In this document: one piece after another, positions 1 through 64,000 of the stretch
Numbering within the stretch: position 1 is the stretch's first letter
Layout: each line of letters starts with the position of its first letter
NCBI GenBank assembly: GCA_964035545.1
Contig: OZ037773.1
Coordinates: forward strand, 3,377,751 to 3,441,750
Direction: 5' to 3'
Source: Bugula neritina
Taxonomy: Eukaryota; Animalia; Bryozoa
Length of the DNA stretch: 64,000 bases
Notes under the pieces: model-generated
Told to the model about the DNA's origin: nothing
Seen by the model: only the letters and a program-made list of their open reading frames with translations
The model's database searches: none
Position numbers and translations under genes: made by a program

Positions 1-1147
1 TATAGTAAGTATAATTAGCTATGTACACTAACTATACTTGACTATAATTATTATAATGGATATTAATATTAGTGTTATGCTGAGTATATACCAACATATA
101 ATATATAAATAACATAACAATAGGTACTAACATATATATTTATAGTATATAAATACTAATAACTAATATGATACTTTAATATAACACATAATTGTACCTT
201 TAGCAAATAATTGTAGCATTTACAGTTTCAACTAGTATACCATAACCAAATTAACAAATAATGCTCTTAATGCTTAGGTCTCACTCTCTAAAGCCTAATT
301 AAAGGTTTCACTTGGCAGCCTTTTTTTACAGGTTCATACCTGGGCTTCACTAATTATTGATCTTAGCCCAGTTTCCTAAAGTAATTGCAGCATCTGCCTG
401 AGCTATTTAGCATTTGCCACTTGCCTGCACATAAATGCAGCTTCTACTTGTTAGACAACACTTACACACTCACTCAAGTTTATAGCAGTTATCCCTGTAA
501 GAAACCGATGTGATTGAAAGGGCATTTTAAAGCAGGCTAAGGACTCATACACTTACAAACTAGCATAATAAATATCAAAACACAAAGAATGGCAAATTGT
601 GCTCATGAAAGGTGCAGAAGCAAACTAACTAATAACTATCACACTAGCACCTACCTTTCAATTGGTGATATTGGCCTTCCTATCAATCACACAGACTGAA
701 ATATAGAATTTATAATTCAAAGGTAGTGCACACAGCATATGCTGTCAATCTATTATAATGTCATGATCAGCAAATATCAATTCTTTATCTGCAGGCTTAT
801 AAAAACATACAAACCCTATTGACCATCAACTACTCTGATTGAATCTATGAAAATCAATATATAGCCTACTTGTAGGCTGTTGAAATATTCCTACCATACT
901 GAGTATATACTTGTTCCACATTGCAAACTCATGAGAGCTAAGGCTATATTTTCCCATGTCAGAATATCCCAACATAGAGGACCTTTACCTCTATCCCTAA
1001 CTTCCATTATAATATATTACAGAGCTGTAGATCTAACACACCTCACTACACTTTACATAGGATAGCTGTACAGGAATGTAGATCTCTCCATTTCTATCTA
1101 CGCCAGAATATATTTAATATGCCTACTATTTTATATACATATATAAC

Positions 1148-1168
1148 ATTATATATATATTTTTTTTG

Positions 1169-1202
<34 letters not shown>

Positions 1203-1277
1203 GTATATATATAATATATATATATATATAATATTATAATATAATATTATTATCAAAAAAAAATATATATATAATGT
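1148..1277. repeat. AT-rich inverted repeat around a (TA)n core
   Basis: acattatatatatatttttttttgataata ... tattatcaaaaaaaaatatatatataatgt are reverse complements. Confidence 0.8.
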
Positions 1278-1289
1278 CAAAGATAAGAT

Positions 1290-1491
1290 AACTCTATTTT
1301 CATCATTTATCACATAATATATTAACATAAAATCTATTCTAACTACCTATCACATGTTATATTAACATAAAATCTATTCTAACCATCTATCACATGGTAT
1401 ATTAACATAAACTCTATTCTAACCATCTATCACATAATATATTAACATAAACTCTATTCTAACCATCTATCACATGGTATATTAACATAAA
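1290..1491. repeat. Minisatellite, ~40-bp unit, ~5 copies
   Basis: Repeated ctattctaaccatctatcacatggtatattaacataaa. Confidence 0.9.
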
Positions 1492-1789
1492 TGAAAAAAT
1501 TAAAGCTTTGGTAAGTAGTAGTAATTAGAAAGTGCAAGTATTACCAAGAACCAAGAACTAGATATGACGAGGTTACTAAAAAATTAGAACTATGTAGAAA
1601 CATAGCTATATACGTACAGACGTCAAGAGTATGATAGAAATAAGTGTAAATGGGTTTAAATAATCAAACAAATAAAAATTAATCTGGAACTACAAAACAG
1701 CTCAGACATAACGTAAACTATAGTAGAAAATCTAGCAATTGTGTTTCATTAAAAAGTTGCTAATAAAATTTGCATAATACTAATGTTAC

Positions 1790-2110
1790 TTTGGAAGTGT
1801 AACTAATGTGTTGCCAAGGAAGCATAACTTTCATGTTGCTAAAGAAGTATCACTTTCATGTTGCTAAGGAAATATAACTTTCATGTTGCTAAGGAAGTAT
1901 AACTTTTTTGTTGCTAACGAAGATCAATCTTTATGTTGCTAAGGAAGTATAATCTTCATGTTGCTAAGGAAGCATAATCTTCATGTTGCTAAGGAAGTAT
2001 AATCTTCATGTCGCTATGGAAGTTCAATCTTCATGTCGCTAAGGAAGTATAACTTTTTGTTGCTAACGAAGTTTAAACTCAACGCTGTAAAGGAAATATA
2101 ACTGCTACGC
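1790..2110. repeat. Minisatellite, ~25-26-bp unit, ~12 degenerate copies, starting just after the NMNAT stop codon
   Basis: Repeated tgttgctaaggaagtataactttca. Confidence 0.9.
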
Positions 2111-2120
2111 TGCCATATAG

Positions 2121-5100
2121 CTACCACTCGCTACTTGGGTATGGAAAACCTGGTCGATAATTCGGGTTATAAAGTTTGTGTTTTAAGATGTACTCGAGAA
2201 CAGGCTCTGGTACAGCATATTTGATACTCTCATTTCTTCTAATGGCCGTCCTAAAACAAAAGCACTTTCTTAGTTATTAGAGAATAGATGTGACTATATT
2301 AAATTGTTCTAATACATTGTGCACAAATGTCACCACGTGAGTATTAAAATAGTGGTAAAATTCCTTCATGTAAGGGGTTATTAATTACCAACCCACACTC
2401 TTTTATGAGCTGGTACTAAGACTATCTTAATTATAACAAGCTAAGAAGCAGCAGAAGAAAACTTTGTTTTGCATTGTAGGTATGTTTGAGTAGCATGCAG
2501 AGGTATTTATTCTAAAGAAATTTTCCAGTTTGACAGGTTCTTACTAACAATGCACCATGAAGCAGGATACAGTGCTTTTGCCTACAACTTAAGTCACCAG
2601 TACGGCAAAAGAACTTGAACTTGCGACTTTGAAAACATTTTCCATCTTCTCCGGCTTTGTTGAGAATGTGTCTAGTATAAAAACGCTGAGCTTTGTGTTT
2701 GACTTGGCATTCCAACACTAAACTTGATGAGACATTCAGGCCAGAACATGCATTATACCTTCTAAGAGAAAATGCCTTCAAACGTGATGCTTTACTGATG
2801 GCAGCCTCAAGTTGATTGTAAAAACAGCATCGGCTTCAAGTGTAGGTACGCAGGCACCAAGGCCAAGGACATCTCCATGTTTTGTGTAGATTAACTGATA
2901 GCATAGTCGGTTTCATAGCTGCGAAAGAGCAGAGTCAGAATTTCAAGGCCAGTACCATAAAGTCCTTCTGGTGAGTTACTAAACCAGAAATATGGTCCTT
3001 TGAACCAAGCCATTGAAAAACCAATCTTTAAACACCTGGTAACTTTTGAGTTATACACTAAAGAATATGTGGAGAGAAAATTTCTTAATAAACATGGGAG
3101 ATGAAAACTTTAAACAGTTTACCGATACTCCACCAGCACCCCAGATGTATAAGTACAGCTGTAATGCAGGCCTATGTGTTGATGGCAGTTGAAATGATTA
3201 CCACTACGTCTGCTAAAGAGTACAGAGACCACTACGTCTGCTAAGAGTACAGAGACTACTACGTCTGCTAGGAGTACAGAGACTACTACGTCTGCTAAGA
3301 GTACAGAGATCACTACGTCTGCTAAGGAGTAGAGAGATCACTACGTCTGCTAGGAGTAGAGAGATCACTACGTCTGCTAGGAGTACAGAGATCACTACGT
3401 CTGCTAGGAGTAGAGAGATCACTACGTCTGCTAGGAGTACAGAGACTGACCTGATCTTAGTAGAAGAGAAGTCATCTCCCAGCCAATCAGTGACGATGTG
3501 TATGTTATGAGAGTACCTTGAAATCATGTCACTGCTGTAGATGTCCTGGTACGGGTCGCTACCCTCCCGTACCACTACCACTAGCCCGTGATCTCGCAGG
3601 ATTTGCTCCATCTAAAAGAGTGTCAAGCAAGTTTGACTGAAGTGATTAAAACTTTCTGCGACGGTAGGAGTCATAAAACTTACTAAATCTATTACGTAGA
3701 TTCTGTTTATTGGAAAAAAAACCTTCCTAATATATTATTTAATAATAATAAAAGCAATTTTGCCTCCTCCTCCCTTTCACCACAATCTTCACCTCAGCGA
3801 CAAGAAGGTGATGATTACTGGAAAAACACAGTCATGTTCAATATACGTACTGAACAAGGCTAACCGTTGCTGAAAGCTATTTGGCTTATACCATGGCCAT
3901 CAGATTAAAACATAGGCATACTTTGCATCCCATTTGAAAGAGAAAAACTGCATTATTTGAAGATTACAAAATTAAATTCACAAAACTGTAAGAAACGGAG
4001 TATTTTTGACAATTAAATAAAGTTAACTTCGGTGATGCAAAAATTGTCACTTAAACCTGTGTTTTTTACTAATAATTCAACAAAAAATATAGAAATTGTA
4101 GAAAAATTTCTAATTATTTAAATTTATTTGTAATTTTGTATTTCCTTACTATTAGGCAAAAATATATACACAGGTATACTAGCAGCTAGAACTAGACAAA
4201 GTAAACAAAGTATGAGTATATTCACTGCGCAGTACACGTAGTCAGGGGCTCAACATCAACTAAAATACACACATGTTCCTTAGCCCAAAGATTTGGCACC
4301 GAGAAGCTACGTAGTAAGTCACTCCCGCAGACTAGCATAATCTTTGCAGATTTGTGTCTAGCAAACACATCTGTCTCTTCACTACTTTCATGATTGTTAA
4401 TGTCTGAAATATTCCACAATTAAATGAACATGGAATATAATCTGTCACATGACGCAAAACTGCTATCATAAATCAAACCATATCCATTAGTAAAAACTAT
4501 TAAAGTAAATACTCTATTTTGCTATTACTATTAAATTAGGTTCGTATTGATTTATTTTTACTAATAGTAATAGTAATAGTAGTACCGTTTGGTCGTTTTC
4601 GTTTGGGCTGTGTACTGCTATCACTTTCAACTGCTGAACTGCCATTGTAGATACACTGTGATACCGTCCCATCCTGAATTCTGTCCTTAAGTGCATCTAA
4701 GGCTACTGCTGTGGGCGGCCATTCTGACTGTTCAACTTCCCACGAGTCTGTACTGTAACAGTCTCTATATGATATGATATGTGATGCTGTAATGTACTTA
4801 TATTATAATATATAATGTTATTATTATAAATAAATATACGAGAAACATTGTTGATTTATTACTTTATTAGGCAAAGTAAATATCAGTATAATTACTTTGC
4901 CTAATAAAGTAATAAATCAACAATGTTTCTCGTATATTTATTTATAATTAAATTGCTAGCTCGTAAAGATATATATAATGTTATTATATATTATAAAATG
5001 ACATGTGATACTATGATATACGGCATTATATAATATAACATACAATACCATGATATATGACGGTGTGATACATACTGTAAATATGAAGTTGGCTAATAAA

Positions 5101-6504
5101 TACTAGAATATTCTAAACAATACAGAACACTACACTGTGATCATAGTATTCAATTATGTCATCTAATTATGTATGTCATCTAGAATCTATCCTCTAATTC
5201 TGTAATATAATTTGAACATCTAAATCTAGCATCTAATTATAGCATGACAATGACATCTAATACAATAAACTTAGTTAGGGATGCAGTATTTATTAACCAG
5301 ATTTATACAAAGGTATAGAAGGTTAATCAGTATGCAACTGTCTGTCAATATATTACTTACCATAACCATGCATTAGAATCAACAGCGAGCTTTACCATAG
5401 CAAGTCTATGGTGAGCAGCAACCAGATTCTATAAAACACAGCAGCAGATTGAAACTAGTAATTTACTGAAAACTAGAACTCCCTGAAGAAATCTACTGTG
5501 ACTTTCTTCACATCTTTTAGATTATATTCAAGATGTATATAAATTGTACTAAAAAATGTCACAAGATAATAAGCCCAGTAACAGTATAACACAAAACTCA
5601 CATCTTTAGCATACTTTGCATTGGCCGGTACTAAAATTCCTTTGACCACTTTGTATCGACCTGTCTTGTGGAGGGCATCTCTGGCCAATTCTGAAGATAC
5701 CAGACATTATATGTTGACATTATCAAACATATCATAGTTGAAAATTTGCTTCATATTGCACAACGAAGTTTCAAATTTTGACAAAACTTGAAACATGATT
5801 GCTATACATGATATTTGTTAAAGACAGTGGGTTTTAGAGAAAAACACTTTCTACATAAAAAATTATGAAGCCAAAATGGTATATTTGTATGCACAAAGTT
5901 TTGCTTTCAACTTGATGATCTGATAGTGTGAAAAATATCATATAAAATGAAAGCAACAAAACAGGAAATTACACGAGGCTGTCTTAGAGAATAGAACTGT
6001 GTGACTAAACGGGTAGTCAGCAATAAACAGTTGAACATTGCAATCACTATTTCCATATCATCAACAAGTTAGAGTCAGTTGGGACTAAAACTAATACTAT
6101 TCAGACACAATACCTAGTAGCTCACTGCCACTAGCACTTTATTTCCTATCTGACAAACTGCGCAAATCAGATTTTTATACTGACTACTAAATTTGAATGA
6201 ACAGATGTTTTAGAATGATGGTAGTAAATAATACAGCATTAATTTCAACACTAATTTTGCTGGTGCACAATTTTAGATCAAACTATAATTGTTTTTACAG
6301 GCTAGCCACCCCCCCCCCCTCCCGGCCCCTACACACACACATCAAATTCAGTTTTAGCTGTGGTCTACCAACCAATAAGCAGCTACAATAGTGAAATTAA
6401 GTAGTAGCTGATATCATGAACTCACCTAATAATCTGAGATGTTTGTTAGTTATAGGGTTAAATGAGCCGGCACAATAAAGAATTACAGATTTTGGTAAAG
6501 ACAT
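2121..6504 (-). CDS. NMNAT: Nicotinamide/nicotinate mononucleotide adenylyltransferase (NMNAT1-like), 7 coding exons (~6504-6426, 5690-5602, 5428-5361, 4752-4586, 4402-4273, 3611-3450, 2250-2121)
   Basis: Spliced translation gives MSLPKSVILYCAGSFNPITNKHLRLLE (GSFNPITxxH motif), HRLAMVKLAV, DSWEVEQSEW, a PKRKRP NLS-like segment, LVCGSDLLRSFSVPNLW, GLVVVVREGSDP and [34 protein letters not shown]. Splice sites are canonical GT-AG with consistent phases. Confidence 0.95.
3201..3449 (-). repeat. Minisatellite, 27-bp unit, ~9 copies, abutting the NMNAT exon 6 donor
   Basis: Repeated cactacgtctgctaggagtacagagat; on the minus strand it begins at AAGATCAG|gtcagt. Confidence 0.93.
4823..4948. repeat. 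Perfect fold-back (57-bp arms, 12-nt loop) in an NMNAT intron
   Basis: attataaataaatatacgagaaacattgttgatttattactttattaggcaaagtaa (4823-4879) and its reverse complement (4892-4948). Confidence 0.92.
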
Positions 6505-7299
6505 TTTACTATCTGTAACACATCCGTCCAAGTCACAAGTTTACCAACTACAAAAAGAAAATTAAGATTGAAATCTGTTCAAAGCATTTTACTGTCACCA
6601 ATGAAAACTTCAACTAGTAAGAATCACTCCTCTCACTAGCCTTATACTTAATCTTATAAGTTATGACTGAAACTTCAATTTTAAATTAATTTTGTATGCA
6701 AGTTTAAACTCTGTTAATCATTTAATAGTAATGGTAATCAGTAACTGTACTTCGTAGTGTAATGTATTTCAGATTTTGCAGAAGATCGCTTTAAAATATT
6801 TTTATTAGTATTTGTATTTTTATTATAATTATGTATTACTATTACTATTAGTATTACTATTTTATACTATTAGTATTAGTATTAGTATAAAATTAAAATA
6901 TTACTATTAGTATATTTAATTTTATTGTTTATATTAATAATAATAATATTATTATATTTAAATGTATTTATTATGATAAATATTTATAACAATTAAATTA
7001 ATCATAATCATTAATCACTATGATTCAAGTATGATTTAGATTTTACAGGATTCCATTTCATTTTCATGTGTGAATCTGAAAGTGAAACTGAATCAATCAC
7101 AATGTGAATGTCAATGTGAATCATGAATGACAATGTCCTGCGTTGAATTTCGCAGTTTATTATTCTACTTTATAGTAAAAATATTAATATCCATAATCAT
7201 ATCCGTGTACTGTACAGACACTGATAGTGGTACTGTAACTCTAACAGTAACTATACCAATAGTAATACTATTATTACTATAAAATTAAATATAATATTA

Positions 7300-7870
7300 A
7301 TATTAATGATTATCTTGTAAGCGGATATTTAACTCCGTAAACTAATCCGAGATTTCGTAGAATCCTATACAAAAATAATTATGGATACCAGAATAACAAA
7401 AAATGCTGAAATAATATTGGTTATATAATTTCAAATTTAATTAAAAATTTAAATGACAAATAAAATACTTGATACGTCATTTCAAGAGTTTTACTTGTAT
7501 ATAATTAATATTATAAGGAGGAAATAGCACTGCGATATACGAAATAGAAACACGTATAAATTTATATACTTGAAACGGCGGGATATCTTATGGAGCGCAC
7601 TTTTAACGTTTTGGGCTACTATATGTCAACAGTATGATGACATTCGAATCCGTGAATCGATGCTAATACTGAAATGCTCATGAGGTGTTCTTTCTTTGGG
7701 GTTGGCGTCAATTTTTTCATTTCTATCATATTCAGTGGGGTAACTGTGACTCGAATGTCACAATTATTAATCACTGTCAATGGGCAATCTACAGTTTCTT
7801 TTTCATATTTTTGCAAAACGTTTAATTGTTCAACTTCAAATGCATTCGTCTTAGAGTTTAGGCTTTAAGT
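7300..7870. promoter_or_regulatory. Probable bidirectional promoter core between NMNAT and PRPF39
   Basis: Lies between two divergent genes whose first coding exons are preceded by splice acceptors; locally retains CpG (tacgtca, acggcggg, gagcgc). TSSs are not directly visible. Confidence 0.5.
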
Positions 7871-9202
7871 TTAAGTCATTATCATTATCATTATGATTAT
7901 CATTATTCATTATGATTATGATTATCATTAATTATGATTATCATTATAAATATAAAATTCAATCTGAATAATATTAAACACTATACTTATAATTTTAGTG
8001 CCGTATATGAGTGTACATCAGTATGACTATTATACGTCACTTATTCTGATTCTCATATTCATATTGATATTCACAGTGATACTGATAGTGATAGTGAGTG
8101 CACTTGAACAACTCAACTACTAGTACTAGTACTACTAGAACTAGGTTATAGTAATAGTTATAATGATAATATAAATCTTATAGTTCAAGTTATACTTATA
8201 GTTAAAAGTTATACTTATACTTATAGTTATACTTATAGACTAAATTTTAATTCAATCTTTGTTTTATACTTATAGTTATAGAGTTGGGCTATTAGTAATC
8301 GTTATAGAATTGGCATTACTAGTACTAGTAGAAATACTATAATTACAATGATTAACATTATGGTTACGATAATTTAAACATTAATTAAAATATATTGCTC
8401 TGCGGTTGCTTTTACTTTTAGTTTAGGCTTTAGTCTTAGGTTTAAGTTTAGCTGAAACAGAGTGAGAATAAAATAATAATTTCTACCATTGGCATTACCA
8501 GTGTAAATACTGGTTAGTGGTTACCCATTCTTATATTGAGGCTCATAGTCATACTGATTTTAAGTATCTATATACTAATAGTATAACTCTTAGTAATAGT
8601 AATGCTAATAATGATACTCAGTAAATGTGGTAGCATTAGTATTAGTGTTACTAATATTAATAATATTAGTAAAAGCAATATAAAAACATATTGATATAGT
8701 AGTACGGGTAGTTATACTTATGGGCAGACTAAATGTAATAATGATACACTTAGGCTATTAGTATCACAGTATCAATATGACTATTAGTGAATCACTTTAT
8801 TGGTCCTAAACACTGACAGCGATTAGTGAAAGATAGACTTTGTAAGACTAAGAGTTATAATAAATTACACTCACTTAGAAGCTTAGCCTTGATTAACCAC
8901 ATTCGCTCTATGGAGTCAAAGACAATGCATTTTATTTACTAATGCATTGAATTTAGTAATTGTGGTGGTATGATTATAAATCAGTTTTATCAATATTGTT
9001 GTGAGTATTATTAACTTATTCAAATTTAGTGATACTCAGTAGATTTATATTTATTATAGCTTTGCATCTGCATTGATCGTACTTTTATAGGTTGTGAATT
9101 TAAAAGCTTTACTCATCTTACATTTTTTTATCAAATTCTAGAGATCTACAGAAGTTATCTCTATTAAAACAGTTAGACCACAAAATACTCGACGCAAGAG
9201 TC

Positions 9203-12200
9203 ATGTCTGATGAGGTTTCTGCCCAGCCTGCTAATGCTGAGGAACAATTGGATTCCTTAGCCAGTGATTCGTCAATCTCAACTACAGAGAATATCAAATC
9301 CAGTGTGACAGCTAATGGAATCAATGATGATGTGACAACCCAAGAACATATATCCACAAGTGAAACGTAAGGCTTCTAAATTACAGAATCATTGGTTCCT
9401 TGAAATCGTGCCAGAAATTAAAAGATTTAAACTCTTTTTAGCATTTTAATTCTATTTTAAATTAAAGTAATTATGTTACAGAATGGAAACGGAAGTTGCT
9501 TTGGGTGATTCAGTTCAAGCTGTGAATGAGAACGAGGCTTCAAATAGTGGTAAGATTTCACATTTCTTTCTCACTGTGCACTCTGTTCTAACCTGGCCAT
9601 TAAATTACACTGTTGTTTAATTTATGCATTTGTGTGTGATTTGTTGAATTCATTTTGCAACTAGTAGTTTGGTGCTGGTGGCATTCATCAGGCATATTTA
9701 CATTTTAAAACTATAAATATGACTGATGAGTGCTACCAGCATGAAACTTTAGTTTCATAACAAAAAAACATCAAACAAATTGCTTTATTTGTTAACCATA
9801 TATCTACTTATTTTTCACTCTTAAATATTTCAGCAATTTTTATCTGCTGTTTGATAAATGATACTTTCAATAATTTATATTATGTTGGTCATTTCATAAC
9901 CATATCTAATTGTCCATATCATTCGTTGTAATAATAATATAATAAAATATCACATAGTTGCTATTAACTTTTTAGAGATCTAGTCTGCTTCCTTCTATGT
10001 CTTATATTGTCCATTCTATTTCTATATGCTACCCATTAACAAGCCCTCTATTTCTCTGTACTATCTTCTAGCAGGTGCTCTATTTCTCTGTACTATCTAC
10101 TAGCAAGTGCTCTATTTCTCAGTACTATATAATAGCAGGTGCTCTATTTCTCTGTACTATCTACCAGCAGGTGCTCTATTTCTCTGTACTATATACCAGC
10201 AGGTGCTCTATTTCTCTGTACTATCTACTAGCAGGTGCTTTATTTCTCTGTACTATCTACTAGCAGGTGCTTTATTTCTCTGTACTATATACTAGCAGGT
10301 GCTCTATTTCTCTGTACTATCTACTAGCAGGTGCTTTATTTCTCTGTACTATCTACTAGCAGGTGCTCTATTTCTCTGTACTATCTACTAGCAGGTGCTC
10401 TATTTCTCTGTACTATCTACTAGCAGGTGAAGACGTTTCAAGCAGCACGAAGACAGGGGAAGAAGCCGAGACAGTTGCTGCTGATGGCGATACTGGTAAG
10501 CCCAGATATACAGCATATTTTCTTTCCAGTATCTCCACTTTCTGCTTCTCTTTTGTTAAACTGATTGTACCATGTTTTTGCTTTCTACAACTGCGGCAGC
10601 CTTTCGTTATTTCCCTTTTGACAATTTGCACTTTAGACATGTTAGGCGATGCCACATAGAACAGGGAAAACTTGTCGCATACAGCGAAGTAGGGCTGTTT
10701 TTTGCCGGCTATAAGCTATTAACATACTAAACAAATTTACATCGTTTTTCATGTTATTGAAAATAACGGGTGAAAAAAATCCATAATGTAATATTTATAT
10801 AACAGGGACAGTAAATTCATGAGCAAATACATTTGGTCACTCCAGTTTTGCTAGCTGGGAGAGTATTGTGTGCAGCAGGTAACTCCCGCGGCAGATTTTT
10901 ACAGCATGTGGAATTCCCCTTCATGTGGCCAAACCTTTAACTTTATCCTTTGGCTAGGCACATTACACTTGCAGTCACTCTGTGTCTGTAGAATCATCAG
11001 GCAAACCCAAGAGATCTGCTGAAGTAGAGAGGCTGTGGGCTTTGGTGGACAAGAACAGACAAGACTTTGCCTCCTGGACTCAGCTGATAATGGTGGTGGA
11101 GAAAGAGGTGGGTTCCAGTAGCTGAGTCATGGAGGGCTAAGTTAGTGGTGGATATACTGGGGGGTTAGGTTAGTGGTGGATATACTGGGGGGTTAGGTTA
11201 GTGATGGAGAACTAGACTATTGAGAATGACAAAGCTATTACCAAGTTACATACAGTTTGAATAGCAATCATCCATGTTACACTGTCGGTTACCAAATATC
11301 ATGTTATTTTTGCTAACTCATTGTTGAGCAGTTTCTACATTGTCTCATTGCAGGGTTTGTTGGAAGGCCTGAGGGAAGTTTATGACGAGTTTCTACTCTA
11401 CTACCCCTTCTGCTACGGCTACTGGAAGAAACTGGCAGACTTTGTGGCGAGTAACCAAGGCAATGAAGCAGCGTATCAGGTAACCATCTCCGGTCGCACT
11501 CAGTCGCTGGTGCGGCGCCTGTGTCCCCAGCCGCCTTCTCGACAATGTATTGAAAGTAGTGAGGCTATTGTGTGAATACCGTTGTGCGTGTACTTCTAGT
11601 TGAACTGTTCAATGCTCTCTCACCACTATTTTGTAGCCCAACTGTTATGACTCCACAAGTAGCGTAGTAAGATAGCTACTTGTGGGGGTCGGATTTGATG
11701 CGTTGGTGCGCTGTCCTCAACGCAGCCCACCACTTGTATGTAACTATGAAAGAGCTGTGAGGAACTGAGCCGACAATATTCTAAGCACCCAGCTGCTCAG
11801 CCAGCCATCAGGCTCTGCTCTACTATGTAACCGTATGAGTAAGGTGGAAATACAACAATCACAGATGCATTACTTCCTACAAATTCTTGACTAAATGCTT
11901 TTCGTTGTGAGCTCTGGGCGTGTGTCTCTCTACAGCCGGCGTCTCTTCTCTGTTATTCAGGTGTACGAAGAAGCCGTAGTCGCTGTGGGTCTCAGCATCG
12001 ACGTGTGGGCCGCCTTTCTCGAGTTGTACATCGCCACAGAGAAACCCAGCGAAGAGATCAGGGCGTGAGTATCACTTCCTATATAACACAGTGCGCTATA
12101 CAATGGTTTTAGTTTTAGCTGATGTACCAGTGATATCTCTTCCACTTCTACAACATATCAAATCTGTTTCCTCATACAGTGTTCCCTCTACATCTCACGG

Positions 12201-15200
12201 TTCCATTTCACATGATTGGACCCCCATTTTGTGGCTTATGTATGTGTGTATGTGTATGGAAAGAAAATGGCCGAATGTAACGGATCAATGAGTTAAACAT
12301 GGTATTCCACTATGTCATGAATTGAGGTTTCGGGACCCGCAGCTTAGTGAGATATAGAGGGGGCATTGTATTCTTGATCTTTCTTACTCACTTCCTGCCA
12401 GTGTAGACTATAGTTGTGTCATGGCCTCTGGATTACACACAGACCGTGACTGTCAGGGTGAAATATTCTAGAACGTCTACTCTTGCAGGTTGTTTGAGCG
12501 AGCCATCAACACGTGTGGACTAGAGTTCAAGTCTGACAGGATCTGGGACATGTACATCGACTGGGAGGTGAAGAACAACCAGCTACTGAACATCACTCAG
12601 ATATACAGACGTCTGCTCGCCATACCTACTAAAAACTACACCATACACTACGAGAAGTATGTCCTTCCACTGAGCACTACAGGATTCATGTTGACTTTTG
12701 TGACAGTGGCTGTTTGCCATTATTTGTGTTGTTCTTTTTATTTTTTCATTTTAATTATATTTAGATGCGCAATTACTGGAGCTTTCTGTTTGTAAGGCAG
12801 ATATTTAGAATGATTCTATAAGCAGCTCCTAGCGGGGGGGGGGGGGTGGTGACTGAGTGCAGTAGTTTGTGGTCCTTGAGTTTGAAGTTGGAGTTTGTTG
12901 AAACCCTAAACCCCAAACCCCAAGCTTGGAGCTGCTCATAGCACCATTCAGATATTTAGAGTAACATTTCAGCTCAAACAGAAATCTGCTACTGGATACT
13001 ATGTTGTTATTTGTTGCGTTGCAGTGCAAAGGAACACGTAGAAAAACACGAGTTGTGGGAAATTCTCTCCCCTGAAGATATGAAAGCACTTAGGGTGAGA
13101 GCCAATGCTAGCCTCACTTCCAACACAGAAGGTGAGGGGGAGGAAGAGGGCAAGGACGCCCCTCCCGGTACTGCAGGAGACGAGGTTACAACTACCGCTG
13201 TCGATACGACAGCTGAAGATGATGTAGAGAGTGATCCACGTGAGTTAGCATTGGAACACAGGCTAGGCAGTGTTGTGTAGTTATCTAATAGAAGCACAGG
13301 CTAGGCAGAGTTGTGTAGTTATCTAATAGGAACCCAGGCTAGGCAGAGTTGTCTGTCTGGCTAGCTGCTAGCTCTCACTTCCTGTCATCTATTTAAATAA
13401 GTCATGTTGAGTGAAGGTAGACTGGCTTTCTTATTCGTTTGTCTAGTTTGGAGTAGTCTTCCCCTGGCTACTCAATCTGGGTCATTTTACTTAATTTAGT
13501 ACACACTAGAAATCTCCAGTTTTTAGCTATTTTTTCCAATTTAGCTGCTAATGACCATGGCTTTTTGCCCAAAACTAGTAAAATATGAATGGACACACCT
13601 AAATAATCAAGGTTCTGCTTAATTTTGCTTGATTTCCCATGTTTTTTTCTAATTATTCAGTCACTTTTGATTTCGGAGTTATGGTTTTTTCATAACACTT
13701 TGCAATCAAAAGTAGCTGAATAATTAGGAAAAAACCTAGCAAATCAAGCAAAATTAAGAAGAACCTTGATTATTTAGGTGTATTCATTCATATTTTACTA
13801 GTTTTGGGCAAAAGCCTTTGTTTATTAGCAACTAATTTGTGAAAAATAGCTAAAAACTGGAGATTTCCAGTGTGTACTAAAATTAATAAAATGACCCATC
13901 TCTTATGCACTCTGTAATGGTGTATTTCTAACTTGCTGTGTTCACAGAGACCATGTCGGAGGTGGTGAAAAAAGCTGCCAAGGACCTCCTACTTGCTGAC
14001 TTTGAACTCCTGGCTACACACAACGAGAAGGAGGTGAAGCTGCGTTGGGCTTTCGAGGATGCCATCAAGCGTCCGTATTTTCACAGTAAACCCCTCGGTA
14101 TGTCTCTTCTTTCACAGTATACCCCTCAGTTTCAAAAGATTTTTTATAATTATTAAGTTTATAGGACGTAAAGATATGTACCCAGCAGAATGTAGGAAAC
14201 CATAAGCATCATATAAATGTACATTTCTTTTACTTAGTTTTTTCATGGTGCTATATTGGCATTAAAACATGCCAAATGGCAGACAACACTACTATCAGTC
14301 TACAATTTTTACAATGGTGTTGGAATAAGTGAAACTTATATTGAAGGAGTTTTAAATTTATTCTGTTGTATGGTATACTCGTGTAGATAGCACACAGCTG
14401 AAGAACTGGAGGCGGTACTTAGAGTTTGAGATAGCCAATGGGGGTGAAGATAGAGCCATCTTCCTGTTTGAGAGATGTATGATAGCTTGTGCCCAGTATG
14501 AGGAGTTCTGGCTGAAGGTACTTGACACACATTACTGTGTCTTAATAACATTTCAGTTTTCTCTTACTCTATACAATCACTATATGTTACAGTAATATAT
14601 TGCTCTATGTATATATAACCACAGTTCAAGTGTATATTACAGTAATATATTTTTGGTTTAGGTGTATAATACAGTGGTATATAGCATGGCAATACATGTA
14701 AAGTCTGTTAGCTGTGCTGAACAGTGTGATATTGTGTCTTAGACTACAGTCCTTGGTGTATATTATACTGTAGCATGTATATAAAGGTATATATGTATTG
14801 CCATATGCAAAGCAAGCATATATTACTGTGGTCTCTGTATGCAACACACATACATATATTACAGTACACATACCTATATTACAGTACATACGTATATTAC
14901 AATGCACATACGTATATTACAGTACACATACCTATATTACAGTACACATACCTATATTACAGTACACATACCTATATTACAGTACACATACATATATTAC
15001 AGTATACATGCGTATATTACAGTACACATGCGTATATTACAGTACACATACTTATATTACAGTACACATACATATATTACAGTACACGTACCTATATTAC
15101 AGTACATACGTATATTACAATGCACATACGTATATTACAGTACACATACCTATATTACAGTACACATACCTATATTACAGTACACATACCTATATTACAG

Positions 15201-18200
15201 TACACATACATATATTACAGTATACATGCGTATATTACAGTACACATGCGTATATTACAGTACACATACATATATTACAGTACACATACATATATTACAG
15301 TACACAACGTATCTCGAGAGTCTTAGCCGACACACAGACGTAAGGAATGTCTACACGAGAGCCTGTCGCCAACATCTCCCATACAAAGCATCTATTCACA
15401 TCACCTGGGCCTTCTACGAGGAGCGTCAAGGTATCCCATAATTCTCGTTTACTGACAGCTTTATGAGTCATACTCAAGTTTCGTACTATTTGTAGTCGGT
15501 CGTGTAACCAACAGCTTGTCTGTACACTGCTGTTGACTGTTGAATTGTTTGTATTCCTTCATTATTTGTATTTATTGGAGTTGTCTTCTAATTGTGCAGG
15601 AAACTTTGACGAGGCCCTGGCGGTCATTTCCAACATAGAAATGCAGACTACAGACAACATGTGTGTGTTGAATCACAAGCTGAATCTACTCCGTCGTCAC
15701 GGCGATGACCTCAATGATCTCTTCACATCCTACATAGACAAGAAAGAGCTCAATGCTGACTGCGTGAAGCTTTTGACGAGCAAATATTCTCGATACCTTC
15801 TAAAGGTACCTCCACTCATTCATACTCTGTGTCACTTCGTGTCACTCTGTGTCACTTTGTGTCAGTGTCAGTAGGTGTCACTTTGTGTCACTCTGCTTCA
15901 CTCTGTGTCACTCTGCGTCACTTTGTGTCACTGTCAGTAGGTGTCACTCTTACTAGGTGTCACCTTATTTATATATAAATAGATTTCTAATAATGGTTCA
16001 AGACCAAAACTGTATTTGCTCACCGCTCGACATATTTGTTTACTTATATTTTCAAATTTCTTGTGTGTCTAGAATCTAGTTGTTTGCATGTTTAAGTTTT
16101 CTAAGTCAAACTGTATTCACTCCCTGCAAGACATGTTATTTTATTTCTATTTCTAGATAAAAGGAGATGCTGACAAGGCAGCAGAAGTATTGAAAGATGC
16201 AATCACCAAGAATCCAGTAAGTGTTAGTCTTAGAGTAGAGAACTCCTGTCTTGTTTACAAAATGGTCAAACAACTTCTCGAAGCCACTGTTATGTACATA
16301 AACACACAGACACTGCTTATGCTCTGTACTTACCATATAGAAATACTGTTTCTGAAACGTATCACCATGCATTGTACAGATGCCACATACAAATAGTATG
16401 TCCACCTTCACGCTAAGTTCACACTACTGAGTGTTTCACCTCTAGTATTTGGTATGATATATAAACCAAATAAATCTGTTATAAAAAGTAGATTTCACCT
16501 AAAAACTGTTGCTAAGTAGTAAAGCTCAAAGTCAGGTTTTAACTGGCATATAGTCTAGACTCTAGAATGAGTTGGTGAATAGATATATGTATTCAAATAA
16601 GTTTTTATGTGGTCATTACTTTTTATTTCTCACAACAATCAGTATCCATAATGCATTTACTGTTTGCTCTGCACACCACATATTATTCTATTTTTAGCTG
16701 CACGAGCCGTTCTACACTCAGCTCCTAGATGTAGAATATCAGAGACAGCCTCTCGACGAGGATAAGGTTCTCGCTGTGTTTGAACTCGTCAACGCGAGCT
16801 CTTTGTCTTCGGAGATAAAACAGAAGTTCTACTCGAGACGCTACGAGTTCATAGACGACCTTGGTTCAGATGTCACAAGGTCAGTGCATAGTTTTACTGC
16901 CGAGTGTGGTGATTGGCTATCGCATCAAGCCCGGAACTTGTGATATAATCAGTATATAATGTAAAAACTCACGCCGGTTTATAGTCACCATCCCTGTGAG
17001 AACCAGGCTAAGGGCTTATTCAGATGTGACACAGGAGCAATTATGACTGGATGCTCTTCCTAACATCACCCATGGCCTTTACTGGGGTTTGAACCCATGA
17101 CTTCGTGCTCACTAACCAAACGCTCTAACCCCTAGACTACGGCTGCTCTCTCAGTATAGACTGTGGTCCTAGTCGTATTTTAGTAAAGCTGTATACTCAG
17201 TCTTTTGCTGCATAAGAGTTGTTTGGTTGTTTCCTAGCAACAGCTCCATAATGCCAAGGTTATCTTCTACAAGTACCTAATAAGTGTGATTTGTTAATAA
17301 TTATGCAGAGTATTTATATTTATTCCATTCTATTATAACTTCACGATATTCTCCTGGTGATTCAAAACCATTCCACCAAATTAACTCAATATTTTACTCC
17401 TCGTTCACTAATTATTTTGCCATTTGAACTAAATATATGTTGTGTTTGTTACTATTTTTATCTTTCTTTAAAGTGAATACATACCAAGCAAAACCCAAAG
17501 CACACATTCCCTTTTAAATATGCTGCTGCTGCTGACATTCTGTGGCAGAGATTATTGGTTGTAATTATTATTGATTCTTTGATTTATGTTTAGAGTAGGA
17601 AGGCTGCCAAAGTTCTATAAATAGTTGTATCCAGTTGAGCTGAATGTTCTCTGAGCAGCATGTTATTAATGTGGTGTCGCCTCCGCTGTCTGTGTATGTG
17701 ACTATGTGTTGTGTTGTATAATAGTGTTTCTGTTAATTTAGGTTGTACTCCCTCTACCAGGAGCTGGAAGAAAATATGTCTGCTGCATCTAAAGATAAGA
17801 AACGAGCTCACTCTGCTACTCCCAGGTACGTTGTACTCACCTGTGTGAGGTCATACCTGGAATAGTTACCCGTGTGATATAATACCTGTATTTATGTGTA
17901 CTAGTATATCTCCATCTTCACTATTATATAGTACACTCTTCACTATTATATAGTACACTCTTCACTATTATATAGTATACTCTTCACTATTATATAGTAT
18001 ACTCTTCACTATTATATAGTACACTCTTCACTATTATATAGTATACTCTTCACTATTATATAGTATACTCTTCACTATTATATAGTACACTCTTCACTAT
18101 TATATAGTATACTCTTTACTATTATATAGTACACTCTTCACTATTATATAGTGTACTCTTCACTATTATATAGTATACTCTTCACTATTATATACAATAC

Positions 18201-18762
18201 TCTTCACTATTATATAGTATACTCTTCACTATTATATAGTATATTCTTCACTATTATATACAATACTCTTCACTATTATATAGTATACTCTTCACTATTA
18301 TATACAATACTCTTCACTATTATATAGTATACTCTTCACTATTATATAGTGTACTCTTCACTATTATATAGTATACTCTTCACTATTATATAGTATACTC
18401 TTCACTATTATATAGTATACTCTTCACTATTATATAGTATACTCTTCACTATTATATAGTATACTCTTCACTATTATATAGTATACTCTTCACTATTATA
18501 TAGTGACAAGACTGTGGATGCCAAGAAAGCCAAGACCTCGATGTATACTAACAACGGCACTGCTGCCACTGGGGCCTACTCCAGCCAATCGTATCATCAG
18601 CAGCAGGCAGCCAACTACGGCAGCAGTGGTCAGGACTGGAACTCGTACTACCAGCAGCAGGGCATGGACTACAGTCAGTACGGGGCATACGGCCAGCAAG
18701 GCTACTATCAGCAGGGCTATGGCGGGTACACAGGCTACGACTACAATACTGGCTACTATTAA
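9203..18762 (+). CDS. PRPF39: Pre-mRNA-processing factor 39 (U1 snRNP HAT-repeat protein), multi-exon, Gln/Tyr/Gly-rich C-terminal tail
   Basis: Exons translate to [118 protein letters not shown], typical of PRPF39. Last exon is 18504-18762. The start exon (ATG 9203) is inferred from phase continuity. Confidence 0.95.
9718..9759 (+). ncRNA. Minimal type I hammerhead ribozyme motif, with a degenerate inverted copy at ~9655-9700
   Basis: tatga-CTGATGA-gtgct(acc)agcat-GAAA-ct(tt)agt-T-tcata: stem I tatga/tcata, intact core, stem II gtgct/agcat, very short stem III. Confidence 0.65.
10046..10429 (+). repeat. Splice-acceptor minisatellite, 32-bp unit x12, ending at the PRPF39 exon that starts at 10427
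   Basis: Unit gtgctctatttctctgtactatctactagcag; the last copy is followed by GTGAAGACGTT (G-E-D-V). Confidence 0.95.
12177..12368. mobile_element. Tc1/mariner-type (pogo/Tigger-like) MITE
   Basis: TA|cagtgttccctctacatctcac ... gtgagatatagagggggcattg|TA: imperfect ~22-bp TIRs with TA target duplication. A diverged partial copy lies at ~19960-20072. Confidence 0.8.
13479..13897. mobile_element. Palindromic non-autonomous DNA transposon (fold-back MITE, 419 bp) with 4-bp TSD ATCT
   Basis: gggtcattttac...taaaatgaccc termini; the two halves are imperfect reverse complements over ~200 bp; atct flanks both sides (13475-13478, 13898-13901). Confidence 0.88.
14846..15306 (+). repeat. Splice-acceptor minisatellite, ~20-bp unit x~23, ending at the PRPF39 exon that starts at 15301
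   Basis: Unit tatattacag|tacacatacc; the last copy reads tatattacag|TACACAACGTATCTCGAG (YTTYLE). Contains a 218-bp higher-order duplication. Confidence 0.95.
15826..15962. repeat. Short 10-bp-unit repeat (gtcactctgt) just downstream of a PRPF39 donor
   Basis: Repeated gtgtcactct/gtgtcacttt. Confidence 0.8.
16957..17150 (-). mobile_element. tRNA-derived SINE in a PRPF39 intron
   Basis: Minus strand: A box-like tagtctaggggttag, B box gggttcaaaccc, then body gatgttaggaagagcatccagtc. Flanked by direct repeat tcagtata (16949-16956, 17151-17158). Confidence 0.8.
17915..18504 (+). repeat. Splice-acceptor minisatellite, 22-bp unit x~27, ending at the PRPF39 terminal exon (18504)
   Basis: Unit tatactcttcactattatatag; the last copy is followed by TGACAAGACTGTGGATGCC. 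Confidence 0.95.
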
Positions 18763-19959
18763 ACTTTAGCCTGTGATACCTATATTCCACGACAACCTCA
18801 ACATTTCTACTAACAGTGTTTCTCCTGCAATCTTATGCAACAATATAAGATCTTATGGCTATGAAAACCTTTTTAGTAAGAAATGTTGACGTTTTGTATA
18901 TAATTTGTGTATAATATCATGAGAGACAAGTTTATATTGCTGGTAAATTTAACATTGATCTTTTTCAGTCTACATTGTTATACTTATAGTTGTGCTATTC
19001 AAATATACTTGTACTCTATAATCAATATACATGGACTAGACAGCAGTTTTGTTATTAATTAATCACTTATACCCTGGTTTAAGTCAACACCAGTGTTATG
19101 TTTATGATAGACATCTTGGCATAGCCAGACACTTGGCCTATGGTCTGCTTCTTTCAGCTGAAATATTTGAAATTCTTGAGAGGTTATGCTGCTGCCCTGA
19201 AGCTGACTGAGTCTGTTGTATAAATGGAGAGAGTTCACGTTGGTGTTTACTTGATAAACACAATGTGATACTTTACCTGCTCTATTTACTCCTGCATGTT
19301 GTTGTTACTCTACCCCACTATTGATGAGGTCATCCAGGGCAGCTCCAGAATATGAAAAGTTACACGATTTTTAGCTTATATAACATGTAAGTATAAAAGA
19401 CAAGAAGGTATTCACCTCCTCATGTGAACTAGGCCTAGAATTTCTCCTGTTACGCTGAGACAGCATCTTTCTAAGATTTGTTGGGTTGATTTGACAAACC
19501 TATCTGATAACCACAGTGCAAAATGCCTTCTCACCATTATACACAACATTTCCATCTTTGGCCTTTTCCATCTCTCTTTATAAAGATATAGATGTCTACC
19601 TCAAGTATATACCTTGATATAATAAAATTCACAGTGCTGTGTGTTAGGAAATGCATCTAATTGCTCCCTCTGTAGCTTACGAATCCCTTTCCCCACAAAG
19701 TTTCATAGGTCATAAGAAGGGTTTGGACCCACTTTTGTTGAAATGCCATCAAGACTCGGTTGTATAAACGTGTCAATTTCAAATTTTGGGTAGCGCTGTC
19801 ATTAATAGGGAAGGTATCTCTTGTGTAACAGGTGGGTGTGAAATCTACGTTGCTTTGATAGTAATTGGACTATAAAGGTCAAATACAATGGGATATAAAT
19901 TGTCAAATTTAGATTAAATGGTCAGAAGTAATTTAATATTGCGTAGGTGTATGCACGCC

Positions 19960-20072
19960 TATATGTATGTGTGTAGGGCCAAAATGGCCGAATTTAAGAA
20001 TCAGTGAGTTCAATTTGGTAATCTAATTGAAGTTTACGACCTGTGGCTTAGTGAAATAGGGAGAGAGCATTG
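19960..20072. mobile_element. Partial diverged copy of the MITE at 12177-12368
   Basis: Shares tatgtatgtgtgt..aaaatggccgaat..gagtt..gcttagtga..gcattgta. Confidence 0.65.
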
Positions 20073-23000
20073 TATTTTCTATAATGACAGGTATAAGTTT
20101 AGGGTTTTTAGACATATTATTAATAAATTACACAAAGGTAGTTGTTTGTAGAGGCATCCAGTGTAAATTCCTTCAAGCTAATGTCACATTCCAATAGCAT
20201 AGCTCACAATACAGGCAATATTAATTGCGTAAACAATGAAGAAGTTGTAACCATCACTATGATGGCTACACAGAAAGCTCTTTGTTGAATGGCATCTTGA
20301 AACCAGAGCTAGTTGTTATATAACTGTACATTCTTGAAATACCTTGTTTGATGACGTCCTGACCACCAGAAATAAAATTAATTGAAAAACTACAACAATT
20401 ACTAGTAAAGAAAGAAGGTGTTCTATAGTTGAGTATTGAGGCATTTCCTAGTGTAAGAATAATATTTGCATTAAACTGGTTATCTATTGCAAGTGCTGTC
20501 TATAATGGTAGGCCACACACACAAACCCTTAACTTGGGTTATCTTAAGGTAGACAACTGTATAGGTATATATATAATTCTTTTCCTTAGAGCCAAGGCTA
20601 TGCTGCATCAACACTCCATCAGATCTATCCTTCAATTTTTAAAGCTTATACTAAATAGTTTATCTGTATCATAAAGTGTCACAGGTCTCTCAATGCTAAG
20701 GTTTCCTTTTCAACAGATGAACATTCTCAGTCCAGTTCTCTAATTAGCAATACATCATGCACTGTGTGGGCTGACTTTAAGTTGACAGGAATGCCAGGCA
20801 TGCTCCTGTAATAACTTCCTTTATTATTCAGTGACCTTCTGATATTCAGCTTTATTTCATTCCAATTCTATGTTTATGCTATGTAGCTGCTTAAAATACT
20901 TTTTGCAGATATTTAATTAGAGAATGTTGAGCTGTGTTGATTACATTACAGCGTAGTAAGTATTGGTTATGAAGTCACACCCTAATCTTTGGGGGTATGT
21001 GCGGGCTAGGTAAATTGCTGCCTATAATTCCAACAATCAGTTGCCGAAAAAGCAAGCTCAACCCCACCCTCCCTCTCTCATCTCTTGCCTTAAATCAAGA
21101 TGCCTAACATAAGTAATAAGGTAATTAATGAAACAAGCTGTCTGGTCCACATTTAAACTATTAAAGTTTGGTTATAGCATGCTGCCATAGAGGTGTTGAT
21201 CTAACTCATGTGATGGTGTCAAACCCATCAGCAGTTGGTGGCATTAAGTACATCCTGTTGTGAGCCCTTCTTTGCTATTCAACTCCACCCCTCCCCCCAC
21301 CCCCCCCCCCCCCATGTATGCTTTCAGCATGCAGTTTTAGGCAAAGTTCATTTTGACTGAGAGGTTGATGTTTACATGTCACACCTCTATTACATATTAT
21401 ATAATTAAGCTATTGTCTCTTGCAAATTATAACAAATCCAGTAATAGTCTTACTGTAAACGCAGCCCTGAAGATTAGCTGAATTTTGCATTTGGTTCAGT
21501 TATTACTCAGTTTACAGATAAAAATTATTCCTTTACTTTATAATAATGCAAGAATGAACAGTAGCTGTTGCTACAACAAGCAATTGTTGTTTAAAATAAC
21601 ATCAGCAGTATGCTAGATGCCAAAAGTTCACCTGGCATACCTAGCACTCTAAATAATAGAGTCAGTTGTAATTGTGATTTCTGTTATCAAATAAACAAGC
21701 TATATAAGAATTGTTGATGTGGTTTTTTCCATGAAATTTGACAGGGTGTCAGCCTGGGCTTCCCATTGGTCGACTTGAGTTTGCTGTTGTTAGCCTTAGC
21801 TTAAACACAACCACTGACCCCCCCCCCCTTGCTACATTCTCTGTATCTTCCCCCCCCCCTGTTAGCACTTGATGACTCATGTGGTGGTCATCTGGATCAA
21901 TAATTCACTTTCTGTGAAATATTCAGCCCCCCCACTCTATTACTTTAGAATCTAGTCTAAATAACTTTAAAAAGTCTTGACTTAACATCCCCCCACCCTG
22001 CTACATGACAACCTTTCACAGATTCAGATGTAACTAAAACTCATTGGCTACTATTATTGCTGCTGATTTAGCTGCTGTAGTGTATACCAGCTGCAACACG
22101 TTACTGACATTACTACCTGCTAACATGTTCACTACCATGCCACACTATATTCTTTCTCCAATATATATCGAGGATAACTTTGGATAATTATTAAATCCTG
22201 CTGGAGAAAGGGGCTCAAAAATTTTACAAGAAAACCAGGGCCAAATTTAAAAAACTTGAAGTTCTACATGCATATAATATGAAACCTACGGTCTAATTTT
22301 TCTATATTTGTTTTACAACAGTTACATAATGAGTAAATGTGTTATCATAACGACTCCCTTTTGACTCATTACAATACGGTTATAGTAAGAACGCAGTTAT
22401 TCAAGGCATCATTTCATGACATCAGTGATAATAAAAATTAAAGCAAAGTATTTCTTAATACAAGGCTGCGTCCTGTATATTTTATAAGGCATGAGTATAA
22501 AATTAAACTGAGAATTCTTAAAATAATACAGCTGGTCTATTGTAAGAATGAAATAAACTGCCTAGGCTGGTAACCGATTCAATAAAAATACAAGTCATGA
22601 GACATACTGTAATTCCTCAACTGTACCACATAGTTTTTGCAGCTGAGTCAGATACAGTTATGCTAGCTTGTACCAGTGAGTAGATGTTTAGTCCTCAATG
22701 AGATGCATGTTGTTGGTAATAAATTTTAAGCAGTCTGAAGTTGGTGAAAATAAAAACAATAATTCTTTTATTTAGTCGCTTGCATGTAGATGTGTTTTGA
22801 GTTAGGAATTTGGTGCTGCCAAACTTATTGGTAACCAGGCAGTATTGTTATTATACTTCTGTTATTATATAACTTACTGAATTTTATTGAAATATTTTAA
22901 AATCTAATAAATCACTAAACTTGTACAACTATGCTGTTGACATTTTATACAAAACCATTTTAACTAAGCTTTTCATTTTTATTGCAAGTTGAAACAGCTG

Positions 23001-23314
23001 CTATCATTTGGAGAACTACAGTAACACTAGTTTAGCACCTTATTGGTTCTTAACCAAGGCTACCATAATTAGTCAGGGACTAAGTACTCTGCCCTCTAGT
23101 CGTATGAAGAATTAGGCTAAGTAGTGAAGAATTTGGTATATAAAGCGCTGTACAAACTGAATAACAAGAAAAGCAATTAGTGCACTGAGCTAGAAGCTAG
23201 TGAAACAAACTTCTTGAAAAAGTTACATAAAGTATTTTACAGAAACTAGAATTAACGATCCTATAGTGAACTTAACATTAGCACTTATATTCCTGTGATA
23301 GTAAAACAAAAGAA

Positions 23315-26300
23315 ATGGATTCACTGTTAATCGCTCTATCAGTGATCATGGTAAGTGAAACTTTAGTTCTAAAACACTTACAATATTTTGTTAGTAACTT
23401 TTATCTATACATAATTGCAATTCTTAAACAGATATTTTCATATTTATATGATGGAGGTTAAAATTGGTTTCCATATTTCTTAGTGTCTGTTATTTCTGCA
23501 ACTTTGAGAAATGAATTGCTTATCTGAATAACATTGCCGTAATATCATTATACAATTTGCAAATCCCTGTGATGTAATAAAAATATTTTTGAAATCTAAG
23601 CTATTTTTCATTCTTTCTATTAAATTAATCAGTTATCCTTTGTAATACTAGAATTGAATCCGAATTACACAAAACATGTGTTTTCAATTTATTTATTCAA
23701 CTCTACGAGGGCTAACACATCTCCACCAGACTTTGTGTCTAAAATCATAGGATCACAGTTTATTTTCAAGTAATTGATTTCAGATTTGCATTCAATCAAT
23801 TTCTCATGTCCTGTTGTACTGAAGGATGTTTTCAACTGAAAAGTGTATTAAGCAAAATGTTAAAAAGCAACTAAAAATGATTCACTCCTATCAATGATTC
23901 AGAGTAATATTCCGATTTTTATGTCATTTCAGCTGACAAACGGCGCAGCTTTCCACATTCCAGGGGAAAAAAACTCTCAACAAGTCAAATTGGTGCCAAA
24001 CTCATTCCAGATTATGATACAGAACTCTGTGCCTACTTCCATACCTCCCGCACAAAAGAAGCCATCTCTCAAAGTCAAGTCATCTTCTCTTGACTCAGGT
24101 ATTTACATTACATCAGCATTTTATTTTGCATCTCAACAAATTCAATGCTAAAGTCACATAATACGGCCACAGGTGTGGAGTAAAGCAGCGAAAATTGTTG
24201 ATGCCCACTAAACAGCTAATAACTAGACCACCCATCTAAGCAAATTTCTATCCTTTATTAATACTTGATCATGCGTAAGAATAACAACTGAGTGTGTGTG
24301 AACTTACGTGACATATTATGTAATTAATATTTGTATACAAAGAAATGAAAAAAGTGAATAAGTAAAATATGCCAAGCTAAAGGTAATTAGTTAAACGATA
24401 CATGGCCTGTCAACCTTAACACCTGCTTAGTGCTGCATAAGACAACAACTTTAAACAAACACTAGTCACTGTGTAGTAACCAACACCACTCTGTTTAGAC
24501 TTTTTTGACGTAAGAATCTAATCATTTTAATTATCTAAAAGTGCTTTCATTAGTTACCGATACAAATAATATGTTGACTTTAATTACAACCTCTAAATCA
24601 ACATACCTCAGATTCAAGCATGGCTAATAATGAGCAAAACCAAACTGCTTTTAATTGGGGTATAGCCGTGTTTTGATACTGTCAGATTAGTGGCTGTAGA
24701 ATTTTTATTAACTATGCTCCATGTTTATTGGCTTCATTTCTGACGAATCTCTCCCTCACTGCACGTCATCGTGCAGTTTGAGACGTCATGACCTAATTCA
24801 CCCCTCTCAGCATCGCAATGTGCTAATCACTAACAAGTTTACACTCAGTCATTTGTAAATAAAGGTAGAAAAATTGCAAAAGAATAATTCTATGAAGGCA
24901 TAGCATATTAGATGATCTTTCTGCTAGGATTATATATATATAGACACAGAACTACTGTGAAACTGAGCTCATCGTTTCCACATTAGATATTGTAGGTCTA
25001 GATAAACTTTAGAATAGTATAAATAGCTCTTGAACTTTGTTTAAAATAACTGCTAGGTTAAAGGAGGTGCTATGTAATGTAATCGGAGAATAAAAGAAAG
25101 GAAAGGTCACCCACATTACCTGCAATTACAGTTACTCACTAAACCTAATCATCAGCATTTCCTAATTAGTGAAGACATTCCAGGCAATCAAGATATTGCA
25201 TTACATACTCTTTCATATAATACATGACTTCTGTGACGGTCATGGATTTTTCTGCTCAATTATTCCTAAAAAACAGTTAATTTCTTTTGATTCCTTACAA
25301 GAAATGAGTGTTTCATACCTCATTCACTCTATTATTACTTGTCTTAATAGAATTTAACATTTTTTTCAGGAGTTATCTCCTATCAGTCTGATGGAGGGTA
25401 TAAGCAATGGTGGCCCACACAGCAGAAAGAGGAAGTTGTGTCTTGCCATAAGTCATGTCCTTATGGATACGAAGCAGACGTGGAGGGCAATGAGCTCTGT
25501 AAATGTAAAGATCCTTGCAAGGTGAGACGAATTGATGTCGTCATATAATTTAATTTACAGTTCTGTTTCAACAACAGTGATGATATCTTCAAATAATTTG
25601 CTTTGTTAGTGCAGCACCTAGCACTGAAATCTTGCCAACCCTTTAAGAAATAGTATAGTTACCGTTTGAAAAATCAATGTTTTATAAATTATTGAAATTT
25701 AATCAGTGTGTTTTGAATAAGTCAGTGGAAGTCTTTGTCAAGCCTTTTACTCACCTGATGACATGTACGTCTGCACTTGAAAACCAATTTGATTCACACG
25801 TCTGCGGACAGCAGGGAGCTGTGAAACTCTGTTGGTAAACATTGAGTCACCAGCTGTTAGTTATTAAAGTCTCTTAAGCAAATATTTAGTATACTGACCA
25901 ACAGTAGTCTTACTTCAGTACCAAGGGATGTAAGAACTTCAATACGCTTTAGTGCAGCACTGTTAACTTTTATAAACAAGTATGTAGTCAGCATGCATTC
26001 ACTTTTGATTAACATCAGATTTCTTAAAGTATTTATTTTGTTCGCAGGGAGTCGAGTGCTTTGGTGGAATGAAGTGTGAACCAAAACGAGAGTGCTTGTT
26101 TGATCAGTGTCATTACACAGCTGTGTGTAAAGGTAAGGCAATTCATATAATGAACTGTTCTTGTAGATTTTGTAAGTTTTTGATATACAAAACTTGAACT
26201 CAATTTTCAAGGTTCAATTATAACTGTAGACTCATCCATGTCACATGCATTTATTTAAAGAGTTTATATTCCAAAATTACAGACATGAAAACATGTTTCG

Positions 26301-27331
26301 AAATTCAGTGTAATACTGGTCTTAAAAAATATATGTATGAACAAAAGTCAGAACTCTGTAGGATTATTTAAAAGAAAATATTATTTAAAGTATGTACAAA
26401 GTAGTGTAAAAAAGTCATGTGATGAAAAAGGTTTAGCAATGCCGTTAATTTATGTATAGCTGATGACATCTGCTTGCTGCCAAAGCCAAAGTTCACATTC
26501 ATGTGCGAAAAGCTGTCAAAGAGATACTACTTTGACTCTAAGAGAGGTCTATGCCGAAAGTTCTGGGGATGTGAAGAAGTCACTGGCAATAGCTTCGACA
26601 GCAAGAAGGAATGTAAGAAGTCGTGCTACAGCAGAGACGAGAAGTTGAGAGACAGGAAGGAGAGAGTTCAGCAGAAGACCAGTGACGACAGCTCTTTGCC
26701 TGGTAAGTGTGGGCAGAAACTGTTGGATAACTCAATGCAATTTATGTAATAGTATTTTATGTGTTTTAGTAATTGTTTTTATCTATAATTTAAGCTACAG
26801 AATGATTTTGATTAAATATTTTCAAACAATACCATCAGGCTTGAATACCATATTGGATTGACTTTGTGTTTTGAGCTCCAACTACCAGTGCCTCTGCATG
26901 TAAAATATATTGGGTTGGTGTAATCGCTTCTATGTTTTCAATTTAAAATTTTAAATGTTGTCCTATAGCTTGTAATTCCTTACTTTGTAGAGTCGAGTGA
27001 GTTGGAGAGTCAGGAGATGAGCAACGTTATTCCTCAGTATTTAAACGTGCCTTCAATCAACAGAATGTCTGAGGATTTTGAGGAGACAAATAATCAAATC
27101 GATACAAACATTCAACAACCCTACTCAATGTTAAATCAACAGGTCCTGGGGCTAAACCAGAACACCGGGTGTCCTGATGAGAATCCGTATGAGTTGTGTC
27201 CTTTTGACCCTTGTGCGGGATGCAACAATCCCAACATCCAGTGCTTCATTTCCTTCTGCGGCAAATGTCAAGCCATCTACATAGACCTGAGTTCAGGAGA
27301 AGCTAGCAACAGATTCGCTGCCGTCTGTTGA
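23315..27331 (+). CDS. Secreted Cys-rich multidomain protein: signal peptide, antistasin-like, follistatin-N-like, Kunitz/BPTI and a C-terminal Cys cluster (6 coding exons)
   Basis: MDSLLIALSVIM|LTNGAAF (signal); CHKSCPYGYEADVEGNELCKCKDPCK; GVECFGGMKCEPKRECLFDQCHYTAVCK; ICLLPKPKFTFMCEKLSKRYYFDSKRGLCRKFWGCEEVTGNSFDSKKECKKSC. GT-AG phases are consistent. Confidence 0.85.
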
Positions 27332-28389
27332 GCAACTGATGACGCGTCAGGAAGGAGATGGAAAGTCAGGAAGTTGACAAGGCCGGCCGAAGGTCACACT
27401 TGACCTGTGAAGTTGGGAATGGACAGCAAGTGCAACATCGGCTATAGACAGTTTTCTTACATTCAGCTGACAGAGCCCTTGTGCGCTGCTGCGTATGATA
27501 TTATATAAAACACACATTGATCTCAGGGAGGGTGGAGCAAGCACCCGAATTTATTGTAAATATTGTGTATAAAATTCAGACTATAGTTAAGTTTGAAGCA
27601 TTGATAATTATTAGAAGCAGATTTGGGGCAGTAAATTGCTGGCAGTAACTGTTGGGCTTGTGCTGTACAGCATACCTGTGCACTAAGACAATAGAATAAT
27701 TGCATTTTCACTTAACACAGCGGAAGAGTGGTGCAGTGCATTATTCTCTTAATTAATACAATATTGTATTTTATTATAATAGATTTCACGTTTTTTCTTA
27801 GTCAACCTTCATTGACTAAAACTCGTGCATTTCTTAGGCATGTCCTAAGCACGGTGTACGAAATGCAATATTATATTATAGACTCTGATAAATTATATTG
27901 CCATAGATTTCTATGTTGTTAGCTCTTTTTTGTACATATTATTGTAATAATCTTTTCTAATGTTTTTATATTTTTGAAGGTAGTTTTGTATAGCCACGAA
28001 TAAATTTAATTTCTCTAAAATTAATATATAACAAGTTTTGTTAGACAATAATTATATTTTCGACTATTTGTAGACACAACTAAAACTGCAAGTATTAATT
28101 CTAGATTCAATTTACCTATCACTCAACAGAAGGTAAAATAAAGTTGGGTATATGCAAATGTAGCACACAGTGCACTTACATTAACCATACATTACAAATA
28201 TTCACTATATACCCATGATTACAAAAATGACTATAGTAGCAGTGTACCGTATTAATTTCTGGTGTGCATTGCTGGGTTAGATATAATTCTTTACTTACAT
28301 TTGTTTCCAAGCTTAGCATTATGCAAATGGATTTGTCATTCAATGATTGGAACCAGTTGCATCGAAAGTGTATATTGCTGAGTTACCCA

Positions 28390-28460
28390 GTAGCTCCTGT
28401 GGTGTAACGGTAGCTTGCAAGCTGGAGGTCTCAGGTTCAAATCTCAGCAGGGTAAAATTA
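28390..28460 (+). mobile_element. tRNA-like fragment (SINE head or tRNA pseudogene)
   Basis: gctcctgtggtgtaacggtag (A box) ... aggttcaaatc (B box); the anticodon arm is truncated, so no intact cloverleaf. Confidence 0.55.
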
Positions 28461-28562
28461 TTTTATAGAATGAAGCCACAACCATAAGCTCATGAATACA
28501 AACCATAACCACAAATTCATATGTAGAAGGAAATTCGTTCTTGATGCGAAGTCATGGAAACT

Positions 28563-28893
28563 CAGTGTTGCCAGCACATAAGTGGTCCAAGAAAAAGGGG
28601 ACTTGTCCCCTCTCTTTGGTGATTATCGATTCTATATTTAGCTATCTAATATCTTGAAAGAGTTTTCCTATTTCTTTTATAAAGCTAAGTAAATGTATAC
28701 TAGTTAGCTATATAGGTATGAAACGCAGTGTTGCCAGCACATAAGTGGTCCCAGAAAAAGGGGGACTTGTCTCCCCCTCCCTGGTGACTATCTATTCCAT
28801 ATCTAGCTATCTAATATTACGTTAAAAGAGTTTTCTTATTTCTTTTATAAAGCTAAGTAAATGTATACTAGTTAGCTATATATGTATGAAACT
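28563..28893. repeat. Tandem duplication, ~163 bp x2
   Basis: cagtgttgccagcacataagtggtcc...gtatgaaac begins at 28563 and 28726. Confidence 0.9.
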
Positions 28894-31800
28894 TTTCTGT
28901 AAAGTCAGATGTTTGTTATTGTATTGTTAAAGATCACTTTACTGTACCTAATCATCTTTGTTTTTGTTCATTGCCATGGTACATATATATTTGTTCAATT
29001 AATTTCTAATTTTGTGTAAAATGTAATGAACTTAGTATCCTTGTATTAATAGCACATGCAAGCGAAAGGTTCAAAGCTTTTTACACTTTCATTAGCAAAA
29101 GTATAATAAACAATAGACAAAGATGAATTAAAGGCACAAAAAAAACTTTTAAAAGTGTTTATAGGAGAATTTATGTATAATCTCATTGAACAGGTTAAAA
29201 TGAGATAGGTACAGCATGCATTGAAAAAGGTGAAGAAGTTGATGTATTGATTGACGCAGGGGAGTAACAAGGAAAAAAGAGTTGAGATATAGCCATCAAA
29301 GAATATTATATATAATTGGAAAAATACAACATAATATGAATGCAAAGAGCTTGGTGGATAGAATCAAAATAATCCAAAAGGGGAGCTAGCTAGTAAGTAA
29401 TATATATCTTAGAGAATTTCTATAAAACCGTAAAAGCTAGTAAATTATTGTAGAAGCATGAATTGCGAATACAAAACTGTGTTACAAGTCATGACATAGA
29501 CTGATCTATTTCTGTAAATGCTACTATATTATATGGAATTTGCTTTACGTAAACATATGAATGAATAACTATATATATATAATAACTGTGCCTATTCACC
29601 TGAATGTATAACTACAATAATAGTAATTACCATCTAATTAAATGAATCGATAATCCGGAATCCGTAACTTAATCATCAGACTTATTCTTTGTTTTTCTGT
29701 GCCCGAAATTAGCTGCAGATGCATGATTAAGTATTACTATGTATAATGTATACTACGCAATATAATATATAATGTAATAGTATACAAAACAATATATAAT
29801 GTAATATACAAAGTAGTATAATGGCTGCATAATTTTCAAATTATATAAACTTTAATTTAAGTTTGGTATGTAAAACCATCAAGTTTTACTAAATTGCTGG
29901 TGTTGAAAGTATACAATATTTGCACATTGAGATATGGCTTATAACTGAAGCAACTGCAGAACCTTTATTAAATTAGATACACGTCTTGCCATAGATCTAA
30001 TTTTCACAAATTCTGCCTATTAATAGACTGGGTGCTTTCGCATACTATTTTAGCTGTTTCTATTTGCTAACTCTTTGGTGTCCGCTCAAACATACAGGAT
30101 GAAGTTACACTAATATAACATTTTGTTTCTGTGACAGAAAATTTCAATAGCTTGTGATCTTTTGTTCTTTGGTGCATTTTGGTTCAGATGTCTTCCTGTC
30201 TTAAAAGATATAGTGTTATTTGTTATATTTTTTATCTAGATTTTCTCAATTTGTACTTTAATGCACTTGCCTCAAATTTAGAGCTCAGATAAAACATCTT
30301 TATAAACGTTGTTACTCTGCATATCTACTGAGATTGAAATGTTTGCCGTTAGCTTTAAGTATACAAAAACTAGCTTAAATAGTTTCATATTTAAACTAAA
30401 AATTAAATCTACCAAACTCAGAAGTTGATATGTACAGAGCTCTGCTCTTAAAGTTGCATCACCAATCTCTTAGAACTACAAGGCATCATCATGTATTGAT
30501 TGCTACAGCATGTGTAGAAATTAGTGCTTAACTCAATTATTTTGCTTGATGAATGTGTTGTTATAGTAAAATGGTTGGTGTGTTCTCATTTCTATTAGGT
30601 AAAAATTTCTATTAATATTAATAACTGATTCACGCAGCTAGGGTGGAATGTTTAAAAAAAAGCAAGCCGCTTATAATTGTCAAATCCTAATTAGGTAAAA
30701 ATTTGTTGTTATTGCATAATATATAAATAGAATAGCTGACCATCAAAATATTATGTGGCAACACTCCGAACAGTGAGTGATGATTACATAACATTATACA
30801 ACAATCCCTTACAGGTTATTTATAGTCACAGCTATATTAACTTGCTTCTGCTGAAGGTCATCCTATTATAAGCATGTTTCCACAGGAATTGAAGTATGTT
30901 ATATAATTCTAATGAAAAGTCAGTATTTAGTATATTTGAATAGAATTTGTTGAATTAGACTGGCAGGTTTATTATTTCTTTTTTATATTTACTATCAATG
31001 AACCTGAATACTAAATCCTTAAATAATCTAGAAAAATACCAACAATACCCTTTAAAATTGCTAATCAACTTTGATCAATGTGACTTAACAAACATGATAC
31101 CTATTAAAACTTCATCGAAACCATCAGTACCTCATCGTATGGCTCAGTAAATAATTGTATTAACTACTATATATCTCATTGTAATTACTGAAGCTCACAT
31201 GTAAAGCACACCGAATGCTGTATTTCACACACATGTGATTTGTAAGAGTTGTAAAGTAACTTGTCAAGTCATAGCATGTGCTTGCAGGCATATTTTTTCA
31301 CATGGGGTGTGATGTCACTAGATCAGGTGGCTATTTATTGTTTATAGCATACGTAATTTGTTTTTGGTGAAATACATGATAATCAAGTGCACATCTTAGC
31401 ACGAACCTAGATGAAAACATCAATATCACGAGCTTGAACTCTGTATGAACATTCCATAGCTGGAACACAGAGATCTGAGGGCCACACTTACACCGTATGT
31501 TATTATAGATAGTAAGTGAGGTATTATTGCAATATGTTGTAACTGACCATTAGTTAACTCAACATAGGAATGTAAATGCTTATACACACTCTTGTTATTT
31601 ATTTTCTTTCTTATTTTTTATAAAGGTTCATATTATGATGAATATTGCAACTGTAACCAATATGTTGAGTTTGAAGAATATTACTAATGTGAAAAGTTGT
31701 TGTGAACATGTGATCAAGCTGTCCTCCATCTGTAAATATTGACAAGATCTATTAAAGACAGCAGGTTGAGTTTACAGCATGCGCAGGTCAGCTATTTACA

Positions 31801-32568
31801 ACAAACTCAAGTCCAAAATATTTACAATTCAAGAGTTGTCTTCTTTTTGCATTTGAATGAGAAGATTTCAAAGTACACACTAGCGGCAAATCAAGTTATA
31901 AGAAGCTTGTTTTGACCAGACAAAGTCATACGAGTTGGAGTTGTAAAAACTTGCACTATTTATTAGTTCAGTGTACAAAAGTATGAAATATTATTTTAAT
32001 ATTTAAAAATTTTTCAGGGGACTCTGACAATTACTGAGGCTAACATAACAGTTATCACACAAAAGCTGACTATTTTCAAAGATTCAAGTTGAGACAATTC
32101 CCACTATATCCAGCGTAAACCTGTCATGTCCTGCAGCTACGTTTCCATCTTGTCTACAAACCGACATTTAACTTGATTAAACAATGTTAAGAGTAATCAA
32201 TACCCAATAAAATCAATATATAAATATATAATTCTATGAAGCATGCGAGCTTTAAAATCATGTATTCAACTGCTCGAGAAAAACACGACACATCTTAACT
32301 GTAACCAACAATCCCGCCTAAATGCACATCCTGTTCAATTAAGTCACTCGTTAGTATGTAAAAGTTACATTCAACAAAGACACACAACTATTTTCACCAA
32401 ATAGAAAAACCTTTCCAAAAGTGACGCTATGAAATTCACTTGGCAAAACGTTATGTTACTCAAAACTAGACTATAAACTACTATACGTGACGCGAGTAGT
32501 CAGCATATACTGGTCAGATAACTCCAACAAAATAAGTCCTGATGGGACAATAAATATTTGTTTCAAAA

Positions 32569-33334
32569 TCATTGCTCACCAATTTTCAATTTTGCTATGA
32601 GCTGTTCGGTGAATACTTCTTTTAGAGGTCTTGGTTTACTCTTCTGCTTCTCTAACTCTTCCTGTTTTTCTATAGCCTCTTCTTCAGATAATCCGAGCCA
32701 TTCCACTTCCTCCCGACTGTATGTGATATACTTCTTATACTTGTCATATATCTACCAACATATCATTACGGTTTACACTATTATGTCAACTAGCCCGAGT
32801 TCTAACACACACAGGTATCAAGCTACAACTACGCATCATAAAATCCTGAGAAATATAAATTTACATTTAATCTAAGTTGACTTTTCGCATACGGCAATGA
32901 GTAAGAATGTAGAGTCAACTAAGTGACTCAGCTTCAAGTGATTGGAGTTGCCTTACCTTTTCTCTTTTCCCGGCATCATTAGGATAGAGGGACTTGTCCA
33001 TGAGGGCCTCCAACATTCTCTGTTTCAGCTTTAGGGCTAAATTTGAATTGAGATCTTCTTCCGGCGTCTAAATACAACTGACCAATGAAAACACCAGCTC
33101 ACAATAATATAATATAATACACTTTAAATATGATGAATATATATATATATATATATATGCTCGTGACTACTAGGTGACCCCTAGAATCACTTGAGCACTC
33201 TGGCTTGAGTTTACACACCTTTTAAATATGCTTTAGTAAAACTATAAGTTTCACTATTGCGAAGGTGTGGGCCATGGTACTCTGTTCTGTGCTGATGAGG
33301 GGACAAATCCCAAAACAGCTGCTGTCCACAGATT

Positions 33335-33388
<54 letters not shown>

Positions 33389-34571
33389 TATTACATAATA
33401 TCTACCTGTAAGATATACGAGTCTAGACCGAATGCATCATCTATCAGCTGCCAGGCTCGATCAGTCACAGTGATCTTCAGATGCTTGTCTAAGATTTCGC
33501 TGTAGAGTATCGCCTCTCGGAAGTGGGGAACCCAGATCTTGGGAGCTCTAGAATATATGAGCACTGTAACCTCGTTGCTGCCGTGTGAGAACCCTACTGC
33601 CGCATAGGCATGCTGCCACTGTGACTTTACATGTCACTGAGAAGTGGAACTATTGACATACTGCACCATGAAAGTCTCCAAACAGAACGGTCATCCAATG
33701 AACAAAAATTTAAATAAGAAAACATAATAAAACTCTGGTGTGCTGAGTAACTGAATGTTTAATACCACACTGTCAAATTGATGAATTTTTTTCCACTTGA
33801 GTAAACACAAAGTGGACAACTCCAAAGCACCACATTTGTTTTAAAGCAAAACACAAAGAGACAGCTGTCTGTAAATTTTTTCCTCTTATGATTGAAAAAG
33901 TATTCCAACTTACAGCTAGATAGTAGAGATATAAATAATAAGAGATAAGCTGGTAGTTGTGGACAGACAACTCTACTGCCTCACCTTGCAGCCCGGTATC
34001 GCCTCTGCACATATCCCTTTATGATTCCTTCACCTCCCCATAGTCCTTGGTCCGCTTCAGCTGGGAATATCAATGGGATGGGACGGTTCTGGACTGGTAT
34101 AACAGTGTCTGGGTGGTGTCCTTCCTTCCAGAGCCCAGGCTCTTTCTCGTAGTGTACTGGAGTATCTGCTCCGTTCATAATAGCCTTAGCAATCTAACAA
34201 TATAATAATAGATCAATGCAATCTTAATAGATATCAAATATCCTATTGGAGAAAATTATAATGAAATAAATTATATAAGCTATAGAAATTGCAAACTTCA
34301 ATTTCTAAGAAAGTCAAAAGTTCCTTGAATCATTTTTAGCTTTGATGAGGCAAACTAACATTTTAAATCGGTTCTAACTAAATGTCTTTAACTAAATTTC
34401 CAGAAGAGATTTTAATATTGGTTAAAAACATGTCAAGTCATCATCTGTTACCCGGATTTTGCGCTGCTTGTAGTGATCAGGAAGTCGGGCACGTACACCA
34501 ATCTCCCATCTTCTCAGAGATTTAGGGTTACAGAAACCTCTGATAAGTTTTGGATATACAACACTTGTCAT
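32569..34571 (-). CDS. MRPL28: Mitochondrial ribosomal protein L28 (bL28m), 5 coding exons
   Basis: ARLPDHY, TPVHY, PIPLIFPAEADQGLWGGEGII, KIWVPHFREAILYSEILDKHLKITVT, IDDAFGLDSYIL, TPEEDLNSNLALKLKQRML, IYDKYK, EVEWLGLSEEEAIEKQ match MRPL28 family motifs. Confidence 0.93.
33159..33338 (+). mobile_element. ~180-bp element inserted in a (TA)n microsatellite, carrying a hammerhead motif (Penelope-like/retrozyme remnant)
   Basis: Bounded by (TA)n runs at 33137-33158 and ~33338-33386; hammerhead fold at 33286-33332. Confidence 0.65.
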
Positions 34572-36621
34572 GCCTTGTAACTTCTACTTTCTAAATTCTT
34601 CTGACCAGTACCTAAAATAGCAGACACACACTGTGGTGCTGAGTACATGTTTTAAAACTCCAAATTAAGTCTTTATCACACAGATCAGGTTTCTATGTAC
34701 AACAAACTTGAAAAAACACACCACAAACAACACATGGATACGAAGAAAGTTTTTATATAATATTTACTTCTGCCGTTATTAACTGTAGATTTTTTGATAA
34801 TAATTGCCTAAGATTCGAATCAATTTTAACTTTGAAATAATATTGATAGCAGATCAAAATGAAATACTAATAGTAATTGTAAAGTGAAATATTTCAAACA
34901 ATAATTATAGTATCGATGAAAATATAATTTAAGTTTAAGATCGACTTGGCTTAAAATTGAAGTTACTTTCCTACAATTTAAAAAGAAAATTACAATAGGC
35001 ATAGCCAATATGGCAATAACTAAAAGTATAAGTACAACCATAAGTATTAGATTTAGTATAACTATTAAGTATTAACTATTAGCATTACTATTAGTATTAG
35101 TCATACATAATAATAATCATATGACGGTTAATACTATCACTAGCTTAGCTCAACAGACACACCGAGTGATGACCTCAAATGCTTCCGTTGTGACCGCATA
35201 TGCAGATCACTGATAGGACTCAGAAGTCATCAAGCTACTCACAAACAGCTGTAAGCAGACATCATACTTTACTTGGAGGGATAGCAAAGAGAGAGACTAT
35301 TAGTATTACTATTACTAATACTAATACTAATACTATTAGTAATAGTATTAGTATTAGTATAATAATAACAGTAATTATTACATTCACCATAACTAATAAG
35401 ATAAGTATAATTATTAGTAATGCTTATAGTTATACTAGAGGGTATAGTTTATAGCTGTTCCAGTTGGTCAAAGTGGAAGAATAACATTAAGTTTAACTGT
35501 AACTGTTAGTGTTAGACGCAGAGTTAGTGTTACTGTTACTGTTAGTGTTACACTAACTCGGTAACTGTAAGAATAAGAGTTAGATAAATGTAATTACTAC
35601 TAGTCCTAAATTACTGAAAGTAAAATTAAATGATAACTGACAAACATCAAACAGATCTTACTCTAACTTCAAGCTAGAATAAACATAAATATAAATATAA
35701 AATAGAAATTCAAGTTGCACTTTTCAGCTCAAACAAATGAAAATTTTATTGAAGTTGACTCAACCTTGACCTAGTATGAAAGCATTTGTCATTGAGAAAA
35801 ATTGACAGCTTTCAGAATGATACCCAATGAATAGGAGAGAATATTTTTAGTTCAGTTTTGATAACGCTATCTTTGTAGCGATTCTTTGACGTCCGTACCG
35901 ATAATTTGTGCAAACTCTTGCTAGCACGCACGCAAATTTAATACATGTGCGATATCTGTTATTTTATACCTACGTGCGCTTTAATTTAAACCGAGTAATG
36001 TTCATCCAGTTTTGTCAGTTTCCAATCTTGCTAATGAATTTGATGGTCATAATTATAATATTAATAATAATGATAAAGATTATAATTTATGTAATGGATT
36101 GCCTATTGTGTTTTCATATTACTATTAGTACTGCATTTACTATTAGTATAACTATAAGTATTAGTATTAGTATTACATTTAGTTTTACTGATTTAGTTTT
36201 AGTATACCTAAAATCTTTTATTATTATTACTCATTGCTTATAGTTATTAGATATAGTATAAGTATAACATTACAAATAAGCCTATTACTAGAGTATTAGT
36301 AGTAGTACTATAACTATAGTAATGGTCGATAAATCTATAACTAGAACTTACAAGTTAAAGCTGTTTTCTTTAAAATGCATGCTTTTTACCAGTTCTTACT
36401 GAATTTGTTATTAAGTCAGCATCACAAAATAAACGTCAACAAAATAAATCCTCGGCAAAAAGGTATAAAAAGTTTCATCATGAATTATGCAACTTAATTT
36501 ACATTCTAAACATTCATTTGATTTTTAGGACTTGCATTTATGATGCTGATATCTGTCCATTACTGACCCCCCAAAAACAAGGTAGACTACTATTTTGATA
36601 CAAAAAACTGCTACAATCACC

Positions 36622-39600
36622 ATGGATAATCTAAGGTGTGTGAACTCAAAGAGAAACTCGTGGTTATTTGACGCTGAGCATGTTTGGACATCAACCACAA
36701 TGGATCAGGTAAAATACTCTACATAATAAAATATTGAGGCTGCTGCATGTAAAGGAGGTACTGCCAGCACTAAGTATAGCTATGATGTAATTTATAGATA
36801 GAAGTTGAGGAGAACGTGCAGGACATCTATGATGCCTTTCAGGAGAAACTGTTGACTGAACCAGCAGAAGGTGATCTACAGAGAATTCCAGAGTAAGAAT
36901 GATAAACGCTTATGTTTTTGGTGAAAAGTTGTTATCATGTTTTGAGTTGCTATAAATCAGGCTGTATTAGTTTGAATTCAAATAAGTTTAGGGTGTTAGT
37001 CGATACATGATATATTATGGGAGAGGTATAGGTTAGACAAGTGGACAACAGAACTGGCGTGCCATAGTAAGGGTACAGTAAAAGTCTTTGTGTATCTAAT
37101 ACTAAGAAATACTAGCTTTTGTTATATAATTTTTTTTGCATTTTTTTGCTCTACAAATTATATTTTATATACTCATTTTCATGTGAATGGAACATGTATT
37201 CTGTGAGTTGACCTCATATTGTGGGAATTAGGCTCTTTCTGAGTGTGAAGTTCATATTTATTTTAATGCCCAACTACAAAATCAAAACTGTCTTTTTTGT
37301 TTAGAGAGTTATTATTGAAAAGGAAAGCCTTGGAGAGTTTCCTAATGAAAGGTTCAACAAACCTGCCTGGAAGTTACTGCTGTCTAGACGCCAGTAGGCC
37401 GTGGCTATGTTACTGGATAGTTCACAGCTTAGAGCTGTTGGGTATAGAAGTCCCTGCTTCACTTGGTTCCAGGTTTGTGTCATCAACTCTATATTTAGTT
37501 TGAGCATCTCTATTTTTAGGCACTAATAACACCGGCTGTACATGTTCTAGCTCATGCTTAGAAGAGAAGCTAGTAAATTGAGTTTGCGAAAGTCTTTTAA
37601 TTTAAGCAGTCTGAAAAATAATTTGCTTCTATTTAAAATTTTCATGTTAATTTTCTGTTAAATAATATTATATCAATATGGAATACTTGCGAAATTATTC
37701 AGTATTTAAACTTTCTGTTTATTTATAGAATGGTGAAGTTTTTGGGTAAATGTCAATCAGAAACTGGGGGTTTTGGAGGTAGGTAGATTTCTTGTGTGTA
37801 CTCTTTATATTAAGCTGGTATAACTGTGACTGATAATGACTCATACTGTACCTGTATACATCATGAAGTGTTTTTCTAGGAGCATACAACTCCTAATTCC
37901 TCTCACACTGTAGGTGGTCCTATGCAACTGCCCCACTTGGCTCCAACATATGCTGCAATAAGCACTCTCTGTATTATTGGCACCGAAGAAGCTTATGCTG
38001 TTATAGACAGACACAAACTGTACGACTTCCTCTTACAAATGCACCAATCAGACGGCTCCTTTATTATGCATGAAGGAGGAGAAATAGATATTAGGTAATG
38101 TCTGATATAATATTTTATAATTTTTCCGGATTTTTCTTTCGGAAATTTTTGCTAATTATTTTTTTTTTTCTATATCTATATGGTTTTAAATTGTGTTGTA
38201 CAAGTAATTAGAGTTAGCAAACCTTTGATTGTCATTCCATCAGATAGTGTTTGATAGGTTGTTCAGTGTTTCAGTTATGACTCTATGATATCTATAGTTA
38301 GTAATATGTAAGCAAAACTTATACCGGGAGTTATCTTCTCTTTAGAGGGTGTTATTTAGCTGCAGACGTTGCCAGATTAGTCAATATAGTTTCAGAAAAA
38401 TTGTTTGAGAACACAGCTCAATGGATTGTACGGTGAGGTTTACTCAACATCAAAATGCATTTTGTATGATAATAGCATATGTCATATAATATAATATATT
38501 GAATATATAAACTTTATATAATTTCTATTGACATGTTTCAGTTTATAGTCGTTGCTAATATGATGGCTGTTGTTGAAGTTTTCCTTTTAAATGCTAATAA
38601 TAGACTGCGAAGACTAGGGATCTGCTATACCAATTTATTCAGCAAACTAAGTCTGGAATATCTAGTGCTTCTGTTTAAATCTGTGCCCGTAAAGTACTAC
38701 TATTGCGTGTGCTCAGGAATTTTGGATGAATGAATTTATTAGCATAATTTCTCTGACAGATGTCAAACATATGAGGGGGGCTTTGGAGGAGTTCCCGGCA
38801 TGGAGGCACATGGTGGTTATGCTTTTTGTGGGATTGCAGCTCTCACCTTACTGGGTCATGAGAGATTGTGCGATGTCGATGCTCTTCTGGTAAGTTACTG
38901 TGGTTATGTGGTATCAAACCTATCATGGGTTGTAATCACTTTATGACGTAATCTTGTTTTAATGTATATTTTGTTACTTTATAGCATATTTATACAATGT
39001 ATAGTAATTAAACCTCATATTTATGACTCTACTTTTTTGGAGTTGTCAGTTCATGTCTGGTGGTTTTAGCGCTGGACTGTAAATAGGCAGATGCAGTTTG
39101 AGGGTGGCTTTCAAGGACGTACCAACAAATTGGTGGACTCGTGTTACAGTTTCTGGCAATCAGCTATTATTCCGGTAATCTCATCAATGACTGAGTACAA
39201 CACACCGAAATCTCTCTTCCATAGCGGCGCACTGCAAGAGTACCTGCTTCTGTGTTGTCAACACCCTTATGGAGGCTTCATAGATAAACCTGACAAGTTA
39301 GTAGATGCCCAGTATTGGGGAAAATTTAACAAGCTGTGTATTACTACTCATTGCATAGTTTGATAATTTAGTTTTACTTTTCACCTATTTATTTAACAAG
39401 TTAAAGGAAACTCAACAGTTTCAATAAGGAATTGTTTCCTCTTACTGCGGGAATCTAAGTTAGTCATAAGTAAAAACAGCGGAAACAACTTTCAATAGAC
39501 TATTTAATTGCTTTAATAGTTTTAAAAATTTTATTAAATTGAAATTTTTATTGACAGATCTTCTCACTACAATAACTTCACAATATATTACACATATATT

Positions 39601-40317
39601 ATAGAGCAATGCCGATAGGTTTGCTACTGTATGTAGACATAGAGACTATTATAGAGCAATGCTGATAGGTTTGCTACTGTATGTAGACATAGAGACTATT
39701 ATAGAGCAATGCTGATAGGTTTGCTACTGTATATAGACATAGAGACTATTATAGAGCAATGCTGATAGGTTTGTTACTGTGTGTAGACATAGAGACTATT
39801 ATAGAGCAATGCTGATAGGTTTGTTACTGTGTGTAGACATAGAGACTATTATAGAGAAATGCTGATAGGTTTGCTATTGTGTGTAGACATAGAGACTATT
39901 ACCACACATGCTATTCGTTGAGTGGACTTTCTATCAGTCAGAACTTCACCGGTTCCTCTGCCACTAAGCCTCATGTCATCGGAAAGTCTGACAACCTCAT
40001 GGTTAGTGCCCAGCATATAACCTTCTATTACTAATAGATGCACTGTGATATGGTACTCATTCTGTATTAACTGTTGTGTTCCCGTATTGGCCTGCTGTGT
40101 ATGCGGGTGTGTATATCTATATATGTATATGGTCTAGCTAGGACTTAACTTTGAATACAACTTACGTTTTAATTCACCAGTCTGGATTAATATTAGAAGT
40201 TATCCTGTACTAATTTCTATGTTGTAGATTCCCGTCCACCCAGTCTACAACTTGGGTATTAAATCAGCAATTCGGGCCACTGATTATTTTCAGAAGTTGC
40301 CTTCAGTTAAGACATGA
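36622..40317 (+). CDS. FNTB: Protein farnesyltransferase subunit beta, ~10 coding exons
   Basis: CLDASRPWLCYWIVHSLELL, GGFGGGPMQLPHLAPTYAA, HEGGEIDIR, CQTYEGGFGGVPGMEAHGGYAFCG, RQMQFEGGFQGRTNKLVDSCYSFWQ, GGFIDKPDKHRDYYHTCYSLSGLS, HPVYNL. Confidence 0.97.
39597..39902 (+). repeat. Splice-acceptor minisatellite, 50-bp unit x6, overlapping the start of the FNTB exon at 39887
   Basis: Unit atagagcaatgctgataggtttgctactgtatgtag|acatagagactatt; the last copy continues ACCACACATGC. Confidence 0.95.
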
Positions 40318-41458
40318 GGCCGTTATAATGATGTTGTTTGTTATCTGTAAAACATGTACTCTACTCGTACTTGTTGCTTTGTGTCAACGGCTTACAACAG
40401 TTTAAATATCTATATCTTCTGTCCTACTACGATTTATTCTAAAATATTCACTAGTTAAATGACCACCCAGAACCACGGATTTTGTTTTAAGAAAAGTTTT
40501 TTAGGCAGCTGTAATCAAATTTTATCAAAGTTTTTTACTTCCAAGTTTTACAATGAACTTTGGCTGTGTGTTGACTAACCTCATTACAGCCACCACGAGA
40601 AAGGCTATTATCTAATATGATTACATTATTTTCCTAGTCAAACTACCAACTGGCAACCATGTTTAAATTGGTCAATGTTTTACTGAATTGATGTCCACAA
40701 ATTAGCACTCAAGTATGCAGTGCATTTTATATTGATTGTTATTTGTGCAGAATAAAATGTCATAAAAGTTGAAGATTTCTAGTTTTGGATATAAAAATAA
40801 TTCCAGTTTGAAACTAGCTTCTAATTACAACTATGAATATATCCCACAATGCAGGAGGAAACAACACACAAAAGGATTTCATAAGGTGCAGTAATTTGTT
40901 CAACTGGCATTTTCCCTATTATAACATGAGGGGTACTTTTCTGATGCACATGCCTTAGTCATTCATTAATTTTTAACTTGAGGTAACCGAATATCTTGTA
41001 GAATGAATAGTATTATACAGCGAGTAGAAAACTCCTAATGATTCTAGTTAATCATGACTAAGCTGATGGAAGTGTGAAAGACTTTATTATCAAATTATAG
41101 AACTAGTGAAAACTGGCAAATATTGCTATATTAGACTGCATTGTAGCCCATAATTTTATCACTAAGTTCAAAATGGCGATACAATACACACATTTCTTAG
41201 GAGGTGGTCACAGCTAAACGTGATTGCCACTAATTATTATTACTGTAAACTAAATGATCATAATAGAGGTAATTCATGTACAATAGTATTGATAGATTTA
41301 TAAGGTACTGGTTGCACTTCTAGTGGCTAAATAGCATAATTCTACTGCTTCTGCTTGTACATGAAAATGCATTGAATTAGTCAATAAAAACATGTGCTGT
41401 ATAATAGTATGGAAGATTAGAATGCAGGTAAACACTACATGGTACAAAATAAGGCAGT

Positions 41459-44400
41459 CTATTGTGTGCGGATAGTCATGGTCCAATCATCAGACATATT
41501 TACAGCAGGTTTACGCACAGTTAGTATTTGCATTCCCTCTTCATATTTAAAACTTAGCTCTTTATCCACTCCTGTAAAATAGAAGGCATAAACATATGAC
41601 TGGCAAGATGAGGGGGGACAACTTCAAGTGACCTTGAACAAAATTGCATACATGTCTGAAAAAATACCTGACCGGTCTTGGCCCAGGTTTTTATTTTAGT
41701 GACATAATCATAAAGCTAATCATCCAATCAGTAATCTGTATATCAAAGTACAATGTTACTAGGAAGAGAGAAATAGGTAAGTAAATCAAGCATTGCATGA
41801 ACATACCCTTAGAGCTCAGAGTGACTTTCGTTGGTTTGCTGGAATACCCAACAATCTTCACTGACTCCAATATTGATTTAGTTCTAAATGTGGTTGAATC
41901 TATTGCACTACAAAGAAACCAACACAACATATAATTCAACAATGCAAAGGGTTAGAAAACATCTCCATTGTTGAAATAGTTTATATCATCTAAAGTCTAA
42001 ACAATCACATAGGCTCAAGGAATTTCCTGTTAAACATTGTCAAATTAACTGCTGAAAACCACAACATTGTCAACTTGACTCCTGAAAACCACAACATTTT
42101 AGATTGACAAGTGTATCATCACTAGCTAGTGAAACTTTCTAACAGAATTCAGTAACCAACCGGATAAAGCCTTTCAACAGCTGCACACCCAAGAAATGTA
42201 TTACTATGCTGTCTACTACCCTGGGAAAAGGTAAGTGAAGATTTGCACGTACCTGCTAGTAAGGACACTGTTAGTGAAAGAAAACTTTCTATAGAGGTAG
42301 TGACCTTGTCGGTATTGGAATGATTTATAATCGTCTATATATAACTGGCCCTCGGCTGCACCCTACACAATAGCAAACAGATTATTACAAGCTGTACTCT
42401 CTGAAGAGCTTGGAGTTACCCTCCCTCCAACAGTGAAACTACCTAATGATAATCAAAGTTTCACTGGCTGTAGCAAGTGTTAGTTTGCATAGCAACCTCG
42501 AGTAAAGACTATATGCTAAAAAGGTAACGTTAAACACAGGATATTGAATAAGATAGTGTATATTAGACGTAATTCATACATACTCTGCCATTTGCAATAC
42601 TCAGGATTCAAATTAGCAAGTGCTAGTAAGTATAATTGTCAATATGTATACTTGAAAAATCAAAGACATATTACGTTATTGATGGCAATGTCCATGTATG
42701 ACGCTACTTGATATAGTAAAAATAGTACTCCATTTACTGTAGAAATTTTACCCACAGATTTAACAACGCTAGAAAGGCATTTTTTAGCCCTGGAACTACG
42801 GCCTTACCTTGGAGTCTAAGGCTACAATTAAAGTATAAGGATCATCAGTCATCTGGGTGGTAGATCGCCTCACCCTGTCCTTGCGGGGTACAATATAGCC
42901 CCCTCGATAGAAGTGTGGCACACTGGCTAAGGTTACTGGCAAATAAGCCTGCAAAACAAAAAGATAGAGAATATTAGCAATACATGCTGCGGCCATTTGC
43001 TGTTTTGACCAATTGCATCTATGTGCGAAGAGAAAAATACATCCAATCAGAATCAACTAAAATATGGTCCTTCACAGAAATGGAATTAAATAGGATACAG
43101 CAGATTATAGTCTAGGAGTATTGAGCTAATCTAACAAGCAAGAAGTATATAAAATATTCCTGGCGCAAAGTGCTGACTCACCTTGCTGCCTCCTGGAATC
43201 CTCCTAAAGTCGTCAGCGGAGTACCAGACGTCGTAGCCGTCTCCGGCGAAGTTGACGTTGACACCAGTAGCACCTTCCTCCGTCACAGTTCTGACTAGTA
43301 TAGCAGGACCTGCAGTAGTCAGTATGTACACTTATACCATTAAGTAAGTCATAGTTGAAACTTAGGGCTTATACCAACTCTAAGCTTATGCTTGAAACAG
43401 GAATAGAATTGCTTTAACGCTGAGTGTCTATTCTATAGCTACTAAGCTGTACAAGTCAATGGATATACTAGAATACGCTCAAGGAATATTCATACCCAAC
43501 ATGAACTGCTCGTCCTCAGCAAATCCGTTAGGGTCTTTAGGGAACTCCACCCACATGGGGCGGGCTGGAGGTATGCCTTCCTTCTCGTTCACATAGAATA
43601 GGGTGTACCAATACGGCAATAATTGATATCTACAGAAAATAGGAAAACACTGATATCCAGAGAAAGAAAGGAACAATTAATGCAGAAACTATATGCAGAA
43701 AGCAGACAACAACTGATATCTACAGAAAATAGTCAACAGAAAGTATTCAACAGGAATTAGTGAACAGGAAGTATTCAACAGGAAGTAGTCAACAGAAAGT
43801 ATTCATCAGGAAGTAGCCAACAGAAAGCATTCAACAGGAAGTTGTCAACAGGAAGTAGTCAACAGAAAGTATTCAACAGGAAGTGGGCAGTAACTAATGT
43901 CAACAAAACATGTGGTAATATCTCAAGAACATATGAAACTTGTAACCTATTTCTATAAAAGCAACAGCTGATACTTTGAAATAAACAAAATATGACACCA
44001 TGGACAAAGTTGAAAAGCTAAAAATCAAAGCAGAATCCTATAGAGCATTAGGTATGCTATAAGGAATCTGTGTAAAGCATACGGCACCTGGTTATGATGG
44101 CATCTCTGATGATATTTCTGTTTTCCTCTGGCAATAACCAGGGTTCTCTTCTCCGTGTGTCTAAGTGAGAGTGGGCGCGATAGAATGGGGTAAAAGCGGC
44201 AGTCTACAAAGAGAGGCCAGCAACTAAGGCTATTCTACTCTACAGTTGATCTCCAGAAGACACAACAAGGCAGGATCTATAGCCTACAGTTTACCACCAC
44301 CAAGCAGAATAACCAAGTGCTGATAACTCCAGTAGCATATAACTAGTAGTATATAACTAGTAGCTTGTATATAACTAGTAGCTTGTATATAACTAGTAGC

Positions 44401-47400
44401 TTGTATATAACTATTAGTTAGTATATAACTATTAGCTAGTATATAACTATTAGCTAGTATATAACTAGTAGTCAGTAGTATAGTATATAGACAGTTACCT
44501 GGTACCAACGAGTGACCAGCTCAGCACTGGGGTTCCGGAAGAACCCGCCAACATCGGCTCCAGTGAAGGTGATACCTACAGAGTAAAGACAATTCAGCTG
44601 ACATGTCACAGTATAGAGAATCTGACTGAAATATCGTTCACAGAAAACTTGCAATATGTAAATTTCAGCAGCCAAACTCTGAAACACACACATATTAGGT
44701 TCTGGTTTTTCAAATTCAGTGACACAACACAGGAAATGTTATCTTTGGATTGTAGGCAAAATATTCTATCTCCTGCATACTTGTGGTAAAGGAACCATTT
44801 ACCTGTAACAGACTGAGAGAGAATCATAGGAATGGATATCTTGAGGTGGCTCCACTCCCCCATGTTGTCGCCTGTCCACACAGCGCCGTGTCTCTGTGAG
44901 CCGGCATAGAAAGCTCTGGACAGGACGAAGGGTCGTAGTGAACCCCCAGATCTCTGCACCAAACCCTCAGATGTGGCTTGTTGCTGTCGAAAATGACGAA
45001 ACAAGTTGAGAAAACTCATCCAAATAAAACAAACATTGACATTTGATGCAATCCAATGCTCTGTATTTGTTTCATCAGAATGGCTGTTTGCTCAAATTTT
45101 ATATGTTTTATTTCAAAATATGAGACTCAAGGAAAGAAGCTGACAGCAAGAAACACACTACACGCACCACATAGAAGCCGTAGAGGTTGTGAACATCTCT
45201 GTGCTCCCAGCCGTCCGCGTGCACCGCATCTTTATGCATCGTAATCTCCGGGCCGTTGAATACACTCGGCTCGTTCATGTCGTTCCAAGTGTAAACATCC
45301 TCGCTGGTGCCTTTGTAGTCCTCGTAGTTGAACTTAGATGCCCACCAGCTTCTCATGTCAGCTCTGGTAAAGTCAGGGTACGAGGAGGACCCTGTAATGG
45401 ACAACGACTCATTAGTAAGAACTCAAGCTAATCTAGATGACTCTTACGTGCAAGTAGTAGGAGAGAAAAAACAACCCTCGCAAAGTGCTTTCTCTAAAAA
45501 AGGATAAATTTTTAAAGTGGAGCCCCTGTACTCTATCCGCAGAGTACACACGTTTGTAAAGATAAGCAAACACCCCCCAAAGGAGCAAGAGTGGCATATG
45601 TCTGAATGTTTATGGTCCATTATAATATTTCGTAACTTATTCATCACACCTGATGGGAGAAGAGTGTTGGAGGTGATGGAGCTGTGAAAACTATTGCAGC
45701 GCTATAAATATAGGTCTTACAGCCACAGCCAATAGGAACTACCAACACATGCAGCTGCCTTTACAGCACCCGACACCACAACACCGACAGCGCGGCAGCA
45801 TAGAATGATCACCTACCGGGCCAGCACCAGCCGTCAAACTCTTTCCCGTCTCTCTTGACAAACAAGTCCCTGTCCTTCAGCTCCTTGTATATGTGGTAGT
45901 TGTCATCTCTCTTGATATGGGGGTCAACAATAGTCACCAACTTCCTGCCAGTTGACTTGAGTTTAGCCACCATGTCGTGGGGAGTAGGAAACTTGCCCCC
46001 GTCCCACGTGAAGTACCTGTTTCAACATGTCAACAGTCTGCTGATGGTATATAAGCAGAAGGTACAACTTTAAGCTTTTAACTGAATGCTGGAGGTTGCA
46101 TGTCATTAAGCACTTCTTTGCATTCAGATCAGCAGACTTACTGATTTGAACCAACATGGTGTTTTGCACGTGAATCGTAGAAAGACCAAATTGTTAAAAA
46201 TTGAAGAATTATTTTTATTTTACAGAAATTTCCTCCATTCAGCATTATGCATGCATTTCTTTTATTCACGTATTTTCAACTTCAAATTTCTTGAAGACCA
46301 TCAAATCTAGAAAGCAGTTTCATATAACAACGATTCTTGTAATACTTGAAGAGTCACAAACCGTTTCCCATCAGTGTGCTCGATGTCTAACCACACAACA
46401 TCCAGAGGAATGTCATGGAGCTCGTAGTTGTCATGGATCTGCTTCACGTCTGCCTCGTCATTGTAGTTCCACCTGCTTTGGTGGTAGCCGAGAGAGAAGA
46501 TCTACAGAAAGAGAGAAGATCTACAGGATAAGAGAAGATCTAGAGAAAAAGAACATCAATAGAAAGAGAATATATACATAGAGATGGTGTCTGCAAAGAA
46601 AACTAATGGTAAGAGTACTACAACCAAGGAGCCCTTAACGCAATAGAAATAAATACACTATCCGTAGAAAAAGCTTTTGGGAGAAACAAACTAAAGAAAT
46701 ATTATAATAAACGAACTTACGGGAGGCAAGTTGGTGGTGCCCGTCAAACTAGCGTACTGCTTGAAGAGATCAATAGGGGAAGGTCCCATCATAACGTAGA
46801 GATCGATGACACCGGATTCAGCTACCCACCTCGTATCCATCTGCAAATGAATGTAAAGGTAAAGCTAATGGCAGCAGCTGTAATAGTAACAATGATAGTA
46901 GTAGCAGCAGCAGCAGCTGTAGTAGTAGTAGTGGTAGTAGTAGTAGTAGTGTTAGTGGTAGTAGTAGTACTAGTATTAGTACTAGTAGTAGTAGTAGTAC
47001 TAGTAGCAGTATTAGGAGTGGTACACAGTACCTGAGGAACAGTGTTATCTTGAGTCACAAAGTCTACCAGTTTTCCCAGAGTAGACCTGTCTGCTTTACT
47101 AGATCTGACGTCTACCCACATCTCACTAGGATTATTCCAGAACACACCTGTAACGCGTGACATGATGTGTAAACAACAATCAACTTGTAGTATACCGTAT
47201 ATAGACATGTATCCCTGTATACGCACGCATAGACAGTGTACACTATGGGTACGTGTGTGGAATATACATATTAGTAGAAATTGGGTCAAATACTAATTCA
47301 GGGAAAAGCGATGCAAGGGAAATGGTGATTGGCTGATTGACCAATGCTCATGTGTTAATTATAAGCCCAACTTACTACACTGTAGGTACACACACACGCG

Positions 47401-50400
47401 CACGCACACACACACACTAGTATCACATAAACTAGTTAACAAGACGAGATGCATTGTGAACTAACCAATGGTGCGAGCTGCGTTGTGGGCCAACATAACT
47501 GGGACTGAGCCGTACAGCGCCATTCCATTATCTAACTCGTACTCAAACACATCCAGATTGTACAGTCTGTATGGATCACGGTCTCTGCAACACAATGCCA
47601 ACAGTGAACACACTGTACTAAGGTCAAGGTGAGATTGGTGACCTTGTGTAGAGGTTGCATAAGGAGCATAGAGTGAACACACTATATGCCAGCTGTTGTC
47701 AAGCGAGCAAAGTAATTGATAAACAGACACAGAGAGTTGTGCGCTCAACAGCGCTGAACAACAAAACACTTACACAGTGGATCGCAGAGCGAAAGAATCC
47801 CCGTGTTCTGGGATGCCATAGACATGCTCAAACCCGGTAAACGTGATGTCAACTCCAATAGAGGTGGGACCTGCAGTATACAAAATACAGCTTTCAATGA
47901 ACAAAAGTTTCTCTGTGTGAGTAACTAATAGCGAGCGAGTAACTAACAGTGAGTGAGCGTTGATTCATATAACAGTTCAAGTAAGTTTGTTATGGGGAGG
48001 TGAGGTGGAATTATAAATGCAAACCATCACCTTGAAAAGTTACAAGAATAACCTTAAGAACTTACCATTAGGCTTTGCGTCGTTGTGGGACTTGTATTTC
48101 TCCTCCCACATTGCATGCTCCTCCTGTAAACAACCAACTGTGGTTAATAAAGATACAGCAACGTGCAGACGAACGTAACACAGACACATAAAACTAGGTC
48201 ACACTCACTTCCTCTTCTGGCTTAGCCTCTTCTTCCTGCCCTGACTCTGCATCTGCTGGCGGTGGCTCCTCCCCTTCTGGTTTCTCTCCATCCTCGCTGT
48301 CGGCTGGTGGTTCAGGCTCGCTCTTGGACTCTCTGAAAGGGGAAGTAATCCAACTGAAAACTCTACTAGCTAAGCCAGAGGTAGCTTGTACAGTAGATGA
48401 AAGCATACCCCTACAACATCAGCCCTATCACCTGTTACCAACAAATACCACAAGTCAGAGTGCCAGAAACTAGTTTATCACAACGAGCTGCGAGCTATAT
48501 TGCTAAGTATAGCAGAATCTGTGAGTATTAATTAACTTTCGGAGAAAATCAGCCTTCAGCTAATTTGTACAGATCATCATTTCACCAGTTACATAGTAAA
48601 TAGTAGCTTTCCTTGTTGCTCTCGCCAATGTTGAAACAGAGGTGTCGAGCAGGACAACCAACAATCTAAATCAATCCTCCACTAACTGTAGCTGTCTACA
48701 CAAGAAGAGCAAACGACATGCTCTGTGTACAGTGAGCAGACCAGACACAACAATCTTAATGACACACAGGTCCCACACCTTGAGAGATCATGCAGAGGCA
48801 GCTGAATGCAAGCAGATTGCAGAGTAGAACTAGAGTTAACACAAGCAAAGCACCGTCACCCAATCAGGACGTGACAGTGAAATGTGAGCTCAGCATATGG
48901 TCTATTCTACTTGCCTCTGATGAAAGTACTGCGAGTTTAGTGAAATATCATGCGAAACAGGCTAATGGTACATCAAATTATATTTAATTTGCCTCAGGAA
49001 AATCACTTACTCATAATTTTTTTCACAAATATAAAATAATTTCGATTTTCGAGAAAAATACTAGAAACTGTCATCACTATAGTCATGCAACTTAAGATGT
49101 CAATAATTTAGCAAGGAAAAAAGCACCAGAAAGACAAAATGTGGAAGAAGTTTCATTACCACGCAATACTTGAACATTTCAATTATGTAATATTTAGATT
49201 TATTTTCCAATAACAATTACAGCAAGAAGCTTTTAATGGGAGCATTGCAACTCGAAAGGAAAAATTCACATAAAATGCTGTATACCAGGCAGGATCGGGT
49301 ACAGAGTAATAGAGACTAAGAAACCCCACTACCCTCCTAAATACATACAAGCAGTGAGCTGCAGGCCGCTAGAAGCTATTGTATGTCTATACAATACTCA
49401 CGGCTTCAATCGAAGATGTTCAAACTTCATGAGTCCCCGAGAGTTGAGCTGCAGCACAGTCGTATCTCCAGATAACACCTCGACTAGAAAAGGAGACGTA
49501 GCTTTCACAGTGGTCTCCGTGTTGGGCAGGGAGAGAGTGAACGCCTCGGAGCTCTGAGATGCTACTGAGAACCTGCAACAGTATCAACAGTATCAGCATC
49601 AGTGTGTGCTGCAACAATAGCGGCAGCATCAGTGTCTGCTGCTGTTACTAAGTGCACTGCTGACTCTAGCATACTTACTTTGAAATTTTAGATTGCAGCT
49701 GATGTTCCAAGACGACGTCCCCTGGGGGCACTTCATATCTTGGTTTGATAGGTGACTTCTCATTCATGTGTACCCTAACAATACCATTGCTATAGCCCGT
49801 TAGCTTCACCACAAACACTGCAACAAATAAACAGGTGAGTTAATCCTTCACATTGGCCAATAAATTGCCGAGACTGAAAAGTCACAACATAGTGTCTACA
49901 GAGAAAATGCTTCTTGAATTACATTTTAAACAGGAAATAATATTCAAATTATGAACAAACTTTATGCAAGAGAATAGAGGTAGAGTAAGTTTTACATAAA
50001 TTGTGTAAAGCTATACAGAATGCTTTAAAGAGTCTGCTAAAACTAGTCAAATGATCACACAATGAAATAGAACATTGCAAGAATTTGGAGGAAGGTCACT
50101 AGTCGTTCTCAACTTGCGACAGCTAAAATAACTATTCGGTACTCACAGATGTCATATTTGGTGTTCTTAACGTCAAACTGTGCGCTCTCAGATGATACTA
50201 CTAGACTGTCTGCCACCAGGTGGTAGTGTGGAGTTGCTGGAGCAGTATAGGCTCTCTGCCTCCTGCACAGCACACATATCATATATATGCTAATAATATA
50301 ACTCATAGCTTATAACAGTCATCAAAACTCAATGTTTCAATGAAAGTCAATTTACTAGTGCCTTAAACAGAGTGTTGATTATCTCTAAAGTAATTTCATT

Positions 50401-50536
50401 TTTTTACTCTGCAGTGAATAAAATTGTTATCTTACTTGCAGAATCCACTTTCATCACAAGTCTTGAAGTTATTTCTATCTACTGCTAGAGCAGAGTTTAT
50501 AAACAACAACACGAAGAGTACTGCACAAACTTTCAT
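41459..50536 (-). CDS. GANAB: Neutral alpha-glucosidase AB (glucosidase II alpha, GH31), multi-exon
   Basis: Signal peptide then [19 protein letters not shown]; [26 protein letters not shown]; [10 protein letters not shown]; catalytic [17 protein letters not shown]; [24 protein letters not shown]; [11 protein letters not shown]; C-terminal [21 protein letters not shown]. Confidence 0.97.
43730..43885. repeat. Degenerate ~14/28-bp tandem repeat in a GANAB intron
   Basis: Repeated agtattcaacaggaagtagtcaacagaa. Confidence 0.8.
44336..44480. repeat. 18-bp-unit minisatellite starting ~15-20 nt into a GANAB intron after the donor at ~44498
   Basis: Repeated atataactagtagcttgt / atataactattagctagt. 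Confidence 0.85.
46895..47015. repeat. (GTA)n/(GCA)n microsatellite in a GANAB intron
   Basis: Long gtagtagta run. Confidence 0.9.
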
Positions 50537-51882
50537 AGTAGTGATTTCCCACCTGCAAGTGCAACATCAACATGAACATGGTGAAAGCATTAACATATAA
50601 TTTGACATACATCTATATTTTATCAATTCAATCATTAAATGATTCAATTAAAATGATTCTATTTAATTATGACAGAAATATCAATATTATTTAAATTTTA
50701 GTAACACTTATACCAATAGCCTACTAAAACAACTTGAATATTTTATTTTTAAAGTTATTAGCAATTGTAAATCATAATGAAAATATGTCACATTCACTAT
50801 CACTATGACTATCAATTTCAGTATAACTATAATAATTATAAATTAATATTATAATATAAATAATAAAACTAAATTTAATATCAATTATGTAATGGTAATG
50901 CTAATAGTAATACTAATAGTCATAGAGATGGTGCATTATTAGTAGTAATACTAAATCTAATAGTAGTACTAATAAGTATTAGCAAATGTAACACTAATAC
51001 TAATAGTAATGGTAATAGTAATACTAATAGTTATACTAACAGTAATAGTAATACTAGTACTAGTGGTAGTAGCAGCAGCAATACTTTAACATTAACATAT
51101 AGTTATACTTATACTAGTTATAGTTATACAGTTACACATTGACAGTACGCTTACCACTACACTAACACGAATACTATTACTAATACTGCAAGTAAGAGTA
51201 AGTGTAAGTGTAGCTGTAACACTAACACTAACAGTAACTGTAACAGTAACTGTAAGTCATAAGTGCAACTGCAATTCCTGGCCACTGTGACACTGACTGG
51301 GCCCTGGGCAAGGCAGTTAGAGTTTGCAATATGAAAACTCATAAAATTAAATAGTAATTGCGATAGTCAGCCACTAATAAAGACAAAATGAGAAAATTCA
51401 AACATGCATTAGACTCGAATTTGCTATTGAAATCACTATGAGCAATGACTATAAGAATAAACAATGAATGAAATCCTTTACCATTGTCTTTCGGCCATGA
51501 TGATAGTAAATGTAGTCTTACCAAAATTTATGAATCATGAAGAGGATACATTTTTAAAAAAAGAAACGAGTATCAAAATAATAAATAAATAAATATTTGC
51601 TCAAAATATAGGCAACATTTATACAACAAAAATTATTATGCAAAAAAACTTTGTTTTATTAAAAAAATAAATGCTTTATATAAAGACTATATCTGCTGTT
51701 ATCAGCGATTCCGATAAATTATATTCTCGAAAGTTTGGTTTCCGAAATCGGCATGCCCTATGGCCTGTTAAATATTTGTCACTGTAAGACTCATTCAGAT
51801 TTACTTTTTCAAAAGCTGCCCATACAACTAATAACTATTAAAGAGTCATACGTTTTCAAAAATTAACTAATTTATTTTTTAA

Positions 51883-54800
51883 ATGTCACGCAACAAGATA
51901 GATGACAAATCTTTCGGTTACCGACACTTATGTGAAAGGGGCTGGAACGACGGTATGAAAATAAAATTCACTTTGACTTTCACTGATCACTCAAACTTTC
52001 AGTTTGGGGTTCACCCAAATTAAAATTCAATTATTTTCAGTACAGAATTAAAATATTGAAACTAAATTAAAGTTTTATAAAATTGAATAATATTATATTT
52101 ATTAATATAACCTAAACCTTAACGGGCTAACCATGATTATAGTTTATTTTATATTTAATTTTATGCCTATACTTAGTCTTATACTTATAGTTATACAGTA
52201 TAACTTATAGTTATACTATAACTATTACTATAAGTATAGCTATAAGTATAAATATAAAATGAACTATAATCATGGTTTAGGTTATATTAATGAATGTACT
52301 ATAATTCAATTTTATAATACATTAATTTAGTTATAGTATCAGTATGACCATGAGTATGTGGGCCACTGCTGAATCTCAACAGTCAACACTACACTCAATC
52401 TCATTACATTCAATAATTTGTTTTCAGTTGAGTTTCATCTGCCAGATCCTTAGAATATATTTTAGTTCATTTTTTGTAGTTATACTTTTGCTCAAAGTGA
52501 GACTGAGAGTGAGTCTTGCTTGTACTTTCTTAACAAAATAAAAAGGTAATTGTCTGGCAGCTGGTAGTTGTTTGATTCTTTTGGTTATTGTCATTGAAAT
52601 TCACTAGAATTTTAGTTACAAACGTTAATGTATAGCTGGCAGGAATAATTAATATGTTAGGAGTTATTTAGTTGATATATTAGTTATCAATTCTGCCATA
52701 TGTAATAAAATTGTGTGTCATTTGTAGGTGAAGGCCTGGGTCGAGACAATAATGGAACAGCTGATCCCATAAAAGTGAATGTATGTAACGCTCTTACCTT
52801 ATCTAGTTGGATAATTACATAAGTTTTTAAAATAATTTATGAATAAATTTATAAATAACAGTATTTCTACTTGAAATTTGTTATTTAGCTGAAACACGAC
52901 AAAGCTGGCCTTGGGCATGATATTAGTAAAACTTTCACCAACCAGTGGTGGGACCATGTGTTCAACAAAGCGGCTGCTAAGCTCTCTGTAGAGACTGGCG
53001 AGGAGGGGGTGAAGGTCACTTCTAATTCCGATATGTCTGAAAAACAAAAGGAAAAGTTGAAAAGAAAAGTGTTATATGGAAACTTTGTGAAGGTGAGTAA
53101 ATGGAGGACATGTTTTCTACTTAACTTTAAGGTTTACATCGACATGATATACATGTCATTGGATAATGCTCTGGACGCTACTATTGTAGGGGTCCACTCT
53201 AGAGTTTGGGCAGGAAACACATGAGGTACAAGAAGCACCTGAGGAGGAGTGTCCACCGTCAGCTGTTTCTGTGTATGTTTCTAATATTTTCACTCTAACT
53301 CTAGCCGTTCAACTTCAGTTTGTAGTTTCACTTTCGTTATATAACTCTGTGTGTCTGTTGTAGTTTCTATCTCTTAGTGGACTTGTTTGGCTTTCTAGAT
53401 AATCAGCTTTCGTTTCACTGTGGCATTATTTCCAGTTTCATGTTTAAGACTGTTTTACAAATACGTAAAAATATGATTAGTTTTTTGTTTTCCGGTTTTA
53501 AGTCTTCAAGTTCAACAATAAATAATTTATTATATTGTTGAAAATTTAGATAATTTGGCTTCAGTGTTGTATTTTCATTGTTTGTTACTCATTGTCTACT
53601 GCCTGTGTTTACACTATTACAGGCTAACAGATGATCAGTTGCTGTTGGCGTGTGGAGGGCGAACAGCGCATAAGTGAGTATTTATAATGTGAAGCCTACT
53701 TTGTTATAAATAATTACATTCTCGTGGCAAATCTAATATTAATTTGCATTTACTAATTTACTTGTTAAGTCATCTCTCACTGTACTGAGTTGTTGCACAC
53801 ATCTTTCAATCAATTACTGTAGAGGTGCGAGGCACGGTTTCAAGATGAATGGTAAACTAGCCAGACTGGAACAGCAAGACAGCTCAGGGTTTCTAGGAGA
53901 TGAGGAACTAGTTGTTAGGTATGAACTAGTTGTTAGGTATGAACTAGTTGTTAGGTATGAACTAGTTGTTAGGTATGAACTAGTTGTTAGGTATGAACTA
54001 GTTGTTAGGTATGAACTAGTTGTTAGGGATGAACTAGTTGTTAGGTATGAACTAGTCGTTAAGGATGAACTAGTTTCTATGTTTATATTTTCTCTTATTT
54101 TGTTGTTTAATTAAGAAGAACCTGTAACCTGAATGTAAACACAAGTTATTTGCTTTTTATTTACTAAAAAGCTTTAAAGTATGTATTGGTCACAATTAGT
54201 TTTTAATACTGATTGTTTTAATAAAAGTTTTTTGTTGAATTAAGTAAGTGAATAAATGCTTGAAGAATTGTACTACATTATCCATACTATACAATTTTTA
54301 GACATAAAACGAAAAAGTCTAAGAAAAATAGAGACGATGAGAATGTGGAGGTGAGTCATAATAAATAGTCAGGGACAATACCACGAGTTTCCAAAGAGTA
54401 CCTCCCAAGTTCTGTGATGCAAAATATTCTGCAGGCTGTAGCACTCCAGTTGAAGTATTTATTACTGCTAAGTACTGACTATTCATGTATCTGCAACTTT
54501 ACACACAATCAAGAATCTATAAAGCCACACAAATTAGAAAACTGTGGTGTGAAAATCACTAGCAATCTGGCAAAAGGTTGCTATGTCTATGTTCATAGCT
54601 TGACATGTATATTCAGTTCATAAACATTTGAGTTACCAACATATCATATCACAGAACTATAATAATGAAGTGATGCTCATTAACTGTGAACTTTTTTGAA
54701 GGATTTCTAAACCTCACTTTATATTTATATAATATAAATTTCTGTATTTTCCTATTGACGATTGTTCAACATATTTTTTATTGATTTCTGTGGCTTTAAT

Positions 54801-55038
54801 GCTTCTAGCATGTTAACCTGGTGTGTGTAGTGCAAATGGCATGGCTTACTACAGAAATGAAATATGATTTCTCATGGGTTTCAGTTTTATCCTGTAGGCA
54901 CAACTTTCAGATGAACCAAGTGAGACGAAAACTAAAAAGAAGAAGCATAAACACAAGAGAGTTAAGGATTCATCATATGAAAAATCTGAGGAAGTAGATG
55001 AAATAAAACCTAAGAAGAAGCGCAGAAAAGATAGGTAG
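51883..55038 (+). CDS. GPATCH4: G-patch domain-containing protein 4, multi-exon, Lys-rich C-terminus
   Basis: FGYRHLCERGWNDG|EGLGRDNNGTADPIKVN|LKHDKAGLGHD...FTNQWWDHVFNKAA, LYGNFVK, LTDDQLLLACGGRTAHK|GARHGFKMNGKLARLEQQ. Confidence 0.92.
52060..52332. repeat. Imperfect inverted repeat (fold-back) in GPATCH4 intron 1
   Basis: aactaaattaa...ttattaatataacctaaacc versus ggtttaggttatattaat...ttaatttagtt; inner ccatgattatagtt versus aactataatcatgg. Confidence 0.75.
53905..54075 (+). repeat. Splice-donor minisatellite, 18-bp unit x~9.5, at a GPATCH4 exon end
   Basis: Unit GAACTAGTTGTTAG|gtat; seven copies retain AG|GTATGA. Confidence 0.95.
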
Positions 55039-57600
55039 TGGGACTTCATATTCTTTAGTTCAGAGAAGATATTGTGCTGATCTTCATGATATTCATGGGA
55101 GGGAGACTTGCATGGCAAAGTTATCTCTAGCTCTTATTCCACTTTTTGTATACCAATTGAAAACTTGAGATGTACTGGACCTACTTATTTTAGAAGATAT
55201 GCGCATCAGAAAAATCAATTTGATCACCCAGGAAGGACAAAATGCACCACTCGAATATAAATGGTGCCTATTCCAACATTTTTGTCTTCCAACACTGTGA
55301 TATTTTTTACATTATGCAAAACACAGTGTTAGTAAAGCTCAGTTTATCTCAGGCCATCTTGTGATGAAAGAGCTTAGTTGCAGTAGACAATTTATTTATT
55401 ATTACCAATGATTTATACTTTGTCTTTTGACTTCAAAATAAAAAATTAATTTACTAATATTAAGCTCCATGAAATCAATACAGGTTATTAATATGCGCAC
55501 CCATAATGTATGTCAAATATAATATATTGAGCAATGCAGCTAAGCTAAATCAACTATAAAATTATTTCAGTTGATGTCTATTCTTTTAACAACCTTGATA
55601 TTAGTTTATTAAAGTTTCAAATATTATAATTTAGTTTGCAAGTTACCTCCCCTGTAAGTTTCTCTGGATGACGACTCCTATAATCTAATGATTCTATATA
55701 AGCAGCTAAGAGTTGGGGGTGACTGGGTGTAGAACATAACTTCTTCTGTTTCATTTCTAATCAAGAGCATAGGCTATTCTCAATTTCTCCAGTACTGTAC
55801 TTACCTCAACAGTGTATGACTCTGCTATGTATATTACCAAATACACAGTGGCAGCATTTCATCAGGTTCTTACCAATCACAGAGAATGTCAAGCTAAACA
55901 GACCTCCCTGTTGTCATGAATACATGTAAACAGTTGTGTAACACTTTCAACTACTTCTATCAGTCTAATCTTTTCTAGTTAGCTGTTGCATTAAGCAATA
56001 TATTTATTATAGCTTTGACTTCACATATGTCCATCATGAATATTATTATGCAATGTTTGTTACAAGTTGTAAGTACCATCAATGTTTTTCATTGGTTATT
56101 GTAGGTAATGAACAAGTTTCTAAAATGCTCATGATTATATCATTTTATAATATAGACGCCATGGTTTATTTCCTGGCTACTAACTAATTAACAAGCATGT
56201 TTAAGCCAATCAAAATGATTTTCAAATTTAGTTAGAGCTAAACTAGCTATTATATCACCTACACCGTGCCGTGGACTAGCGTGATGAGTCTATCCAGTTC
56301 TTAGATGAAAGTCATGTCATTATCTTCTCAATTAAGCCTTTTATTGAAAAAATAATTGCATATTTTAGATTTATAATAAAATCATTATAAAAATAGCATG
56401 TTCTAGAATATTCACTGCTGACAATCTTGAGTTAGGTGGAGCTAGAGTCAAGTTGTGAATCAATAATATAATTGTTCTTCAATTGCCTATTTTTAATAAA
56501 AGTTGCATGATGCAACTTTTTACTTTATCAATTTACCTCATTATGGGATGTTCTTAACAGCTTTTCTTATCATATACTATAATTATAAAGTTATGATATA
56601 TAATCTGTAGGCCTACATATTATATGCCTTTCTGCAGCTAAGCTTAATTTCAGTTCATTTGAGTGTTGTGTGATTTGGACTGAGAAATCATATAATTTGG
56701 CCAATAATTGTCTTAAGGTTGACCTGCATTTAACACTCTATGTGAAGATAGAGGGCACTCAAGTCCTCTAAGTTTTTACAGTTTCAGTGTAATGGTGGTG
56801 AATGCAGAAATTGCTAGCAACAATTCTATATATGGTGTGGTGGTTCGTGGAACTACCAGCAGCACAACATGTAGGGTCGCGTAATTGACCCGGAACAATG
56901 GATAGCCAATTAGCGTAGTTGATAGTTAGCAGCAATTGTAGTTTCCCGCTGCTAACTCAGTCGAAGCTAGAGTGTGAAATAGATTAGATGTGTAACTTGT
57001 TTGGAAATAATGTATCGTGTTTTTATAATGTATAGTTGTGTATAAAATATACTCGTTCACTCGACTTATCCTGGTGCAGTTCTATAGTAGATAAATAGAC
57101 TCTCTGGATAGCACATCAACCCTAAATCTGAAAATCTTAACAATAGAAAATGAAAACAGTTGCTAATGTAGACTACAAGTATAATCAAGTTACAAGGTGT
57201 GCATGTGTGGTTAAGTTATTACTTGGTGACTGCATTAACTTTGATATTAGTTTATTTTAGTTACTATTAATAAGAAAATAGACCACAATAACCAAAATTG
57301 TATTCTTTTGATAACAAAGAACATTATAAAACATTTAACTTCAAATACACAACACAAAAATACAATGACTTAGGCTGCTGAACATTTGCTTTTTTAAAAC
57401 AGTAAATGAAAATAAAGTTCTAAAAATAAAAGTTTTATAATTTGTGTGAACAGCTGTAACACATTTATTTAATAACTCACTCTTAATATATGTTATATCA
57501 TAAGCCTATAGCACATATCACAGTTTAGGAACTACTTAAAGTGTTATATCACCAGACTTGCAACTTTAAAGTACTTGCGTATCTTAATATTTGCATGTAG

Positions 57601-58572
57601 CTAGTTGGGACCAGCCTGTGGTGTGACAGCATTGCCCAATTTGCACCTGAGTAGTTTGTTCAGGTGTCGAATGTATGAGGGGTTTAAATAAATAAACAAA
57701 ACTACATTCAAAACTCCATATAATCCTTGGATTATGAAAGCACTCAAGTCAATTAATTTAGTTTTTCCCTCAGGCAGCTCACCTAGTTTCCTTGCACCCA
57801 TGGTAATAACTGTGGGAAAGAATGACAAGTAAAACAAGACGCTTGTCAGCAACACATATTTTGCTGCCTTTTCAAGTTCTTCATCGTCTGCAGGTTGAGC
57901 TGCTCTGCGAGACATCCGTTTTAGTTCCACACCCACTTTACCCAGAGTTACTATGGTTACTAAGGCAGATATACCGAGAAGTATGAACTGCACAGCAGCT
58001 GTTAGGGGAGTCTGGTTAAAGTGCGTCAGTCCAATATCATTGACACAGAATTGTTCAAAATTGAAAGAGTTTACCATAACTGATATCACAAAGCTGACAA
58101 TCCAGATGAAGATGTAACCAACTTCTAAGTGCTGGATGAGCTTGTTGGTTGTGTATTTGAATGGTGTACAGATTGCGACATACCGTTCATAACTTGCTAA
58201 AGCGAGGACGGAAAATCGAGTTGTCACGGATATAAAAGTTGGAATTGCAACTCCCACGAGAAATATTTTTGAAAATTCTTCTTCCAGCTTCAAAACGAAA
58301 TATTTCAGTGAACAATCCACTTGTAGAATAAACATTGAACTAGCAAAAATATCAGATGAGCCAATATTCACCAGAGTCCAGAAGTACTTCTTAGCCCTTA
58401 ATTTTTTAATAAAAGAAAAAACAACAATGTGTAAAACGTTTACCAATATTGTCACCACATTGATGCTCACGATAGCCTTTGACCAATTTTTGTAGCCACA
58501 TACTTCTGAAACAGTTAAGTTGAAACACAACAGGCCACTGTTTGCGGTTTCATTGGAGTCAGTCACATTCAT
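57601..58572 (-). CDS. Intronless class A (rhodopsin-like) GPCR, orphan/chemoreceptor-like
   Basis: 323-aa ORF with seven hydrophobic segments, N-terminal N-glycosylation sites, LASYERYVAICTPFKY (DRY-like, TM3) and LNVVLFIYLNPSY (TM7). Confidence 0.92.
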   Translation of the reverse strand: MNVTDSNETANSGLLCFNLTVSEVCGYKNWSKAIVSINVVTILVNVLHIVVFSFIKKLRAKKYFWTLVNIGSSDIFASSMFILQVDCSLKYFVLKLEEEFSKIFLVGVAIPTFISVTTRFSVLALASYERYVAICTPFKYTTNKLIQHLEVGYIFIWIVSFVISVMVNSFNFEQFCVNDIGLTHFNQTPLTAAVQFILLGISALVTIVTLGKVGVELKRMSRRAAQPADDEELEKAAKYVLLTSVLFYLSFFPTVITMGARKLGELPEGKTKLIDLSAFIIQGLYGVLNVVLFIYLNPSYIRHLNKLLRCKLGNAVTPQAGPN

Positions 58573-59393
58573 GGCTCCTTTATTTGGTAAAGATACTCAA
58601 TAAATATTCTCAGAGCATGACTGCCACTAGAAAGATGGACTCTTGAAAGCTGAAATGACATATAGGAGCATATGTGATAACAAATTGTCTTTTTCTACTG
58701 ACATTTAATAATCTATTAGTACTGCATGGTACTATATGAATCCTCGCTTCTTACATCTTATATTTATCTTTTTTTGGTTTTATTTATATTTCCAACTAGA
58801 GATTTAATTAGAAACAGGCCAAAAATGTAGGATGTGACCCAAAACGCTGAAATGTCAAAAAGGGGGATAATAGTGAACCACAAAAGGTGACAACAGCGAT
58901 AGTGGTGAAGGCCAAAAAAGGTGAAAAGGAGGATAATTTTGAGGGTGTGTTTGAGTATTTAAGCTTATTTAATTATTTAAACAATGCTTATAGTATCGAA
59001 TTGAATAGACTATAGGATAAAAGGCGTAGACTTAGTCTTATCCATCATAGTTACAGACATTTATAATTGGAATGTCCGTAATTTATAGCATAGACTTGTC
59101 AATTGGTTATACACACACGCACACACGCACACACGCACACACGCACACTTCTAATATAACTTACCGTTAGGTTAATCACTCCTGCAAGACTGTAATGGAT
59201 TCCTAACATATTAAAAACTCACAGCTTCCCCTTCTCCTCTCTCTTTACTGCATCTCCTCTCCAGCAGGCACTCTTATATACCCAGCATATTATCAGTAAA
59301 GTTAAATGTTCACTATTGTCTCACCACACAGAGCACACACCCTGTACTGTTATATAACAAAATTGATTTTTTTCCTCAGTTTTGCCCTGATTA

Positions 59394-59950
59394 CATGATG
59401 AAGAGAATAGCTCGTTAGCAATAAATACACTAATGCATGGTTTTACTTCTAAAAATATGTTACGTTATAAACTCATATCTATAGCAATTATTTCAATTAA
59501 GTTTATAGAAAGTATGACAGTTTGAATAAACTCAAATTATAATAATGAACCCATCATGCTCATTATATTATAGATATAAACAGTGTCAACAGCGTCATTG
59601 ATTGTTAGTATAATGGCATATAAGGTCATGTAATGTTGATAAGAAATTGCTACCATGATGCTACCATGCTGCATGATAAAGAGAATAGCTCGTTAGAAAT
59701 AAACTCACACAATCTAGAATAGTTTTACGTCTAAAAATATTATGTTACATCATAAACTTATACATATAGCAATTATTTTAATTAAGTTTATATCTATATA
59801 AAGAGTATAAATTTGAATAGACTCTAATTATAATGATGAATCCATTCATGCTCATTATATAGAAATGTAGTGTCAACAGCATCATTGATTGGTAGTAATA
59901 ATATATAGGGTCAGGTAATGTTAATAAGAAATGATCACAATGATGCTACT
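59394..59950. repeat. Diverged tandem duplication, ~278 bp x2, upstream of the GPCR
   Basis: catgat(g/a)aagagaatagctcgttag...atgatgctac begins at 59394 and 59672. Confidence 0.85.
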
Positions 59951-61848
59951 GCAATGCCTACTTTTAATTTTCTAATTATAACTGCTGATCCATTAACAAA
60001 TATTTTTTCTTAAAATAATTTTGACAAGTCGCTGCTTTACAATGACAAGTTAGTTATGAGGACCTTCAGAAATTTATATTTAAATTTACACTTTGTGTAA
60101 CTAGTGAAAACTAAAATACTATTTCATCAATGGTATTTAGCAATAGACTTTCAACTTAAAATATTAACAGTATTTTATTTAGTCGTACTAATGGGGAACA
60201 GGTAGTAAAGCCTGAAGTTAGATGATATTGCGTCATAGAATTATTTCACTCTCGAGTCTAGAACGTTTGACTGACACACTTTTAATTTTAACCTATAGTA
60301 ATTCTCTAATTATGTTTTGAGTTATTTTCTCATGGACTCTGCTAGGATATGGCTGGCCTAAGAAAATTAAACACACTTGTATTGAAGTTATCCCTCTTAG
60401 AATAATCATTGAAAATAGTAATGTTGTTGTGCCTGCTACCATAATTTAGCTTTATGACTATGTTTGTCTATGAAATATTACTATAAGCTTTATTATTTGT
60501 AAATTTCCTCAGTAAATGTTGTTCACTGTCTCAATTTTGACTGATGAATTGTTGAAGTTTCGTGTGATTAACTACTAAGTGTGGGTTATGCGTGTATATG
60601 ATCGAAGCTAGAACGTAACTCTTTGTGTATATGAGAAGCTAGAACATAACTCTTTGTATCTTTCCTAAAGAGAGAGCTGTGATTTATTTGTTTGAGAATA
60701 AGTATATTTATAAGACTAACAAGTAACAGAGATATCCAGATAAAATACTCATTTGTAAATTTTGTCCATATTCCCAATTTTGACTATGCTGAACTACCAA
60801 TTACCACCGGCCTCCAGATAACACCAAAACCATAGGTATACTAATCTTCGTAAATAGTTTTATGAATATTTATATGATTATTTCAACAGATGTAATTAAT
60901 TACTATACCTGTATTTTAAGGGTAAAGATATTTTAAGAAAATGTCTTTGCTATAATAAAGTTGGTGACTACTTTTAATTTAGAATCAACATATCTTGTTG
61001 GTAAACTATCATAAGAAGTTGTGTTGTTAATGAAGCTATACTAATTTAAAATGGAATATACTTCAGTCTTTTAAACTGAAGTGCTGTACAACAAAAATGT
61101 TAAGGTAACCTTAGTCTACTTAAAGAGAATAATATTCCCTAAAGTTGTTTATAAGGTTAGAATTATGAATGATAGGCTTGACATTAAAATTTTAAGCTTA
61201 TTAAATTAAAATAGATCTATCATCTACGATAACAAATTTAAAAAAAATTGTTACAAAAAGTTGCATGCATTTCTTTTTAAGCAATTCGCCACAGCTATAA
61301 CTTTTTTAGTAACAATCTACTAGTAGTTTATTAATTCTAGTAGTTAGGAATTCATGAGTTATGCGACATTATTCAGACAATGAGAAAGACATCATGTCAT
61401 GACTCTGCGTAGTTTGATTTGCTCTGCCTCAGTATACAGATGCTTCTATCTTTTATTCTGCTAATCATAGAATCAGCGTTTAAAATTTATATTATATACT
61501 TACTTCAGTATCGCACTTAATAATATTCCTGTAATTTGATTGTCAGGTCTTTCTAGTGCTCGACATTTCCTTTGCTGCTACATATTTTCTCTCTTGGATA
61601 ACAAGGTTAGTGAACAAACACTTTCTATAGCCTAATGTTTTTATACCTTAATTAGTATGAAACTGTAATACAATATATGAAATATTTGCAGTTTTTTTTC
61701 AATATATAGTGTTTGTATGTAATTAGTTAGGAACACACAATATTTGTCCATATTTGTGTGTCGAGTCTATGGTAGCGTTATTTGTTGTAATTTTGTATGA
61801 ATAGCATATTATAAATGGCTGATTATTATTATGTGTTTATTTTTAGCC

Positions 61849-63585
61849 ATGGGCTTCTTTAGCAAACTATTTACGAGACGAGCTTTTGCAGCCTCCGCCA
61901 ATAAGAGTGTTGATAATGCAGCAATCGAGAGGTCAGTCTAAAAATTTCATCTTTAACAGTTTTCACAGTAATTGTTTTAGTAAAGTACATTTAGTTATTT
62001 TATTTTTTTTAATATTGGGAGTTATATCTTTTATGCTCCACCTAGCATAAAACTAATAGGTCTTCGTTATGAGAGGCACATCTGTGTCATATAAGTATGT
62101 ATAGCTAAAATTAATGCACAGCGTATATTTATTCTTGGACTTGTTGTTTTTCTAGTTAAGACCTAATGGCTGTCTGCGCTCACCGAAAGGGGTGGTGTAA
62201 ATCTCATTGCACATTGCACATTTTTAAACTTACAAAATAATTATGCTTTTCAAGTCCAACATCTAACATCTGTTTTAGTAACCATATTTCAACTGCAATC
62301 TACTGATTTTAAGTTGAGAGCTGTATATAGTGTATACCCGGTATTCTTTTAGACTAGAGTTTGAAGTTCCATTAAAACGGGTTTTTAAAAGCAATGAAAT
62401 CCCAGTAACACTCCTGGTATGTACTAATTAATATTATCAAATACATGCATTAAATTTATCTTTAATTCTTGAGGACTGTATGAATGGTAAAGCATATGTT
62501 TGTAGCTAGCAATCATGTTCCAATGCTCTCTTGTAGAATATCTTCATGCAAATTGCTCTAACTGGCATTTCACAAACAGGAATATTCCGGCAGTCGGGTA
62601 GTGCAGGGGAAGTACGCCGTCTCTCAGACTCTCTGTCAGCAGGACAGGAATTCGACCTGCAAAGTGTGGGCATCCACTCACTATGTTCTGTAGTGAAGGT
62701 AGGAGAGTTAGTCATATGTAACTCATTGTTTCAATTTATTTATATATAAAACAGTCTAAAAGTTCGCGAATAAAATCTTTCACAAAAGAGGTAGCATTTT
62801 CAATTAGTTAGTACCATTACAGTTAAATATGTACAGGACTACGACTGGTATAGGTGTGAAAGGTGTGAATTACAGTTAAATATGTTTGCATTAAAATGTG
62901 CTACTTTGTCAAATATTATATTTTCAATTCTCTTCACTCTAAATACCTATGAACCATGTCGGCAATGCAACAGAGCAGTGGCAGTGCTGTACTGTAGTGG
63001 TGTGAGTCTGCTAGTGTATAATATGGTTATGATAATACATTACATTACAGAAGTTTCTTCTCTCCATACCTGGTGGCCTTCTCGGCAAGCAGGTTGAAAA
63101 GAAATTGTTGAACATTGTGAAAACCAGAGAACCAGCAAAGAAGAAAAAGAGAATAAACAAGTAAATTACCAATGCAATGCAGAGTTAGAAAGTTAATAAT
63201 TTCATTTGCTGTGTGCCCTAGTTTGAGCCTTTCTTATTACTTGCATCCAAATAATGTTGCTAATTGGTTTGGGACATCATATGTAATTTCATGTGTTTTT
63301 AACTACTAGTTATTTTGCATCCTTTATAAGTTTATACCATCAGCAGGGCATATTTTGAGCAAAGGAAACTTGGAATCTTATTTTCTTTTGGTAATATTTA
63401 GAATTTGTATTTTTTATTGTTTCTGCTTTTAAATTATATTATAATTTTACAGACTTCTGATGTCTCTCTCAAAGCCGGTCAGACAACTCCTGACACTGAT
63501 GATAGGACTTGCCTTTTGTGTATGTAAGCGTCAAAACCTGCCATTTGAAAGTTTGGCTAAATCTATTGCCGGATCCCTGTTTGGG
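61849..63585 (+). CDS. RhoGAP-domain protein, partial (continues beyond the window; 5' exons uncertain)
   Basis: Exons 62537-62698 (TGIFRQSGSAGEVRRL...FDLQSVGIHSLCSVVK, arginine-finger region), ~63051-63160 (KFLLSIPGGLL) and ~63453-63585 (LSKPVRQLL...ESLAKSIAGSLF) follow RhoGAP helix order. Putative start MGFFSKLFTRR at 61849. Confidence 0.8.
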
Positions 63586-64000
63586 TGAGTGTTTATTATT
63601 TGATGTGATAAGTTTATTATTCAGTCTGAGTCAATGTAACAAATATTCACATAGTTTTTTACTTATTTGAAAAATTCATCTGCTAGAATCTGCATTTGAG
63701 TATAAAAAGTCTTGCTGTATGCCAAGATATTCAAAACATTTATAGAGCTGCACCTATTATCAAATAACAATATTTATGTAGGACATAAGCTAGCTGTTTA
63801 CAGTGTTTTAATTGATATACAAACTAAACAGTTTGACTGATGTTTTGAAAAGTTTTAGTTAGTTATTGATTTAAATAATTTATTAGGAACAGTAATAATG
63901 ACCAGTGTAAGATCAAGAAAGCAGTTGAAGTAGTGGAGCTCTTGTTGAATTATTTTCCACTCACCTCTGTGTTTGGTCTGGAGAATTTGAATCAGTTTGC

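Follow-up and report, generated by a model that had tools for sequence, protein, structure and literature searches.

The stretch of DNA considered here (the window, 64,000 nucleotides from the bryozoan Bugula neritina) raises the question of why tandem repeats in several genes lie across splice sites, and of how these genes keep a normal mRNA when a splice site is reiterated many times over. The initial annotation proposed that tandem duplication is nucleated at exon-intron junctions or that the lineage splices in an unusual way.

Tandem arrays in the 64-kb window were called with TRF. Those linked to splice sites consist of head-to-tail units with periods of 18-50 bp, 4-27 copies, and 79-96% matches, and are thus minisatellites. 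Every array originally named is recovered with the coordinates, period, and copy number first reported, and it is confirmed that the arrays are real and lie where they were claimed to lie. The named arrays, and one additional to them in NMNAT, are the following:

3200..3446, minus strand: NMNAT array, 27 bp x9.1, additional to those named
10046..10429, plus strand: PRPF39 array 1, 32 bp x12.0, 94% matches
14846..15306, plus strand: PRPF39 array 2, 20 bp x23.2
17915..18504, plus strand: PRPF39 array 3, 22 bp x26.8
39597..39901, plus strand: FNTB array, 50 bp x6.1
46491..46569, minus strand: GANAB array, 19 bp x4.3, degenerate, with only 79% matches
53905..54075, plus strand: GPATCH4 array, 18 bp x9.5 (intron 5′ end)

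Other intronic arrays called by TRF span no site:

11130..11208, plus strand: PRPF39, 28 bp x2.8, starting 22 nt past the donor
13255..13352, plus strand: PRPF39, 38 bp x2.6, starting 15 nt past the donor
43722..43884, minus strand: GANAB, 14 bp x11.6, internal, with the donor 190 nt and the acceptor 81 nt away
44331..44471, minus strand: GANAB, 18 bp x6.9, starting 27 nt past the donor

The description of the large intronic arrays as splice-site arrays therefore applies to the named ones, but not to five others in modelled PRPF39 and GANAB introns, which span no site; four of these begin 15-27 nt past a donor and one is internal. The donors upstream of the two PRPF39 arrays are fixed by RNA joints at 11107/11108 and 13239/13240 (here and below, a slash marks the junction). 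The exon before the GANAB array at 44331..44471 ends at 44499 (RWYQ), as judged with the help of tblastn of homologs, which also served to place the exons flanking 43722..43884. Three further GANAB arrays, in introns whose ends are not fixed, likewise lie away from any site. Arrays that span a site count among the window's largest. They do not end exactly at an exon boundary, as had been stated, and at five acceptors they overlap the exon by 1-15 nt. The share of tandem repeats is 9.1% in the window and 6.1% in a random 200-kb sample (genome ~6-9%), and an Rfam scan of the window gave zero matches at gathering scores.

The junctions are best defined in PRPF39. The intron of array 1 extends over 9550-10423 (874 nt), as given by an RNA joint between 9549 and 10424 in X10 and by a matching loose end in X7, X7 and X10 being RNA contig runs from two studies. 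Within the last unit lie the acceptor AG that is used (10422-10423) and the first 6 exon nt, CAGGTG. The YAG/GTG border first proposed is off by 3 nt, and the RNA uses the upstream TAG/CAGGTG at 10423/10424. In array 2, an RNA joint between 14517 and 15301, present in both X7 and X10, delimits an intron at 14518-15300 and falls on the array's last AG (15299-15300), with 6 exon nt (TACACA) within the unit. Array 3 makes up 87% of the last PRPF39 intron (17827-18503). Its acceptor is predicted at TATAG/T, 18503/18504, where GT..AG ends fit together with continuity of the reading frame (...SATPR/S-DKTVDAKK). A metagenome contig (L031) retains the donor, an array of 5.7 copies, and the acceptor. 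A protein search with the last PRPF39 exon returned the window's own ORF only, a blank that is weakly informative given the length limits of the search.

Outside PRPF39, junctions were placed through homology. The alignment with FNTB chains of the Protein Data Bank is free of gaps over DKPDK/HRDYYHTCY, and the acceptor is accordingly placed at 39886/39887, 15 nt before the array ends, within its last unit (intron 39297-39886; 15 exon nt in the unit). In GANAB, homologs aligned by tblastn set the beginning of the exon (minus strand) at position 46501. This lies 11 nt within the array, so that the unit contains 11 exon nt; the acceptor reads ctgtag/ATCTTCTCTCTC. The GPATCH4 array is in frame (ELVVRY), and a Lys-rich exon lies downstream at 54898-55035, behind the acceptor cctgtag/, so that the array stands where an intron begins. 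Its description as a donor array agrees with this position and with the donor motifs in each unit. These are two candidates, GTT/GTTAGG, which is in phase 0 and fits the next exon, and AG/GTATGA. A protein search with the ORF of this array found no match, which is again weakly informative given the length limits of the search. The NMNAT array begins 4 nt past the donor, whose GT is at 3450-3449, and possibly extends as far as the candidate acceptor ttagcag/ at 3210. The NMNAT exon before it is confirmed as far as SSTKI, equivalent to NMNAT1 residue 226, and a search of solved structures with the candidate last exon gave no match.

The claim that only the most downstream copy gives the normal mRNA is borne out by RNA for arrays 1 and 2, and the same choice of the exon-proximal copy follows from chain continuity for FNTB and from profile continuity for a donor array of another gene (L004). 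In both PRPF39 arrays, the last copy is the one used in major-form RNA contigs. Such contigs drop rare variants, and Logan contigs cannot show minor isoforms, so that decoys used at a low level would go unseen. Most decoys retain their AG (23 of 26 copies in array 3, 20 copies in array 2). Their use would lead to a stop within 7-26 codons in arrays 1 and 3 and in FNTB, whereas of the twenty decoy TTACAG sites in array 2 one in three is in frame and stop-free.

This choice had been seen as conflicting with the rule that the first AG after the branch point is used. The conflict would disappear on closer reading, as the units each carry a pyrimidine-rich stretch and a branch-like motif. If the branch point lies in the final unit or the one before it, the used AG would be the first usable one and no rule would be broken. 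Recursive splicing, also suggested at the outset, finds little room in these arrays. Only array 1 has GT after AG (CAG/GTG, at the second AG), and its intron is removed in one 874-nt RNA joint. Elsewhere, AG is followed by TA (arrays 2 and 3), AC (FNTB), or AT (GANAB), and not by the GT of a recursive site. No recursive intermediates appear at array 1 in RNA contigs, which cannot show rare forms.

It might still be supposed that the arrays are functional, serving as landing sites for splicing factors, as decoys that set expression through non-productive splicing, or as recursive stepping stones. Their homogeneity is in keeping with such a role, as copies are 94-97% alike at any distance (94-95% at every distance in array 1), and so are the retention of AG in most decoys and the presence of three arrays in one splicing-factor gene, PRPF39. 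Conversely, the copy number of array 3 differs 5-fold between assemblies, several copies in the metagenome contig have lost their AGs, the FNTB array is absent in a relative, and the units are unrelated between genes. Moreover, arrays 2 and 3, which lack GT after AG, cannot be recursive sites, and the RNA contigs show single joints. Four array ends were folded, and z-scores of -1.4 to +2.1 gave no signal of RNA structure, nor any support for a structure that would hide the decoys. On this balance, a functional role is considered improbable.

The history of the arrays can be followed in two independent sequences. Array 3 has 26.8 copies in the window versus 5.7 in the metagenome contig, which is 91-96% identical. 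This difference in an independent contig marks the array as a VNTR and not as an assembly artefact. Partial collapse in that assembly would also lower the count; the contig's copies can be told apart from each other (86% matches), which argues against collapse without fully excluding it. The second sequence comes from a relative with 76% amino-acid identity (L032), the sole result of a metagenome search for FNTB contigs of the same species in a collection that withholds near-identical records. The relative has an FNTB intron of ~860 nt at the same position and phase, with an array-free acceptor. The array is thus young and the intron old. For FNTB, this finding contradicts the suggestion that tandem duplication of AG/GT sites was a route to intron gain.

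Misassembly of long reads, or insertion of introner-like transposon copies carrying splice sites, would be another explanation. It could be invoked on the grounds that short-read contigs break at the arrays and that the genome contains matches of 66-76% to array 1 at other places. However, the metagenome contig reads through array 3, DNA contigs from two other studies cover the last unit and exon, depth is raised over the arrays, and the RNA joints fall on the array edge. When array 1 was searched against the whole genome, it found itself at 100%, and the rest were weak matches of ~64-76% to other private arrays, among them one that stems from conserved coding sequence of Noc2; the many near-identical dispersed copies that characterize introners were not found. 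The units also contain local exon bases, and the FNTB intron is older than its array. This reading is largely refuted and is regarded as hardly tenable. The same search result speaks against a single repeat family or transposon, in agreement with the original view that a recurring process is at work, since the units hold local exon bases and are mostly unrelated in sequence. One exception is to be made to their unrelatedness: the NMNAT and PRPF39 array-1 units are significantly alike (similarity score 17, against a null maximum of 13).

We lean towards the view that the arrays are ordinary locus-private minisatellites (VNTRs), which arose from duplications straddling existing splice sites and are tolerated since the exon-proximal copy is used. 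A piece of 18-50 bp across an existing splice site would have been duplicated in tandem, with later expansion by slippage or unequal exchange. Any such duplication would leave one copy attached to the rest of the exon, the last at an acceptor and the first at a donor. The normal mRNA would be maintained while this copy is used, and the remaining copies would become intronic decoys. The exon-proximal copy would win as the only one that precedes real exon sequence (exon definition), while branch and pyrimidine signals would come with every unit. Where a decoy is used now and then, it would give frameshifted mRNAs with early stops, which would be degraded. Several points weigh against this passive model. 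One in three decoys of array 2 keeps the frame and meets no stop, and mRNA decay would not clear those products. The model also predicts neither the crowding of arrays at intron ends nor the large size of those that span a site, and the silence of the decoys on which it draws is putative, given that the contigs miss minor isoforms. As to the exons that follow the arrays, their first 40 nt are not more purine-rich than those of other exons. This measure gives no specific sign of stronger exonic enhancers, an idea that was rejected and whose failure counts against the model as well.

The crowding is pronounced in the window. Among 11 arrays in introns with both ends fixed, compared with uniform seeding, 6 span a site (1.7 expected, P=0.002) and 10 lie within 30 nt of an intron end (3.9 expected, P=6e-5); these P values are optimistic, as the window was chosen for the feature. 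The unbiased test relies on the random 200 kb and on a crude exon classifier (codon usage and GC), trained on 4.7 kb and with ~60% sensitivity. In this sample, 31 of 73 arrays lie within 30 nt of an intron end versus 19.5 expected (~1.6-fold, P=0.0075), and there is no significant excess within 10 nt (16 versus 13.7 expected). About 3 of the 73 are flush with a site, where a rough neutral expectation is 2-3. AGGT occurs in the repeat units of 11 of the 73 (12.5 expected). It is not enriched, so the arrays are not generally made from junctions, and the idea that units are built from junction motifs genome-wide was rejected. Donor hexamers are raised in the units (11 versus 3.9 expected), mainly in GT-rich low-complexity arrays.

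Other loci extend the picture. In the Noc2-like gene of L004, a 27-mer is repeated 24 times at a donor, each unit consisting of 22 nt of exon plus GTAAG. On the Noc2 profile, the exons flanking the array correspond to positions 115-157 (upstream) and 158-227 (downstream), and the profile is continuous only via the first of the 24 AG/GTAAG copies. Four consecutive introns at L004 are nearly all private arrays, with 0-19 nt left at their ends. Two further loci (L007 and L008) have arrays, 1.85 and 2.6 kb long, that end ~4 nt short of a site. The random sample itself yielded an acceptor array of 29 bp x20 (L016, 3816-4406). The emphasis placed at first on acceptors proved specific to the window, as donor arrays are as common elsewhere.

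These data bear on the proposal that duplication is nucleated at junctions, which is backed by the strong bias in the chosen window and weakened by the unbiased sample, with its excess of only ~1.6-fold and unenriched AGGT. A mutational process tied to junctions would make short tandem duplications preferentially at intron ends, so that introns grow from their splice sites; candidate causes are breaks or polymerase stalling at splice-site chromatin or R-loops, followed by templated end joining. Besides the two enrichments within 30 nt and the excess of site-spanning arrays, it could draw on the four array-filled introns of L004, on the arrays that stop ~4 nt from a site, and on the small exon share of the units (~5-58%, mean ~25%; Irwin-Hall estimate P ~0.016). 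It has to contend with the missing excess within 10 nt, the near-neutral number of flush arrays, the crude classifier, and the fact that neither the window nor loci L002-L010 were blindly chosen. To our knowledge, no junction-tied process of tandem duplication has been described, which was also counted against it. Such a process is considered rather unlikely. Unlikely, too, is the wider reading that this lineage makes short duplications preferentially at junctions through break-and-repair coupled to transcription, splicing, or chromatin, that its introns fill outward with decoys, and that the spliceosome imposes a strict exon-proximal choice.

The nearest known counterpart of tolerated private minisatellites is the VNTR in intron 7 of human F7, a minisatellite of 37-bp units, the first of which lies across the exon 7-IVS7 boundary, and in which identical pseudo-sites follow the authentic site; the exon-proximal one is used and the others are silent (Borensztajn et al. 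2006, PMC1557585). The donor-side array of L004 is comparable, and that of GPATCH4 probably so. As in F7, the terminal unit spans the boundary, with 1-15 exon nt at five acceptors and 22 nt at the L004 donor. F7 is, however, one human locus and concerns a donor only, whereas the arrays described here are mostly at acceptors in the window, reach 27 copies, occur three times in one gene, and recur across the genome. The silence of the pseudo-sites is putative here.

Tandem duplication of a segment containing AGGT has been reported as a route to intron gain (Hellsten et al. 2011, PMC3265369; potato RdRp, PMC4974935). It shares with the present arrays the addition of a second splice site and the restoration of the original mRNA by splicing. 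There, a new intron results from the duplication, whereas here the intron pre-existed (FNTB, in the relative) and the duplication adds decoys only. Splicing-modulating intronic VNTRs, such as that of ABCA7 (PMC5954066) and the intronic minisatellites of C. elegans (PMC4039745), are likewise private, variable in copy number, and near splice sites. Their units are not copies of the splice site, as they are here, and in the present case an effect on splicing is only putative.

Our literature searches returned no description of genome-wide splice-site arrays. What is new with respect to the single F7 case is the occurrence in many genes of one genome, at acceptors and donors, of up to 27 near-identical sites with the normal mRNA kept. 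The arrays are natural constructs for the study of how the spliceosome chooses among identical neighbours and of how much decoy use is tolerated, and they show one route of intron lengthening. If the crowding were mutational, it would indicate that tandem duplication is tied to splice junctions in a way not yet described.

A more distant likeness is to NAGNAG and other tandem acceptors, which lie 3-12 nt apart, in frame, and yield protein isoforms. In contrast to these, the present arrays repeat whole units of 19-50 nt, most of them not in frame, and the RNA contigs show the last one only. The resemblance lies in the close spacing of duplicate acceptors: array 1 ends in TAGCAG, of which the RNA uses the upstream TAG, and FNTB has two in-frame AGs 6 nt apart.

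Several minisatellites of this region are splice-site-spanning VNTRs, which are here frequent and two-sided. TRF distinguishes 38 repeat clusters, which together make up 9.1% of the window (C9:3377751-3441750 within a 216-Mb assembly). All the arrays named in the initial annotation were found with the periods and copy numbers it had given, and a further 27-bp x9 array is present at 3200-3446. A series of genes of animal type occupies the window:

NMNAT, minus strand, exon confirmed against NMNAT1
PRPF39, plus strand
FNTB, plus strand
GANAB, minus strand
GPATCH4-like gene, plus strand
Receptor gene, single exon

AT-rich tracts repeating every 6 bp (TATTAG, ACTATT, GTAATA) occupy 6803-8238, 35043-36189 and 50889-51256, in intergenic divergent promoter regions.

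Logan contigs from four sequencing runs were aligned to window positions 9450-15449. In this interval, X7 and X10 act as RNA, giving GT..AG joints for eight PRPF39 introns, and X2 and X3 act as DNA, with a haplotype about 3% different. The acceptor junctions lying within arrays are listed with the basis of each:

PRPF39 array 1 (10046-10429), intron 9550-10423, junction ctactag|CAGGTGAAG, 6 exon nt in unit, RNA joint
PRPF39 array 2 (14846-15306), intron 14518-15300, junction attacag|TACACA, 6 exon nt in unit, RNA joint
PRPF39 array 3 (17915-18504), intron 17827-18503, junction tatatag|TGACAAG, 1 exon nt in unit, predicted from frame, GT..AG and metagenome contig L031
FNTB array (39597-39901), intron 39297-39886, junction tgtgtag|ACATAGAGAC, 15 exon nt in unit, solved chains
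GANAB array (46491-46569), minus strand, intron 46717-46502, junction ctgtag|ATCTTC, 11 exon nt in unit, tblastn

The observation of the initial annotation, that the repeat units are splice sites, is confirmed with corrections, and its interpretation is supported only in part. For array 1, the acceptor does lie in the last unit, and the position first proposed was 3 nt off, the used site being the last unit's TAG according to the RNA joint. The junction predicted for array 3 from frame and GT..AG preserves the reading frame (...SATPR|S-DKTVDAKK...), and 87% of this intron is array. Against solved FNTB chains, the upstream exon aligns through DKPDK, and the alignment resumes in the downstream piece at the residues that follow (HRDYYHTCY). 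Other arrays of PRPF39 and GANAB depart from this pattern and are placed as follows:

PRPF39 array at 11130, begins 22 nt past donor, donor outside array
PRPF39 array at 13255, begins 15 nt past donor, donor outside array
PRPF39 array at 15824, begins 18 nt past donor, donor outside array
GANAB array 44331-44471, begins 27 nt past donor
GANAB array 43722-43884, internal to intron
GANAB array 42033-42098, away from splice site, per gene model so far
GANAB array 47919-47957, away from splice site, per gene model so far
GANAB (TAG)n tract 46896-47023, away from splice site, per gene model so far

About 18 more arrays of the window lie outside modelled genes. The GPATCH4 gene continues into a Lys-rich exon at 54898-55035, so that the array at 53905-54075 stands at the 5′ end of an intron. 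Its unit contains two donor candidates, GTT|GTTAGG (phase 0) and AG|GTATGA, of which the former is predicted to fit the downstream frame better. The NMNAT array starts 4 nt past the donor and may extend as far as the acceptor. The units of NMNAT (3200-3446, minus) and PRPF39 array 1 (10046-10429, plus) have TCTCTGTACT..CTAGCAG in common; their alignment scores 17, and shuffled sequences reach 13 at most. The two arrays lie on opposite strands, flanking a shared divergent promoter, with their like units oriented alike with respect to transcription; common origin or convergence may account for this likeness.

The PRPF39 contigs showed additional features. Positions 13450-14049, inside an intron, reach a contig depth of 10,000-70,000 in all four runs with many rearranged joints, which suggests a dispersed repeat of very high copy number, probably a transposon. 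The end of exon 2 (10485-10496) is replaced by 10 different letters in RNA contigs, probably as an allele. One unspliced contig covers 11452-11986 alongside the spliced form 11475|11957, and an intronic deletion variant of 87-88 nt (12247-12340) occurs in both DNA and RNA contigs.

L031, a JGI metagenome contig (1552 nt), corresponds to window 17117-19087 with 91-96% identity and includes the array 3 donor, the last exon and the 22-bp array, in 5.7 copies, with the acceptor tctag|TGACAAG. At 845-969 of this contig the AG is lost in three of five inner units (TTA, TAA and CAA variants); in the window, where array 3 has 27 copies, it is kept in 23 of 26. DNA contigs from two other studies span the last unit and the exon at arrays 1 and 2, and their depth rises over the arrays. 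In a relative whose FNTB is 76% identical (L032), the intron occupies the identical codon position and phase, measures about 860 nt, and its 3′ end lacks an array. From L031 copy number, the DNA contigs and this array-free intron it follows that the arrays are no assembly artefacts and change in copy number; the FNTB array, at least, is younger than its intron. Copies are 94-97% alike at any distance in arrays 1 and 3, FNTB and GPATCH4, which points to arrays that grew recently or are still being homogenised.

Among known cases, the human F7 intron 7 VNTR comes nearest: its first unit extends across the exon border, and its identical pseudo-donors are silent (PMC1557585). Tandem NAGNAG acceptors have some features in common with the arrays. 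The same holds for intron gain through tandem duplication (PMC3265369, PMC4974935), which the initial annotation had raised for AG|GT sites; however, that route does not suit FNTB, where the intron predates its array, as L032 indicates. Acceptor-side arrays of such size, or a genome-wide pattern, were not found described in the literature, their absence from it being unproven.

The arrays probably arise by tandem duplication of a piece across the splice site that leaves the exon-proximal copy intact, and this is the copy present in RNA. Pyrimidine-rich stretches and branch-like motifs occur in every unit. With a branch point in the last or next-to-last unit, no usable AG would come before the used one, and the supposed conflict with the first-AG rule would then dissolve. 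The last unit is probably preferred since exon sequence and the next donor come after this unit alone (exon definition); neither special purine enrichment nor RNA structure explaining its choice was found. Use of decoys, the inner splice-site copies, leads to a stop within 10 codons in array 1, within 7 codons for most decoys in array 3 and within 26 codons in FNTB. Array 2 (461 nt, within 14775-15441) is open in all three forward frames, with mechanical ORFs of 181-200 aa, and thus each third decoy acceptor would add an in-frame, stop-free 20-aa insert.

Such arrays recur at further loci; the acceptor bias is specific to the window, donor and acceptor cases being about equal overall. When the genome was searched with array 1, the matches were all weak (64-76%) and lay in other private arrays. 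In a Noc2-like gene (L004, G000:C5:211234-214552), four successive introns are nearly all array, from four different private minisatellites, two of which repeat the donor and 17-22 nt of coding exon. Its 27-mer x24.5 consists of the exon's last 22 nt plus GTAAG. The preceding exon matches Noc2 profile positions 115-157 (Pfam) and the following one 158-227, so that the protein is continuous only via the first donor copy. Further cases are:

L004 25-mer x5.9, spans the donor next after the 27-mer
L004 29-mer x12, begins in exon end and ends 11 nt short of acceptor
L007 array, 1.85 kb, ends about 4 nt from acceptor
L008 array, 2.6 kb, ends about 4 nt from donor
L016 29-mer x20, 3816-4406, minus strand, flush with acceptor and beginning 23 nt past donor, from the random sample

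Two small arrays of the random sample also contain donors.

Eleven window arrays whose introns have both ends fixed were compared with uniform seeding, border overlap allowed. Six span a site where 1.7 would be expected (P=0.002), and ten are found no more than 30 nt from an intron end (3.9 expected, P=6e-5), values that are optimistic as the window was picked for the feature. An unbiased sample of 20 random 10-kb stretches held 90 arrays (6.1% of DNA). Exons were classified by codon usage and GC, trained on 4.7 kb of window exons; near the cut-off used, about two thirds of exon windows pass and under a tenth of intron windows. An exon-like start was found within 30 nt of the array end in 31 of 73 cases against 19.5 ± 3.9 shuffled (P=0.0075); within 10 nt the excess among the 73 arrays (16 against 13.7) was not significant. 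The enrichment of array ends is, in this 200-kb sample, a modest excess at the wider distance. Repeat units show no enrichment of AGGT. At a density of one array per 2-3 kb, and with 2-3 exon borders in each kb of non-coding DNA, chance alone would, by rough estimate, make 2-8% of arrays straddle a site. Minisatellites here are modestly drawn toward intron ends; nucleation by junctions as such goes beyond what window and sample data show.

Most full-length kinase-domain matches of assembly G000 fall in its small contigs (C11 and higher). Many TAA/TAG codons stand in frame within them, and some of the assembly therefore comes from a non-host, ciliate-like organism with reassigned stop codons.

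Follow-up and report, generated by a model that had tools for sequence, protein, structure and literature searches.

We find that this genome contains a class of AT-rich tracts, 0.2-1 kb long with a GC content of ~0.26, that are built on a hexamer lattice, occur genome-wide and are not explained by ordinary microsatellites. In this lattice TA recurs every 3 bp and a single C:G pair every 6 bp, and the orientation of that pair is scrambled. Tracts were sampled in 264 kb from two chromosomes, made up of the window (the whole 64-kb stretch of DNA analysed here) and a further 200 kb, and they occupy 4-6% of the sampled DNA. With a probability of roughly 0.45, slightly short of even, we propose that the tracts were grown by slippage beside active start sites and shaped by a base-pair flipping process or constraint; a function in the cell is putative. 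The scrambled orientation of one base pair per hexamer is a clean statistical anomaly. It suggests either a new mutational process, context-specific and linked to the initiation of transcription, or a structural constraint, blind to strand, on the DNA that follows the start.

Hexamer-lattice tracts on both sides of the NMNAT/PRPF39 core

For the divergent genes NMNAT and PRPF39, a preliminary description had reported a drifting 6-bp pattern that keeps A-N-T in phase on each side of the presumed promoter. This observation is confirmed in the sequence, and all four hexamer series quoted in its support are present: agtgaa-actgaa at ~7081, actgat-agtgat-agtgag at 8079-8097, agttat-acttat at 8189-8237 and actttt-agttta-ggcttt-agtctt at 8414-8437. 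The left tract, on the NMNAT side, spans 6640-7320 and the right tract, on the PRPF39 side, spans 7860-8830 (tracts and cores are given without strand throughout). ANT has a frequency of 0.200 in the left tract and 0.176 in the right, versus 0.107-0.108 in the remaining window, and ANT triplets co-occur in excess (O/E 2.1-2.7 at lag 6, 1.5-1.7 at lag 3 and 1.8-2.1 at lag 12). As the null for lag-6 scores we used 300 dinucleotide-preserving shuffles. Against these, lag-6 self-identity is 0.513 in the left tract (z = 10.1) and 0.525 in the right (z = 15.1), and the numbers of lag-6 ANT pairs are 56 versus 16.1 expected (z = 10.2) and 80 versus 18.5 expected (z = 13.8), respectively.

A tract caller based on 100-bp lag-6 identity places the boundaries of the two tracts at 6773-7305 and 7834-8808. 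Given that the caller begins the left tract at 6773, the stretch 6640-6770 is weakly periodic and 6773-7305 is the strongest part. TRF reports period-6/12 arrays in the left tract at 6803-6913, 7071-7128 and 7258-7312, and in the right tract a series of arrays from 7876-7954 through 8631-8672. Between the tracts lies a CpG-bearing core (7321-7859), presumed to hold a bidirectional promoter and two short first exons, in which lag-6 periodicity is absent (z = 1.7 against dinucleotide shuffles). This core has 17 CpG in 7301-7800, and its CpG o/e is 1.1-2.3 per 100 bp, versus a window median of 0.41.

Recurrence in the window and genome-wide

The tract-core-tract layout is repeated at ~35.8 kb and ~51.7 kb and is also found in the 200 kb of another chromosome. 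Degenerate period-6 arrays reported by TRF form three clusters only in the 64 kb (~6.8-8.7, ~35.0-36.3 and ~50.8-52.3 kb), and across the same 64 kb the caller finds nothing comparable outside the three loci except a trinucleotide tract at 46.4-47.0 kb and a 285-bp duplication at 59.8 kb. Both methods bear out the earlier statement that the pattern recurs at the other two divergent pairs of the window. The caller also places no tract upstream of the intronless GPCR or of the RhoGAP motif, which is at 62579; both are genes at whose starts the pattern had been described as not evident. A motif search did not locate a Kunitz start.

At the second locus, a left tract (34886-35730, lag-6 z = 12.1) and a right tract (36020-36347, lag-6 z = 7.6) accompany a CpG core at 35801-36049 (CpG o/e at least 1); a single-copy fragment that encodes a C2H2-like motif interrupts the left tract at ~35110-35295. 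At the third locus, the left tract (50750-51315, lag-6 identity 0.613, z = 16.8) lies upstream of the ATG exon of a GH31 glucosidase gene, and the CpG core (51600-52001) includes exon 1 of a G-patch gene. The pattern of the preliminary description is spread genome-wide: (ASTNNN)5AST has 49,008 matches per strand, versus 5,918 for the reversed pattern, in counts whose windows overlap so that p-values are nominal.

Position relative to CpG cores and first introns

The suggested link to promoters holds in both samples, as tracts are tied to CpG-bearing cores in the window and in the independent 200 kb. Taking a CpG core as sequence with CpG o/e of at least 1 and proximity as within 400 bp, 20 of the 30 tracts in the 200-kb sample have a core at most 400 bp away, versus 6.75 ± 2.3 under random placement (maximum 16 in 2000 trials). 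About a third of the cores with CpG o/e of at least 1 in the sample carry tracts. The proposal that the pattern lies on both sides of the promoter is right in that tracts flank the CpG core; in the two genes whose structure is fixed, however, they occupy the first intron rather than upstream DNA.

The first-intron position is established where homology fixes the junction between exons 1 and 2, namely in the G-patch gene and in a TRIC gene. In the G-patch gene, on the plus strand, exon 1 (51883-51952) begins with the ATG at 51883 and is followed by a GTATGA donor at 51953. The first intron (51953-52727) holds the right tract of the third locus (52133-52340, lag-6 z = 4.3) and exon 2 follows at 52728-52780. 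The join of 51883-51952 with 52728-52780 gives 41 aa in frame, and the Pfam G-patch domain spans the junction (residues 9-40, E = 3.3e-8, 33.8 bits versus a cut-off of 22). In the TRIC gene, a tract occupies the first intron, running from the donor (GTGAGT) to near the acceptor (ttttag); the exons join in frame and exon 2 matches Pfam TRIC (E = 4e-28). Two promoters can be oriented as one-directional, that of the TRIC gene and a second one, and each has a single tract on the transcribed side. On the non-gene sides, where the 3' ends of a P450 gene (at the TRIC promoter) and of a USP gene (at the second promoter) lie, tracts are absent by the caller. A place between exons 1 and 2 is what we find at the G-patch and TRIC genes, and a place on the transcribed side only at the two one-directional promoters. 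A divergent promoter plausibly has a tract on each side because each of its genes owns a first intron.

At NMNAT and PRPF39 the relevant evidence is a splice acceptor upstream of each ATG, by 44 bp and 62 bp, respectively. RNA evidence consisted of contigs, which gave splice joints for both genes and no 5' ends; RNA depth at the tracts comes mostly from look-alike loci. Exon sequences differ by 5-8% from one individual to another. The NMNAT exon with the ATG (6504) lies on the minus strand at 6426-6547, with a 3' splice site at ~6548 and the acceptor ttttctttttgtag. NMNAT contigs from the RNA runs join 5428 to 5602 and 5690 to 6426 and extend to 6549, after which ~21 letters depart from the adjoining DNA. 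A 3' splice site before the ATG exon places an intron upstream, towards the tract. On the plus strand, the PRPF39 exon with the ATG (9203) covers 9142-9366 and is preceded by the acceptor tttttttatcaaattctag; an RNA-run contig begins at 9140, 9366 is joined to 9482 with GT..AG ends, and a PRP39 HAT repeat is found on a later exon. These acceptors imply 5'UTR introns and, together with the two genes described above, suggest that the introns most likely contain the two tracts. The GH31 glucosidase gene (ATG at 50536, minus strand) has an ATG exon preceded by an acceptor-like ttgcag, with the GH31 domain on a later exon. A sequence class that makes up several percent of the sampled DNA and lies directly behind first exons affects gene models (5'UTR introns and start sites) as well as read mapping and motif searches near promoters.

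A lattice with scrambled C:G orientation

Within the tracts, TA recurs with O/E of 1.9, 2.7, 1.8 and 2.1 at lags 3, 6, 9 and 12, and C or G recurs with O/E of 2.0 at lag 6 and 0.89 at lag 3. The typical unit is A-S-T-A-W-T, with the relatives ASTGAT, ASTTAT and ATSATT. ACT and AGT occur at similar frequency (134 versus 156) on what is presumed to be the sense strand, in agreement with the strand symmetry that had been claimed for the pattern. The tracts share with microsatellites the head-to-tail repetition of a 1-6 bp unit (lag-6 identity 0.51-0.61, z = 10-17; period-6 arrays in TRF), and TRF finds duplication steps of 12, 18, 24 and 31 bp. They lack microsatellite purity, TRF matches being 66-88%.

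The earlier remark that the tracts are not a simple microsatellite is borne out at the C:G position. Genome-wide, 6,556 matches to (ASTAAT)4AST were counted; S is C throughout in 40 of them and G throughout in 63, which makes 103 (1.6%) with a uniform S, rarer than the 6.25% expected if S were random. In 120 contigs of other organisms, uniform S is found in 526 of 551 windows with the same pattern (95.5%), and the probability that a neighbour is the same is 0.97. The W position behaves differently from S, as W is all-A in 70% of the genome-wide matches to (ASTWAT)4AST.

The differences between repeat units are also unusual. Isolated differences between neighbouring tract units are C<->G in 28%, A<->T in 27% and transitions in 29% of cases, versus 7.6%, 10.8% and 59% in the intronic minisatellites of the window (Fisher p = 1e-21). 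Complementary transversions thus make up 55% in tracts versus 18% in the minisatellites, so the units do not differ by the background point-mutation pattern expected of a microsatellite. C<->G swaps are present in 26 of 30 tracts, and the rate at which S is swapped depends on context (A_T 46%, T_A 38%, A_A 6%, T_T 15%). Short inverted repeats are 3.3 times as common in the lattice as composition predicts. The order of C and G shows no excess of hairpin-forming arrangements, with 142 inverted repeats versus 150 ± 12 after S is permuted within tracts, and reverse-complement replacements of 2-6 bp, the mark of micro-inversions, are not in excess. With an S order that is not extra-palindromic and a W position that is not scrambled, stable hairpins are not evident.

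Several simple causes of the lattice can be set aside. Poly(A)-signal avoidance is rejected, with AATAAA/ATTAAA at 6.2 per kb in tracts versus 4.9 in other AT-rich DNA, and so is homopolymer avoidance, since AAAA/TTTT at 13.2 versus 19.1 per kb is not distinctive. Nucleosome-scale organisation is likewise rejected, since the autocorrelation curves for patchiness and GC show no structure beyond 45 bp. A role for 6mA at ApT would be unlikely: loss of the AMT1 pathway in animals has been reported (PMC12695648), and ApT is not the basis of the lattice. As a further point of composition, the DNA has a GC content of 35%.

Comparison with known systems

The tracts resemble microsatellites and cryptically simple DNA in their 3/6 bp tandem periodicity, their patchwork of related units and their 12/18/24-bp duplication steps. 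Unlike these, they have a C:G position that is scrambled while other positions stay uniform, and units that differ mainly by complementary transversions, not transitions. Short tandem repeats are known to be enriched near gene starts in yeast and human (for example PMC3566118), and the likeness there is simple-sequence DNA within about 1 kb of gene starts. By comparison, our tracts follow the first exon and lie within the first intron, as degenerate mosaics of 0.2-1 kb that occur on each transcribed side and are built on a specific, strand-symmetric lattice.

The preliminary description drew an analogy to CpG islands, and here the tracts themselves are the opposite: GC is 0.26, CpG is at 0.39 of the mononucleotide-shuffle expectation, and CpG o/e above 1 is found in the core between tracts only, where GC is merely 0.18-0.38. 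It also likened them to the PATCs of C. elegans, which are clusters of A/T with 10-bp periodicity, found in introns of genes expressed in the germline. Like PATCs, the tracts are periodic, non-coding and intronic, specific to a lineage and linked with only some genes. They differ in having period 3/6, TA steps with single C:G pairs, and a place in the start-proximal intron only. At lag 10 the tracts have O/E of 0.93 for AA/TT and 1.19 for AAA/TTT, with peaks instead at lags 6, 12 and 18; lacking 10-bp A/T periodicity, they leave the PATC analogy functional at most.

A+T-rich islands, scaffold-attachment regions and base-unpairing regions are 0.5-1 kb AT-rich blocks near promoters, often of divergent pairs. 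In sequence the tracts match them in size, composition and position, but those elements have no defined lattice. Finally, GC->CG changes arise in yeast from Pol zeta/Rev1 synthesis at hairpin-prone short repeats (PMC3874155), and the likeness is a C<->G excess in repeat DNA rich in short inverted repeats. The yeast case is somatic and seen in a mutant background, whereas the tracts would represent a germline process at saturation, confined to A_T/T_A centres and with no evident stable hairpins.

Origin of the tracts

In the reading that we favour, tracts would grow by local duplication in steps of 6, 12 and 18 bp, in the transcribed zone adjoining active start sites, which is presumed to be unmethylated. 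A second, lineage-specific process or constraint would flip the central pair of the self-complementary ANT and TNA, exchanging C:G and G:C and, less often, A:T and T:A. As flipping keeps arrays impure, the arrays would by inference resist slippage and be long-lived. Pol zeta/Rev1 synthesis at hairpin-prone short repeats would be one possible GC->CG route, by analogy with yeast. The footprint of a mutational process near active TSSs, offered in the preliminary description as an alternative, would form part of this reading. Because the signal is equal on both strands, we take it to operate in the DNA itself rather than in RNA. A use in the cell is conceivable; the tracts might, for instance, separate promoter from gene body as a flexible, CpG-free spacer. 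Uniform runs below the random expectation are not predicted by a simple fast-flipping model alone; their scarcity might just as well reflect selection favouring impure arrays, or the survival of such arrays. An orientation-blind AST/TSA constraint, such as symmetric protein recognition, fits the context dependence as well as mutation does.

The closest rival is a selected DNA-level element, in which the lattice gives the first kb after the start a particular flexibility, melting behaviour or nucleosome affinity, a CpG-free gap between the unmethylated promoter and the methylated gene body, or symmetric recognition of AST/TSA by a protein. We consider this unlikely, although much is consistent with it: the triplets retain their A and T, and S retains its 6-bp spacing in either orientation, uniform arrays fall below chance and depart strongly from such arrays in other organisms, tracts keep a fixed position with respect to CpG cores and first exons, the signal is strand-symmetric and CpGs are few. 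Yet patches and GC have no nucleosome-scale periodicity, homopolymers, poly(A) signals and CpG are not depleted relative to the genome's other AT-rich DNA, and the many coexisting, drifting hexamer variants are unlike a binding site. A pure weak/strong constraint would moreover allow S swaps everywhere, and swaps are confined to A_T and T_A. Products of mobile elements are improbable. Tracts could be slippage-copied 3' tails of non-LTR retrotransposons, or an accumulation of target-site duplications and of the footprints left by excision of cut-and-paste transposons with a preference for open chromatin at gene 5' ends. Hairpin-type transposon excision is known to leave complementary-base changes, and the 3-bp lattice with its complementary changes might resemble such footprints; the C2H2-like fragment at 35110-35295 is, in addition, directly followed by an (ASTATT)n array. 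That fragment is the one candidate in 264 kb for an array directly behind an element body and is itself single-copy there, and no recognisable element adjoins the other sampled tracts. The tracts themselves, 0.5-1 kb long, combine many unit types into mosaics that occupy introns from the donor almost to the acceptor, and the lack of excess 2-6 bp reverse-complement replacements gives no sign of inverted footprints beyond a single base.

An RNA-level signal of first introns, with the units serving as U1/U2 binding arrays, decoys or splicing enhancers, appears very improbable to us. Tracts do sit in first introns and splice-like hexamers are common in them, with likenesses to branch points (TACTAAT, TACTAAC), 5' splice sites (GTAAGT, GTAATA) and 3' splice sites (TATTAG). 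In Amphimedon, 5' splice site motifs are reported to be enriched downstream of start sites (PMC4773876), which is relevant here only should this be the same sponge. A signal in RNA would be expected to differ between strands, so the near-equality of ACT and AGT on the sense strand and a lattice that is its own reverse complement weaken this explanation, and poly(A) signals are not depleted. Ordinary decaying microsatellites, or chance in AT-rich DNA, can practically be discounted. In their favour are the period-6 arrays reported by TRF and the enrichment of short tandem repeats near yeast and human gene starts cited above (PMC3566118). They are refuted by the scores against dinucleotide shuffles (z = 10-17), the 8- to 30-fold genome-wide excess over reversed-pattern controls, the rarity of uniform arrays here relative to other organisms, and a substitution pattern unlike that of the window's own minisatellites.

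Lattice tracts of this kind are not described in PMC4773876, PMC8896464 or PMC5429095, nor did a keyword or 12-mer literature search find a description, and the Amphimedon papers on promoters, histones and accessibility do not mention them. Were the organism that sponge, as the run records suggest, the tracts would concern a principal model for how animal gene regulation arose. It is doubtful, though conceivable, that they record an undescribed germline process that flips ANT/TNA centres in the first transcribed kb by active promoters, or form, in early-branching animals, a selected strand-blind element behind the start site comparable in role to CpG-island flanks or PATCs; either would be new if true. 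The same scrambled arrays are present in an unrelated-looking marine contig (L059), so the phenomenon may extend past this species.

Hexamer tracts adjoin CpG-bearing cores

Direct reading of the stretches on the NMNAT side (6640-7320) and the PRPF39 side (7860-8830) of the presumed bidirectional promoter recovered all of the hexamer series quoted in the preliminary description, which had reported a 6-bp 'ANTNNN' periodicity (N, any base) there. ANT accounts for 20.0% and 17.6% of positions in these two stretches, respectively, versus 10.7-10.8% in the remaining window, and its self-co-occurrence exceeds expectation 2.1-2.7-fold at lag 6, 1.5-1.7-fold at lag 3, and about twofold at lag 12. Relative to 300 dinucleotide-preserving shuffles, lag-6 self-identity is 0.513 in 6640-7320 (z = 10.1) and 0.525 in 7860-8830 (z = 15.1); by the dinucleotide-shuffle test the periodicity is absent from the 540 bp separating the two tracts (z = 1.7). 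This middle segment has 17 CpGs in 500 bp and a CpG observed/expected ratio (o/e) of 1.1-2.3 (window median 0.41). Scored in 100-bp sliding windows as lag-6 identity less that at other lags, the tracts extend over 6773-7305 and 7834-8808. The left interval originally proposed therefore stands from 6773 onward, its first 130 bp being only weakly periodic.

Degenerate period-6 arrays (66-88% matches; Tandem Repeats Finder) occur at just three places in the 64 kb: the NMNAT/PRPF39 locus, ~35.0-36.3 kb, and ~50.8-52.3 kb. At all three, two arrays bracket a CpG-bearing core, and the recurrence of the pattern noted within the window is confirmed. Across the 216-Mb assembly, where the window occupies C9:3377751-3441750, (ASTNNN)5AST (S, C or G) has 49,008 matches per strand versus 5,918 for the backward-read control pattern, and (ASTAAT)4AST has 6,556 versus 225 for its reversed control. 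With 200 kb from a different chromosome added (C1:100001-300000, hereafter the C1 sample; 264 kb in total), we called 30 tracts, which make up 4.4-6.1% of the sequence. In the C1 sample, tract-core-tract triplets lie at 65.8-67.5, 86.6-88.0, 99.9-101.4, and 108.6-109.4 kb. For 20 of the 30 tracts, CpG o/e reaches ≥1 in some 300-bp window no more than 400 bp away, compared to 6.75±2.3 under random placement (maximum 16 in 2000 trials), and tracts are present at only about one third of such cores in the 264 kb. The tracts are a real, genome-wide class adjoining CpG cores.

Two further arrays were noted in the 264 kb. One, a 0.5-kb ACT/AGT array at 192283-192799 of the C1 sample (G000:C1:292283-292799), has no adjoining CpG core, and its C/G string has a period of 3 (an 18-bp unit such as GGC), an example of the lattice amplified to higher order. 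The other, an (AGT)n-type trinucleotide array at 46825-47023 of the window, falls within a long, Thr/Ser-rich ORF on the minus strand; it was picked by the caller, yet its S is uniform and unscrambled, as in an ordinary trinucleotide repeat.

Tracts mark the transcribed side of promoters

The tracts were originally described as lying on both sides of a promoter. They do flank it, but the G-patch gene, the TRIC-channel gene, and one-directional promoters identify the mark as one of the transcribed side. At the third locus of the window, exon 1 of the G-patch gene (70 nt from the ATG at 51883; donor GTATGA at 51953) sits in the CpG core. Joining it to 52728-52780 gives 41 residues in frame, and a Pfam G-patch match spans the junction (E = 3.3e-8; 33.8 bits versus a cut-off of 22), which places the tract at 52133-52340 within the first intron. 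On the minus strand of the C1 sample, exon 1 of the TRIC-channel gene (13716-13830, GTGAGT donor) joins in frame to exon 2 (starting at 12849, ttttag acceptor; Pfam TRIC, E = 4e-28), and the called tract at 12884-13729 is almost wholly inside the intron at 12850-13715. No tract was called on the far side of this promoter, where a P450 gene ends. A second one-directional core, at 96.5-97.1 kb of the C1 sample, has a tract on the left only. To its right a USP gene has its 3' end, ruling out a divergent partner there; farther left is a minus-strand ORF, and the left is taken to be the gene side.

At the NMNAT/PRPF39 locus, contigs from RNA runs join NMNAT exons at 5428|5602 and 5690|6426 and extend as far as an acceptor near 6548, which precedes the ATG (6504) by 44 bp; past this acceptor they carry ~21 extra letters absent from the adjoining DNA. 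A PRPF39 contig has its first letter at the acceptor tttttttatcaaattctag (9140) itself, with the ATG (9203) 62 bp downstream. Each gene therefore has an intron in its 5'UTR, and the exon preceding it must be on the core side; we infer that these introns contain the two tracts. We conclude that tracts mark the transcribed side, being intronic in two genes and gene-side at two one-directional promoters, and that the two-sided look is that of a divergent gene pair in which each gene has such an intron. The NMNAT intron at 5690-6426 also holds a poly-C run and, after it, (CA)n, at 6303-6345.

A regular lattice with a scrambled C:G pair

The trinucleotides enriched in tracts are TTA, TAA, CTA, ACT, ATT, AAT, TAG, AGT, TAC, and GTA. 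By autocorrelation, TA has a 3-bp recurrence that persists to lag 24 or beyond, and C or G recurs every 6 bp, not every 3. Where two AST triplets lie at a six-base spacing, the triplet between them is also ANT in 58% of cases, with the four bases used about equally at its centre. Among 1,325 isolated differences between neighboring units (lag 6), C<->G swaps make up 28%, versus 5.5% predicted by composition, A<->T swaps 27%, and transitions 29%; in intronic minisatellites of the same window the corresponding values are 7.6%, 10.8%, and 59% (Fisher p = 1e-21). How often a central C or G is replaced by its complement depends on context, at 46% in A_T and 38% in T_A, compared to 6% in A_A and 15% in T_T; 26 of the 30 tracts show swaps. 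Genome-wide, only 40 all-C and 63 all-G arrays are found among the 6,556 (ASTAAT)4AST matches (1.6%), under the 6.25% expected for random S, whereas W (A or T) is all-A in 70% of 9,339 (ASTWAT)4AST matches. W thus behaves as in an ordinary microsatellite and S does not.

The minisatellites themselves, in internal introns (10046-10429, 14846-15306, 17915-18504, 39597-39901, and others), are long, with 20-50-bp units, 91-96% matches, and unit differences that are mostly transitions; this is a repeat regime distinct from the first-intron hexamer lattice.

As an outside control, we scanned public metagenome contigs of many origins with (ASTAAT)5AST. In the resulting 120 contigs, uniformity holds for 114 of 128 arrays and for 95.5% of 27-mer windows, and the probability of an identical neighbor is 0.97. 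A few contigs are scrambled as in B. neritina (L059, which is Ga0115005_10312264, 1-1238; also L086, L144, L158, and L167), and their ACT/AGT hexamer tracts alternate with GC-richer, CpG-bearing segments. Searching the B. neritina genome with the non-repeat part of L059 found no counterpart, an empty search that is not proof but suggests another organism sharing scrambled tracts. The original view that this is no simple microsatellite is upheld: the lattice and the scrambled C:G pair differ from ordinary microsatellites in this genome and in other organisms, and an ordinary microsatellite origin is extremely improbable.

Possible origins of the tracts

Neutral decay of pure arrays cannot yield 1.6% uniform arrays with the lattice intact. 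One possibility is that flipping of the central base pair outpaces every other change by far; the other is that an orientation-blind constraint preserves AST/TSA and impure arrays survive. We favor, at a probability of roughly 0.45, a combined reading in which tracts would grow by 6-, 12-, or 18-bp duplication in the transcribed zone beside active, presumably unmethylated start sites, while a flipping process or constraint centered on palindromes would keep them impure and long-lived. In yeast, GC->CG transversions can arise from Pol zeta/Rev1 synthesis at hairpin-prone short repeats (PMC3874155), a likeness to the tract swaps that is an analogy only. Short inverted repeats occur in the lattice at 3.3 times the composition prediction, but the C/G arrangement adds none (142 versus 150±12 after permutation) and 2-6-bp reverse-complement replacements show no excess, leaving hairpin optimization and micro-inversion unsupported.

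Many units resemble branch points or splice sites. The claimed strand symmetry holds, however, with 134 ACT and 156 AGT on the sense strand, which favors a DNA-level cause over splicing or U1 signals and makes an RNA role very unlikely. Poly(A) signals, homopolymers, and CpG are not rarer in tracts than in this genome's other AT-rich DNA, and neither nucleosome-scale nor 10-bp A/T periodicity was found in them. A selected DNA-level element is a possible, though less likely, alternative to duplication with flipping or constraint. Mobile-element origin is improbable: the left tract of the second locus contains a non-periodic insert (35110-35300) encoding ...KCFRCDRICRSLIGLRSHQATHKQL*, a C2H2-like motif, and immediately after it comes an (ASTATT)n array; this could be a retroelement 3' end, but the fragment has no other copies in the 264 kb, where no general link of tracts to mobile elements was seen.

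In yeast and human, simple repeats are known to occur close to gene starts, and PATCs are a periodic intronic class of nematodes; both share the idea with the tracts but not the defining features. Literature searches by keyword and by the 12-mers themselves returned nothing relevant, and in the main regulatory-genomics papers on Amphimedon queenslandica, repeats, periodicity, and first introns go unmentioned. There is a real, though less than even, chance that the class reflects something categorically new.

Other runs of this organism gave contigs whose exon sequence, at 5376-6549 and 9140-9549, is ~5-8% divergent from that of the window (for example, 7/89 and 7/124 letters). Such divergence suggests that polymorphism is very high, and with it the tracts could feasibly be tested in populations.
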